Origin: Takakia lepidozioides
Taxonomy: Eukaryota; Plantae; Bryophyta
Length of the DNA: 64,000 bases
Reading direction: 5' to 3'
Assembly: GCA_030704615.1 (NCBI GenBank)
Contig: CM060732.1
Span: 26,598,001 to 26,662,000, forward strand
Position numbers and translations under genes: made by a program. Each line of letters starts with the position of its first letter. The first letter of the stretch is position 1. The notes under the pieces were generated by a model, which had not been told where the DNA came from, ran no database searches, and saw only the letters and a program-made list of their open reading frames with translations. Shown one piece after another: positions 1 through 64,000 of the stretch.

Positions 1-3000
1 AGCTGATCCCTATTTCGCCACAATCTCTTAAAAGTACTGCCGCATTCTAGGTCACACAACAGACGCGACACGCTTTGAAGCTCCCTCCGAACTTTGGCAC
101 AGGACTGTTTGTCGCATCTAGAAACAAGGGTTGAATATTCTAAACCGCTTGTGAATGCTGGCTTAGCATGCCAACACTTGACCTGCAGTTTTTGGGAAAT
201 GGACTGGCTTGTCCATTTCTTCAAGGCGCAGAACTGCGGGAGGGAGTTTAGCAGGCCAATACTTGACCTGCAGTTCTGCCTGGGCAGCCATAATTTCCTC
301 GTCCCCTTAGCATGAGTGGATGTTGTGAAACTCATCAAGCCCTCAACCCAACTGCTGAATACATCCTTTCACCAGGGTTTGAAGGGCGGCCATCAACCCT
401 ACTCTGAGGGATAATTAAACAATAAATCTCCACAAACATAGTCTGTGCTGGCTTCCATTCATGGATATGTTCGGATTTGAAAATGTTTGGCCTGCTCACA
501 CACTTTGGGTGCCTATGTAATCCTCGTTTTCAAAATTCAGCTGAAACGTCATGAGCTACAAACAAATTTTAGCAGTCTTACAAAGTTTCATAATCTTAGC
601 AGCAATTGTTTCTCATTGAGGGCGAAGAAAATGCTGCTCTTGAAGGTGCATGGAGAGGGAGTGGATGGTAGAAGTTTGCAGCATTTGCCAATTTGGGGTT
701 CCTATTAAGTTATGGCGTTGGCCTTCCCGTAGTTGTTGTCCTAGTCTTTGTGCATCACTTTGGTGGGAGGGTAATGTTTATTAGATGCATGTTCATGTCA
801 ATCTCACAATGTGCATGTACAATAGCCTACTGATTAGACAGCATGGTGAAGTGGCTCATGCCCACACAGATTTTTTGTATGTATTTGTATGTGTACGTGT
901 AAAAATTGTGTATGTAAATAGTAACAACATAGGAAAAGGATAGGTTGGACAACAGAAATTTTATTCGGGCTCACTTTTTTGTCGATTATCCTCCCGAAAT
1001 TATCCAGGGAGAGAATGTAGAGCCACGAGAAGGTGGACGAGTGCAAGCAATTTGGGAAACAACAGGACATGATACAGTGACCAATGTCCCGTGGCTTTCC
1101 CGACTTCAAAGAGACCAAATCAACTGCCCAGTGACCCAGAATATACCACAATAAATATTGGCCGCCTCCTTGTAGCCATAGAGTACTGGAAAACTCCCAA
1201 GTGCTTTATACGAAAGGCGGCCTAACATAGAGAAGGAACAGAAAAGCAGTGAAATATCTTACAACTATAACAACACAAGCACTAACAGCAAATTCAGGCC
1301 CATGAGGACGCTCAGACAGCCAATAGTGGTTTCTTCAGCCTGGCTATGCCAGATCAGAAACTCTAGTCCAAAACACTTTGGTATCATCACAGCATAAAAG
1401 AGCTGAGAGGGCCCTAGACCAGCAACAGTAAAACCGCAGAGTAGATTGGTTTAGCAAGTAGCGCGAAGCCCTTTGAGACCCGTGAAAAATCATTCATCAA
1501 GTGCTTACCAACCACACCCCTCAGCAAGTAAAGAAGGTAAAGTCTATCTCCAATGGTAAGGATATGGTAGAACAACACTGACTTGAAGCGTCATGCGGCA
1601 CTTCCTATATTGGGAGATTGTCATCCTCCGGTATCACACAAGTTACATGCACACTAGAATTTCAATACTGAGAATAACGGAGCATCCTTCCCGTGTACGA
1701 AACAAACAGCAGCTCATGCTCAAAATAAAAAAAAACATAACTCCATGCTAGAGCAAGAACGTCTAGATATCATCACCCTCAATGGCACCATAAGCAATGA
1801 CGGGTAGTACAGATGGCTACTTGGTAGGTAGCACAGATGGCTTCCTATCGAGAAGTGAAGGTTGCTCTATGCCAAACCCTGGTCGAATTGAGGATCACAG
1901 CATACGCTACCCCCTTCGTGGCAGGTCGGCAGAAACACAATCAGCAAGACCAAACCATATCCTGGAAAAGAACGCAGCGGCATCTCCAATAGACAAGGTG
2001 TTTCCCGGCATAGAGAAAGGCCTCAACCAGCCAGTTATCAGCAAAGAGTTATGACCCTCAGCCGGTAATTCCAAAAAACAAATCTTCATCGGCCTTCAGT
2101 TCAAATAATAAGAACAAACATAATTCTCACACAGTACGTGCTTACTCTCACAGATGCAGAAACTATATTGCACAATCAAACACAGGCACCCGGCAGCAAT
2201 GGACCACTAAATTAGCTGCATGAGGACTGCAAGCATTATAGCTCACACCTACAAGGACAGTTTCGCATCTACGAGACAAACGTCAGTGATGCACAAAGTG
2301 GAGGGGAAGGTGATCACAAAGCACTCGTTGAACTACTTGGCAGATTAGCTCTATATCCAATTTTTAATCGGATGGATACAATTCTATGTACTTTGGATGA
2401 ATTAGCCTGTTGCATTCATGCATCAATTGCAAACAAGAAGTCGCCGGCGTACATCAGCTGAAGCAACGCTTTCCACGACTCAAGATGTGAATTAGTGTAT
2501 ATTTTCCACCATAGTTGTTCAAGAGGCTAAAATCAGCCCCAATTGGTCATGCTCCAATCTCTTTCTGTTACGGGGAAATTTGTGAAATAGGAACGGTGGG
2601 AATGACCAAGAGGGATGCAAGAAGTGCCAGGAAGGCCACACCATGCTTTGAAATCTTCCATAACTGTAACCATTGCATTCCTAGTAGACCAACTTACCCT
2701 AGTAGACCAACTTACCGGATGTTGATACCACGTACCACCTCACGAATTACCAATGACATTGTTGATTTGCCAATGACAAACAACTCGCTGCACATCAACA
2801 AATTTGAACCTTGGGCGAGTTTGATATTTAGTATGTTGTTTCTGAACACATGGCCTCAATTCTCTACATATTTGGAATACAATATCTTTGCTCATTCAAA
2901 GTGTTGCATCCAGAGCTCATTGTCGAATTCAATCAGGAGGAATCTTGAAAACCATGTCGTGGAGTGCGGCTTAACTCAGTCACTAAGGTCTGGACCTAAA

Positions 3001-3539
3001 ATTGTAAGTAGATTGGAATTCAATCTGTTATTGCGAATCGCAGAGCTTGCAAGTATCAATTGCATGCTTGCACGAACATATTCTCGTCGAAATTAGGAAG
3101 AAAGAACATGGGGCAGTGCATACGGCATTTCCATATCGCTCTGTACCATCTTGGACAAAAGAACTACAAAACTTGTGGACACGACATACTCGCTGCAACT
3201 GAATTTCATGGTAAAATACAGACAGAGAGACACAGTAAAGCCTCAGAGAACCCTCACTGCTCCTACAGAGTTCCTACACAGTATAAACAGAGACAACGCG
3301 CAATTGAAGCAAAGAGAGACAGAGCGCAAAAATACTACCACAGATTACCATACTGTGAACGAATGAAAACGTTGACTCACAGGCATCTGTCGTGAAGGTG
3401 TTTACCAATAGGCATTCCCTCTAAATTCCCCGCTGAAATGGAATATCTTCAATGACGACGTCGTGGGCAAACGATTCTTGAAAATCCGCATCTACACACA
3501 TATTTGATTACAATAGTTGGATTGCAATATGCGGACGGT

Positions 3540-5109
3540 TTAGGGCTCAATGTCACTGCCCAGGCGCACTATATTACCGTAAAGGTCTCGCACATAGCCT
3601 ACCTTCTGCCCCCATTCCTTCTCCTCCGGTGGTGTTACTGGCACTGCTCCAGCTGTCACAGCACGCTGTACCAGAATACGAATGAGAGATCAACACAAGT
3701 TTACACACGCTAAGCTGACCGTGACAAACTTGGTGCTCATTTCCCACAACTAGCTTCATCAACTAATTTACACGAAGGTACAGACACAGGAGTGGTCGTG
3801 ATAATTGAGGACAAGTAGAGCTACAACCAAACTTCCAAAGCAAGCACTGAACAGACCATCTCCTCGGTACTCATGAAAAGACCCTGCTTCCAATGCAGCA
3901 AAAACTCCGGCACCTGAAAAGCGGCATCCACATCCGGGAAACTGAAGCAGGGTTCCACATTTGGACGAGGTTCCTTCAATGAGGGTGCCTCTACACCACC
4001 CGTGATATCAGCCTCGTGCTGCTCCAATGGTGTGAAAGCCAACGTTGTATGACCCGTCTCTAATTCTCCCCACCTACAGTACATCAATCTACGGGTCAGC
4101 TTCACCATTTGCAAAAGCAGACAAACAGGAAATCTTCCCGGCATATCCTAAGAAGAAAAATGAGACAAACGGCGTACATTATAAGAGTAGCTGTGATGAT
4201 GATATACTACCTGCTGTGAAGAGGTGGGCGCTTAGACTAATGCAAATAACACTTCACAAGGAGAACCCAGCACCCGACTCCCTCGGGCCTAGACCTCGCA
4301 CTTGATCCCGCTAGGTTCTAATATCGCGTTTGGCTATGTAACCTGTTGGACAATGAACTTCCTGAAATAGGTTTACACCCACACAGTACCCCGGCCACGA
4401 CAAAGTACTCTCTGTTGGAAGACTGTAGTCGGTTCTGGGTTCCACAAACAATTCTGAAGACATATCAGAGTCCACACGCATTGTTGCTAATAAGGCTACT
4501 TGAAAGGGACAAGAGGACACAAGCCTCCCCAAAACTGAACTTTTTTGTGGAGCGATAACCCAGTCACACCCCACGCTAGCTGATTTAAAATACCGCCTCT
4601 GTTGCCCAAATTACCAATGTTCAACAGATGTAAGAGCACACACACGTCATGGGATAAAATTATGTCCTGTAGGGCGACCGATGCCAGGGACAATTAATTG
4701 TTCGATTTCGTCGAGAACAACCTGGTCTACTGCTGTAATGCATGTCTCCTACTTGAGAGAGACAGACAGAGAATGCACTCATAAAACGACGTTTGCCGCA
4801 GCCTTGTGGCTACAGTCCCGGCGCCCAGTTTGGGCGGAAAGCAGACAACTGGCGTTGTACTGCACACTTGCAAATAAATCTGTTGCACAAGTTGCACTGT
4901 CCAAACAAGTTCTAGCTATCGATTTCACGGGAAATTCTTATTCTCGTGATGAGGAATGAGTACCTGCGGCTCCGGTCCAATCGTCGAATACCAAACCCGA
5001 AAGCCTTACTGTAGAAGGCTGTAGCCTTCTCTACATCAGACACATAGAGAATGGTGTAAGAGAACTTGGGAGGACCCCCTGTTCCCTCGCTCTGCGTACT
5101 GTCGGTCAT
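3540..5109 (-). CDS. DSI-1VOC: Desiccation-induced VOC/glyoxalase-family protein, 3 exons (5109-4964, 4073-3914, 3665-3540), 143 aa
   Basis: Spliced at GT-AG sites gives MTDS...KFSYTILYVSDVEKATAFYSKAFGFGIRRLDRSRR/WGELETGHTTLAFTPLEQHE...FPDVDAAFQ/RAVTAGAVPVTPPEEKEWGQKVGYVRDLYGNIVRLGSDIEP*. Exon lengths 146+160+126=432, in frame. Closely resembles plant DSI-1VOC as I recall it. Confidence 0.92.
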
Positions 5110-7229
5110 CTTGCTGTCTGATTCTATCTCGGGCCTCGCCTTGCTGTCTAAACCTGTAACTAGTTCAATGATGCAGTCGTAAAGAGGATTGAAGCTCTAC
5201 AATCCACTCCCAAGTCTACCGCCGCTACGATGCCGAGACCGCCCTGGTGCTAGTGAAAGACTATGATAGCATTTGATCTGCCGCCACCTTTAGTGCAGTG
5301 CGTGAATCGCTGGCATCCCCACCCAAGTTTTAGAGGGAACAAATTGCATGGCCGCCACTTGGCAACTGCATCGTCGTAAAGTTTGAGCATACTTACAAGC
5401 TGCCACTCATACACGGCTGCAAACATCTGTTCGGACAAAATGTTTCCGGGGTTCGAATGTACGGTAGTTGTGGGAAACGTGAGTCCTCGAGTAGGAACCA
5501 AATTGGGTTGCAGGGTTTCATCACAAATTGCATTCCTGGATTGAGTTGCAGGGGAAGTGAGCGCGAGCCCTTCAGGCGACCATAAGGGAACATTTTCCGT
5601 GTAGGTACCTACTTTGGGAAATCAATTCGTGGCTACAAGGGTGTCCACCATCCTGGCAGAAGGCAGTCAAGAGACACCACAGTTTACACTTCCACTTCCT
5701 TCCGTAGGCGTCATATATTATAGGAATAGATCCTATGGTGAAACAAAAATGTGCTCACTTGAGAAATATTGCAAAAATAGTCTTCCAAATCTGTTGTAAG
5801 TACCATAGCCAAAAGAAGACCAAATACACTATGATGAAAGAGTTGCTTAATTCACATGGTGTATGCATATGCCTTTAGATCTATGCAGCTTCCAAAGTTA
5901 GATTTAGCAGAAACAATCGGCAAGAAAGAGTACACCAGAAAGGAACAACGCGGGTAAGTAGCCTAGAGGTCCATAGGCGGGAAACTTAAGAAAACCTATG
6001 TGGCATCTATATGTCCACAAGTAATATATCTATGTGGCATTAAGATGGCCTATGTTAACATTGAATCTACTACCACAATGTACTAACAACAAAATCTATC
6101 AAATATAACCCAAGGACTAGTGCAAATCTGAGCACTCCATACCAGCCCGGTTTAGGGTTTCAATAAAAAACACCTCTTGAAGGAAGCATAAATTAACCCT
6201 TAAGTTTTCTTCACATGAGAATGATTGGGAGGAGCGATGTGAGTCCTGGTGCTCTGTGTTTCGCGGTGAGAGGAGAGTTCAACGGTCTCTCTGTCTCTCT
6301 CACCCGTTCATTAACGTGCATGGATTTGCTTCCGGTATCGACTTCCTTATTTCCTTGTTTAAACTTCGTTTTCTCAAGCAACTAACTAAAGAAATCGCCT
6401 TTCCTAAACCAGTTTCTTCTGCCATCCATGGAAGTTCATTTTCCCTTCATCCCCAGCCTGTCTCTGTTCCCATTTATCATTTCCCAGTAGGCCGTCGCCA
6501 TCAAGCCATAACTTCGACCCCCCCCCCCCCCCCGCCCCTCTAGTTGTGGGCTGATATATGGATGATTACACTTTGTCCTGTCACCTTGTAATCAGGGTGT
6601 CTCTCTTGCTGGAGCTCCCTCATGACTAATCGCACCACTTCTCTTCCTCACGCTGTCTCTCTTATTCTCACAGCTGCCTTCTTACCAGCTACGTTGTCCT
6701 TGTCAATTTTCAGCTTACGTTTTAGTTATTCAGTTTCTGGTCTCCCATCTCTCGTTCTGTTCTCTCTGCTATCTTTCTCAATGGGCCCCAATAGTATTAT
6801 TCACCAGCGTTATAAAGGTTAGGTCTGGAGTCTGGAGCACGCCGAGACCTTCGGTGACTGGTAGGCCCCAACCGTCCTTAGGAGCTGGGTTCTCTTTGGC
6901 CCACCTCTTGAAGCCTCATGGCGCAACGGCCATGAGTAGTCATGCATGACGTTGTGGCCATGACCCACCATGACACTGCGGCCATGATGGTTAGGTCATG
7001 GCTCAAGAACCATGAAGCGCCATGAGCGGGAATGCACTACCATGACAGGGAACATGACCATAGCGTAACAACAAATACCAGGACCAAGAATAGAGAAGTC
7101 CGGTACAAACAAAAAGACCTCTTGGCAGTTAGGGACATGACAGTTAGCGCACGGTTAGTTAGCGCACGGTTAGTTAGCGCACGGTCAGTTAGAACCATAT
7201 ACAGACGGTATAAACGCAGCAAAGAAACT

Positions 7230-8115
7230 GAGGGAAGCTAGCGCGAGAGCGCGCTCACGCTTAGCGGACTAAGCGTGAGCAGACTTCGTTAAGCGTGAGC
7301 AGATTTCCTAAGTGTGAGCACATTTCTTAAGAGTGAGCACAGAATGAAAGCGGAGCCTATAGCCGTGGGAAAAGCAGAACCTATTTCTATGGGGACAACG
7401 TTTATGGTTTAGGGGGGCAACATACGCAAGACACAAATGGAAATTTGAGAGTAGTGCGAGACGAAATCTGTACGGATGAATGGGTATGTGGAATGGATGA
7501 ATGTTCGATGAATGTTGGATGGATATGGGATGAATGTAGGATGAATGAGGGACATCAAAATATGGATGAATGTACAATGGATGAGAGCAATGACATTTGG
7601 GGTGAAAGAACTTGAACGATGTTGAATGAAGTAGGCCATCCTCCACTGCTTTGAAGTTGTATGAATTTCCCTCACATACCTTTTGTTCGAAACAGTATAC
7701 ATGTCGTATAAACCAGTGTTGGCCGGGTATGGCATCTGGACATGCATACCCGGCGGTTATTTGCCGGTTATGCATATGTGCATAACCGGAAAGTGAGGCC
7801 TGAAGGGAACCGGCTATGGAAGGGAACCGGCAAATTCCATCGAGCTTACTACCCGGCTAGAGAACCGACATCGAGATTGGGGGGGTTGTTGTACCCGGAG
7901 TGAGATCCGGAGCAAAGAAGGATGGTGTACAGGCGGTTCTAGATAGTACATGTGCAGGTCCAAATGAAATGTTTTCAACTGATTTGATTTCGCCGCCATG
8001 CGAGAATGCAGCGTAGCTACGGCGTGAGCCCAGCCCCGTGAGCCTGGGAGCTGAGCTCACGTTGTAGCTACAAAGCGTGAGCCGAGCTCACGCTTCAGGG
8101 AAGCGTGAGCAACAC
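7230..8115. repeat. Non-coding region with clustered GCGTGAGC/GCTCAC and AACCGG motifs; possible non-autonomous DNA transposon remnant
   Basis: Repeated GCGTGAGC at 7250-7340 and 8020-8110, CAGTGTTG near 7715 followed by CCGG-rich motifs. No TIR pair or TSD found. Confidence 0.3.
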
Positions 8116-8144
8116 AAATCTGCTGGAGAAGCAGGTCCTACCTA

Positions 8145-11100
8145 GGGGGTGCACTCTTTATAAACTGTGCGTATCACGTGCGTTCGTCGCCTAATAAAAA
8201 AACACCCTGTATACGAGTCCTTGGATAATTTATACCTCCTCTGTACATACTTTTTGAAGATTATAAAACCCCCTCCTGTAAATATACAAAAATTTACAAT
8301 TTAAAAAAAAATACCCCCTTCTGTATGTATATTCTCATTTTCCATCATTAAAAATAACCCTCCAATATGTATATGTATGTTTTTATATTATATCGAATTT
8401 ATTCATTTAAAATATAATAAAATCTAACAAATTAATTAAAAAAATTATTTGCCTTTGATAAAGTTGTCAAAGACTTTTCGGTCATTTGCATCAAGTACAT
8501 ATGTGTTTGACTTGACATTGAACTTTAAACATGCTAACGCGATAATGGAATCCAAATCAACCATCATGTTATCCGTCAAATCGTACGTATAGACCCCTCC
8601 TCGAATTTTTTGATATCATGCTAACCCAATCTCCGTATGAGAAGGACGCTCCAATAAATCAACAGAATCCCTACATTCTACAAACCGTTTATTGATTTTA
8701 TTCCGCATTCTTTGAACCCTGCTCAAATACCAAGTGCCTTTGGTTGCTCCTCTGCAAGTTTTCCCTGGTCTGCCTTTCATGTTTGTAGTTTGGATCGCAG
8801 TCTCCTCATCAACAAAAAATAAAGCACAATCCGAACCCAATCCCAAGCTCGTGGCTTTGTTGCTGGTAGTTGGTTTGTTTTCTCGGCAAAACAACATCGA
8901 TGCACTTCTTACTCGTGTCAATCTATCCTTGGATAGAGTAGGGTTGCCATTGAGTTGGCTAACCAAAGTGCTTTTGAATATGGTCTTCCCGTCTACTTTG
9001 ACAAATGGAACCACCGCCTTCGATCCATCTTTCTCTTGTTCAAACTCATCAATGACAGCATCCATAGTATGTCTCAATTCACTTTGAACAAGTACCTCTT
9101 CCGCATGATCATCCAAAGGTTGGCTCAAAACATCCTCCATTGAATTCGAAGGCCCGCACACCAATTCATCTTCCATGACCTCATTTTGAATATGTGTGTC
9201 TGCATTAAGAGGGCAAATAGAATCTATGGCATCGACATCATCACCCTCCTCTTCCATGCTTTTGAATAGCTCGGCCTCCATTTGTCTCTCAATTGTCCAT
9301 GGCTCATTCCACCAATCCAAGTTTGTCGCTTTGTTTGGTTTCATCCTAAGTTTATGGCATAAAAGTTGCGCTTCTAGAAATCCAGTTTTCAAAGCCTCCA
9401 CAATGCAATCATCTGATTAGAAAAGTCGGACAAATCAGCAAGGGGGATACCTGGCTTGTTCTCCAAAGAAAACCAAATGTGTTCTTGTTTCTTGTGAGAA
9501 CTTGAGAACTTGGGTCCTTTTGGATTCACCTCGAACTCGGATATGCGTGTTAATGCTCCCGCACTCTCAATCAAATCACACCCGTCATATGTCCTCTCAT
9601 TCCGTAACATACCTCCCACTTTGCTGAAGAATATTTCACACACATCTGAACCAACAAGGCTCAAAGGAACTTGCACATGATTAAACTTATCCTTGAATAA
9701 TTTGATAAGTAGAACCACGTAGTGGCATGAAATTTGTAAATCCAAGTATGCTTCCTTGCTAATGAAGAAGGATTTCAGATTATACACCTCGTGGTGGAAT
9801 AACCACAACTTCCACAATCTGAAAAAAAAAACGATACCTTCGTAGCAGATTGTACCCTCTCACACAATGACATGTGAGGAGACAAAAAAATGTCGATGTA
9901 GCATGAAATGATGTATAGGTAAAATTCAGTACCTTTGGTCCTCTCCCTTCGATGATTGACAGTTGATTGTAACTCCCTCAAACAAGCTTGCACCTTCCGA
10001 GATGCCAGTCGTTGAGCTGCTGCCCAATTATGTCGATCTTCTCTTTTGATATCACACTCCCGAAGTCCATGCTTGTCCACTGAAAATGAATGGTAGACCA
10101 ATAACACATGATTCAATGTAGCAACCTCATCACCCAACACCAAAGTCCGTGATGCACTGTCCAAGGGATTTACCAATTTTTTCCCATTGTGGATGAAGTC
10201 CTGATCATGGAGTCCGTATATATCTCCCCCGTTGCACACTCGACCTATAAACAACCATCCTTCCCAAGGGATGCAAAATCTACTTCCAGCCCCATTGGCA
10301 TAATCTTCTAACATCACTTTTCTTCTCCTACTATCTCCGTCTGAAGCATGCCCAATTATAGGCCCAACCACGTCCCTCACATATTTGTCCCACAACTGTC
10401 TCACCACTTCCCATTGTGATCTCACAAAATTGTTGTCAAATTTTTTGCAAGTGAGCTGGATTACCAATACCAATCGAGGTAATCGTACATGTAGAGGATT
10501 TGCTATCAACACTCTGGCGTAATGGGCAACCACATTGTTTTTGAATGCCTCCACAATATGTTCGTACCCTGATTCCCCTTCTCCCACTTGCACCACAAAA
10601 TTTGAAATACATACATGGTTGTATTAAAGCCCACAGAACCCAAGAAGGGTGTCATCCCTAGCAATCCAACGTACCAATCGCTTCACAACAGTTTCATCTT
10701 CGGCCACCATCACTGGGATGCTTCCCATTGGAATATTTGCATCTTCCATCACATCTTTGTAAATTCCAGCCACATGCTGAAATATATCATCCCTTTCTCC
10801 CGCTCTATACTTCAAACCTTTCCTCAAAGCGTCTTGTAGTATCAATAGAAGGACCCCTCACATTTGAAGCCAAAAAATGATGCAATCTCGGACCCCCCCA
10901 AAGCTGCACAGTCTCAAACATTGTTTTTTTGTGCTAGTACCATACCTCTTCCCTTGTGGAGACCTGTCAATATTCTTGCCCATATCAACAATAAAATCCC
11001 ACAAACTTTCTTTTCCTTCAAAATCCCCCCTCCTATGTGCATCAACAATATCACGACAAAATTTGAGAACATCTCCTCTTTCAATTGCCTCAATCCCAGA

Positions 11101-12793
11101 CTCCTTCAAACTCCTACATCGCACAGACAAGGATGCCACTTTGGTCCTGGCTTCCTTTTTCAGTATCTCTCTCCCCTCTATATTCCATGGCACCTCTCTC
11201 TATATATACCCTCATTCTGAAGTCATTTTCCAAGGGAATGGAAGAACATGCTGAACACCTCAAGTTTGGAAATGGCTCCCCATCCAATGACACTCTAAAA
11301 CAATCCGCGTGCCGAAACGTACCAACAACCTTATGCTCTTGATTGTTTAGAGTGATGATTGCATGTGTCAACGGCTCGACATACCACTTCTTTTCTCCCT
11401 TGCTATCTTGAAGGAATGGTTTCAGACTTATTCTCTTGTGGTTGTACTCCCACCATTCATCCCATAGGCCCCAACACAAACTGTCTCTTCCTTTGTTGCA
11501 TTGGGACCTTCGCTGTAATTGTCAATCCTCAATCAGATCTGCCCGTTGGGCAACGTCAACACAAGTGTAGGGAGTTTGTGACGAGGATGCTCCCATTGTT
11601 GATGCCACAATTGGATTGTCAAGTGGTGGGGACGGCAACACAGGTTGACTGACCAAGAAAGAGCTTAGATCCCGTTGCTTTACATCTTTGGCAATCATAG
11701 GCTTTGGAGGCCTTCTTCTCTTTTTGCACAGTCCTTCACTACTTCCAACCTTCTGGCAAATCTCTGCATCGACATGAGTTTTTCCTTTCACATGCTCTGT
11801 CAAAGAAGATTGCAAAGAACCTGTCCTTGGAAACAAGAGTAGCCACTTCGAATCAAGTGTGCACTTAATCCTTATGGAACCCAACTGTGAATAGTCTCCA
11901 ATTGTGGCTTCCACAATCTCAAATCTGTTTCCAGGATTGTCCTCACGAAACCGAGCGACTTCCTCTAATGCCTCCTTCACCCTGTTCTTCTTTGCATCTA
12001 ATGCTTCATCTGCATTTACAGGGCTGATGACACATTGTGATGAACCCTTCCCATGACGCCTCTCATAGGCTATGCGATGCCCCTCACTCCTCAAATGAGA
12101 TCTCATAAAGTTTGCACATGCATCATATGGTTTGTTTTTCCCAGACCGTGCATAAACATCCTCACACTCAACACACCATATGTGGAACATTGCTTGTCCT
12201 TGTTGATCCTTTGTCATGAGCTCAAACTTGCCACATCGTCCTTCTGCAAAGATTTTCCTTTCAACGGCTCTAATCTCTTTCTGCCATTTTTGAATATCGC
12301 TGGATGTAGCCAATGTGCTGCACAATCTACCATATCTCTGTTGAAGTGCATGCTCATGTGCATGGTCTTCATTTCCACCATCGCCAGCAAAGGGTGTATC
12401 AGGGTCCATCCTCATCTTTTTAGACACTGGTGCCGGGTCCTCGTCTGGTCTGTCCTCATGCAAGATCGTAGAACCACTGGAAGATAGAGGTCTTTTCAAT
12501 CCTTGGTCCCCATCATTTTGGTCTGAAATCTTAATGTGTACTATATCCCCTTTCAGAACCATCCTCTCTTCCTGCTTGGCTGAAAGGACACTACCCCCCA
12601 TGGAAAGGAAATGAAATTTTCCTAAGACAAGCTCATCACCTAGAATTTCTGCTCGGATGCATTTGTATGTGACACCTTGCATAGTGAACACAGAACCAAG
12701 CTTGTTTGGTGATGCATCTCCTCCAACGAGCAGGACTTTTACTTCCAACTCTTCTTCCATGATGAGTTCACCTGCAAAATGCAATGAAAACAT
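8145..12793 (-). mobile_element. P-element-like DNA transposon, copy 1 (shared end GGGGGTGCACTCTTTATA at 8145)
   Basis: Near-identical to 28163-31926, and both copies begin at the same sequence. Subterminal CCCCT(C)CTGTA repeats at 8200-8330. The other terminus was not identified. Confidence 0.7.
8445..12771 (-). pseudogene. P-element/THAP9-like RNase H-fold DDE transposase with N-terminal Zn-finger-like motifs, frameshifted
   Basis: ORFs 11522-12793, 11114-11479, 10858-11193, 10624-10845, 9775-10596, 9389-9817 and 8616-9401 tile one protein. Motifs AEDET, HASDGDSRRRK, DQDFIHNGKKLVN (DxxH), GSDVCEIFFSKVGG. Stop TAA at 8445-8447; acceptor ttttgcag before 12771. Confidence 0.75.
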
Positions 12794-12929
12794 TTCAAAT
12801 CAGACCTTGATAGACCAATAACAAAGCACCCGGGTTGGAAGGTTCCAACGTCCTGTTTTATACAGCCCTATAGGCTGTCCAAGCAGGGACTACGTTGATA
12901 AGAGGATGAAATGTGTACAGAAGCAAGTA

Positions 12930-13940
12930 CCTGATTGATGAGTTTGACGCTGCTAATTCTTGTTGTTGCTATTGACCAAGTGCTGCTACTTCCACTGCTG
13001 GTAGCCCTCTTGGATGATCCTGAACCCACAGTCCATCCTTGCATCAGCGGCTAGCCCTCCCTCCACACTAACATATTTAAATACAAAGTTCCGTCAAACT
13101 CCCTACGATGTTGCATGAAGAAAGCTCACCTTGTTGACAATATTGTCCCACCGCTGTGGATCATATTTATAGAACTCCTGCCAGCGCTGTTCCTTGCTCC
13201 AAATCTGGCCCTCTTGGATGATTTTGCACCCACGATCCTCTCCCTGCATCAACAGCTACCCCTCCCTCCACACTAACAATGCGTACATCATGCCTCTGCA
13301 GCTGCTACAGTGGCTTCCAGTTGACCATCTACCCATGCAGGTTTCTTGTAGCTATCCTTCCACATGGAATCATAAGTAATCTGGAGCTTGGAATCCGGCT
13401 ATCTGGAAATTTAGGGACGACTCTGATAACAAGGAAAAACAGGCTGAAATGTGTTGAAGAAGGTACCTTCATTAGCAGTCCCTTGTTCTATCAATTGCGC
13501 TGTTGCCACTGCTATTTCCAGTTTACCATCTACTATCATTGTCCCACCACTGACTGGGGTCAGAAAAGTATTCATTCCTTGAAAGCTTCTCTCCATCTCT
13601 GTTATCTTTTTTTAGGTAATGTCATGCTGCCACCTCGGTAGTAACTTGCAAAGTCACTCCAAAGCACCGCAGATCCACCCAACGAGCTAACTTACAGAAT
13701 TCAATACATATGCTTCAGGGCTGAGTCTGATGAGAGGGAAAAACAAGCTGAAACAGGTCAAACCAGAAGGTGCCCTCAGGCTGAAATGTGTTGAAGAAGG
13801 TACCTTCATCAGCAGTGCTACCCCTCTATCAATTGCGCTGTTGCCGCTGCTGTTTCCAGTTGACCATCCACCCACATTGTCCCACCATTGACTGGGGTCA
13901 GAAAAGTGTCTCATTCCAAATCTTCTCTTCATCTCTGTGG
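12930..13940 (-). pseudogene. Scrambled fragments of OSB-type PDF-motif exons and introns related to the PPR-DYW genes at 46-58 kb
   Basis: Minus strand encodes FSDPSQWWDN (twice), ITYDSMWKDSYKKPAWVDGQL, HPRGPD and WQEFYKYDPQRWDNIVNK|gtgagc. Intron text GAAGGTACCTTCTTCAACACATTTCAGCC is shared with 47185-47210 and 56265-56290. Confidence 0.85.
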
Positions 13941-14264
13941 TGCTATTGCAGGGTGGGGGCTTCTATTTCATGAGCGGCATGAGCATGAGCGGAAAAAAAA
14001 AAAAAAACATGAGCGGGCCATTGTGTGTCCACGGAAATAGGGTCATGTGGACTCGTCATAGCAATGAAATGCAACATTTTATTGCAAATTTTGTGGCAAG
14101 CCACGTCTATACAAGTGTCCCCTAACTGACATAGCTCCTACACCTTCCGAGGAACTTGGCCCTCCTTCTTCCTCATCCCCCTCATCCCCCCTATCCTCCG
14201 AGCTTTGTGATGCATCGGTTGCACACTGCCTCTCAAAAATTCCGTCCTCTCCTTGGGGGACTGT

Positions 14265-16495
14265 CTACCTCACCTCCTGGGAATCTTCTGCCTCTTCTCC
14301 CCCACTTTCCTCAGCAGAATCCAAGACAAATCTACGAGCCCGACGGGCTCTAATAGCTGCTGCCTCCTCCCTCATCTTCATTTTCTTGAGGCTTGCCTCG
14401 TCTAAAATCTGTTGTACACGACTAGGTTCGGAACACCTCCTAATGGACACCGAAGCAAGCCGGGCAGCATAAGTATGAAGGATGTAGTCCCTTTCTGGAC
14501 TAGGCATGAAATCCCCCTGGCAAAAAAAGGCACGTTCCTCCTGCCCATGAACTCCGGTGTAGACGTCCCTCCTGCAGTACTTGGCATCCTACAGTAAGAA
14601 CAAATCCACTTCAAGAATGTCAATACCAGCAGAAGCAGAAAGGGTTTTCAATGAAATAGGAGAGCAAAGGGAGGTGCCTAACGAAATCTGGAGGCAACTT
14701 ACAATGCGACCACTCACTCGTAAACCAGGGGCTCCTCGGCCTCGATCCCAACTTGTTCCTCCCCCTGCTCCTTCTCGGATTTTTCCTCATCCTCCGAGGA
14801 TGTCTCTTCCTCTTTGGGTAGACATTCAGCCGCTGCAAGTTCCGAGTTGTGGAGGGCAGTATCTGGCTCGAAGGCGAACACATGCCTGTCGGACAACATC
14901 CCTGCCCACATTGAAGCACCTAAGGAACAAAGCGGGCGGTTAATAGCTTGCGGCATGCAATTGCAATCGGGCCAGGGAACAAACTGAGCACATGAAGGCT
15001 TACCCGTGCCACATGTGAGGTCAAGAATCCGCCCTTGGACATCCGAGCACGTCTCCATGAGGGTTTGGATGAAAACAGGGCTCCGGGTCCGGCTGTACCG
15101 CCACGGTTTGCCTGTCTTTGTGTCCTTCGGCATACTGGAGTGGGGCACATAGTTGTAGAGGACATCGTAGGTAATAGGGTCCACAACAGCATCAACAAGA
15201 CGACCGTCATTGCGGAATTTGAACGTAGACCCTCTCTTCACAAAGCAATATGCCTCAAACACCAATGTCTGCACATCCAACAAAAGAGGGATCAACTCCG
15301 GGATCTAGTTTAGATACACCACAATATGAGGTGAATGCAATAGATTGATAACTTACACTTTGGCCCTCTGTTCGCAACCCCTGTGTATTGATGCAGAACC
15401 ATTTTCTGAGGAGGACCGGGGTGACACTTTTTGGTGTCCATCTTGCCACCACATTCTCTGTGGTCTTCCCTCTTGTGGCAAGGACAACCACACATCCACC
15501 GTCATCCAGGAGCATCCCCGCCAGCCCAAACCCAGCTTTCCAGTAGTCCTCAGTAAACCTGTTCCAGTTGGGCACACCATCCAGGCCCTCCAGCATCTCC
15601 CCATCTGGAATGTCGAGGAGAATCATATCGCAAGCTCTCTCCACCTCCCCCCCCCCCCCCCCGAGTGCTCTTGCAATCCGTGCTCACAGCCGTGAAGAAT
15701 TCCATCATGGCTTCAAAACCAGGGGTGTCTTTAGGTTCTGTACCGGCAGCCCTCTTCTTGGCTTTCCCCTTCTGCTCCGCCAGAGACTTGCTGTGTGCCA
15801 CCTTCTTTGCCCTGGCAGCAAGAGCATCAAGGAAGCTCTCATTGACGCATTGGATGATGGTTGGAGGTTCTAGCTTTGGCTTGTGCGTAAACGTCACCGC
15901 CGAATACTACCGTGTAGGCTCGCCCTCAAATGCCAACTTCTTGGCAGAGCCAGTCCCACTCCGAACTAACTTGGGAACCCGGACGACCGGTGACTTGGTA
16001 GCAGCAGTAGCAGTCGCAGGACCTTGAACAAAGTCGTCGTCCGAGTCACTCCCTTGGGTCCCCTCCTGCGCCTCCTCCGATGCCCCGATGGTTTTCTGTT
16101 TTTTGGGTGTTACTGTACTCACCTGTTTCCTTGTCCTTTTCTTTTGGCCTTTATTCTTCTCATTCAATTTCTCCTGAATTCCTGCCTGAGCAAGCTTTGC
16201 CGCTTTCCTGGAGTTCGCAAGCGCTTTTGCCTCTTTTGGACCCAGCGGAGGCAGCGGAGGCAGCGGAGCCCGGTTTCGTCGGGCCTCAACATCCAGCTTC
16301 AATTGAAACTCGGATGGGTCGAGCGAGCCGGGCGGAAGGTCCACATACCAAGGGCAATCACGCAAATGTTCCAGATGCCACTCCTTCACAATAACGTCAG
16401 TGTACATGGAGTCAGCCCCAGGGTTCCTCCATGCCAGGAAGAATGGTGGCTCGAAAGACAGATGACCTTTCTCCAAAAGGGAGAACTTGCAGTAC
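14265..16495 (-). pseudogene. 3' exons of the ParB-MTase gene: beta-class N4C/N6A DNA-methyltransferase-like domain plus acidic tail
   Basis: CDMILLDIPDG (motif IV-like) precedes RSPVFIQTLMETCSDVQGRILDLTCGTG|intron|GASMWAGMLSDRHVFAFEPD (motifs X-I-II). GT-AG introns at about 15355-15270, 15003-14920 and 14716-14591. Confidence 0.7.
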
Positions 16496-16524
16496 CTGCA
16501 TTCATGAAAAACACAGAATGAGGT

Positions 16525-17265
16525 CCCTGAACTGGAAATTCGGCACCATTTTCCCAGGTTGGGGCGGAATTGACTGGGCCTAGAACTGGAAAAATGGCGC
16601 CGAATTTCGGTTTCGGTGCCAGCCACCCTAGGGACTTAGCCATTTTGGGAGCCCAGAACTGGAAATTTGGCGCCATTTTCCCAGGTCCGGGCCAAAAATG
16701 GCTAAGTCCCTGAACTGACTGGCCCTGGAATTGGAAAAATGGCGCCGAATTTCGGTTTTCGGTGCCAGCCACCCTAGGGACTTAGCCATTTTGGGAGCCC
16801 AGAACTGGAAATTCGGCGCCATTTTCCCAGGTCCGGGCCGAAAATGGCTAAGTCCCTGAACTGACTGGCCCTGGAATTGGAAAAATGGCGCCGCATTTCG
16901 GTTTTCGGTGCCAGCCACCCTAGGGACTTAGCCATTTTGGGAGCCCAGAACTGGAAATTCGGCGTCATTTTCCCAGGTCTGGGCCGAAAATGGCTAAGTC
17001 TCTGAACTGACTGGCCCTGGAATTGGAAAAATGGCGCCGAATTTCGGTTTTCGGTGCCAGCCACCCTAGGGACTTAGCCATTTTGGGAGCCCTAAACTGG
17101 AAATTCGGCGTCATTTTCCCAGGTCCGGCCCGAAAATGGCTAAGTCCCAGAACTGACTGGGCCTTGAACTGGAAAAATGGCGCCAAATTTCGGTTTTCGG
17201 TGCCAGCCACTCTAGGGACTTAGCCATTTTGGGAGCCCTGGACTGGAAATTCGGCGCCATTTTTC
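16525..17265. repeat. 146-bp tandem satellite (about 5 units) built from internal inverted motifs
   Basis: The 146-bp period shows in repeated ORF starts 16772/16918/17064/17210. Each unit has GGGACTTAGCCATTTT/AAAATGGCTAAGTCCC and GAAATTCGGCGCCATTTT/AAAATGGCGCCGAATTTC. Confidence 0.95.
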
Positions 17266-20200
17266 CAAGGACCAATTTTAAGAGAAAGGAGAAGTTGAAG
17301 AGGGATAACTATGAGAAAAGATTGGAAGAAATCTTGAAGAAGTATGCCACAGAGGCTGCAACACATTGGAGGAAGGGTGTATGGTGTGCAAAGTGCCAGA
17401 ATGAAGGCCATACCACCACAGAATGCCACATAAAGGAGAAACACTGTACTATCTGTAAAATGGATAACCATTTTACTGAGAATTGTTACTACAACAGAAG
17501 GACAGCTGCGAGAGAACCTAGGCAAGTAAGGGTGCATCAGGTGCAGCCCCAGCCAAGAAGAAACAATGATCAGGACCACTATGGTAGGTCTGGTGGTTAT
17601 AACAATGGCATGGAAGGGAGAGGTAATTCAAGAGGGAATTACCAAGGAAATTCCAGAGGCAACTATCAGGGTAATCCAAGGGGGAATTACCAGCCCGGGA
17701 ATCAGGATTACAGAAATAATCCAAGAGCAGACCAAGGGCGAGGACCCAATGGTGAAGAACTATGTTACTATTGTAATCAGCCAGGACATCGCAAGGCAGC
17801 CTGTTCATTCTGGATTAGACACCAGAATGAGATGAGAGCTCCTATGAATGAGGGCCCAGTGGTGGCAGCTCACATGGTTAGGCCATGTGTTGTACCAGAA
17901 GTAAGTACAATGATAGTAACAAGAAGTAAAGCCAAACTAATACCTCCAATAGTAGAGGAAGAGGATGATAATCAAGGTGGCAGTGATATGCCTGAAGATG
18001 ATGAGGCTTGGAGAGATGAGAAGGAACTGCACGAGGAAGTGGCAGATACCATAAGGGAAATGCAGAAGAGTACTGATATTCCTATGGCAGATTCCTCTGA
18101 TTCTGATGGAAAAGAAGAAGTGAGTGAGGATAACAGGAAGAAAAAAAATGCAGACATGCAAAGTAATGAAGAGACTTTGGCTGAAGTAATATGCCAGACC
18201 AAAGCAGAGATTACCATTGGACAGCTATTGACTGTGGCACCTTATTGTAGGCACAGGCTGTATCAAGCAATCAATCGAATTGCCCAGGAGACAGGAAACA
18301 CAGACCTGAACAGCAAGGTGACCAGTTATAATGTGAAGCCGGAAGGGCGAGAAACAGTCATGGACTTTGATGATTCTATGCCAGTAATCCAATTGAGAAT
18401 TGGAAGCACAGAACTAACTGATAGATGGAGGTTCTGGAGTAAATATCATGACAGACCAATTAAGAAAGAAGCTTGGTCTAAGTAACATGAAACCAGCCCC
18501 ATTTACAGTAACAATGGCAGATCAAAGAAGTGTACAGCCATTGGGATTAATAAGAGGAGTTAAGATACAGATACAGAATATGATCTTTATGATCACAGTA
18601 ACTGTGTTGAAGATGGATGAAGTCATGGAGGCTTACTCCTTATTATTGGGACGTCCGTGGCTGAAACAGGCCAGGGTATTCCATGACTGGAATTCTCAGT
18701 TACTAACCGTGCATAATGGGATACACGAGAGACAAATTACCACAAAGAAATCTAGTAGATTACCTGCTACGAGAAGACCTCGAGGAGTCAGAGAGTATGA
18801 CTGGAGAGGAGGACTGGATGAGGAGCAGGAAGCTACCATGTTTGCTGCACACCCAGAGTGGGAGCAGGTTGCAGAGATGCGGCTGGAAGGCCTAAGTTGT
18901 TTAAGGGGTATCTGTTGTGGTGTAGTGTCAACAACACCGATTGAAGAGGAAACCAGCAGTTACCCATCACATTTCTATGAAGAAAAGAAGGAGAAATGGA
19001 AATCCTAGAGGAACCAGCCACTGTGAGTTTACAGGATGAAGTGGTGACTGGTTGGACAATCACAGCTGATGAGCAAGTGAGGGAAGTGAATGTGGGAACT
19101 AAAGAGGAACCAAGGATGGTGAAGGTAGGAGCTGATTTGGAGCCAGAATTCTTTGAAGAAGCTAAGAGTTTGTTCATCAAATACAAAGATGTATTTGCTT
19201 GGAGCTATGAGGATTTAAAAGGGATACCACCTGAAATCTGTCAGCATAAGATTGAACTGGAACCGGGGTCAGTACCAATCAAGCAGGCAAGGTACAGAAT
19301 GAATCCCAACTACGCACAGAAGGTTGGAGAAGAGATCAAGAAGTTGGCTGAGGCTAAGTTTATATACCCAATAGAATATACAACTTGGTTGTCACCCATT
19401 GTGATAGTTCCCAAGAAGAATGGTAAACTAAGAGTTTGTGTGAACTACAAGAAGCTGAATGCTTGTACGAAGAAAGATCATTTCCCTTTGCCATTCACAG
19501 AAGCAGTATTAGACACTGTGGCAAGCCATGAGATGTACTCATTCATGGATGGCTTCAGTGGTTATAATCAAGTGCAAGTGGCAGAAGAAGACCAAGGAAA
19601 AACAGCTTCATCACAGACTGGGGTGCTTATGCATACAAAGTCATGCCCTTTGGACTTTGTAATGCACCAGCGACCTTTTAGAGAGTGATAAGTGAATCTT
19701 TTCATGAGTATCTGGATGATTTCATGCAGGTATTCTTGGATGATTTCAGTGTGTACAGCTCTAAGAATGAGCACTTACATAAATTGGAGTTATGTCTGGT
19801 CAGATGCAGGATGAGAGGTCTGGGCCTGAATCCAGAGAAGTGTATTTTTTGTGTGAACTCAGGGGTGCTTCTGGGACACATTGTGTGTAAGAGGGGACTT
19901 CTTGTGGATCCCAGGAAAACAGAGGCCATTAAAGCCTCTCCACCACCAGTGAATGTTAAGAGTCTAAGGAGATTCCTTGGACAAACAAGCTATTACAGAA
20001 GATTTGTTAGACGGTATGCACAGATAGCAGCACCATTGAGCAAACTTCTGAAGAAAGATGCAGTGTTTGCATGGACACCTGAATGTCAACAGGCTTTTGA
20101 GGAACTTACATTGTCAGTAACAACTACACCTGTGCTGATTAGTCCTCACTGGCAGGAAATATTTCATGTTCACTGTGATGCTTCTGGAGAAGCACTAGGA

Positions 20201-21860
20201 GCAGTGTTAGCCCAAAATGTAACAGGAAGGATAGATTCACCTGTGTACTATGCTAGCCGATTGATGAACAATGCCGAAAGAAATTATAGCACAACGGAAA
20301 GAGAAGCATTGGCAATGATCTATGCAGTGAAGAGAATTCAGGCATTACCTGTTGGGCAAGAAGTTTATGTTCTATGTGGATCACCAGGCTCTGATATACC
20401 TGGTAAACAAACCTCTGATAAGCGGAAGAATAGCAAGATGGTTGATAATCTTGCACGAGTTTGAGTTCGAGGTTGTTTACAAGCCTGGGAGACTGCATCT
20501 TGTGGGGATCACTTGTCACGGTAACAACAGGAGAACCAGCCACAGGAGTAGATGATCAATTACCAGATGCGAGTCTATTTGCAGTGGAGGTGCAGGGAAG
20601 TGCAGATGACTGGTTAGATTGGCAGTGGCCAATCAGATACTACCTTGCTCATGGTCAGTGTCCACCAAGTTATGGAAAGGAGCAAAGAAAGAGAATTGCT
20701 AACAAGGCTCTACCTTACACTATGGTAGGGAGCAGAATGTATAAGCTAGGACCAGATGGAGTGTTGAAGCGATGCTTATACCACCATGAAGTTAATAAAG
20801 TTTTGGAGGAAGTTCATAAAGGAGTGGCAGGAGGTCATTTTGGAGAAGAGACTACCAGCAGGAAAATACTACATGCAGGTTACTGGTGGCCTACTTTGTT
20901 CAAAGATGTACACAAGTATTGTCAGAGTTGTGATGAATGTCAGAGGCTATGACCTTTGCAGAGATTTGGGAAAATGTCTTTGCATCCTACAATGCCTACG
21001 AAACCATTTCAGAAATGGGGACTAGACTTTGTTGGACCAATTAACCCACCAGCCAAGAATACACAGAATAGGTACATAATTACAGCCACTGATTATACTA
21101 CGAAGTGGGTGGAAGCTAAAGCTTTGAGGGACAACACAGCCAAGTCCACAGCAGGTTTCTGTATGAGAACATACTTACACGATTTGGCTGTCCCTTGGAA
21201 TTTATCAGTGATCAGGGAAGTCACTTCATTAATGAGACCATTGAATTGTTGACTAAAGAATTCATGATTGTGCATAGGAAGAGTACAACATATTACCCAC
21301 AGGGTAATGGGCAGGCAGAGGCTACCAACAAAATACTATGTACTCTCTTGGCTAAGATAGTCAATGCAAACAGAACGGATTGGGATACAAAGCTGCTGAC
21401 AGCTTTGTGGTCATACAGGACTTCATATAAAGTCACCACTAAGTATACACCATTCAATTAGTTTATGGTATAGAAGCCTTACTTCCAGTGGAATTCTTGT
21501 TACCTACCATGAGAACGGAATGGGAAAAAGAATGGAATTGCAAGATTCCATTAAAGTCAGGAAACATGAATTATACCATGTGGAAGAAGTACGTGCTGAT
21601 GCAGCTGATAATATGACCAGAATTCAGATGAAGAGGAAGGAACAGTTTGATGAAGGCAAGTTAAAGACTTTTAAGACGGGAGATTTGGTTCTATGGTTGC
21701 AGAAGAAAGGAAAGATTAAAGCTTTTAAGCTTAAATCACCATGGAAAGGACCTTATGTCATACAAAAGATGTATGATAACAACACCGCCATGTTACAAAC
21801 CCATTAACAAAGAGATGCTGGGAAGAGTCAAGCTAATAAGTTGAAGGGGTACAGTGGTAT
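17265..21860 (+). pseudogene. gag(3' part)-pol, multiply frameshifted
   Basis: ORFs 17229-18485, 18448-19008, 18996-19688, 19685-20464, 20461-20952, 20956-21252, 21195-21461 and 21520-21807 in the order PR-RT-RH-INT. Confidence 0.93.
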
Positions 21861-22765
21861 CCATGACAAAACCATTGCAGCATGATTTGTTGTTGAAACG
21901 CAAAAGCCAGTCACGGGCTGCGCCAGTACCACGGAGTAAGGAGTATGGAGCACTTGTCGCTAGCCGAGCATATGTGACCAGGGCGGGCAGAACAACGTGA
22001 CACAGCCTATAATAGCCCCTCACGACGCGACACAACTATCACAGCCCATCACGACGGGACACAGCCATCATAGCCATCACGGCGCGACAGCATATCAAGC
22101 CAAGCACAACACAACACAGCCTATCACAACCTACCACAGCCTACTAGGGTTACACAATCCATAGAATCAGTGACAGGTGGACGCAGGATAACTTCAGGAA
22201 ATGGCCGGCGGAAGAAAGGACGGAAGCCAGTTTAGAAAGGGACACGTGGAAGTCAGGGCGCAACACACAGCTGAGAAGGAAGTGCAAGAACGGATGTCAT
22301 CAAGAAAGAGGACAAGAATGGCCGTCAAAATACCTAATTAGCACGTCAATTGGATGAATGGCGGGCCCATTAATGAATACGAAAAGGGGCAACAGAACAA
22401 ACGGCAAGTACAGAAAAGCGAAATTCTTGTCACATGTGTTATCCTAGTGGACAGTCCAGCAGGGAAAGTCCACTAAAGAAAATTAAATCTAAAATCCAGT
22501 CACAGCGGTTACAGCCAATCGAAAGCAGAGAAGGGATCAAGAAATTGGAGGGAAATTAAGCGCAAGAGTCGGCGTCGTTCTAGTAACGGGCGTCTCGACG
22601 GGACAAACCATCAATGCTAGCTTTGAAGCTATGGAGGAACTAACAGACTATACGCTCGCAATTTACTTACGCAGTGGCATAGGGACGAAAGAACAGAGCG
22701 GATCTTTTCTCTTGATCGATGCTTGCAAGCCCCGCAGGCTTACAAGAAATTACCCATAGCTTTTT

Positions 22766-25700
22766 GTGGCAACCATACGTTTATGCTTTGTGCCTCAGGC
22801 ATTTCTTCAATTGTTACAGCCAAAACATTTCTGTGGGTCTAGAATGAAGAGAGTGAGAGGAATGGAGGAAATCAGGGTGAAGAGCACCACAATCCTGCAG
22901 AAACAAACGATTGCTACTCCACAGGCGATACAGTTACTGAAGGAGCTGAGATTGCAAGGATTGCAAAGCAAAGATTGGACATTGCACCATAGACAGTACA
23001 TGTTACAATTCTTGCAGAACTTTGAGCCAAGGACAGGAGCAACAACGGTGAAGGGAGTTGAATTAGTAATTACTCCCCTATACCTACAGCAATTGTTTCG
23101 ATTGCCAGCAGGTCAGGTGCATGTGGAGGAGCACAGGGCAAGACTGCAAATAGGGGACTTATTCCAAGAAGGGAGTTTCTTTAAAACTCAGGGTTATGCT
23201 TGTACCAAGGCCGTGTACCCAGGGCTAAGGAGGTAGGCCAGGTATTGAACGTTCTGTTTGCCATGAAACAGAACCAACAGTATTTGAGCAGATCCTTCAC
23301 AGAGGAAATACTCAAAGCCCTGAGAGGAGAAGAGGTAGAATGGGCGGACATAATGTACAACGCACTGGTAGAGGAGATGAAAAGATTACAGGGTACTGCC
23401 GCAAAGTCTCCTATCATAGTGTCTGGCCAATCATTGCTCAAATAATTCTTGATTCTGGCATACTTGATGCGCGAGAAAGAAAGGAGATGGGAGTGTTTGA
23501 GCCAGAAACCACTGCAATGGAAGAGCAAGGCTCTTCACACAGTGAGGAGGGTGGACTGGCAGGGCAACCCGAGAATAAGAGACAGAGGCGGGGAAAGACT
23601 GTAGTGGCGGATCCACTGGCTTCACGGAATCCGCATGATAATGTTTCCCAAGTTTTTGTGCAGGAAGGGGCACAGCAGCACAGAGGCAGGACCTTCAGAG
23701 AGGGAAGAGGAAGTTACTTCAGTATCACAGCCATCACAGCCAGAGGATCGGCTTGTCACAAGGTTACCACAAGTTGTCCATGCAGTTCAACCAGAAATAA
23801 TTGATTTGAAAAAGAAGGGTTAGATATTCCCACTACAGAACAGGTGGTGGCAGAAATTGAGAAGGGGGACCTTCTCTATGAATATTCTGGTATGGTCAGG
23901 ACACAGTGATTCCGGAGGTGCAACTTGTCCAGGGGAAACCCTGCGGTGCATATAATACACACACCTGTGACGGAGGTACCACAGGTAGAATGTCAAGACA
24001 CTGCAACCGGTGACGGATGAAGTGGTTCAGGAAGAAAATCTGGTGGGGCAATGGCCTGAATGGTTCGTAAGGCATCACACTGTTGAGGATCAGGGAGAAC
24101 AGCAGCAAGCTCACCATGATGACCCTCAACAGGCTATGCTTATGAGTTCCATAAGCAGGACACTTAATTTGTTGGGTACTTATGTCAAATCCCATGTTCC
24201 CACTACTCAATTGGCAGCTTTGAGGGAGGAACTCAGGAAGGAGTTTGAGGCTCGACTTGCCACAGAGTGTGCAAACAAGGTCGATGAAGAGGTCACTCTC
24301 AAAATGCAGCAAGACTTGGAGAGTACAGAAGCGGCTTTGCAATTGGCCAAGGAACAATTGATTGAGGCAGGCCTCGCACAAGACCACTTGCACGAAGCAC
24401 ATAAGCAACAGCTATACCAAATGCAGGTGAAGCATGAAAGCAAGTTGCAAGAAGTGAATGCACTACATATGGAGTTGCAGACAGTGCATGACAGGATGGC
24501 CATACAATGTGCTACACTCACAACTATGCTTGACCAATCTACAAAAGAAATAAACAGTCAAGCGGAAAAATGTACGAAGGCAGAGGAAGAGAATGTTGAG
24601 CAAATGAAACTCATTGTCGATATGAAGAATACAATCTGTCGCAATGAGGATACTTTCAAGCAATACAGGCAGGTTGAAGCTGACCAAGAGAGGCACATCC
24701 TGGAGTTGCAACAAACGGTCATGGCCAATAGAAATGAAATCTCGGTCACTAACAAGCTTGGAAGGAAGCCAATAATCTGCTTGCTGCCTATGCGAATTTG
24801 GTTGAACCTCATGCGAAGCGCATGGAGGCTTTACAACAGCAGTTAGATGTGTACAAACTCAGAGAGGAGCACACTCTCAGAGGAACCACAAGCAACTTGG
24901 TGGATAACCACCTTATGCAGGTCTGGTTAGCACAAGGGCCAGTGGAGGGCAAAGCACCACGAAAGCTCACCCAAAGCGAGATGAATGAGCTCAGACTGCA
25001 AGTGCAGAACATTGCCACAACTACTATAGACAATGTCTATAGTAGGATAGCGGAGTTACAGGAGGATGTAGACGGCCTGCAGACTCAAGTGGAGGACCTC
25101 ACTTCAAATATCGACAAAGAGAGTCTATATACCTGAGGAACAGCTAATGGCTTCTTATTTACAAGCCAGAACTTTGGCTTTTCAGTCTTCTTCACAGGAG
25201 GTGCAGGAGATGCCAATGATACAAGAGCCAGTGCCACCAACACCACAACAAGTCACTGTGCCAGTAGCTGACCCTGTTGTTACTACAGCCACACCACAGC
25301 CACCACAGCCTGAGGTATGGGGAAATGCTGCTTTTAACCCACCTAAAACTCCAGCTACAGTAGGGCTATGATTATGCCCTTCAACCAAATTCCCATTGTG
25401 TTGGATTTGGTTTGGAAAGAATTTAGTCCTCCGCAGTCATTGGCACATTACTATCAAATCATGCGCATTGGCTGCCAGTGGCAACTAGGACTAAAGTTCT
25501 TCCGAACAATCGACCAATTGAGGATCATCACTTTGCACAGTACTGGCATGAGGCAGGTACCATGTTGAAGGAATTAATTGCTTCCAAGTTGTACATGGAT
25601 TCATTTATACCAAGACCAAGGAGGTAGCAAGTATTGTCATGGGATGCGGGTTATACTACGCTGCTTGTTTTCTGGTACGTTATCACATTGAGCAGCACAA

Positions 25701-26352
25701 GATGCAATCGCGCTTTCTGAGTTATTCCAGTGGGGATCATTGGGTCTTACCTTCAGTGCCACCTCATATGTACCTATATGAGGCAAAAGTTATGATACAA
25801 AAGATTCTCAAATTCGTTCATGGTTTCATGCGGCCTGGAACAATTTGTCAACACAGAAATTCGGCCTGATGATATTTTCTTTAAGGACATGAGGCATGGA
25901 AATACTTGCACAATTCACAAGTCATTGGTTCCTCACCTGGACAGACAAGGAGCTCAGGGTCTTCACCAATTTTGGCCACCAAAGTTTTAAAGTTTAAACT
26001 TCCAGACATGGTAGGACAACATTGTATGCCCCAGAGGATTCCACAAAAAGTTCGACAATTAAAACACCTGAGAGGCGATGAGGATTCTGATACAACTGTT
26101 TCTTCAGCGGACTCTTTTGACATGGGAGAAGACTATGCAATCAGATGGCAGAGAAGAAGCGACGGGGGTCTCCTATGCCTGAAAGGTTACCTCGATATCA
26201 GCCTCCAGAGGGCCTCACATATCCAGGTAGTGTTCAATCATCTCCGTCAACCAGTGACAGACCTCGGGCTCGTACACACAGTCCGCCACGAACTCTCAAC
26301 GTCAGAAAGGTGCTCGCTCACAAAGGTTTGCTAATCCCAATCAGTAAACCGT
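22766..26352 (+). pseudogene. Extra sense-strand ORF(s) between integrase and the 3' LTR, including a long coiled-coil; function unknown
   Basis: Overlapping ORFs 22766-23236, 23200-23445, 23340-23804, 24010-24846 (E/Q/L heptad-rich) and 24798-25136 lie inside the element. Confidence 0.6.
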
Positions 26353-26385
26353 GAGGACACGGCTTTTTGAGAGGGGAAGGGGTAA

Positions 26386-27363
26386 TGTTAGAGGACTGTC
26401 TGGGACTTAGACACTTATACGGGATCTGTGGGGTACCCTTAATTTTTGCACAGACTGAGACCAACAGGAGCCTTAGGGGTGACAGCAGCGCACTTTAGGG
26501 GGGGTTACACAGCCCGTCACAGACACAGCCGACACACCCACACAGCACACAGACAAGTCACAGCCAACACAGCTCACAGTCACAGTCGCTTCACAGCCAC
26601 ACACCACACAGTCGCACAGCCAGTCACAGCTCACAGCCTCACAGTTTCACACAGCCAGTCACAGCTTGACACAGCTGTCACGACCATAGGGAACGGATAG
26701 CAGAACAGGGAACGACTGTGGGGAACAACACCTGCGAAGGGAACATGTTAGTTCGGATGACGGTTAGTGAGGGAAACGTTAGAACAACGGGTAGGAAGAT
26801 AAAGCTAGGAGCAAGGACTGGAAAAGATCAATTCTTGATCACTTCGGGGGGAATCACTGCTGGAAGGAGTGGGAGGAGCACTTCTTGGGGAAGACTTCGT
26901 CACTGGGGAAAGGAGGAGAGAGCGTATCTCTGAGCAGAAAGAGGGAGAGCACGGAGTAGGAGGAGGATCTGTTGATGCTTAATGAATGCAGGCAGTAGAA
27001 TTGTAATGTAGAGCAGATTAGAGACTCCATGGCTTCAGCCTGATACTTGATAGATATTAATCTGATACACACTTCATACTCACACTGTGTAGAGAGATCT
27101 GAGTGAAACTGTGGAATGAATGGATGAGTTGATGGAATCCGATAGATTGATGAAGCAAACTGATACTTAATTACCAACAATAAGGTAACTAGCTAACATG
27201 AATGCGGGAAGGAAAACAAATAGGAAACACCCCCATGATACACTAGCTGTAGGTCATGACTGATTGTTCTGAGCGGGTTGAGTACTTAGAGATTTCCAAC
27301 TCTTCTATCTTGGAGTTTTCGCCTCGGATAGCGAAGGGATGGGTGAGTAAAAGCCGCGCGACA
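26386..27363 (+). repeat. 3' LTR (TG...CA) followed by TSD CCCCC at 27364-27368
   Basis: TGTTAGAGGAC...GCCGCGCGACA, homologous to 41969-42918 and preceded by the PPT. Confidence 0.95.
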
Positions 27364-28160
27364 CCCCCTGCTTCCCGACATCCTTCACTCGGAAGAGCAT
27401 ATGGGACAAGTTGGTGGCAATGAAGGCATTCTCAGTCACCCTGCAATGCCATTTCCATCAAACAATACTGAAATGGGAATTTTCAACAAATATGAGGATT
27501 CGCAATGAAATGACTTACAAATTTGGGGTCCAAAAGCAAGAGGCATTGTAACTTACGAGTTGATGTTCGCCATTGCAGCTTTGAGAAGACTGCGATCTTT
27601 GGGCCCCGCAACCTTCAGCACAACACACTCCGCGGCGAAATGCCAATCGAGGTCGTTGGGGTGGGCTTCGGCTATGTGCTCCATCCATGCCAGGAGGCGA
27701 TGATTGCCGTCCCACACGTAAAACATCTTTTCCGGACAAGTGTTGGAAAAGAGATCAGTAGCAATCGATCTCTCAAACTCCTCATTTCGCCTTTTGCCAA
27801 TGGGGACCCCATTTGTCCACCTCAACGGAAGTTGTGGGCACGGGAAGCTCTGTGGTTCGTTCTCAATGGAAACGTAAAACGCGGCAGACCCCATTCGATA
27901 TCCATCCCGGAAAGAGAATTTCAGCTTGTCGATATCGCCTGGGAGGGCAGGTCTCACCACTTGCAATGACACCAAGCGGCAAAGGGGAATTCGAAAGCTT
28001 GGCCGGGTACACCATGCCCCCTAGCACCCTGCCAATGTTGCTGTGGGTTGCCTCCAACATCTTGGCAGCGGCCAACTTCATATCCGCCTCCGACATGACG
28101 TCTGCTGCAGAGGGGTTCTCCGGCAGCCCACCAGGACCGCCAAATCCAGCCTGTATGCTG
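27364..28160 (-). pseudogene. ParB-like gene copy B fragment (gene-5' side of the LTR insertion)
   Basis: Homologous to about 33787-34580; encodes VRPALPGDIDKLKFSFRDGY...FYVWDGNHRLLAW. Confidence 0.85.
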
Positions 28161-28162
28161 CC

Positions 28163-31100
28163 TGGGGGGTGCACTCTTTATAACTGTGCGTATCACGTGG
28201 CGTTCGTCGCCTAATAAAAAAAAACCCCCTGTATACGGGTCCTTGGATAATTTATATTTATACCCCCTCTGTACATACTTTTTGAAGATTATAAAACCCC
28301 CTCCTGTAAATATACAAAATTTATAATTTTTAAAAAGTACCCCCTGTATGTATATTCTCATTTCCATCATTAAAAATAACCCTCCAATATGTATATGTAT
28401 GATTTTATATTATATCGAATTTATTCATTTAAAACATAATAAAATCTAACAAATTAATTAAAAAAATTATTTGCCTTTGATAAAGTTGTCAAGACTTTTC
28501 GTCATTTTGCATCAAGTACATATGTGTTGACTTGACATTGTACTTTAAACATGCTAACGCGATAATGGAATCCAAATCAACCATCATGTTATCCGTCAAA
28601 TCGTACGTATAGACCCCCTCCTCGAATTTTTTGGTAACCACGCTAACCCAATCTCCATATGAGAAGGACGTTCCAATAAATCACAGAAATCCCTACCATT
28701 CTACAAACCGCTTTATTGATTTCTTCCCGCATTCTTTGAAACCCTGCCCAAAATACCAAGTGTCTTTGGTTTGCTCCTCTGCAGGTTTCCCTGGTCTACC
28801 TTTCCTGTTTGTAGTTTTGGATCGCAGTCGCTCCTCATCAACAAAAAATACAGCACAATCCGAACCCAATCCCAAGCTCGTGGCTTTGTTGCTGGTAGTT
28901 GGTTTGTTTTCTCGGCAAAACAACATCGATGCACTTCTTACTCGTGTCAATCTATCCTTGGATAGAGTAGGGTTGCCATTGAGTTGGCTAACCAAAGTGC
29001 TTTTGAATATGGTCTTCCCGTCTACTTTGACAAATGGAACCACCACCTTCGATCCATCTTTCTCTTGTTCAAACTCATCAATGACAGCATCCAGAGTATG
29101 TCTCAATTCACTTTGAATAAGTACCTCTTCCGCATGATCATCCAAAGGTTGGCTCAAAACATCCTCCATTGAATTCGAAGGCCCGCACACCAATTCATCT
29201 TCCACGACCTCATTTTGAATATGTGTGTCTGCATTAAGAGGACAAATAGAATCTATGGCATCGACATCATCACCCTCCTCTTCCATGCTTTTGAATAGCT
29301 CGGCCTCCATTTTGTCTCTCAATTGTCCATGGCTCATTCCACCAATCCAAGTTTGTCGCTTTGTTTGGTTTCATCCCAAGTTTATGGCATAAAAGTTGCG
29401 CTTCTAGAAATCCAGTTTTCAAAGCCTCCACAATGCAATCATCCGATTGGACAGTAGAAAAGTCGGACAAATCAGCAAGGGGGATACCTGGCTTCTTCTC
29501 CAAAGAAACCAAATGTTCTTGTTTCTTGTGAGCTCTTGAGAACTTGGGTCCTTTTGGATTCACCTCGAACTCGGATATGCGTGTTAATGCTCCCGCACTC
29601 TCAATCAAATCACACCCGTCATATGTCCTCTCATTCCGTAACATACCTCCCACTTTGCTGAAGAATATTTCACACACATCTGAACCAACAAGGCTCAAAG
29701 GAACTTGCACATGATTAAACTTATCCTTGAACAATTTGATAAGTAGAACCACGTAGTGGCATGAAATTTGTAAATCCAAGTATGCTTCCCTGCTAATGAA
29801 GAAGGATTTCAGATTATACACCTCGTGGTGGAATAACCACAACTTCCACAATCTGAAAAAAAACGATACCTTCGCAGCAGATTGTACCCTCTCACACAAT
29901 GACATGTGAGGAGACAAAAAAATGTCGATGTAGCATGAAATGATGTATAGGTAAAATTCAGTACCTTTGGTCCTCTCCCTTCGATGATTGACAGTTGATT
30001 GTAACTCCCTCAAACAAGCTTGCACCTTCCGAGATGCCAGTCGTTGAGCTGCTGCCCAATTCTGTCGATCTTCTCTTTTGATATCACATTCCCGAAGTCC
30101 ATGCTTGTCCACTGAAAATGAATGGTAGACCAATAACACATGATTCAATGTAGCAACCTCATCCCCAACACCAAAGTCCGTGATGCACTGTCCAAGGGAT
30201 TTACCAATTTTTTCCCATTGTGGATGAAGTCCTGATCATGGAGTCCGTATATATCTCCCCCGTTGCACACTCGACCTGTAAACAACCATCCTTCCCAAGG
30301 GATGCAAAATCTACTTCCAGCCCATTGGCATAATCTTCTAACATCACTTTTCTTCTCCTACTATCTCCGTCTGAAGCATGCCCAATTATAGGCCCAACCA
30401 CGTCCCTCACATATTTGTCCCACAACTGTCTCACCACTTCCCATTGTGATCTCACAAAATTGTTGTCAAATCTATTGCAAGTGAGCTGGATTACCAATAC
30501 CAATCGAGGTAATCGTACATGTAGAGGATTTGCTATCAACACTCTGGCGTAATGGGCAACCACATTGTTTTTGAATGCCTCCACAATATATTCGTACCCT
30601 GATTCCCCTTCTCCCACTTGCACCACAAAATTTGAAATACATACATGGTTGTCTTGAAGCCCACAGAACCCGAGAAGGGTGTCATCCCTAGCAATCCAAC
30701 GTACCAATCGCTTCACAATAGTTTCATCTTCGGCCACCATCACTGGGATGCTTCCCATTGGAATATTTGCATCTTCCATCACATCCACATGCTGAAATAT
30801 ATCATCCATTTCTCCCACTCTATACTTCAAACCTTTCCTCAAAGACCGTCTTGTAGTATCAATAGAAGGACCCCTCACATTTGAAGCCAAAAAATGATGC
30901 AATCTCGGACCCCCCCAAAGCTGCACAGTCTCAAACATTGTTTTTGTGCTAGTACCATGCCTCTTCCTTTGTGGAGACCTGTCAATATTCTTGCCCATAT
31001 CAACAATAAAATCCCACAAACTTTCTTTTCCTTCAAAATCCCCCCTCCTATGTGCATCAACAATATCACGACAAAATTTGAGAACATCTCCTCTTTCAAT

Positions 31101-31926
31101 TGCCTCAATCCCAGACTCCTTCAAACTCCTACATCGCACAGACAAGGATGCCACTTTGGTCCTGGCCTCCCACAATTTGAACCTCAACTGCCTCAACTCC
31201 TGTCTGTTTTTGTAAACTTGTTTGACAATCTCGACATTTCCAAGATATGACAACCTTCTTCCCTTGCCAGTATCTCTCTCCCCTCTATATTCCATGGCAC
31301 CTCTCTCTATATATACCCTCATTCTGAAGTCATTTTCCAAGGGAATGGAAGAACATGCTGAACACCTCAAGTTTGGAAATGGCTCCCCATCCAATGACAC
31401 TCTAAAACAATCCGCGTGCCGAAACGTACCAACAACCTTATGCTCTTGATTGTTTAGAGTGATGATTGCATGTGTCAACGGCTCGACATACCACTTCTTT
31501 CCTCCCTTGCTATCTTGAAGGAATGGTTTCAGACTTATTCTCTTGTGGTTGTACTCCCACCATTCATCCCATAGGCCCCAACACAAACTGTCTCTTCCTT
31601 TGTTGCATTGGGACCTTCGCTATAATTGTCAATCCTCAATCAGATCTGCCCGTTGGGCAACGTCAACACAAGTGTAGGGAGTTTGTGACGAGGATGCTCC
31701 CATTGTTGATGCCACAATTGGATTGTCAAGTGGTGGGGACGGCAACACAGGTTGACTGACCAAGAAAGAGCTTAGATCCCGTTGCTTTACATCTTTGGCA
31801 ATCATAGGCTTTGGAGGCCTTCTTCTCTTTTTGCACAGTCCTTCACTACTTCCAACCTTCTGGCAAATCTCTGCATCGACATGAGTTTTTCCTTTCACAT
31901 GCTCTGTCAAAGAAGATTGCAAAGAA
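28163..31926 (-). mobile_element. P-element-like transposon copy 2, 5'-truncated, frameshifted transposase (stop at 28467)
   Basis: Near-identical to 8145-11819. ORFs 30201-31586, 29270-30148 and 28693-29337 carry the same DDE motifs. Retains about 100 bp that is deleted in copy 1 near 11155. Confidence 0.85.
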
Positions 31927-32335
31927 TGTGGATGAACCGCATGACATGGTGGTTTCAAGTACTTCCCCATGCTTCGTTTGGGGCTTCTACTCTAGTAGGG
32001 GGTGGATTCATTGTATTTTTTCAAGAAAGCGATCTGATGGAGAATCTCCACAGGTGACGACGAATGCGCAAGAGCAGCTGGACACACAAGCACATCAGTT
32101 CAAGATGGAGATATCTCCTGCAGCAGAGAGCCTACGTGACTATGTGACGAGGTACTTTCTGCTCTACAAAACCAACCTATTTTTTCGGGAGATAGCAGAT
32201 GCTTGCCGGAGCCACGAGTTCACCGACCAGCCGAACGCGGACAAAGCAGCAATGCGCCTTCTATACAGGTACATACGCGCTGCCTTTCTTTGAAGTCCTT
32301 GCATTTCAGGATGTTAGAAGCCTCATGTGGTGTTA
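31927..32335 (+). pseudogene. Inverted internal exon of the ParB-MTase gene, ending at donor TACAG|GTACAT (32268)
   Basis: Reverse-complement homologue of 40904-41296; continues the gene from the break at 33125. Confidence 0.85.
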
Positions 32336-33127
32336 GGGAAAATGGCGCCGAATTTCCAGTCAGGGCTCCGAAAATGGCGAAGTCCCTAGATTGGCTGGCC
32401 CTAAACTGGAAATTCGGCGCCATTTTCCAGTTCTAGGCCCTATTGCCGTTCAGGGACTTGGCCATTTTGCTAAGTCCCTAGACTGGCTGGCCCGGAACTG
32501 GAAATTCGGCGCCATTTTCCAGTTCCAGGCCCTATTGCCGTTCAGGGACTTGGCCATTTTCGGCCTAAGTCCCTAGACTGGCTGGCCCTGAACTGGAAAT
32601 TCGGCGCCATTTTCCAGTTCCAGGCCCTATTGCCGTTCAGGGACTTAGCCATTTTCGGGCTAAGTCCCTGGGGTGGCTGGCCCCGAAGTGGAAATTCGGC
32701 GCCATTTTCCAGTTCCAGGCCCTATTGCTGTTCAGGGACTTAGCCATTTTCGGGCTAAGTCCCTAGGGTGGCTGGCCCGGAACTGGAAATTCGGCGCCAT
32801 TTTCCAGTTCTAGGCCCTATTGCCGTTCAGGGACTTAGCCATTTTCGGGCTAAGTCCCTAGGGTGGCGGGCCCCGAAGTGGAAATTCGGCGCCATTTTCC
32901 AGTTCTAGGCCCTATTGCCGTTCAGGGACTTAGCCATTTTCGGGCTAAGTCCCTAGGGTGGCTGGCCCTGAACTGGAAATTTGGCGCCATTTTTCCAGTT
33001 CTAGGCCCTATTGCGGTTCTGGGACTTAGCCATCTTCGGGCCAAACCAGGAAAAATGGCGCCGAATTTCCAGTTCAGGGCTCCCAAGATGGCTAAGTCCC
33101 TAGGGTGGCGAGTCACCGAAAACCGAA
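32336..33127. repeat. 95-bp tandem satellite (about 7 units) grading into the 146-bp unit type
   Basis: CTAAGTCCCT recurs at about 32470, 32565, 32660, 32755, 32850 and 32945. 33045-33127 matches the reverse complement of about 17185-17266. Confidence 0.93.
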
Positions 33128-36100
33128 TGTGGGGTCAGAGAGTTTGTCCGGTTTGGGGAAGCTCCACATGTCCCTGGTACTTTGGGAACCATACCGGGTC
33201 TGTCCAACCACCCAGCATATTCGTAAGCGCCAAACACCACAAAAGGAGTTGTTGCCACCACAAGTTGGTTAAGAATGTATCATCTTTTCTGTTGCATCCA
33301 CACAGGATGTGGCTAGACGATGGAGCTTCTCCAATGTCATCGTGGGCTTCAGAGCGCGAGAGTAGTGCTTCCCCACCTCCACCAGAAAAAGTCGGCACCA
33401 AGGGCGGGATCAGCTATGGCCACGTACTTTACCATCCGCGACTTGTACTTTATGCGGGCCCTCACCTCCGCAGCTTTGACATACGATTCGAGTTCCGGGA
33501 GGGTTGGATTCTTCTCCTCTGACTCCATGTAGAACCTCCGCGCATGTGCCAAATCCTGTTGTATTTTCGTCTGTCAAGAATGCGCACATAAGATTAGAGA
33601 TCTTGCTCAACACAATTTCTTCTATTGGGGGAGGAGAGACAGATTAGCTCAACAAAACGGTCAGGAGCTTTACCCGAAATATGTAGTCCACCATGGCGTT
33701 GACGCTCAGCCTATACCAGGTTCTGTCTGCCTTTGCCTCCGACTTGCACAGGAGGTTGGCACTGAGGGAATTGGCAAACTCTTGCACCCCCTGCTTCCCG
33801 ACATCCTTCACTCGGAAGAGCATATGGGACAAGTTGGTGGCAATGAAGGCATTCTCAGTCACCCTGCAATGCCACATTTCCATCAAACAATACTGAAATG
33901 GGAATTTTCATCATATATGAGGATTCGCAATGAAATGACTTCCAAATTCAAAGTCCAAAAGCGAGAGGGGTTGTAGCTTACGAGTTGATGTCGGCCATTG
34001 CAGCTTTGAGAAGACTGCGATCTTTGGGCCCGCAACCTTCAGCACAACACAATCCACGGCGAAATGCCAATCGAGGTCGTTGGGGTGGGCTTCGGCTATG
34101 TGCTCCATCCATGCCAGGAGGCGATGATTGCCGTCCCACACGTAGAACATCTTACCGGACAAGTGCTGGAAAAGAGGATCACTAGCAATCGATCTCTCGA
34201 ACTCCTCATTTCGTCTTTGCCAATGGGGACCCCATTTGTCCACCTCATCGGAAGTGTGGGCACGGGAAGCTCCGTGGTCGTTCTCAATGGAAACGTAAAA
34301 CGCGGCAGACCCCATTCGATATCCATCCCGGAAAGAGAATTTCAGCTTGTCGATATCGCCTGGGAGGGCAGGTCTCACCACCTGCAATGACACCAAGCAG
34401 CAAAGGGGAATTCGAAGCTTGGCCGGGTACACCATGCCCCCCAACACCCTGCCAATGTTGCTGTGGGTTGCCTCCAACATCTTGGCAGCGGCCAACTTCA
34501 TATCCGCCTCAGACATGACGTCTGCTGCAGAGGGGTTTTTCGGCAGCCCACCAGGACCGCCAAATCCAGCCTGTATGCTCCGGGTTTGGGGCCTGGGGAT
34601 GTCCGGGAGGATGTCATCCTGTCGTCCTCCTCAACATGGTCAGCCACCTGCAAAACCACCTCCAGCACTCTCCCCGTCTCTACTGCCCTCTCCCTGGCTT
34701 CACCTCGAACTTGCACAATCCGTGCTCTTTCTGGTGTTCTTTCCTCTCCTCCACTCTCCACCGTATGGGTAATTGCGGGGGCTGCTCTTGCCCGCGATGG
34801 TCTAACCGGTGTGTTACTGCCTCTCTGTGGTGTCTTGGAGGGATCCACCGTCTCTGTGCGTCCCTCGCTTACATTGGCATCTGTCATTTGGGCACCCCTG
34901 GCCTCTTCAGTGGCCTTTTCTCTTTCCTCCTGGCTAGCATTCTATCTTGCCTGTTCTTTTGCCCTCTCTTTTGCCCTCTCACGGGCTTTCTGTTTCTTAC
35001 TAGGGCTAGCAGCAGGGGAGCCCTCCAGGACGACCACCTTTGATTGAGGCGAACTGACACCCTCGCGCGCACTGCTCACTCCCCCCTCCGCAGCCCGTGA
35101 CGGCTCTCTCGCCGAGGATTGCATGTGCTTAGCTTTCTTCTTTTTCTTTGCGTGGGCGGGCCCTACTGCATGTGCATGAACAACCTCCATTGCCGGATCT
35201 GCTGTCCTCATGTCCTCACGCCCTTCACCTGCCATGCCGCCTGCACCAACCTCCCCAATGCCTATTCTGCCGTACTCTCGTTGCAAGTCCTCCCGTCCAC
35301 CAACAAAAGGTTGAAGTTTGCCCTCTCGCCCCAAGTTGGGCGATTCAAACATGCGATGAGTTGGAGCTGTCGATGATACCACCAGCGTGCCGGGCTCGTC
35401 GTCACTCTGTCATTCCCAAAAATCGTGAAAACCAACATCGGTGCAAAAACCAGCACCGCAATGAGCAGCGCAACCACCATAGCAACAATCGTGTAACAAA
35501 AATGAAAACATAACAAGTTTAGGAAGTATGGAGAGCCATGCACAACAATGAAAACATATGCAACAATTGCCTGAGAATGACATGCACAAGCAGCCTTCTC
35601 CACAGCTGCCGGATTTGCACACGCATTGCAAACAATGTAAGGTTCACTCAACTATCTAAAGTTCACTCATCCAGCGAAGCCAGGATGAAGATGCAAAAAC
35701 AAAGCGAGGCAACAAAGCGAAAGCAAAAAAGAAATCGAACAAAGCGAAAGCAGAAGTGGCTTGCCTGAGAGTACTCGGCTTCAGTTGACGCGGGTTGTGA
35801 GCAAGACACTGGAATCTCTTGCTGGAGCTTCAGTTTGGCCATGTGAGAGATTGGCCGTCGTCCGTAGTACAGAGCTTTCAACTTCCGCCGCGGTCTGGAT
35901 GTGAGGTCTCTCTCAGGAGAGCCACGCCCTTCAGGCGGCATAAGTCCCAGCCAAAATGGAAAAAGATCTCCGTTTTTGGGGTACATGCCTCGAATAGCAT
36001 GTTAAGCCAAGATTAGCATGAGATTTAGGGTACGTATCCAGGAAGCCATGTGTCGCCAGCCCGAATGAAAACCGACGGCGGTGGACATTTATTGCCCAAC

Positions 36101-36132
36101 TGCGCAATTAAATGTCGGATGAAGCCCTCCAT
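33125..36132 (-). pseudogene. ParB/Srx-like domain gene copy A, 5' exons (low-complexity N-terminus, ParB-like domain, helical region)
   Basis: LRIPLCCLVSLQVVRPALPGDIDKL...GKMFYVWDGNHRLLAWMEH (DGxHR motif). Donors at about 33981 and 33674. The upstream exons from ATG 36132 are tentative. Confidence 0.7.
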
Positions 36133-36149
36133 GTCGGATGAAAATCGAC

Positions 36150-36450
36150 GGAACTCGGCCCGGAATTTCCAACGTAGAGGTAATTCGGAGCGCTGCGGGA
36201 TGGAAATCCGGCGCCGGATTTCCATCCTGCAAGTAATTCGGAGCGCAGCAGGATGGAAATTCAGCGCCGAATTTCCATCCTGAGGGGTAGGGCGGCACGC
36301 GAAATTTCCCTCAAGCAGGTAATTCGGAGGCGGATGGATGGAAATCCGGCGCCGAATTTCCATCCTGCAGGCAATTCGAATCCCTGCTGGATGGAAATCC
36401 GGTGCCGAATTTCCATCCAGCAGATAAGTGGAATCCCGGATGGATGGAAA
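36150..36450. repeat. Array of about 30-bp palindromes GGATGGAAAT(C/T)CGGCGCCG(A/G)ATTTCCATCC
   Basis: Perfect palindrome at 36198-36227; variants at about 36251, 36336 and 36389; a truncated copy at about 36442. Confidence 0.9.
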
Positions 36451-39400
36451 TCTGTCACACTCCTTCATGACACAGGCAACGGCACGAAAGCTGGGGCTCC
36501 CGACAAGTGACGTGGGGGCCTCTATTGAGGTGAGTTATGCCAAAGGAGAACCACAATTGGCGACGAGGTTGGCGTTCGATGTTCCTCTTCAACTGGGGAG
36601 TTGGGAGGGACGTGAGAACTTCACCATTTGTGAGATCGATGGAGTGGATCTCATTTTGGGGATGACCTTTTTGAGCAAATCCGGAGCAGTCATAGATGGC
36701 CGCAAGAGAGTAGTCACGCTGCCGTGTGGGAATGGTGGCGAATTTTATGAGTGTCGGAAATGCCCAAACCCGTAGGAGGGCGAATAAACCTTCTGTCAAC
36801 AAGGGAGTGGGCCGTGGAGGAGCCACACGAGCCCCAGTTTTTGCTTTACGTAAGACAAGTGAAGGGAGAAGGCGATAGGGAGCCGAGCCCAGATTGGATC
36901 AAGGGGATCTTGGAGAAATACCAAGATGTGAAGCCGGAGGATTTACCAAGCGGCTTGCCACCGCAAAGAGGAGTTGACCACAAGATTGAGGTGATACCGG
37001 GATCGGAGCCGCCTACCAAGGCGCCCTACCGGTTGAGCCACAGAGAGTTGGTCGAGCTGAAGACTCAGCTCAGGGATCTAATGTCGAAAGGGTACATCCG
37101 GCCGAGTAAGTCACCTTACGGAGCCCCGGTGCTACTCGCAGACAAGAAGGATGGGACGCTGCGGATGTGTGTCGATTACAGGGCTCTGAATAAGGTGACT
37201 ATAAAAAACCGGTACCCTTTGCCAAAGATCGACAACCTTTTCGATCGGTTGGCAAGAGCAAAGTATTTCAGCTGGATCAATTTGCGCTCCAGCTATCATC
37301 AAATTCGAGTGGCGGAAGGAGATGAGGAAAAGACTGCGTGCAGGACAAGATATGGTTCATATGAGTTCTTGGTGATGCCTTTTGGGCTCACCAACGTACC
37401 CGCGACCTTTAGCACGCTAATGAACAGCCTTTTCCAGGAGTGGTTGGATGACTTTGTGATCGTGTACATCGACGACATCTTGGTGTACTTGAAAACAAAT
37501 GAGGAGCACCTGGAGCACCTCAAAAGGGTGTTCCAAAAATTGCGGGAAAGGAAGCTGTATGCCAAAGTTTCAAAGTGCGAATTCGGGGTCACAAAAGTGG
37601 AGTTCCTGGGGCATGTGATTACACATGATGGGATCAAAATGGATGACAGAAAGGTGAGAGCGATCTTGGATTGGGAACCCCCAACTTCGGTCCCGGGAGT
37701 GCGATCCTTCCTGGGACTCGCTTCCTATTACCGGAAGTATGTGAGAAATTTCGCCAAGATCGCGGGGCCGCTGTCAGACCTCCTGTGTAAGTCCAAAGTC
37801 TGGGTATGGAACACCTTCTGTGGCCAAGCTTTTGCCGAGTTGAAGTAGCGGATGGCGGAAGCTTCAGTTCTTAAAATCCCGGAGTTCGACCGTCCATTTG
37901 AGATTCATACGGATGCGTCGGACTTTGCAATTGGGGGTGTGCTTATGCAGGATGGACGTCCAGTGGCTTACGAAAGTAAGAAACTGAATGAAGTGGAGCG
38001 AAGCTGGCCTTACGCACGAGAAAGAAATGAAGGCGGTAGTGCATTGCCTTGAGCTTTGGCGCCACTATGTTGGTTCTAACCCGGTCAAGGTGTTCACGGA
38101 CAATGTCACGGTGAAGTATTTTGCCACGCAGCCTAAGTTGTCCCCAAAACAACTTAGGTGGCAAGACACTTTGGCGGCGTTTGACGTGGATATCAAGTAC
38201 AAATCGAGACGGGGCAATGTGGTGGCCGATGCTTTAAGTATAAAGCATCGGCTCATGTTGGTGTACAAGGGCGAGACGATGCTCCAAAGGAAGATCCGGA
38301 AGGCTTACCGGAAGGATGAGATGGCGAGGTGCGTGATGGGGGACTTAAGGATGGGGGTTAAATCGCATTCCACTTGCAAAATGGATTGCTCCAGTACAAG
38401 CAAAAGCGTCTCTACCTGCCGAAGGGAGGGATCAGAGATAGTCTCTTGAGAGAATGCCATGATGGTCCACTTGCGGGCCACGGCGGAGCCAAGCGCACCG
38501 CGGCACTCTTGAAGAAAGAGTATTTCTGGACCAAATTGAGGGAGGAGGCCGAGGAGTATGTCAAGACATGCACCACATGCCAGCAAAACCGGAGCAAGTA
38601 CAAAAAGCAAGCAGGACTGTTACAACCCTTGCCGATTCTAGAGGGGTCTTGGGAATCTGTCTCGATGGATTTCATGACTGCTATGCCGCTGTCAAAAGGA
38701 TTCGATGCAATCATGGTGGTGGTGGATAGGTTCAGTAAAATGGGCCATTTCATTCCCACCAAGGAGACGACAACGGCATAAGAGACGGGGCGACTTTACT
38801 TCGCCCACGTCTTCAAGCATCATGGACTCCCGAAGGATATTGTCTCGGACCGTGATCCAAAGTTTACAAGTAAATTTTGGAGGGAACTTTGGAAGAAATG
38901 GGGACGAGGCTCAAGATGAGCACCGCGTTCCGCCCTACGACGACCAAACGGAAAGGGTGAACTTCGTGGTGAAGCAGATCTTGCAGAATTATGTGTCGGC
39001 AGACCATTCGGATTGGGTGGAGCACTTGGAGTTTTGTTATAATAACACAAAACACTCCGCAACGGGAGTTTCCCCTTTCGTATTGGTCTATGGAAAAGCA
39101 CCTCTGGTGCCGACAAGTTGGGCCGCCTAAGACGTTGAGGAACCGGCAACAGCAACGGTGCTGGAAGAACGCGAGCGTTTGTTGAAGCTCGCAAAGTACA
39201 ACATTGCCAAACGGTATGAACGACAGACGAATCGGAAGCGGAGGGAAGTTAAGTTTGAGGCAAGCACGGAGGACATCAAGAATTTTCGACTACCTCCGGA
39301 AGTGAATCCGAAGTTTGTACCTCCGTATACGGGACCCTTTCGCATCCGGAAGCTTATGAATGAGGATGTGTATGAATTGGAGCTGCCGGCAAACAACAAG

Positions 39401-40900
39401 GTGCATCCGGTATTCCACGTCTCCCTTTTGAAGCCTTAATTCAAAGATGAAGCGCGTCCAAATCGGCATCAAGTGTTGTGTCCGCCACCTGTGCTGTTGG
39501 ATTATAAAAATGAACCTGAGTACGAGGTGGAGGCAATGTTTAAGTCGAGGAGGTTCCAGAATCGAGAAACGGAGTATCTCGTGAAATGGAAGGGCTATCA
39601 TCATGTGGAGGCATCTTGGGTGCGTGCCTTAGAAATGGGAAACGCATCCGAGGCGGTTGCAGCTTTCAAAGGGCGACCTCAAAAGCGGAAGAAGCGTTGA
39701 TGGGGACATCAACCTTGGATCATGAGGGAGGAAATGCATGTTTAGCCCGGCTTAGCTAGCTCAGGAATCCGATTGCAAAAACTTGTATTGTACAAATTTT
39801 ATTATAAATGAAATGGTTTCCAAATGTTGTGCTTCCTATTTTGTTCGGAATGATGATGCATGATATGGTTGACTAGTGTGTAAAATGCATGCTAGCTTAC
39901 AAAAGTGGGAGAGGTAAATTGGATTAATTGTATGTTTGCGTAGTGCCGAAATCGGGTGACTCCCATCCAAGAGGCAATGAAACTTGCGCCTTCTTTGGGA
40001 GTTTACGTGCTCGTGCACACCTGGCGTGTGTGCGTACTATAACTGCGCTACCGAGGGGGTTGCTTTGTAGTGCGGGCTAACGCGGAAGCTACGTGCTTCC
40101 GTTCACGTACTATAATTGTGTAGCCTCAGGACGAAGTCGTAGTGCGGCTTCGGCGTGTTCCCGTACCTCAGGCCAACATTCCAAGGCGGACCCAATTGTA
40201 GTGATTGGAGCGCACAGTTAGTTCAAGGTTATCTTTCCTAGTCAAAAATGGGTTCAAGCTGAACCCTTGCTCAAGGTGATGCCAAAAACGGCATCATGAG
40301 CGGTCGCAAGCAATGTTGTTGCAGTAAGGCGATTCGATCCTCGAGGAGGATCGTTCCTTGGCCTTGAAGTGGGCCAAGAAGAGTGCACTGGGAGGAGCTT
40401 GAGAAGCTCCACCCTTGGCCGAGACTTGGAGGAAGTCGGCCGAACTAGCTAGTGGAGAGTAGAGTCAAGTGGGGGTTTGGTTCTTTGCCATGGGACGCCA
40501 TGGTATGGAAACAAAGTCCTTGATGTGGGACGCCACAACTTGGATGTTCGATTCTACAAAAATGGACAAGTCGATGAGGACATCGACTCCCTGTTGGTAG
40601 GGGTGTGTGTCGAGGCCCTGTGCCTTGAGGGCAGGGGGTCGAGACGCAGGAGGGGCTGCCCCGGTGGTGGGGGCAGTGACAGCGATAGGTATGGGGGGAT
40701 GAAGCACCCTTGAGTGCCCAAGGCACTCAAGGAGGCGGAGGCGCTCACTAGGTGGAGCCCCACACACCGGGTTGCGGTGGGGGTGGCTCCACAAGGGGTG
40801 GTGGTAGCTTAGTGGGATTTAGTGGGGGTGGCTTTGGGTCTCACCATGAGGCGGAGACCTTGTGGTGGGAGTCGTGGGGAGTCTTGGGACTCATCACGGT
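36450..40900 (+). mobile_element. Chromovirus (Ty3/gypsy) pol fragment PR-RT-RH-INT-chromodomain, with a putative 3' LTR after about 39735
   Basis: [16 protein letters not shown]; RH HTDASDF; INT GHGG..CTTC, SMDF; chromodomain YEVEAMFKSRRFQNRETEYLVKWKGY. Truncated within the protease. LTR limits are uncertain. Confidence 0.88.
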
Positions 40901-40903
40901 CCC

Positions 40904-41968
40904 TCTAATATCCTGAAATGCAAGGACTTGAAAGGAAGGCATCGCGTATGTACCTGTACAGAAGGCACATTGCTGCTTTGTCCGCGTTCGGCTGGTCGGT
41001 GAACTTGTGGCTCCGGCGGGCATGGGGTATCTCCCGAAAGATTATGTCGGTTTTGTACAGCAGGAAGTACCTCGTCACATAGTCGCGTAGGCTCTCTGCT
41101 GCAGGAGAAATCTCCATCTTGAACTGATGTGCTTGTGTGTCCAGCTACTCTTGCGCATTCGTCGTCACCTGTGGAGATTCTCCATCAGATCGCTTTCCTG
41201 AAAAAATACAATGAATCCACCCCCTACAAGAGTAGAAGCGCCAAACGAAGCGTGGGGAAGTACCTGAAACCACCATGTCATGTGGTTCATCCACATGTCG
41301 AATGTGGGTCAGACAGTTTGTCCGGTTTGGGGAAATTCCACATGTCCCTTGTACTTTGGGAACAATTCTAGATTTGGAGCCACCGGGTCTGTCCAACCAC
41401 CCAGCATATTCGTAAGCGCCAAACCCACAAAAACGAGTTGTTGCCACCACAATTTGGTTAAGAAATGTATCACCTTTTCTGTTGCATCCACACAGGATGT
41501 GGCTAGACGATGGAGCTTCTCCAATGTCATCATGGGCATCAGAGCGCGGGAGTAGTGCTTCCCCACCTCCACCAGTCGGCACCAAGGGCGGGATCAGCTA
41601 TGGCCACGTACTTTACCATCCGCGACTTGTACTTTATGCGGGCCCTGGCCTCCGCAGCTTACGATTCGAGTGTCGGGAGGGTTAGATTCTTCTCCTCTGA
41701 CTCCATGTAGAACCTCCGCGCATGTGCCAAATCCTGCTGAATTTTCGTTCGTCGTCAAGAATGTGCACATAAGATTAGAGATCCTGCTCAACACTTTTTC
41801 TTCTATTGGGGAGGAGACAGATTAGCTCAACAAAATGTCAGGAGCTTTATCCGAAATATGTAGTCCACCATGGCGTCCATGCTCAGCCTATACCAGGTTC
41901 TGTTTGCCTTTGCCTCCGACTTGCGCAGGAGGTCGGCACTGAGCGAATTGACAAACTCTTGCACCCCC
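40904..41968 (-). pseudogene. ParB-like gene copy B fragment (gene-3' side of the LTR insertion), ending in TSD CCCCC at 41964-41968
   Basis: Homologous to 33125-33791 plus the reverse complement of 31927-32320, here uninterrupted. Confidence 0.88.
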
Positions 41969-44945
41969 TGTTAGAGGACCGTCTGGGACTTAGACACTTA
42001 TACGGGATCTGTGGGGTACCCTTAATTTTTGCACAGACTGAGACCAACATGAGCCTTAGGGGTGACAGCAGCGCACTTTAGGGGGGGTTACACAGCCCGT
42101 CACAGCCAACACAACCCGTCACAGTCCGACACAGCCGACACAGCCAGACACAGTCAACACAGTTCGTCAAACACAGTCGTCACACACCGACACACCACCC
42201 ATCACACAAGCACACAGCCAAACACAGTCGCACAGCCAGTCACAGCCCGACACACAGCCGGTCCCCAGCCGTTCACAGTTTCACACAGCCAGTCACGCTT
42301 GACACAGCTGTCACGACCATAGGGAACGGATAGCAGAACAGGGAATGACTGTGGGGAACAACACCTGCGAAGGGAACATGTTAGTTCACGGATGACGGTT
42401 AGTGAGGGAAACGGTTAGAACAACGGGTAGGAAGATAAAGCTAGGAGCAAGGACTGGAAAATGATCAATTCTTGGATCACTTCTTGGGGGAACCACTGCT
42501 GGAAGGAGTGGGAGGAGCACTTCTTGGGGAAGACTTCGGACATCACTGGGGGAAAGGAGGAGAGAGCGTATCTCTGAGCAGAAAGAGGGAGAGCACGGAG
42601 CAGGAGGAGGATCTGTTGATGCTTAATGAATGCAGGCAGTAGAATTGTAATGTAGAGCAGATTAGAGACTCCATGGCTTCAGCCTGATACTTGATAGATA
42701 TTAATCTGATACACACTTCATACTCACACTGTGTAGAGAGATCTGAGTGAAACTGTGGAATGAATGGATGAGTTGATGGAATCCGATAGATTGATGAAGC
42801 AAACTGAGATCAGCTCGAGTCTGTGAGTGCCAAGTTCGAGTTAGTTGTAGCACTTGTGTTTTCAGATCATGAAAAGCCTCGGATAGCGAAGGGATGGGTG
42901 AGTAAAAGCCGCGCGACATTTGGCGACCATACTGGGGAAACCTGGGTCATGAACAACCAGATGTGACAGGCATCTGGTGGGATCAGGTGGTTGGAGAATT
43001 AAAGAATTTGATGTGAATCAAATTCCTTTTGAAACTAAGAAGGAAAGATTGTCCAAACGATTCTTCCAGAGGTTTTTGGAATTGCCAGACGGTTGTAAAG
43101 AAAACATTCTTAAGAAAGTGCATGATGCTGACCCTGAGTGGGGTCTGGAGAAAGGAGTGATAAAGATTTATCAGGTGGCCTGTAGAGGAAGAGCACGTTG
43201 GTTACCAACATTGGTTTATGTGATAGCATTGCTATCCATTAAGCGAGTAGAGTTTGAAGGCTGGGAGGAAAGAAAGGTGAATGTTTATACTCATATGCAT
43301 GAAGAGCTTGTACTGGTAAAGAATTGGATTCCAAAGGATATTTTGTGGATCAAACTCACACCAAGAACAGCTTTCCAGACTTGTTTGCCATATGGTTATA
43401 TGGTAACGGAGATTTCAAGTATAGCCAAGGGTGCATTGAAGCTTGAAAGAAACCCAGGCATATACGAGAGATATTACAGAGATATTACAGAAGAGAGTTT
43501 TGGTTATTGCCACATTAAAAAGAAATGAAAGACATGGGACATGAGTGATGAAAGAGAAGCTAGACGCCAGAGATATTCAGCAAAAAGAGAAAGCTATCTG
43601 AAAGCTAATTATCCATATCTTTGGAGAGAGGAATAGACATAGGGGAATCATCTGGACCTCTCACACCATTAAGATCAGAGAGTACAACAACCCCATACCG
43701 GAAGAACTAGAGTTGGATGTCACTCCTTCTGTTTCTTTGCAAGAAAGATTAAGGGAATTGGTACGGGAAGAGATCAATCACGAGGTGAAAGATCTGAGGT
43801 ACATCCCTGGATAAAAGATTTGACAGAATCTTTGATAAGAGTTGGCATGGAACACCAAAAGCAGGAACTCTCCAGTTTCTGAAGCGGAAGGTGAAGAAGG
43901 AGGAGAGGATGTGGCAGAGCCAACGGAGAGTTCAAACTCTCCAACACCACATTGCAGTTGAGTTACATGAGTGAAGAAGAAACCCAAGGGCAGAACTTGG
44001 AGGATGAAAACAGAGAGAAGAAATTGGAAGAGGAAGAATATGAAGAAGTAGACCCAACAGCTGAGGTTGAGACTACAACCAGGGGACATCCAACCCGTTG
44101 GACCTGGATCAAGTGGGGCACTTGGATTACAGGCCCAACGAAGGTGTCGGCTCAGGGGGATCAGGCGGGCTGCCTGGATCTGGCTCTGGGGGGGATAGGG
44201 AGTGTGGGAAGTAGTGCAACTGAAGCTGGGAATACTGTGAATATCGTGGGCCAGTAGCAGGGAGTGCTCAAGGGCCACCACTTGGTGGAAGATCCACCAC
44301 AACAACAACAGGTCCAGAAGGACCAGCACCAGCAAGGGTGCCAGCACCTGTCAGTGGGCAGAAGGTAGGGCCACAGATGGCGTTACACCCACACGGGCAA
44401 AACCACCTTTTCCAATATATTCAGGAAAAAGGGATCCCGATGTACACATTAGCCAATTTGAGCACATGTGTATAGTGAACAATGAGAATGGCGATGATGC
44501 CTTGTTCACTTATCAAGAAAGCAAGTGAATGGTATGCAAGATTCCCTGATAATCATTTCCTAACCTGGAATGGCTTGAATACAACATTCCGAAATAGGTT
44601 CAGGACAAGTAAAACTAAGGATGAAGTGTATGGAAGTTTACAACAGTTAAAGCAAAAGAAGCATGAAATTGTTGAGGAGTATATGGAAAAGATGGAATTG
44701 ATGATGAAAAAGCTGGCTGCAGTACCAGCACCAGGTTTACAGAAGACTTGGTTTGTGAGTGGACTAAGACCAGAGTTGCAAAAGAAAGTGGATATGTTAC
44801 CCCATAATACAGTGGAGGAGGCATTTGAAACTGCAAACAGAATTGAGCAATTGGGAATGCTCAGGAGAGAGAAAAGGGATGATGAGGACTCTGAGGATGA
44901 GTCAGATGAAGAAGAAGAGCAAGAACTAAAAAGGAAGAGGCCAAG
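41969..44945 (+). mobile_element. 5' half of the same Ty3/gypsy element: 5' LTR (41969-42918), PBS, upstream ORF, gag N-terminal part
   Basis: LTR TG...CA. ORF 42977-43528. Gag capsid-like KASEWYARFP...WNGLNTTFRNRF...LQQLKQKKHEIVEEY in ORF 44482, ending abruptly at CCAAG 44945. Confidence 0.92.
42921..42938 (+). promoter_or_regulatory. Primer-binding site TGGCGACCATACTGGGGA (tRNA-Arg-like by recollection)
   Basis: TGG-initial 18-mer 2 nt after the LTR end; tRNA identity is not verified. Confidence 0.75.
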
Positions 44946-45989
44946 ACTCACCTCGACTCATCACCGGGAGTCGAGGGTCTTCGTGGTGGTTCGCCATAAA
45001 ATGGCAGGGTTGTTTGTGAAACCCTCGCGGACAGTCACAGAAGTATATGTAGGGGGAGTAGTAACCCCGAGAATGGTGCAAGCCCGTTGGTGCTCCAAGT
45101 TGGACCGGCGGCCAGGTTGGGAGTTAGGCGCGCGCATCAAAGCGAGTAACTATGACTTGATGGGAACTTACCGAAGTGAGGTGCGCGATAGTTAAACATG
45201 AAAAAAAGAAACCATTCGATAGGACTTGGTGAAGAAGAACGAAACGCCTCACGATCGCGCCTTTATCGTGTACATTAGGTCAGGCCACGTGTTTAAAATT
45301 AATGTAATGCCACGAGTTACAAATTTTTAGGGCTTTTGATGGCAAAAACTATTAACTATGTTATGTGAGAAGTACAATGATTTGAACCCTAGACCATGTG
45401 CTTCGTATCGTGAAGAGAGATGTCGTAGTGACTAAGAGTGCTTTGAGGATCCATATGTTTCTTTATAGTTAAAGAGGGAAAAAAGAAACCATTTGACAGG
45501 TGTCTTTCTATCCAAGTTATGATGTTTTTTTCATCCCTTTCTCCATCGTTTTAATGACGTTACCTAAATACAAGTTCGAGTAGGTGCAAATTCCCCTAGT
45601 TTATGACCCACCATGCCTTTCCCCCTCCTTAGCCCGGAATGATGTAGGATTATTTTAGGAATTCATTTAATTCAATTTCAACTAATGACGATTAATACAA
45701 TGAATCCAGCAAACTTTCATTATTTCATCCAACAAGCAACTTCACCTACAGCACAGATACGCCACAAATGTCACATACGGGCACGTTCCTATTATGAATA
45801 CATATAGTTCCCAATATCTATCATGGGAACAACCCATGATATAAGGTTAAGGTTCAACTCACCAAACTGATGCGTAGTCCCTACCTTTAAGAAAGGGCAG
45901 GGCCAACAAACACGAAAAAGTACGAATACCTAAAAAATACGAATACACAGGAAGGAGAACAACTTCATTTGGTCAAGACCCAGGGTAAT

Positions 45990-48900
45990 AAGACTGTGGA
46001 TGCTCAGCTCCCTGGTCGTTTTCAAAGACCACTCTACAATCTCCAGACTGCACAGATAAGGTGGGTTATCATCTGTGTAAGTCTGGACATGTTCGTATGT
46101 TCCTCGTTGTGTAGAGTCCAATGGAGCCCACAGCGACTTGCATGAATGTTGTTGACAGCTCACTAGCACCCTTCCGTGTTGGAACTTGTCGAAATGCTGA
46201 TACTGTCGGAGCTCCCGGCACAAAAGTCTACCTTGGAGCACGAAGCAGAGCTGGCATGAGTTTTTTAAAGATCCTTCACGATGGTGGGGCAACCGCAGTA
46301 GCAAGGTGTGGGTTTTCTTAATGTACAATGTGAAGAAGTTTGTCCATGCAAATGTGGGCTCTTGGCTCTTCCTGTTAGTACCATGATTTGGTACCTTTTC
46401 CTGATGTTTACAAGGTACTCGGGAGGGTCAGCTTGGTCTTAGGAGGCCGTGTTCCAATCTATGCCTGATCAGCTGCACCGTGGTGGTTCTCACAGACCAA
46501 TCCGACATTGCCTGACTACTGACACAAGCAGCACACACAAGATGTCCTCTTGGGTTGATGGGTCGTCAATCCTCCATGGGTCGTGACACAAGGTCAAGGA
46601 CAATGTGGTGAGGGCACCTTCTTCTTCAACCTGTTTCAGCCTGTTTTGCCCTCTCATCAGACTCGGCCCTGAATTTGCATGTTGAATTCTGTAAGTTAGC
46701 TCGTTGGGTGGATCTGGTGGTTTGGAGTGACTTTGACAAGTTACTGCCAGTGTGGCAGCAGGAAAGTATTCAAAAACATATAACAGAGATGAGGAGAAGC
46801 TTTGGAGTGAACACTTTCCCGACCCAAGTCAATGGTGGGACAATGGAGACAAAAAGGTGAATGCCTGTTGGATTACAGAGAGAGCAGATGCAATTCAGAA
46901 TTGGAACTAGTGTGATAGTGGGTTGGGGGTGTTTTTCTGGAAGAACTCCACACCGGCAGTGTCAGCTGCTAGCAGCAAGGCGAGGATGTATGCAATTTAC
47001 ACAGGCAGGGATAGCTGAAGGACCAGGAATAGAGTGTGGGTCCAGATTCATTCAAGAGGGCCGGTTTTCAAATACAAGATTACTTCTGATTCCCTGTGGA
47101 TCAATAGCTACGAGAAACCTGCGTGGGTAGATGGTCAACTGGAAACAGCAGCAGCAGCAGCACAATTGATAGAACTAGGCACCGAAGGCACCTTCTTCAA
47201 CACATTTCAGCCTGTTTTTCCTGTTATCAGAGTCATCCCTAAATTTTCATGTTGAAATCTGCAAGTTAGCTCGTTGGGTGGATCTATGGTGGTTTTAGAG
47301 TGACTTTGTCATGTTACTACCAATGTGGCAACAGGAAAGTATCGAAAACCAGATAACAGAGACGAGGAGAAGCTCTGGAATGAATACGTTTCCGACCCCA
47401 GTCAATGGTGGAACAATCGAGGCGAAAAGGTGAACACCTGTTGGAAGCAGACGCAAGTCAGCATAGGAACTAGTGTGATGAGTAGGGTTGGGGTGTTTGC
47501 TAGAACAAATCTAGGCTGTCATTGTCAGCTGGTAGCAGCAAGGCAAGGATGTATGCATGATTTGTGGAGAGGCATGGATAGCTGAAGGAGCTGGGATAGA
47601 GTTTGGGTCCAGATTCATCCAAGAGGGCCAGATTTCAAGCACAAGATTACCTATGATTCCCTGTGGACCGATAGCTACAAGAACCCTGCATGGATTGATC
47701 GTCAACTGGAAGCCGCAGCAGAAGTGGCACAGGTCATAAAATCAGGCACCTCGACCATGACCACAGCGTCCGGAAGAGAACCAAGAGAGGGAGTCTGCAA
47801 TGCCTCTTCTGGCACTTCTGGGCATGTGAGGATGCTCTGTGAGGTAGGGCGACTGAAAGAGGCTCTTCAGGCTCTAAACCAAGGAGGCATTTCAGCAGAT
47901 CCAGATACATATGTCTGTCTCTTGCATAAGTGCATTAAGATGAAAGGCCTGGAAGCTGGAAAGCAGGTGCACACTCACATTATCCAAAGTGGATTCAAGC
48001 CAAACGTTTTTCTACACAACACCCTTGTCAACATGTATGTTAAGTGCGGGAGCATCATGGATGCTCACCAAGTGTTCAACAGAATGCCTCAACGATCTTT
48101 GATCACGTGGAATATAATGTTGGCAGGATTTACCAAGCATGGTGGTACGAATGCTTGGAGACCTATGAGCAAATGCTGCGCAAAGGGGTGAAGCCCAACC
48201 ACATCACGTTTGTTTGTGTTTGCAATGCGTGTGCAAGCCTGGGAGCCCTGGAAAAGGGGAAAGAGGTCCATGGTGACATTGTCAAAGCTGGAATTGTACC
48301 AGATGTCATTCTGAACACTGCCCTTGTAGACATGTATGCCAAATGTGGGTGCATCAAGGATGCACAGGCAGTGTTCAACAATATGGCTGAACGAAATGTG
48401 GTATCGTGGAGCGCGATGATTGCAGGATATGCACAGCAGGGGCGCGGGATGGAAGCTTTGGAGACCTATGAGCAAATGATGCGCGAAGGGGTGAAGCCCG
48501 ACCCCATCACGTTTGTTTCCATCTGCAAGGCGTGTGCAAGCCTGGCAGCTCTGGAAAAGGGCAGAGACGTCCATGGCGACATTGTCAGAGCTGGAATTGT
48601 ACCAAATGTCATTCTGAACAATACCCTCGTGGACATGTATGCAAAATGTGGGTGCATCGAGGATGCAGAGGGAGTGTTTAACAGTATGGGTGAACGAGAT
48701 GTGGTGTCGTGGAGTGCGATGATTGCAGGATATGCACAGCAAGGGCGCGGGATGGAGGCTTTGGAGACCTATGAGCAAATGATGTTCGAAGGGGTGAAGC
48801 CCAACCACATAACCTTTGTTTGCATTTGCAATGCGTGTGCAAGCCTGGCAGCCCTGGAAAAGGGCAAAGAGGTCCATGGTAACATCGTCAAATCCGGAAT

Positions 48901-50232
48901 TGTACCCGATGTCATTCTCAACACTGCCCTGGTGGACATGTATGCCAAATGTGGGAGCATTGAGGATGCGAAGGGAGTGTTCAACAATATGGCTGAACGA
49001 GATTTGGTGTCATGGAACGCCATGCTTGCAGGATATGCACAGCAGGGGCGGGGGATGGAGGCTTTGGAGACCTATGAGCAAATAATGGGGGAAGGGGTGA
49101 AGCCCAACCCACATCACGTTTGTGGTGCGTTTGCAATGCTTGTGCAAGCCTGGCAGCCCTGGAAAAGGGCAAAGAGGTGCATGGTGACATCATCAAAACT
49201 GGAATTGTACCAAATGTCATTCTGAATACTGCCCTGGTGGACATGTATGCGAAATGTGGGTGCATTGAGGATGCAAAGGGAGTATTTGACAATATGGCTG
49301 AACGAAATGTGGTGTCGTGGAACGCGATGATCGCAGGATATGCCCAGCATGGTTGTCATAGGGAGGTCCTGCAACTATTTGAAGGAATGCAAAAGAAAGG
49401 TTTGAAGCCGGACAGTATCACCTTTATGTGTTCTCTCTGCATGCCCACACTGGCCTACTGGATGAAGGAAGACGCTACTTTGATTCCCTGACTCAAGATC
49501 ATGGTGTCACTCTGACGTAAAGCACTTTGGCTGCATGGTGGACCTTCTTGGACGTGCGGGACAACTGGATGAGGCAGTGGACCTGATTAATAAAATGCCA
49601 ATCAATCCAGATGCTGCAGTGTGGAAGGCATTGCTTGGTGCATGCAGAATCCATGGCAATGTGGAGATGGCTGAACGTGCAGCAACATCTATCCTAAAGT
49701 GGGATGAACAAGATGCCGCGACTTATGTGTTGCTATCAAACATCTATGCTGCAGCTGGCAGGTGGGATGATACTGCAAAGGTGAGAAGATGATGAAGGTC
49801 AGAGGGGTTAGAAAAGGAGCCGGGTCGCTGCTGCATTGAGGTTGGCAACAGGGTGCCACCCTTCGTTGTAGATGACAAATTGCATCCCAAAATTAAGGAA
49901 ATCCATGCTGAGCTGAGAAGATTGTCTGGGCAGATGAAGGAGGCGGGGTATGTGCCTGACACGCGCTTTGTATTGCATGATGTGGGGGAGGAGGAAAAGG
50001 AATTTTCTCTTTGCCACCACAGTGAGAAGCTGGCCATTGGTTTTGGGCTGATCAGCACGACCCCTAGGACGCCTCTCCGTCTCATCAAGAATCTTCGAGT
50101 GTGTGGTGACTGCCACACCTCCACCAAATTCATCTCAAAGATTGTTGCCCGGGGCAATTGTTTGTACGGGACGCTAAACGCGCTTTCAACCACTTTGAAG
50201 ATGGGATTTGTTCTTGTGGGGATTACTGGTGA
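45990..50232 (+). pseudogene. PDF(x3)-PLS-PPR-E-DYW gene copy 1 (frameshifted as assembled; start uncertain)
   Basis: Intron-split PDF motifs (donors after 46305, 46856, 47429; acceptors before 46496, 47046, 47613). The last exon reads IHPRGPDFKHK...PAWIDRQL in frame into about 17 PPRs, then PG box, HHSEKLA, CGDC and GDYW-TGA at 50232. Confidence 0.9.
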
Positions 50233-52039
50233 AAGGATGTGTTCTTGGAAAGATGCGAGTGTCTTGCTTCATTCATTGATCTGTGTAGCTACTCAGATCA
50301 TCCACCATTTCCTGAGAGTCTTGACCGTGATGTACTGTTGAGTGCATTTCCTGTCGGGAAATGATAGTGGGGTCTACCCGGCATAGGTGGGAAGTCAGCC
50401 CATAATTGCACTTGACTGAAGGGGTGATATTGGACTGACCCTGGTGACAGTGGATGGAAATCAGAGTGCTGTCCTACTTCTGGGTTTGGGTGGTGGAGCT
50501 TCTCCAAATTTTAGTGAGCTTGATTAGAGGGGCAGCCCTGTGCACAAGTTTGGACATGTTTGGATGTTTCTTGTGGTGCGGGTTTGGATGGAGCCCTCGA
50601 GTAACTTGCATGAATATTGTCAAAAGCTAGCCTTAACCCAATCCCATGGTGGCTGCTTGAAAGTTCATATAGTGCTTGTAAGGGTATTTACGTATTTTGT
50701 TATTGATTGATGTGGCATGACTCCCTCACACTATAACATCGGTTTGTGCATGTTGGAGTTCAAGGTTGGGGGACGGAGTCCACCCACTTCAGAACACAAT
50801 TGCTACAGTTGGAGACCAGATTTGGGAGCCTGGATGAAACAATTGTGCATAGTTATATGCAACAATAAGCGTCACTGCTAGTGTCCACTGAAGCAGGTCC
50901 CGATCGATTGCTGGTGTGACTCCCAGTGTTCTCAGTAACTACTTGAGCTGCCAATCTCAAACAAGCCGAAAAACTCTCCTAAAATCCACTTCAAGAAAAG
51001 TGAGGTCTTTTTCTCTAGCTTCCAGTAACCATCAACATCCCAAAAACAAAGCTCTTGGTCTGTCATGTTGGTTCAATTAATATCAATAAAAATACACCCA
51101 ACTAAGGGATAACTTATGTGAATAATGAGAGGAAGATATATTACTGCTACTGCTCCTCCTTTGGCTGTGAGGGATTTGTAGGGAGCCGTGCTGCGAAGGG
51201 TTGGGGTGCTGCGAAGGGTTGGGATTCTCGTTTCCTCGCATGCAAGTTTTGGGGTATAGTAAGCAGATAGGGTTGTAGGGATGAAATTGTTCAAAATAGT
51301 TGATCGTTCTTATGCGCTAAAGGAATGAGCGGTGACTGAAGCACTGGAGATGAGGAGAAAGAAGGGTAGTTAGAGACCTGCCGAGGTGGCGCCGGTGAGA
51401 CTGATTTAGACTGAAACAGATTGTAGACCAAGAGAACGCAACGTGGAGATGTAGAGCAGTAAATACCGTGGATTGTGTGAGAGCATTAGTAAGGGGATTG
51501 GTCACTTATAAGCCAGCGAGTGAATTGGATCATGGGTTGTATGAACATCATGTATAATGAAGCAATGAGAGAAGTGGAAAACAGTACATTTGTGTCACCT
51601 GTCTTTGCCTAGTCATTGCATAGCGTGCACGCTGTAAGTTGTGAGCAAGGTTCAGACGTTCAGACAGATCTCAGAGTACTGAATATGTAGAAATAGCTCA
51701 GAAATGACGGCCTTGAGAGTGTATGACAGACTGGTTTGAACGTTTGCACATGATTGAAATCAACTACTAAGGTGTATAAACAGCAACGGCAGACTGTGAA
51801 TCGCTACTGTGGCAGAGATTGGTAAAATACAGAGTCCTGAGGATTGCCTGCAGTGAAATCTAGGGAAGCGGGATCAGATTAACACTGTTGAACATGGTGT
51901 AGCTCAGTGAGGGATGGCCAAGCGCAGGTGCTTGGGCGCATGGCCTACAAGGGGGAGTAAGTAACTTAGTGGATGAAGCATGTAATAAGTGAAAGTCGGG
52001 TGTGGGCGCCCATGACGTCTTCTCTTCCGCTGCAGCGGC

Positions 52040-52266
52040 ATGATGCGTTCGCATTGGACTGCCGGGGTGAGTGGCCCTGTTTAGTTTGGTCACGGACGCC
52101 TGTTCCGCCAACTTCCCCTAGTGTTTTGGATGGAAGGCTAGTGATGAACTGAGAATCCCAGAGTTCTCGAAGTTGATCTTGTTAGGTAAAATTGGGGGCT
52201 CTAGTTTCCCCACCTCGAGAACTGAACAGGGCCACTCACCCCATCAGTCCAATGCTACCGCATCAT
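52040..52266. repeat. About 46-bp imperfect inverted repeat with a ~135-bp loop (foldback or MITE-like)
   Basis: ATGATGCGTTCGCATTGGACTGCCGGGGTGAGTGGCCCTGTTTAGT pairs with ACTGAACAGGGCCACTCACCCCATCAGTCCAATGCTACCGCATCAT. Confidence 0.85.
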
Positions 52267-52939
52267 AAAACTATGCACAATTGTTTCACCAGGCTCCCAA
52301 ATCTGGTCTCCAACTGTAGCAATTGTGCTCTGAAGTGGGTGGACTCAGTCCCCCAACCTTGAACCCCAACATGCACAAACTGACGTTTTAGTGTGAGGGA
52401 GTCATGCCACATCAATCTACAACAAAATACCTAAATACCCTTACACTCACTATATGAACTTTCAAGCAGCCACCATGGGATTGGATCTTATGGGTTAAGG
52501 CTGGCTTTTGACAATATTCATGCAAGTTAGTCAAGGGCTCCATCCAAAGCCGCACCACAAGAAACATACAAACATGTCCAATGTAAGATGCTGTCACACT
52601 TGTGCACAGGGCTGCCCCTCTAATCAAGCTCATTAAAATTCGTATTCACTTCCATCTTCAAGCTTTGGAGAAGCTCCACCACCCAGACCCAGAATTTGGA
52701 CAGCACTCTGATTTCCATCCACTGTCACCAGAGTCAGTCCAATATCACCCCTTCAGTCAAGTGCAATTATGGGCTGACTTCCCACCTATGCCGGGTAGAC
52801 CCCACTATCATTTCCCGACAGGAAATGCACTCAACAGTACATCATGGTCAGTACTCTCAGGAAATGGTGGATGATCTGAGTAGCTACACAGATCAATGAA
52901 TGAAGCAAGACACTCTCATCTATCCAAGAAAACATCCTT

Positions 52940-55900
52940 TCACCAGTAATCCCCACAAGAACAAATTCCATCTTCAAAGTGGTGAAAGCGGTTAGCGTCC
53001 CGTACAACAATTGCCCGGCCAACAATCTTTGAGATGAATTTGGTGGAGGTGTGGCAGTCACCACACACTCGAAGATTCTTGATGAGACGGAGAGGCGTCC
53101 TAGGGGTCGTGCTGATCAGCCCAAAACCAATGGCCAGCTTCTCACTGTGGTGGCAAAGAGAAAATTCCTTTTCCTCCTCCCCCACATCATGCAATACAAA
53201 GCGCGTGTCAGGCACATACCCCGCCTCCTTCATCTGCCCAGACAATCTTCTCAGCTCAGCATGGATTTCCTTAATTTTGGGATGCAATTTGTCATCTACA
53301 ACGAAGGTGTGCACCCTGTTGCCAACCTCAATGCAGCAGCGACCTGGCTCCTTTCTAACCCCTCTAACCTTCATCATTCTTCTCACCTTTGCAGTATCAT
53401 CCCACCTGCCAGCTGAGGCATAGATGTTAGATAGCAACACATAAGTTGCAGCATCCTGTTCATCCCACTTGAGGATAGATTTTGCCGCACGTTCAGCCAT
53501 CTCCACATTGCCATGGATTCTGCAGGCACCAAGCAAGGCCTTCCACACCATAACATCTGGATTGATTGGCATTTTATTAATCAGGTCCACTGCCTCATCC
53601 AGTTGTCCCGCACGTCCAAGAAGGTCCACCATACAGCCAAAGTGCTTTACTGTCGGAGTGACACCATGATCTTGAGTCAGGGAATCAAAGTAGCGTCTTC
53701 CTTCATTCAGTAGGCCAGTGTGGCTGCATGCAGAGAGAACACATATAAAGGTGATACTGTCCGGCTTCAAACCTTTCTTTTGCATTCCTTCAAATAGTTG
53801 CAGGACCTCCCTATGACAACCATGCTGGGCATATCCTGCGATCATTGCGTTCCACGACACCACATCTCGTTCAGCCATCGTGTTGAACACTCCTTTCGCA
53901 TCCTCAATGCTCCCACATTTGGCATACATGTCCACCAGGGCAGTGTTCAGGACGACATCTGGTACAAGTCCAGATTGGATGATGTCACCATGCACCTCTT
54001 TGCCCTTTTCCAGGGCTGCCAGGCTTGCACAAGCATTGCAAACGCACACAACGTGATGTGGTTGGGCTTCACCCCTTCCCCCATCATTTGCTCATAGGTC
54101 TCCAAAGCCTCCATCCCCCGCCCCTGCTGTGCATATCCTGCAAGCATGGCGTTCCATGACACCAAATCTCGTTCAGCCATATTGTTGAACACTCCCTCCG
54201 CATCCTCAATGCTCCCACATTTGGCATACATGTCCACCAGGGCAGTGTTGAGAATGACATCGGGTACAATTCCAGATTTGACGATGTCACCATGGACCTC
54301 TTGGCCCTTTTCCAGGGCTGCCAGGCTTGCACACGCATTGCAAATGCAAACAAACGTTATGTGTGGGTTGGCGTCACCCCTTCGCACATCATTTGCTCAT
54401 AGGTCTCCAAAGCCTCCATCCCACGCCCTTGCTGTGCATATCCTGCAATCATCGCACTCCACGACACCACATCTCGTTCACCCATACTGTCAAACACTCC
54501 CTTTGCCTCCTCGATGCACCCACATTTTGCATACATGTCCACGAGGGTATTGTTCAGAATGACATTTGGTACAATTCCAGCTCTGACAATGTCGCCATGG
54601 ACGTCTTTGCCCTTTTCCAGAGCTGCCAGCCTTGCAACACTGCCGTTTGCAAACGAAACAAAACGTGCTGGGGTCGGGCTTCACCCCTTCCCGCATCATT
54701 TTGCTCATAGGTCCTCCAAAGCCTCCATCCTGTGCCCCTGCTGTGCATATCCTGCAATCATCGCGCTCCACGACACCACATCTCGTTCAGCTATATTGTC
54801 AAACACTCGCTTTGCATCCTTGATGCACCCACATTTGGCATACATGTCCACCAGGGCAGAGTTCAGAATGACATCGGGTAACATTCCAGCTTTGACAATG
54901 TCATGGACCTCTTTCCCCTTTAGAGCTGCCAGGCTTGCACATGCATTGCAAATGCACACAAACGTGATGTGGTTGGGCTTCACCCCTTCCCCCATCATTT
55001 GATCATAGATCTCCAAAGCCTCCATCCCACGTCCCTGCTGTGCATCCCTGCAAGCATCGCGTTCCACGACACACAATCTCGTTCAGCCATATTGTTGAAA
55101 AAACTCCCTTCGCATCCTTAATGCACCCACATTTGGCATACATGTCCACCAGGGCAGTGTTCAGGATGACATCTGGTACAATTCCAGCTGTGACGATGTC
55201 ACCATGGACCTGTTTCCCCTTTTCCAGGGCTCCCAGGCTTGCACACGCATTGCAAACACAAACAAATGTGATGCGGTTGGGCGTCACCTTCGCGCGCATT
55301 TGCTTCATAGGTCTCCAAAGCATTCCTACCACACCGATGCTTGGTAAATCCTGCCAACATTATATTCCACGTGATCAAAGATCGTTGAGGCATCTCGTTG
55401 AACACTTGGTGAGCACTCATGATGCTCCCGCACTTAACATACATGTTGACAAGGGTGTTGAGGAGAAAAACACTTGGCGTGAATCCACTTTGGATAATGT
55501 GAGTGTGGACCTGCTTTCCAGCTTCCAGACCTTTCATCTTGATGCACTTAAGCAAGAGACAGACATACATATCTGAATCTGCTGAAATGCCTCCTTGGTT
55601 CAGAGCCTGTAGAGCCTCTTTCAGTCTGCCTGCCTCACAAAGCATCTTCACATGCCCAGAAGAGCCAGAAGAGGCATTATGGACTCCCTCTCTTGATCCT
55701 CTTTCAGAAGCTGTGATCGTGGTTGAGGTGCCTGATTTTATCATCTGTGCGGCTGCAGCTGCTGCCTTTAGTTGACCATCTACCCATGCAGGTTTCTTGT
55801 AGCTATTGATCCACAGGGAATCATAGATAATCTTGTGCTTGAAATCTGGCCCTCTTGGATGAATCTGGACCCACACTGTATCCCTGCTCCTTCAGCTATC

Positions 55901-58099
55901 ACTGCCTCTGCACAAATCATGTATACATCCTTGCCTTGCAGCTGATAATGACAGCCTAGATTTGTTCTAAGAAACACCCAACTCAGCTTATCACACTAGT
56001 TCCTATGCTGAATTCTGTCTGCTACTCTCTATTATCCAACAGGCATTCACCTTTTTGCCTCGGATGTCCCACCATTGACTGGGGTCAGAAAAGTATTCAT
56101 TCCACAGGTTCTCCTCATCTCTAATACATGTTTTGGATACTTTCCTGTTGTCACATTGGCAGTATCATGTCAAAGTCACTCCAAACTAGATTCACTCAAA
56201 CAGCTAACTTGCAGAATTCAACATGGAAATTTAGGGCCGATTCTGATAAGAGGGAAAAACAAGGTGAAATGTGTTGAAGAAGGTACCTTCATTAGCAGTG
56301 CCTGATTTTATCAATTGTGCCGCTGCTGCTGCTGCTTCCAGTTGACCATCTACCCATGAAGGTTTCTTGTAGCTGTCCGTCCACAGGGAATCATAGGTAA
56401 TCTTGAGCTTGAAATCTGGCCCTCCTGGATGAATCTGGACCCAACTCTATCCCCGCTCCTTCAGCTATCCATGTCTCTACACCAATCATGCATATATCCT
56501 CGCCTTGCTGCTAGCAGCTAACAATGACAGCCTAGATTTGTTCTAGCAAACCCCCAACCCTACTTATCACACTAGTTCTTATGCTGACTTATGCTTCCAA
56601 CAGGCATTCACCTTTTTGCCTCGATTGTTCCACCCTTGACTGCGGTCGGAAACATATTCATTCCAGAGCTTCTCCTCGTCTCTGTTTATCTGTTTTTCGA
56701 TACTTTCCTATTGCCACATTGGCAGTAACATGTCAAAATCACTCCAAAACCACCACCATAGACCAACCAGCCAGAGCGAGCTAACTTGCAGAATTCAACC
56801 TGAAATTTTAGGGACGACTCTGATAACAGGGAAAAACAGGCTGACATGTGTTGAAGAAGGTGCCTTCATTAGCAGTGCCTGGTTCTATCAATTGTACTGC
56901 TGCCGCTGCTGTTTCCAGTTGACCATCTACCCACCAGGTTTCTTGTAGCTATTGATCCACAGGGATCAGAAGTAATCTCTTGTGTTTGAAATCCGGCCCT
57001 CTTGGATGAATCTGGACCTATCCCTGGTCCTTCAGCTATCCCCTGCCTGTGTAAAAATCATGAATACATCCTCAGCCTTGCTGCTAACAGCTGACACTGA
57101 CGGCATGAAGTTCTTCCAGCAAACACCCCAACCCTACTTAACAGTAGTTCCATTCTGAATTGTATCCGCTTCTCTCTGTAATCCAACAGGCATTCACCTT
57201 TTTGTCTCCGTTGTCCCAACATTGACTCGGGTCGGAAAAGTGTTCATTCCAAAGCTTCTCCTCATCTCTGTTTTCTCTCTATTATCTGTTTTTGGATACT
57301 TTCCTGCTGCCACATCGGCAGTAACTTGTCAAAGTCACTCCAAACCACCACAGATCCCCAACGAGCTAATTACAGAATTCAAACATGCAATTCAGGGCCG
57401 AGTCTGAAGAGAGGCAAAACAGGCTGAAATAGGTCGAAGAAGAAGGTGCCCTCACCACATTGTCCTTGACCTTGTGTCACGACCCATGGAGGATTTGACC
57501 GACCATCAACCCAAAAGGACCTCTTGTGGTGCGGCTTTTGTCTGTAGTCAGGTAATGTCGGATTGGTCTGTGAGAACCACCACGGTGCAGCTGAGCAGGC
57601 ATAGATTGAAACACGGCCTGCTAAGACCAAGACTCTCCCAAGAACCTTGTAAACGTCAGGAAGAATACAAAATCATGGTACTAACAGGAAGAGCCAAGAG
57701 CCCACATCTGCAGGATGGACAAACTTCTTCACATTGTACATTAAGAAAAAGCCACACCTTGCGATTGCGGTTGTCCCACCATCGTGAAGGATCTCTAAAA
57801 AACTCATGCCAGCTCTGCTACGTGCTCCAAGGTACAGGTTTGTGCTCGAAAATCCGACAGCATCAACATTTGAACAAGTCCTTTACTGAGGGTGTGCTAG
57901 TGAGCTTTCTACAACATTCATGCAAGTTGTTTTGGGCTCCATTGGGCTCTACACGATGAGGAACACAGATGCTAACCCAGCTTATGTTTGCAGTCTGTAG
58001 ATTGTAGAGTGGTCTCTGAAAACGACCAGGGAGGAAGGCGCTGAGCAGCCACAGTCTTTCACCCTGGCCCTTGGCATTGGAGTTTTTCACACCTTCCAT
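52940..58099 (-). pseudogene. PDF(x4)-PLS-PPR-E-DYW gene copy 2 (intact 369-aa C-terminal ORF; upstream frameshifts as assembled)
   Basis: ORF 55199-55876 joins PRGPDFKHK...WVDGQL to the first PPRs. ORF 52940-54049 has E domains, KEPG, HHSEKLA, RVCGDCH and CSCGDYW. PDF half-exon donors at about 57757, 57197, 56610 and 56050. Confidence 0.9.
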
Positions 58100-58174
58100 A
58101 TACTCTTATTTTTCAGTATTCGTTAAGAGAAAATCAATGAAATGATGGGCTGGGATTCCTTTCCTCAGTTTATT

Positions 58175-59250
58175 CCAGTGTTGTGCGGGTTGTGCCTTTT
58201 TAAAGACCCTGCCGGATCCGGCTAACGGTAATTTTTTGGAGCCTACTCCGGGTCCGGATCCGGGTTTTTAAACACAGTCGGGTCCGGGTAGTTGCTGGAA
58301 TTATTGACGGGTTCACGGGTTCGGATCCGGGCCCTGATTAATTGATTAAATAAATTAGAAAAATGATATTAATTAGATTTTTTTGTCATATTAAAATATA
58401 TAAATGTCAGATAAATATCAAGAATATTCTTAAAATATTCTTGAAAAGATGCGAGAGCGGAACTAAAATGTGCGATTTGTGCTCACGAGCATACTTATGT
58501 GAGCACAAACCACACGAAGAGAAATAGACACGGGAGAAATAGGCACAAAATGAGTTATGAATATGGACGGGCACCCTATTTCCGTGGTTTATTTTTCTGT
58601 ACGCACAAGCACATAACAATTCGTCAGAGAAATAAACCAATCTCACGTTGTCACTTATATGCAAAACCAAACACAACACATTATGTTTCGCCCACGAAAC
58701 CACAGGATAATGACCTACGCAACGATACCTGGAATTTTCGCCGACGAAACCCAATATATTGCTGTCGAAATCCAATATTTTGCTGGCAAAACCCATTAAT
58801 CCGCTGGCAAAATCTGTTATATTGCTGGCAAACACCATTATTTCGCTCAATACCTTGATTTTTTTCGTTAACGGAACCCATTGTTTGCCTCAATATATTA
58901 AATTGTTCAACTATTGTTTGGTATTTGTGTGTTTTGGATGGTGTTGGTTATTGTGACTTTGTTTTTCGTTAATGTGTTATTCTTTTGTAGGATACCCAGA
59001 TTGTAGATATGTAGACCTTGGAGCTTGTAGATATACATTATGGGTGTCTATTCCGCATTAGGGTTTTGGGTTTAGGGACATAAATAGGCACAAAAACCCT
59101 ATAAATGCACCGTGTCTCTATATCCGCCAATGGTTTAATTCCGTTTTGAAAACATATAACTCCTGTGACCGCGGTTTAAAAACGTAAAATCCCCATGACC
59201 GTGGGTTTGTGCTCACGTGAGCTCTGCTCACCGCTGTGCTCACGTCCCAC
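58175..59250. mobile_element. Possible hAT-like non-autonomous element
   Basis: CAGTGTTG start, CCGGATCCGG/CGGGT clusters at 58210-58330, AT-rich body, GCTCAC clusters at 58480 and 59210. No TIR pair or TSD confirmed. Confidence 0.3.
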
Positions 59251-60152
59251 CAACCCCCGATTCAAGTCATCCCGGAAGAGGAAATGGATATAAACCCTTG
59301 GAACCGGCATATTGGTGGAGATGCGTGGTAGCAATGTTGTTACCATGAATGGATGTGTTTAATCATTGAAAGAGATTGGATGTGGCAGGGAATAAGATAC
59401 GAACAGTATGGGCAGAATGACGACGTACCAAGCTCTATGCTTTTGTAACTCCGCTGCTAAGTCGTGTGAGTTACATCTCTGCTGTGCGTCATGGCGTCTT
59501 CTTCTAAATCTGCTCATGCGAACTGAAAAATCACTGCAGAACGTAACTTTCAGTTAACATTTGTGCACGAGCTCCAAGTGTGTTTAAGTGAAGACATTTG
59601 TAAGTATACTGAGTTCGCCAAAGGTGAGCCGTGGCCTAGACCTCAGCTCGAGCTTGACACCCCCTCTGACTTTTGGGTTAAGAAGAAGAGGCAGCCAAGG
59701 TGGTCACAACCAAAGCCCAAAAGCGTAAGGAATAGCGAAAGATTGACACGGCTCTGCAAAGCGTGGGTTGGGAGGTTGCTTCAAATGTTGCATACGGATG
59801 AGATTTCACAAAAAAAAAATTGCTGTGATCAAGTAGCGCATGCGTGCTGGCAAGCTCTTGAGCTGGGTGGAATAGATATCCCACAATTTACTGTAACAAG
59901 GGAGGTGGGGTGTCGTCTGCACATGGAGCATTGATTTTACAAGATGTAGGATTGGTTGACTGCCCCTGCTGATTAGCTGTAAGCCTTCGCAGCACATACG
60001 AGACCTGCTGCTTCCCAAACCCTCACCTCAGCTCAGAAAACTCACTTCCAGTAAGTTCTCCACGATATCAAGGTGGGAGATCACCTCACTGACGCTCAAA
60101 AGGTTCGATTCCATAAATTTTTACTATCTAATCTTGATCTCTTTAGCCAGGG

Positions 60153-60683
60153 TGTCGTGCGCATACATATCGCTACACAACTACATCGCTGTCCAAACCA
60201 CACCACACATATATGCACAATAAAGTAGTCTGCCACAATGATAAGAAAGCTAAAAGGACACACACACTCCCAACACAAAAAAATATGAAATCCATCGCTA
60301 TCACTCTTTAAAACAGAAGTCGAGCCAGGGGCACCCCAAGCTGTGGGGACTCCACCCCACAACAACCTACACTCCCATCATGAGCACACTCAGTCCTAAA
60401 CGATGCAGGAGCTCGGTCGCGCAGGCTCAACTCGAGAAAGATGAGCCGCGCGACTGCCGCTCTCGTGAAGATAAGACGGACCAGGTGTCAAACTAAACTT
60501 GACACCTGATTTAACACTTGACCTAAATCCAAGTGTTAAATACAAATAACTAGTTTTATTCTAGCTGTTTTCACACTGTGCTTATTTAACTTGACAGCTG
60601 TCGTGCGCATACATATCGCTACACAACTACATCGCTGTCCAAACCACACCACACATATATGCACAATAAAGTAGTCTGCCACA
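60153..60683 (-). repeat. Putative 3' LTR region with two identical 85-bp TG...CA direct repeats (60153-60237, 60599-60683)
   Basis: On the minus strand, PPT AGGGGGGCGA is followed by TGTGGCAGAC...GCGCACGACA, which recurs 446 bp later. Confidence 0.8.
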
Positions 60684-60943
60684 ATCGCCCCCCTAGCTGG
60701 TGGATAGGTCCCTCTACCTCCAGATAGCTACAAGATGTAATAGCCACAGCCGTACTAAGTCCTCTATCACTGTCCCTATTGTACTCAAACTCTATAGACC
60801 AAGAGGCCGGGTACAAGAGTAGCCCCATCGTTAGTCGCCATCTTGCAATCTGTGAACTTGAGCCAGGACCTCGTGTGTTCAAGGTCTCCTAGTAGCTGGG
60901 CCTTGCGTTTCTTGTTAGCCTTCCATGGTTGTATCCACTCCCA

Positions 60944-63900
60944 CTATCCAATGCAATGTGGACATAACCAATCCCCATCCGGAACCATCTCAAGAGGTGG
61001 AGTCAAGCATCCCATATGCCAACCTCTAGAGCATCGATCGCACACCAGCATGGTGGCTGCCCCTTTAGCAGACCCACACAACATGCACCTCAAACCTGCA
61101 GATACCACTACCAGGTTTGGGTCAATCCTGCCATCAACATTCGGAAGGTGACATGGCGCACAATTACGCACATGGTCCTTCCAAGTTATGCCATCCCGAC
61201 CCTCCAAGACCAAGACGCCTGAGGGCAAGACCTCTCGAACCCTCAAAATAACACGTCCTGCAGTCACATCCAGGGTCGTAGGAGCAGTCTGCTGCAGATA
61301 GACATAGTCACCAGGGTTGAATCTCCGAACCCCAGGACGATAGCCCCCACCACGTATGGTAGCATACCTCAACGTATCACGGTGTTGTGCAATGGCAAGG
61401 TTCTCGAAAGCCATGGGCATGACTCTCTTGAACAACTCTGCACGCTGCTCACATGCACGTGCCCACACGTCCGGATCGTCAAGGTTAAGAACTGTAGCAG
61501 CTTCTCTGCGAATGGATGTAGGCAAATCCGGCTCTCGGCCAAAGAGAAGAAAGTATGGTGAGAAAGGAGGCAAGTGATGCTTGCTTGCTGAACCTGTAGC
61601 CCATGGCTAACCAGGGTAACTGAAGGTCCCAATCTCCTAGGTGTCCCTTCTGCAAGCCATACTTGCGCAAACCCCTCTTTACTGTCTGAACAACTCTCTC
61701 TGCCAAGCCATCGGCTTCAGGATGATCCCGAGAAGTGGTGCGGTGGTCTATCAAGGCCTTGTCACACAAAGCCTGAAACTCCCCCAAGAACTCTCTCCCT
61801 TGGTCCGTGAGTACCTCAGCTGGAGCACCGAATCGGCTAAGCACACAATCCAGGAATGCATACGCAGCTCCCTCACTAGCCTTATCAGGCAATGGAACCA
61901 ATTCAATCCACTTGGAGAAGTGCTCCACCATCACCAACACGTACTTGTTGTGGCGCATGGTCAGTGGCAACGGCCCTGCGAAGTCAAGACTCCACCTGTA
62001 GCCCAATCCCATGATCGGAAGAGGGTGCAATTGTGGAGTAGGGGCGTTGAATGAAGCACGCACCCTGTCACACACCATGCACCTAGCCACAAATTGTTGC
62101 ACCTCTGTGTGCATACCACGCCACCAATACTGCCCCTGCAGTAGACTATGAGTGCGTCGCACCCCAAAATGCCCCAACTCCTCATGGGCATGCCGCACTA
62201 ACCGTGCCCGCTGTGTTGGGTGAGGCACAATCCTCACTCGACCATCCTCCCACACTCGGAGCAGGTGTGTCCCCTCCCACCTGAACCTCTTGGCTCGTTG
62301 TAGGATCCGATCCCTCTCCTTGGCAGTCATAGTGGCTGCCGTGTCTCCACTGCGGAGGTAGTCCAACACAACTGAATCCTCATGTATATCTTTGGCGCCA
62401 CCCTGCTCATTGCTGGCCTCAGGGTCCTCAGACACTTGATCTACAGTCATCCCTGTTGTAGGTCCAACCTGGCCTTCCGCTGCAAAGATACACAGAAATG
62501 CAGATGCATGCCATCCGGGCACCATCTCCTCGTCCGTCTCACCATGCCACCGAGCTCCAGTGTCATCCTGCTGGCTCGTGCATGGATTGCGACTCAACCC
62601 ATCTGCATTTCGATTGACCAAACCCGGTCGATGCACCACCTGAAAGTCATACTCTTGAAGGATGAGTGCCCACCGTGCAAGCTTCCCCGTAAGCTTGTCT
62701 GACTCCATCAACCACTTGAGTGGTTGGTGATCCGTGACAAGGGTGAAGAGATTGCCGTATAGATAGCACCTGAAGTGTGCCACGGCCCACACTGCAGCTA
62801 AGCATTCTCCCTCATATGAGCTATACTTAGACTCTGCAGCATTGTTCGAGCGGCTAGCATAAGCCACTACGAACTCTCTTCCCTCATCATCCACCTGTGT
62901 GAGCACCGCTCCAAGCCCCAGCATGCTCCAATCTGTATGCAGCTGAAAAGGACGCCCCCTGATAGGTCGTCTCAAGATGGGCGCCGAGGTCAACCTCGCC
63001 TTGAGCTCTTGAAAAGCTTGTTCTTGCTCATCTTCCCACTGCCACTCCTGGTCCACCTTGGTCAGCTTGGTTAGAGCCTTTGCAATGGCACTAAATCCCT
63101 TAACAAACCGTCTGTAATAGTTTGCTAACCCCATGAAAGCTCGAACTCGGCTCACATCCGTGGGGCGTGGAACCTGTGCAATGGACTCTACCTTAGTCTG
63201 CTGTACCCCCAATCCTCCAGGATATATCATGTGACCCAGATACTCAATCTGGTTGTGGAAAAACTTGCACTTGCCCGGATGTAACTTCAATCCGTGCGTC
63301 CTCAAGCGCTCAAATACCCCCTGAAGGTGTCTCTCATGCTCCTCCACCGTAGCACTAAAGATGATGATGTCATCTATGTAGCACCGAGCAAACTCCACCC
63401 CTGCTAGAATCCTGTCCATGACTCTTTGAAACTCAGCGGGAGCGTTTTTAAGCCCAAATGGTAAGAACCGCCACTGGTATAGGCAATCCTTCCCGTGCTC
63501 ATTGATCCCCCAGAATGCCGTCTTTTGCTTATCCGCCTCCTTGATCGGCAACTGGTGATATCCGGATCGTAAATCCAACGTGCTAAAGACCTTGGAATGC
63601 CCAATGGCATCAAAGATCTCCTCTGGTGTTGGCATGGCATACCTATCGGACTTGGTCTGACGATTTACAGGCCGGTAATCACCGCACATACGTCTCTCCG
63701 TCCAATTGCCATAGACATCCTTCTTAGCTGGCATCACTGTGGCTGAAGCATACTCTCCACCAGAGAGCTCCACCAAACCTGCCTCCCAGAGATCTTGAGT
63801 CCTCATCTGAATCAAAGACCTCTCCATGTCACTGTATCTATAGGGTCTCCGAAAGATTGGCGTGTCAGTGGCCAACTCAATACGGATCTCTTGACCCTTC

Positions 63901-64000
63901 AGTGCTCCCAAGTCCTTCAAACTGAAGGCAAAGCAATTCCTGTAAGCCCTCAGGAACCGCCGTATACGTCGTCTCTCTCCTCCGGTGACAATGGGTCCAA
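60944..64000 (-). CDS. Ty3/gypsy pol (RT-RH-INT) with a C-terminal PHD finger; one frameshift near 61560; continues beyond the window
   Basis: RMCGDYRPVN, LDLRSGYHQ, YIDDI, LHTDWS, GHFG..CMVC, WSLDFAGP; C4HC3 CMLC...CDRCSRGWHMGC...WLCPHC. Confidence 0.93.

Follow-up and report, generated by a model that had tools for sequence, protein, structure and literature searches.

Pieces of a spliced ParB-methyltransferase-like gene, probably a DNA transposon accessory gene, in Takakia lepidozioides

A 64,000-nt stretch of the Takakia lepidozioides genome (contig CM060732.1), hereafter the window, in whose positions all coordinates are given, is best explained as containing two or three fragmentary copies of an accessory gene that is both multicopy and spliced. 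These copies probably (at a probability of about 0.7) represent an accessory gene of seed-free-plant DNA transposons which associates a ParB/Srx domain with a beta-class-derived domain, the P-like transposase found nearby being separate from it. The predicted organization of the intact relatives (~1,000-1,200 aa) is a ParB/Srx N-terminal domain whose GNHR loop is invariant, followed by a long helical linker and by a C-terminal domain putatively derived from beta-class N6A/N4C enzymes, which would retain a motif I-like SAM loop and a motif IV of the form D-h-P-x. The interest of the family lies in this bacterial/phage-type architecture, encountered as a spliced, expressed and probably transposon-borne plant gene with palindrome arrays in cis. 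To this the locus adds transcript-level support for the gene model (run X1, RNA by inference), a clear pairing of upstream and intronic palindrome arrays, and a clean negative on linkage to the P-like transposase; dead and rearranged, the window copy is itself a poor substrate for functional work.

Gene structure and splicing

The segments 36132-33125(-), 31927-32268(+) and 16495-14714(-) belong to a single spliced ParB-methyltransferase-like gene: self-BLAST of the window, the second copy (copy B), homologous contigs without the interruption and spliced contigs of public runs are in agreement on this. The initial annotation had reassembled this single gene from scattered pieces, and each sequence feature that it described is present. 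The features of the gene, of its other copies and of its neighbour are as follows.

36140-36460, no strand assigned: about six palindromes at 53-bp spacing upstream of the gene, core GGAAATTCGGCGCCGAATTTCC, extended to 30-38 bp
34517-36132, minus strand: presumed 5' region with low-complexity N-terminal coding sequence, putative start ATG at 36132 (ORF list)
33911-34516, minus strand: ParB/Srx-domain exon, 201-aa ORF with WDGNHRL, conserved core 34423-34037 (homologs, fold)
33125-33886, minus strand: middle exons (homolog matches at 33859-33776, 33540-33388 and 33376-33284)
31927-32268, plus strand: exon A, in the opposite orientation to the 5' part, ending at the GT donor 32269 (self-match, donor, X1 contig)
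32269-33123, plus strand: broken intron, 5' half, carrying a 95-bp satellite at 32376-33041 (repeat scan)
16496-17267, minus strand: broken intron, 3' half, carrying a 146-bp satellite (16567-17267), with the AG acceptor at 16497-16496
15357-16495, minus strand: exon B, from YCKFSLL through the motif IV-like DIPD at 15614-15603 (homologs, X1)
15269-15356, minus strand: 88-nt GT..AG intron, spliced out in an X1 contig
15004-15268, minus strand: exon with the motif I-like ILDLTCGTG at 15028-15002 (family alignment, X1)
14920-15003, minus strand: 84-nt GT..AG intron within motif I, spliced out in an X1 contig
14714-14919, minus strand: last methyltransferase-domain exon (ASMWAGMLSDRHVFAFEPD...), to the TGA at 14716-14714 (alignment, X1)
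14265-14713, minus strand: 3' region, possibly coding; X1 shows splicing of its 114-nt intron (14702-14589)
40904-41970, minus strand: copy B, uninterrupted junction of middle exons and exon A, 90-93% identity, one in-frame stop
27362-28159, minus strand: copy C, another fragment of the ParB exon (95% identity to 33785-34579)
8141-12793, minus strand: decayed P-element-like (TNP-like RNase H) transposase, copy 1, a neighbour outside the gene
28161-31926, minus strand: P-like transposase copy 2, without the N-terminal part, 96-99% identical to 8138-11819

In the self-BLAST comparison, 33124-33793 has a direct match to 41299-41970 and 31926-32318 an inverted match to 41296-40904; copy B therefore carries the two pieces joined without interruption. 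The reading frame moreover stays open through the break between the 33125(-) and 31927(+) pieces, and both observations confirm the proposed continuity of 36132-33125(-) into 31927-32268(+). The donor at 32268 (ctatacag/gtacat) and the acceptor at 16495 on the minus strand (tgcag/gtactg) split an AG/G codon and join as ...AAMRLLYR/YCKFSLL. This proposed pair of splice sites is real: an intron of 127 nt occupies the identical position and phase in the uninterrupted metagenome contig L003 (tacag/gtaatg...tgcag/atat), and in a contig of run X1 positions 15696-16498 continue directly into the end of exon A. The X1 contigs are spliced at 15357/15268, at 15004/14919 and between exons A and B, and X1 was taken as RNA by inference from this splicing; the introns are retained in contigs of X3 and X4. 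Other copies of the gene in T. lepidozioides thus appear to be transcribed and spliced.

Searches were run exon by exon or with natural full-length homologs. The window pieces are collinear with the uninterrupted contigs L001-L003, full-length relatives from a liverwort and a fern (Riccia and Adiantum) match both halves of the gene, and the databases contain 482 relatives (representatives) of the ParB exon. Chance is excluded by this number of ParB-exon relatives together with the full-length relatives matching both halves, and the description of an intron-bearing, multicopy gene of a mobile family is supported for one and the same gene. Segment 34517-36132(-) had no homolog match, and 33125-33886(-) contains several stops, so that introns are indistinguishable from decay there.

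Decay and rearrangement of the window copies

Judged from its sequence, the window copy is a dead gene, a broken and mutated relic, because it is physically split and because exon B has, relative to the other copies, a TAG at 15909-15907 and a run of 16 G at 15662-15647 with a +1 frameshift; at 14512, moreover, the window copy lacks one nucleotide present in all other copies. The suspicion that this copy might be catalytically dead is thereby confirmed, on the grounds of the split, the stop, the frameshift and the deletion. In comparison with the other copies, A>G and T>C differences are in excess, the pattern that C-to-T decay would leave. The upstream side of the gene is cut by a gypsy element at ~36470, and copy C is bounded by an LTR and the end of the second P-like copy. 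The intronic satellite is probably the site where the window copy broke and was partly inverted.

The ParB/Srx N-terminal domain

The motif DGNHRL lies within the ORF 33911-34516(-), as WDGNHRL. Fold modelling covered this N-terminal ParB domain exon, for which an AF2 model reached a pLDDT of 82. The ParB/Srx fold anticipated for it was recovered: the VIA comparison with Caulobacter ParB (7bm8_A) gave a Z of 9.0 and an rmsd of 2.2 Å over 95 residues, and the top Foldseek matches were all ParB, Noc, KorB, PadC or Srx. The G-x-x-R / DGxHR phosphate-binding loop is present, with N130 invariant and G129, H131 and R132 at least 90% conserved among 56 sequences. Neither the window ORF nor any of 10 homologs matched Pfam ParBc (PF02195), and each window exon taken alone gave zero matches in Pfam and PDB phmmer searches.

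A diverged beta-class methyltransferase-like domain

In the C-terminal part, the motif IV-like DIPD (15614-15603) stands upstream of the motif I-like ILDLTCGTG (15028-15002), and the family alignment revealed the same order in Riccia, Adiantum, L001 and L003. The beta-class order of motifs (IV before I) ascribed to the gene thus holds for the window and for its relatives. Four Riccia paralogs have precomputed PF01555 matches; the scores of the Riccia paralogs (23.7-26.2 bits) are under the Pfam gathering threshold of 26.7, and the window exons had no match to this family. With the family HMM, CcrM (0.0021) and M1.HpyAVI (0.003) rank first in the PDB. The methyltransferase domain modelled was that of the Riccia homolog P0154, not that of the window protein, and the model was poor (pLDDT 52); Foldseek nevertheless placed CcrM at 7e-6 with this poor model, the top 22 matches being all beta-class, and VIA gave a Z of 6.7-7.5 over 150-178 residues, values which do not separate beta-class from other alpha/beta folds. 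The beta-class HMM and Foldseek matches are compatible with the expected N6_N4_Mtase fold, which the low-confidence model (pLDDT 52) and the non-discriminating VIA scores do not establish. Taken together, the near-threshold PF01555 matches, the family HMM and the Foldseek matches to CcrM and M1.HpyAVI suggest a diverged amino-methyltransferase of the beta class in the C-terminal part. Riccia paralogs carry the UniRef label “trimethylguanosine synthase”, which was rejected, the motif order being permuted and TGS-type enzymes being absent from the profile matches.

Motif IV reads D-h-P-x throughout the family (DLPT, DLPS, DMPS, DVPF, DFPI, DIPD, DMPE), never (D/N/S)PP(Y/F/W), and both the second proline and the aromatic residue are absent from every member seen. 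The initial annotation had described DIPD as one base away from DIPY; the last position is variable across the family (T/S/F/I/D/E) and therefore implies no recent loss of a catalytic tyrosine. These motifs bear directly on the proposal that the protein marks the DNA of the element as an active N6-adenine or N4-cytosine DNA methyltransferase. The beta-class homology, the conserved motif I-like G-x-G loop, the transcription of family members and the annotation of algal counterparts as N4C/N6A methyltransferases speak for such an activity, which is however unlikely given a motif IV devoid of the second proline and of the aromatic residue in all members seen (DLPT, DLPS, DVPF, DFPI, DIPD, DMPE). 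The domain is more likely a SAM- or DNA-binding module or an atypical enzyme than a standard amino-methyltransferase.

Relatives and the divergent partner gene

The family is highly multicopy, with its 482 representatives and dozens of Riccia paralogs. In Riccia and L001 the gene is accompanied by a conserved divergent partner gene, different from the P-like transposase, also multicopy and with adjacent locus tags at no fewer than seven Riccia loci. An Atlas search with the Riccia partner gave no usable match, the only Pfam match of the partner family was to the ZSWIM1-3 RNaseH-like domain (E 0.18), and the TIR and TSD of the carrier element were not found. A family of domesticated host genes could also account for the conservation of relatives among liverworts, ferns and moss-like contigs and for the invariance of the GNHR loop. 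This is extremely improbable considering the copy number (482 representatives, dozens of Riccia paralogs), the decayed copies nested among retrotransposons, the bias of their differences to C-to-T changes and the linkage of the gene to another multicopy gene.

The neighbouring P-like transposase

A co-oriented P-like transposase had been reported downstream of the gene and is indeed present on the same strand, from ~12793 to 8457. It has an Atlas score of 0.94 to PF21787 clusters, and PF21787 matches were obtained for 2/13 of its homologs (best E-value 0.0027); its family profile had no match in the PDB. The claim that the gene travels as cargo in a large undescribed element moved by this transposase could draw on the position of the gene 3' end ~2 kb upstream of it on the same strand, on the presence of fragments of both the gene and the transposase twice in the window, and on the switching of such accessory genes between transposon superfamilies in red algae. 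The survey of other loci makes it very unlikely. No ParB or methyltransferase family member occurred at any of 39 transposase loci, at least 14 of which have at least 5 kb of upstream sequence, and the P-like transposase was absent from all seven gene loci, so that the claimed link fails on co-occurrence (0/39 and 0/7). Within the window, the interval 13004-13938 is an unrelated repeat found again at 46-47 kb and 55-57 kb, the 22-bp palindrome is absent from the P-like unit, and no terminal inverted repeat was found for this unit, its end at 8141 having no inverted match anywhere in the window. Both adjacencies also fit one tandem duplication, as 28159/28161 joins the unit end to the ParB position equivalent to 34579; they are probably a single adjacency, duplicated. 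The different flanks at 8141 and 28161 were considered as two independent insertions and dropped as evidence, a single tandem duplication explaining them equally well. The association of the gene with the P-like transposase looks accidental: the transposase would belong to a separate element, the pair having presumably been duplicated together within the region.

Palindrome arrays and proposed function

The 22-bp palindrome sites form three arrays in all, confined to the broken intron and the region upstream of the gene, 25 half-sites being observed in the window for 0.01 expected. Related satellites in the orientation of the gene follow the donor (32376-33041, 95-bp unit) and precede the acceptor (16567-17267, 146-bp unit), as had been noticed of the two intron flanks, the units being of 95 and 146 bp respectively; each unit of the 95-bp satellite contains one palindrome half-site. 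Among the loci of relatives, no recurrent palindrome array was seen in L001, L002 and L010, and L011 shows three occurrences of one palindrome at a distance of 6 kb downstream.

The gene has its own 22-bp palindrome in the array just upstream and again in the satellite inside one intron, and its protein may recognise the palindromes of the element in a parS-like manner. By acting on the chromatin or DNA of its own element, it could serve self-recognition or anti-silencing, an idea proposed for algae that the architecture and the cis arrays also suggest here by analogy. A more specific scenario, conceivable if somewhat unlikely, is that this land-plant transposon protein loads on its own palindrome arrays (promoter and intron) and marks or shields the element from host silencing, the D-h-P-x domain being an atypical writer or reader. 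It would then be a eukaryotic, transposon-borne analogue of the bacterial ParB/parS systems.

Comparison with known systems

Bacterial ParB, Noc and KorB are DNA clamps that depend on CTP and load at palindromic sites of the parS type. The Takakia gene resembles them by the fold of its N-terminal domain (Z 8.6-9.0), its GxxR-type loop and the 22-bp palindrome arrays in cis, but has no Pfam ParBc match, and the likeness covers the N-terminal domain alone. With the beta-class enzymes CcrM, M1.HpyAVI, M.RsrI, M.MboIIA and the bdelloid N4CMT (PMC8885841), it shares the permuted order of motifs and its best profile and Foldseek matches, whereas the catalytic (D/N/S)PP(Y/F/W) is replaced by D-h-P-x and the scores are near or below family thresholds.

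The carrier element had been thought undescribed, yet accessory proteins combining ParB and a DNA methyltransferase have been published for the giant transposons of brown, red and green algae. In Ectocarpus, the 21.5-kb Sola1-1_Ec32 encodes a ParB-like and DNA methyltransferase accessory protein, suggested to bind and modify the element that encodes it (PMC12477816). Like the Takakia family, this protein is of ~1,100 aa, with a ParB-like N-terminal and an N4C/N6A-type methyltransferase C-terminal part; it is encoded by a giant DNA transposon, as the Takakia gene probably is by a DNA transposon. The likeness is one of architecture: the brown-algal gene is carried by a Sola1 element on the strand opposite to the transposase, whereas the Takakia gene is from a land plant and has a non-canonical motif IV and palindrome arrays upstream and in an intron. 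The giant Plavaka transposons of red algae carry PAG3 (ParB and 2OG oxygenase) and PAG2 (N6A methylase and SET), and red-algal accessory genes transfer among transposon superfamilies (bioRxiv 10.1101/2025.02.11.637652; Curr Biol 2025). As in PAG3, a ParB N-terminal domain in a putative transposon accessory gene adjoins tandem inverted-repeat arrays, here those at 36140-36460 and in the intron; unlike in PAG3 and PAG2, where the partner is a 2OG oxygenase and the methylase is separate and SET-fused, the ParB and methyltransferase-like domains are in one polypeptide.

ParB-methyltransferase genes are also known in phage and prophage ParB-terminase loci, along with ParB-HTH and Dam-type fusions in chlorophytes and chytrids (PMC4738411). 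They share with the Takakia gene the two-domain logic of a ParB-type domain and an amino-methyltransferase; the phage and prophage genes are prokaryotic or viral, compact and intronless, unlike the window gene, and the chlorophyte family is of the Dam/group 2 type, not beta-class. By analogy of architecture, a prokaryotic or phage origin of the gene is plausible, phage/prophage ParB-methyltransferases being its likely ultimate source.

A spliced gene reassembled from scattered pieces

The ParB-methyltransferase-like gene lies in window DNA that is rich in repeats and also contains PPR-DYW genes and gypsy elements. The nearest protein relatives are found in the liverworts Riccia and Calypogeia, in Adiantum ferns and in moss-associated metagenome contigs. 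The repeats that bear on its structure, among them two partial gene copies (B and C) and a duplicated neighbouring unit with a P-like transposase, are listed below.

Repeats of the window identified by self-BLAST
8138-11819 = 28158-31926: two copies of the P-like transposase unit, 96-99% identity
27362-28159 = 33785-34579: ParB-exon copy C, 95%
31926-32318 = 41296-40904: copy B, exon A side, inverted
33124-33793 = 41299-41970: copy B, middle-exon side
26386-27163 = 41969-42807: LTR-like sequence abutting copies B and C

The initial annotation had proposed that 36132-33125(-) and 31927-32268(+) (exon A) are continuous, and this holds: copy B unites them, and the reading frame crosses the join in both the main copy and copy B. 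The proposed donor ctatacag/gtacat at 32268 and acceptor tgcag/gtactg at 16495(-), the start of exon B, likewise fit together through a split codon AG/G, giving ...AAMRLLYR/YCKFSLL.... This reassembly is confirmed by three independent lines of evidence. Firstly, uninterrupted contigs from ENA (L001) and JGI (L002 and L003) align collinearly, first to 34423..33284(-) and next to 16407..14837(-). Secondly, L003 has a 127-nt intron identical in position and phase to the exon A/exon B junction of the window, its flanking exons aligning to the end of exon A and to exon B from residue 1. Thirdly, a contig of the public sequencing run X1 covers 15696-16498 and runs on into the reverse complement of 32239-32265, which is the spliced exon A/exon B junction.

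A second X1 contig is spliced at 15357/15268 and 15004/14919 (GT..AG, minus strand), two introns predicted beforehand from the window sequence, whereas contigs of runs X3 and X4 retain both; X1 thus behaves as RNA, and X3 and X4 as DNA. The contigs share about 95% identity with the window and so derive from other copies of the gene. The gene family is expressed, which does not necessarily apply to the window copy itself.

Full-length relatives from Riccia (P0153, 1,207 aa) and Adiantum (P0063 and P0129) bear WDGNHRL-type motifs with D-x-P-x-G motifs further on, and match both 34414-33998(-) and 15656-15480(-), tying the two halves of the gene together.

Nature of the two domains

For the 201-aa ORF at 33911-34516(-), a search of 1.84 billion representatives found 482 relatives. 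Its AlphaFold model, built on an alignment of 56 relatives, reached a pLDDT of 82, and the Foldseek top hits, with weak E-values (0.02-0.2), were practically all sulfiredoxin, ParB, Noc, KorB, PadC and SbnI. VIA-align gave Z 9.0 against the Caulobacter ParB N-terminal domain (rmsd 2.2 Å, 95 residues) and 6.9 against sulfiredoxin. Within the 56-relative family N130 of the DGNHRL motif is invariant and G129, H131 and R132 are conserved at >=90%. Pfam ParBc matched neither the ORF nor 10 of its homologs; the predicted fold agrees with the ParB/Srx-like motif of the initial annotation. The ParB assignment is limited to this N-terminal domain of the nucleotide-binding type.

The window exons of the methyltransferase region gave no match when searched alone. 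Riccia paralogs scored 23.7-26.2 bits against PF01555 (Pfam cut-off 26.7), and precomputed PF01555 hits exist on four of them. A search of all PDB sequences with a family HMM retrieved CcrM first (E 0.0021), M1.HpyAVI (0.003) and then other beta-class enzymes. For the Riccia domain P0154, used in place of the window protein, AlphaFold produced a poor model (pLDDT 52); its 22 top Foldseek hits were all beta-class DNA amino-methyltransferases (CcrM 7e-6), and its VIA Z values (6.7-7.5) were not discriminating. We estimate at about 85% the probability that the C-terminal domain descends from beta-class amino-methyltransferases.

In the family alignment motif I reads D-(L/F)-x-x-(G/S)-x-G-A-(S/T), and motif IV reads DLPT, DLPS, DMPS, DVPF, DFPI or DMPE, with DIPD in the window. 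Since all aligned members depart from the canonical motif IV, a non-canonical catalytic loop is a property of the family, and DIPD, previously regarded as one base from DIPY, does not reflect a recent single-base mutation in the window copy. Judging from these motifs, standard amino-methyltransferase chemistry of the protein is doubtful.

Decay of the window copy

The suggestion that this copy may be catalytically dead was borne out on other grounds. It is physically split, with a break and inversion that end within the intronic satellite, and has a TAG at 15909-15907 where contigs from all four public runs have CAG. The G16 run at 15662-15647 shifts the frame by one base, and the frame is restored in an X3 copy that is four G shorter here; a C present in all other copies is missing after 14512. 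The window copy is a pseudogene. Over 14200-16700, A>G and T>C differences dominate in the comparison with the contigs of the four runs (A/T in the window, G/C in the others), so the window copy gained C-to-T changes, a bias that fits methylation-driven decay of a silenced copy.

Palindromes associated with the gene

A 22-bp palindrome, GGAAATTCGGCGCCGAATTTCC, is confined to three places of the window, and its 14-nt half-site occurs 25 times in the window against 0.01 expected.

Sites of the 22-bp palindrome
36202-36414: upstream array, 53-bp spacing, arms extended to 30-38 bp
32344-33070 and 16534-17258: two halves of the satellite in the broken intron

No site was found in the P-like transposase unit, and no comparable arrays were seen in the relatives' loci L001, L002 and L010. 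In the Riccia locus L011, a palindrome TGTTTCATATATGACACA is present three times at 17929-18882, about 6 kb downstream of a ParB-family gene. A lone near-perfect 26-bp palindrome, CCGGTTATGCATATGTGCATAACCGG, lies at 7764-7789 of the window, just beyond the end of the P-like unit.

The giant Sola1 transposon of Ectocarpus encodes a 1,104-aa accessory protein with ParB-like and N4C/N6A methyltransferase domains (PMC12477816). Red-algal Plavaka elements carry PAG3 (ParB and 2OG oxygenase), adjoining tandem inverted-repeat arrays, and PAG2 (N6A methylase and SET) (bioRxiv 10.1101/2025.02.11.637652). A review (PMC4738411) covers phage ParB-methyltransferase loci as well as ParB-HTH-Dam fusions of chlorophytes. 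Our literature search found no paper on ParB-methyltransferase genes of this kind in land plants. The ParB-type protein may recognise the palindromes of its own element and would then act on the DNA or chromatin of that element.

The P-like transposase and a probable partner gene

The gene had been viewed as possible cargo of an element with the P-like transposase, whose ORFs run from ~12793 to 8457(-) with a duplicate at 31926-28161(-). This linkage did not hold: no ParB or methyltransferase family member is present anywhere in 4 loci and 35 metagenome loci (315 kb) with this transposase, and no P-like transposase occurs in the 7 ParB-methyltransferase loci (L001-L005, L010, L011). An unrelated repeat (13004-13938) separates the window gene from the transposase. 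At the junction 28159/28161 the transposase-unit end meets the ParB position equivalent to 34579, the arrangement expected if a single gene-plus-transposase segment had been duplicated in tandem, and the two adjacencies are therefore probably not independent.

The transposase family, which spans Calypogeia, Adiantum, Riccia and metagenomes, has no Pfam annotation. An Atlas look-alike search gave 0.94 to TNP-like RNase H clusters and PF21787 matched weakly in 2 of 13 homologs, results that support the P-like identity as a lead. The family (window 8141-12793; L006-L009, L012-L046) occurs widely among liverworts and ferns and in moss-associated metagenomes, and may represent an as yet unclassified plant lineage within the P/THAP9-like superfamily.

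A different gene, lying upstream of the ParB-methyltransferase gene and divergently transcribed from it, is shared by two loci.

Divergent partner gene (conserved, cysteine-rich, multicopy)
L010 (Riccia): 4146-8113(-)
L001 (ENA): 2921-4762(-)

It belongs to no Pfam family: the best Pfam match of its family was ZSWIM1-3 RNaseH-like at E 0.18, and an Atlas search did not yield a usable hit. In Riccia, where it is multicopy, its locus tag lies 1-3 genes from a ParB or methyltransferase gene in at least 7 places (e.g. R1sor_001607 with 001606 and 001605; 024554 with 024551; 008799 with 008801). This gene is probably the real transposase partner of the ParB-methyltransferase gene; in the window, a gypsy element at ~36470 truncates the corresponding region upstream of the gene.

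Repeat skeleton of the window

A gypsy-type LTR retrotransposon within 17268-27361, with a CCHC-bearing gag at 17229-18485, adjoins ParB-exon copy C. Copies B (41299-41970) and C (27362-28159) overlap by 9 bp in gene coordinates (33785-33793), and resemble the two sides of a single insertion that rearrangement has since moved apart. A partly tandem repeat of ~570 bp (13004-13938, 46609-47750 and 55727-57454) occupies part of the interval from the end of the methyltransferase gene to the transposase and recurs beside the PPR-DYW genes. A large inverted duplication (48155-50859 / 55016-52264, 92.6% identity) bears PPR-E-DYW editing-factor genes, including the ORF 52940-54049 with PPR, E, E+ and DYW domains.
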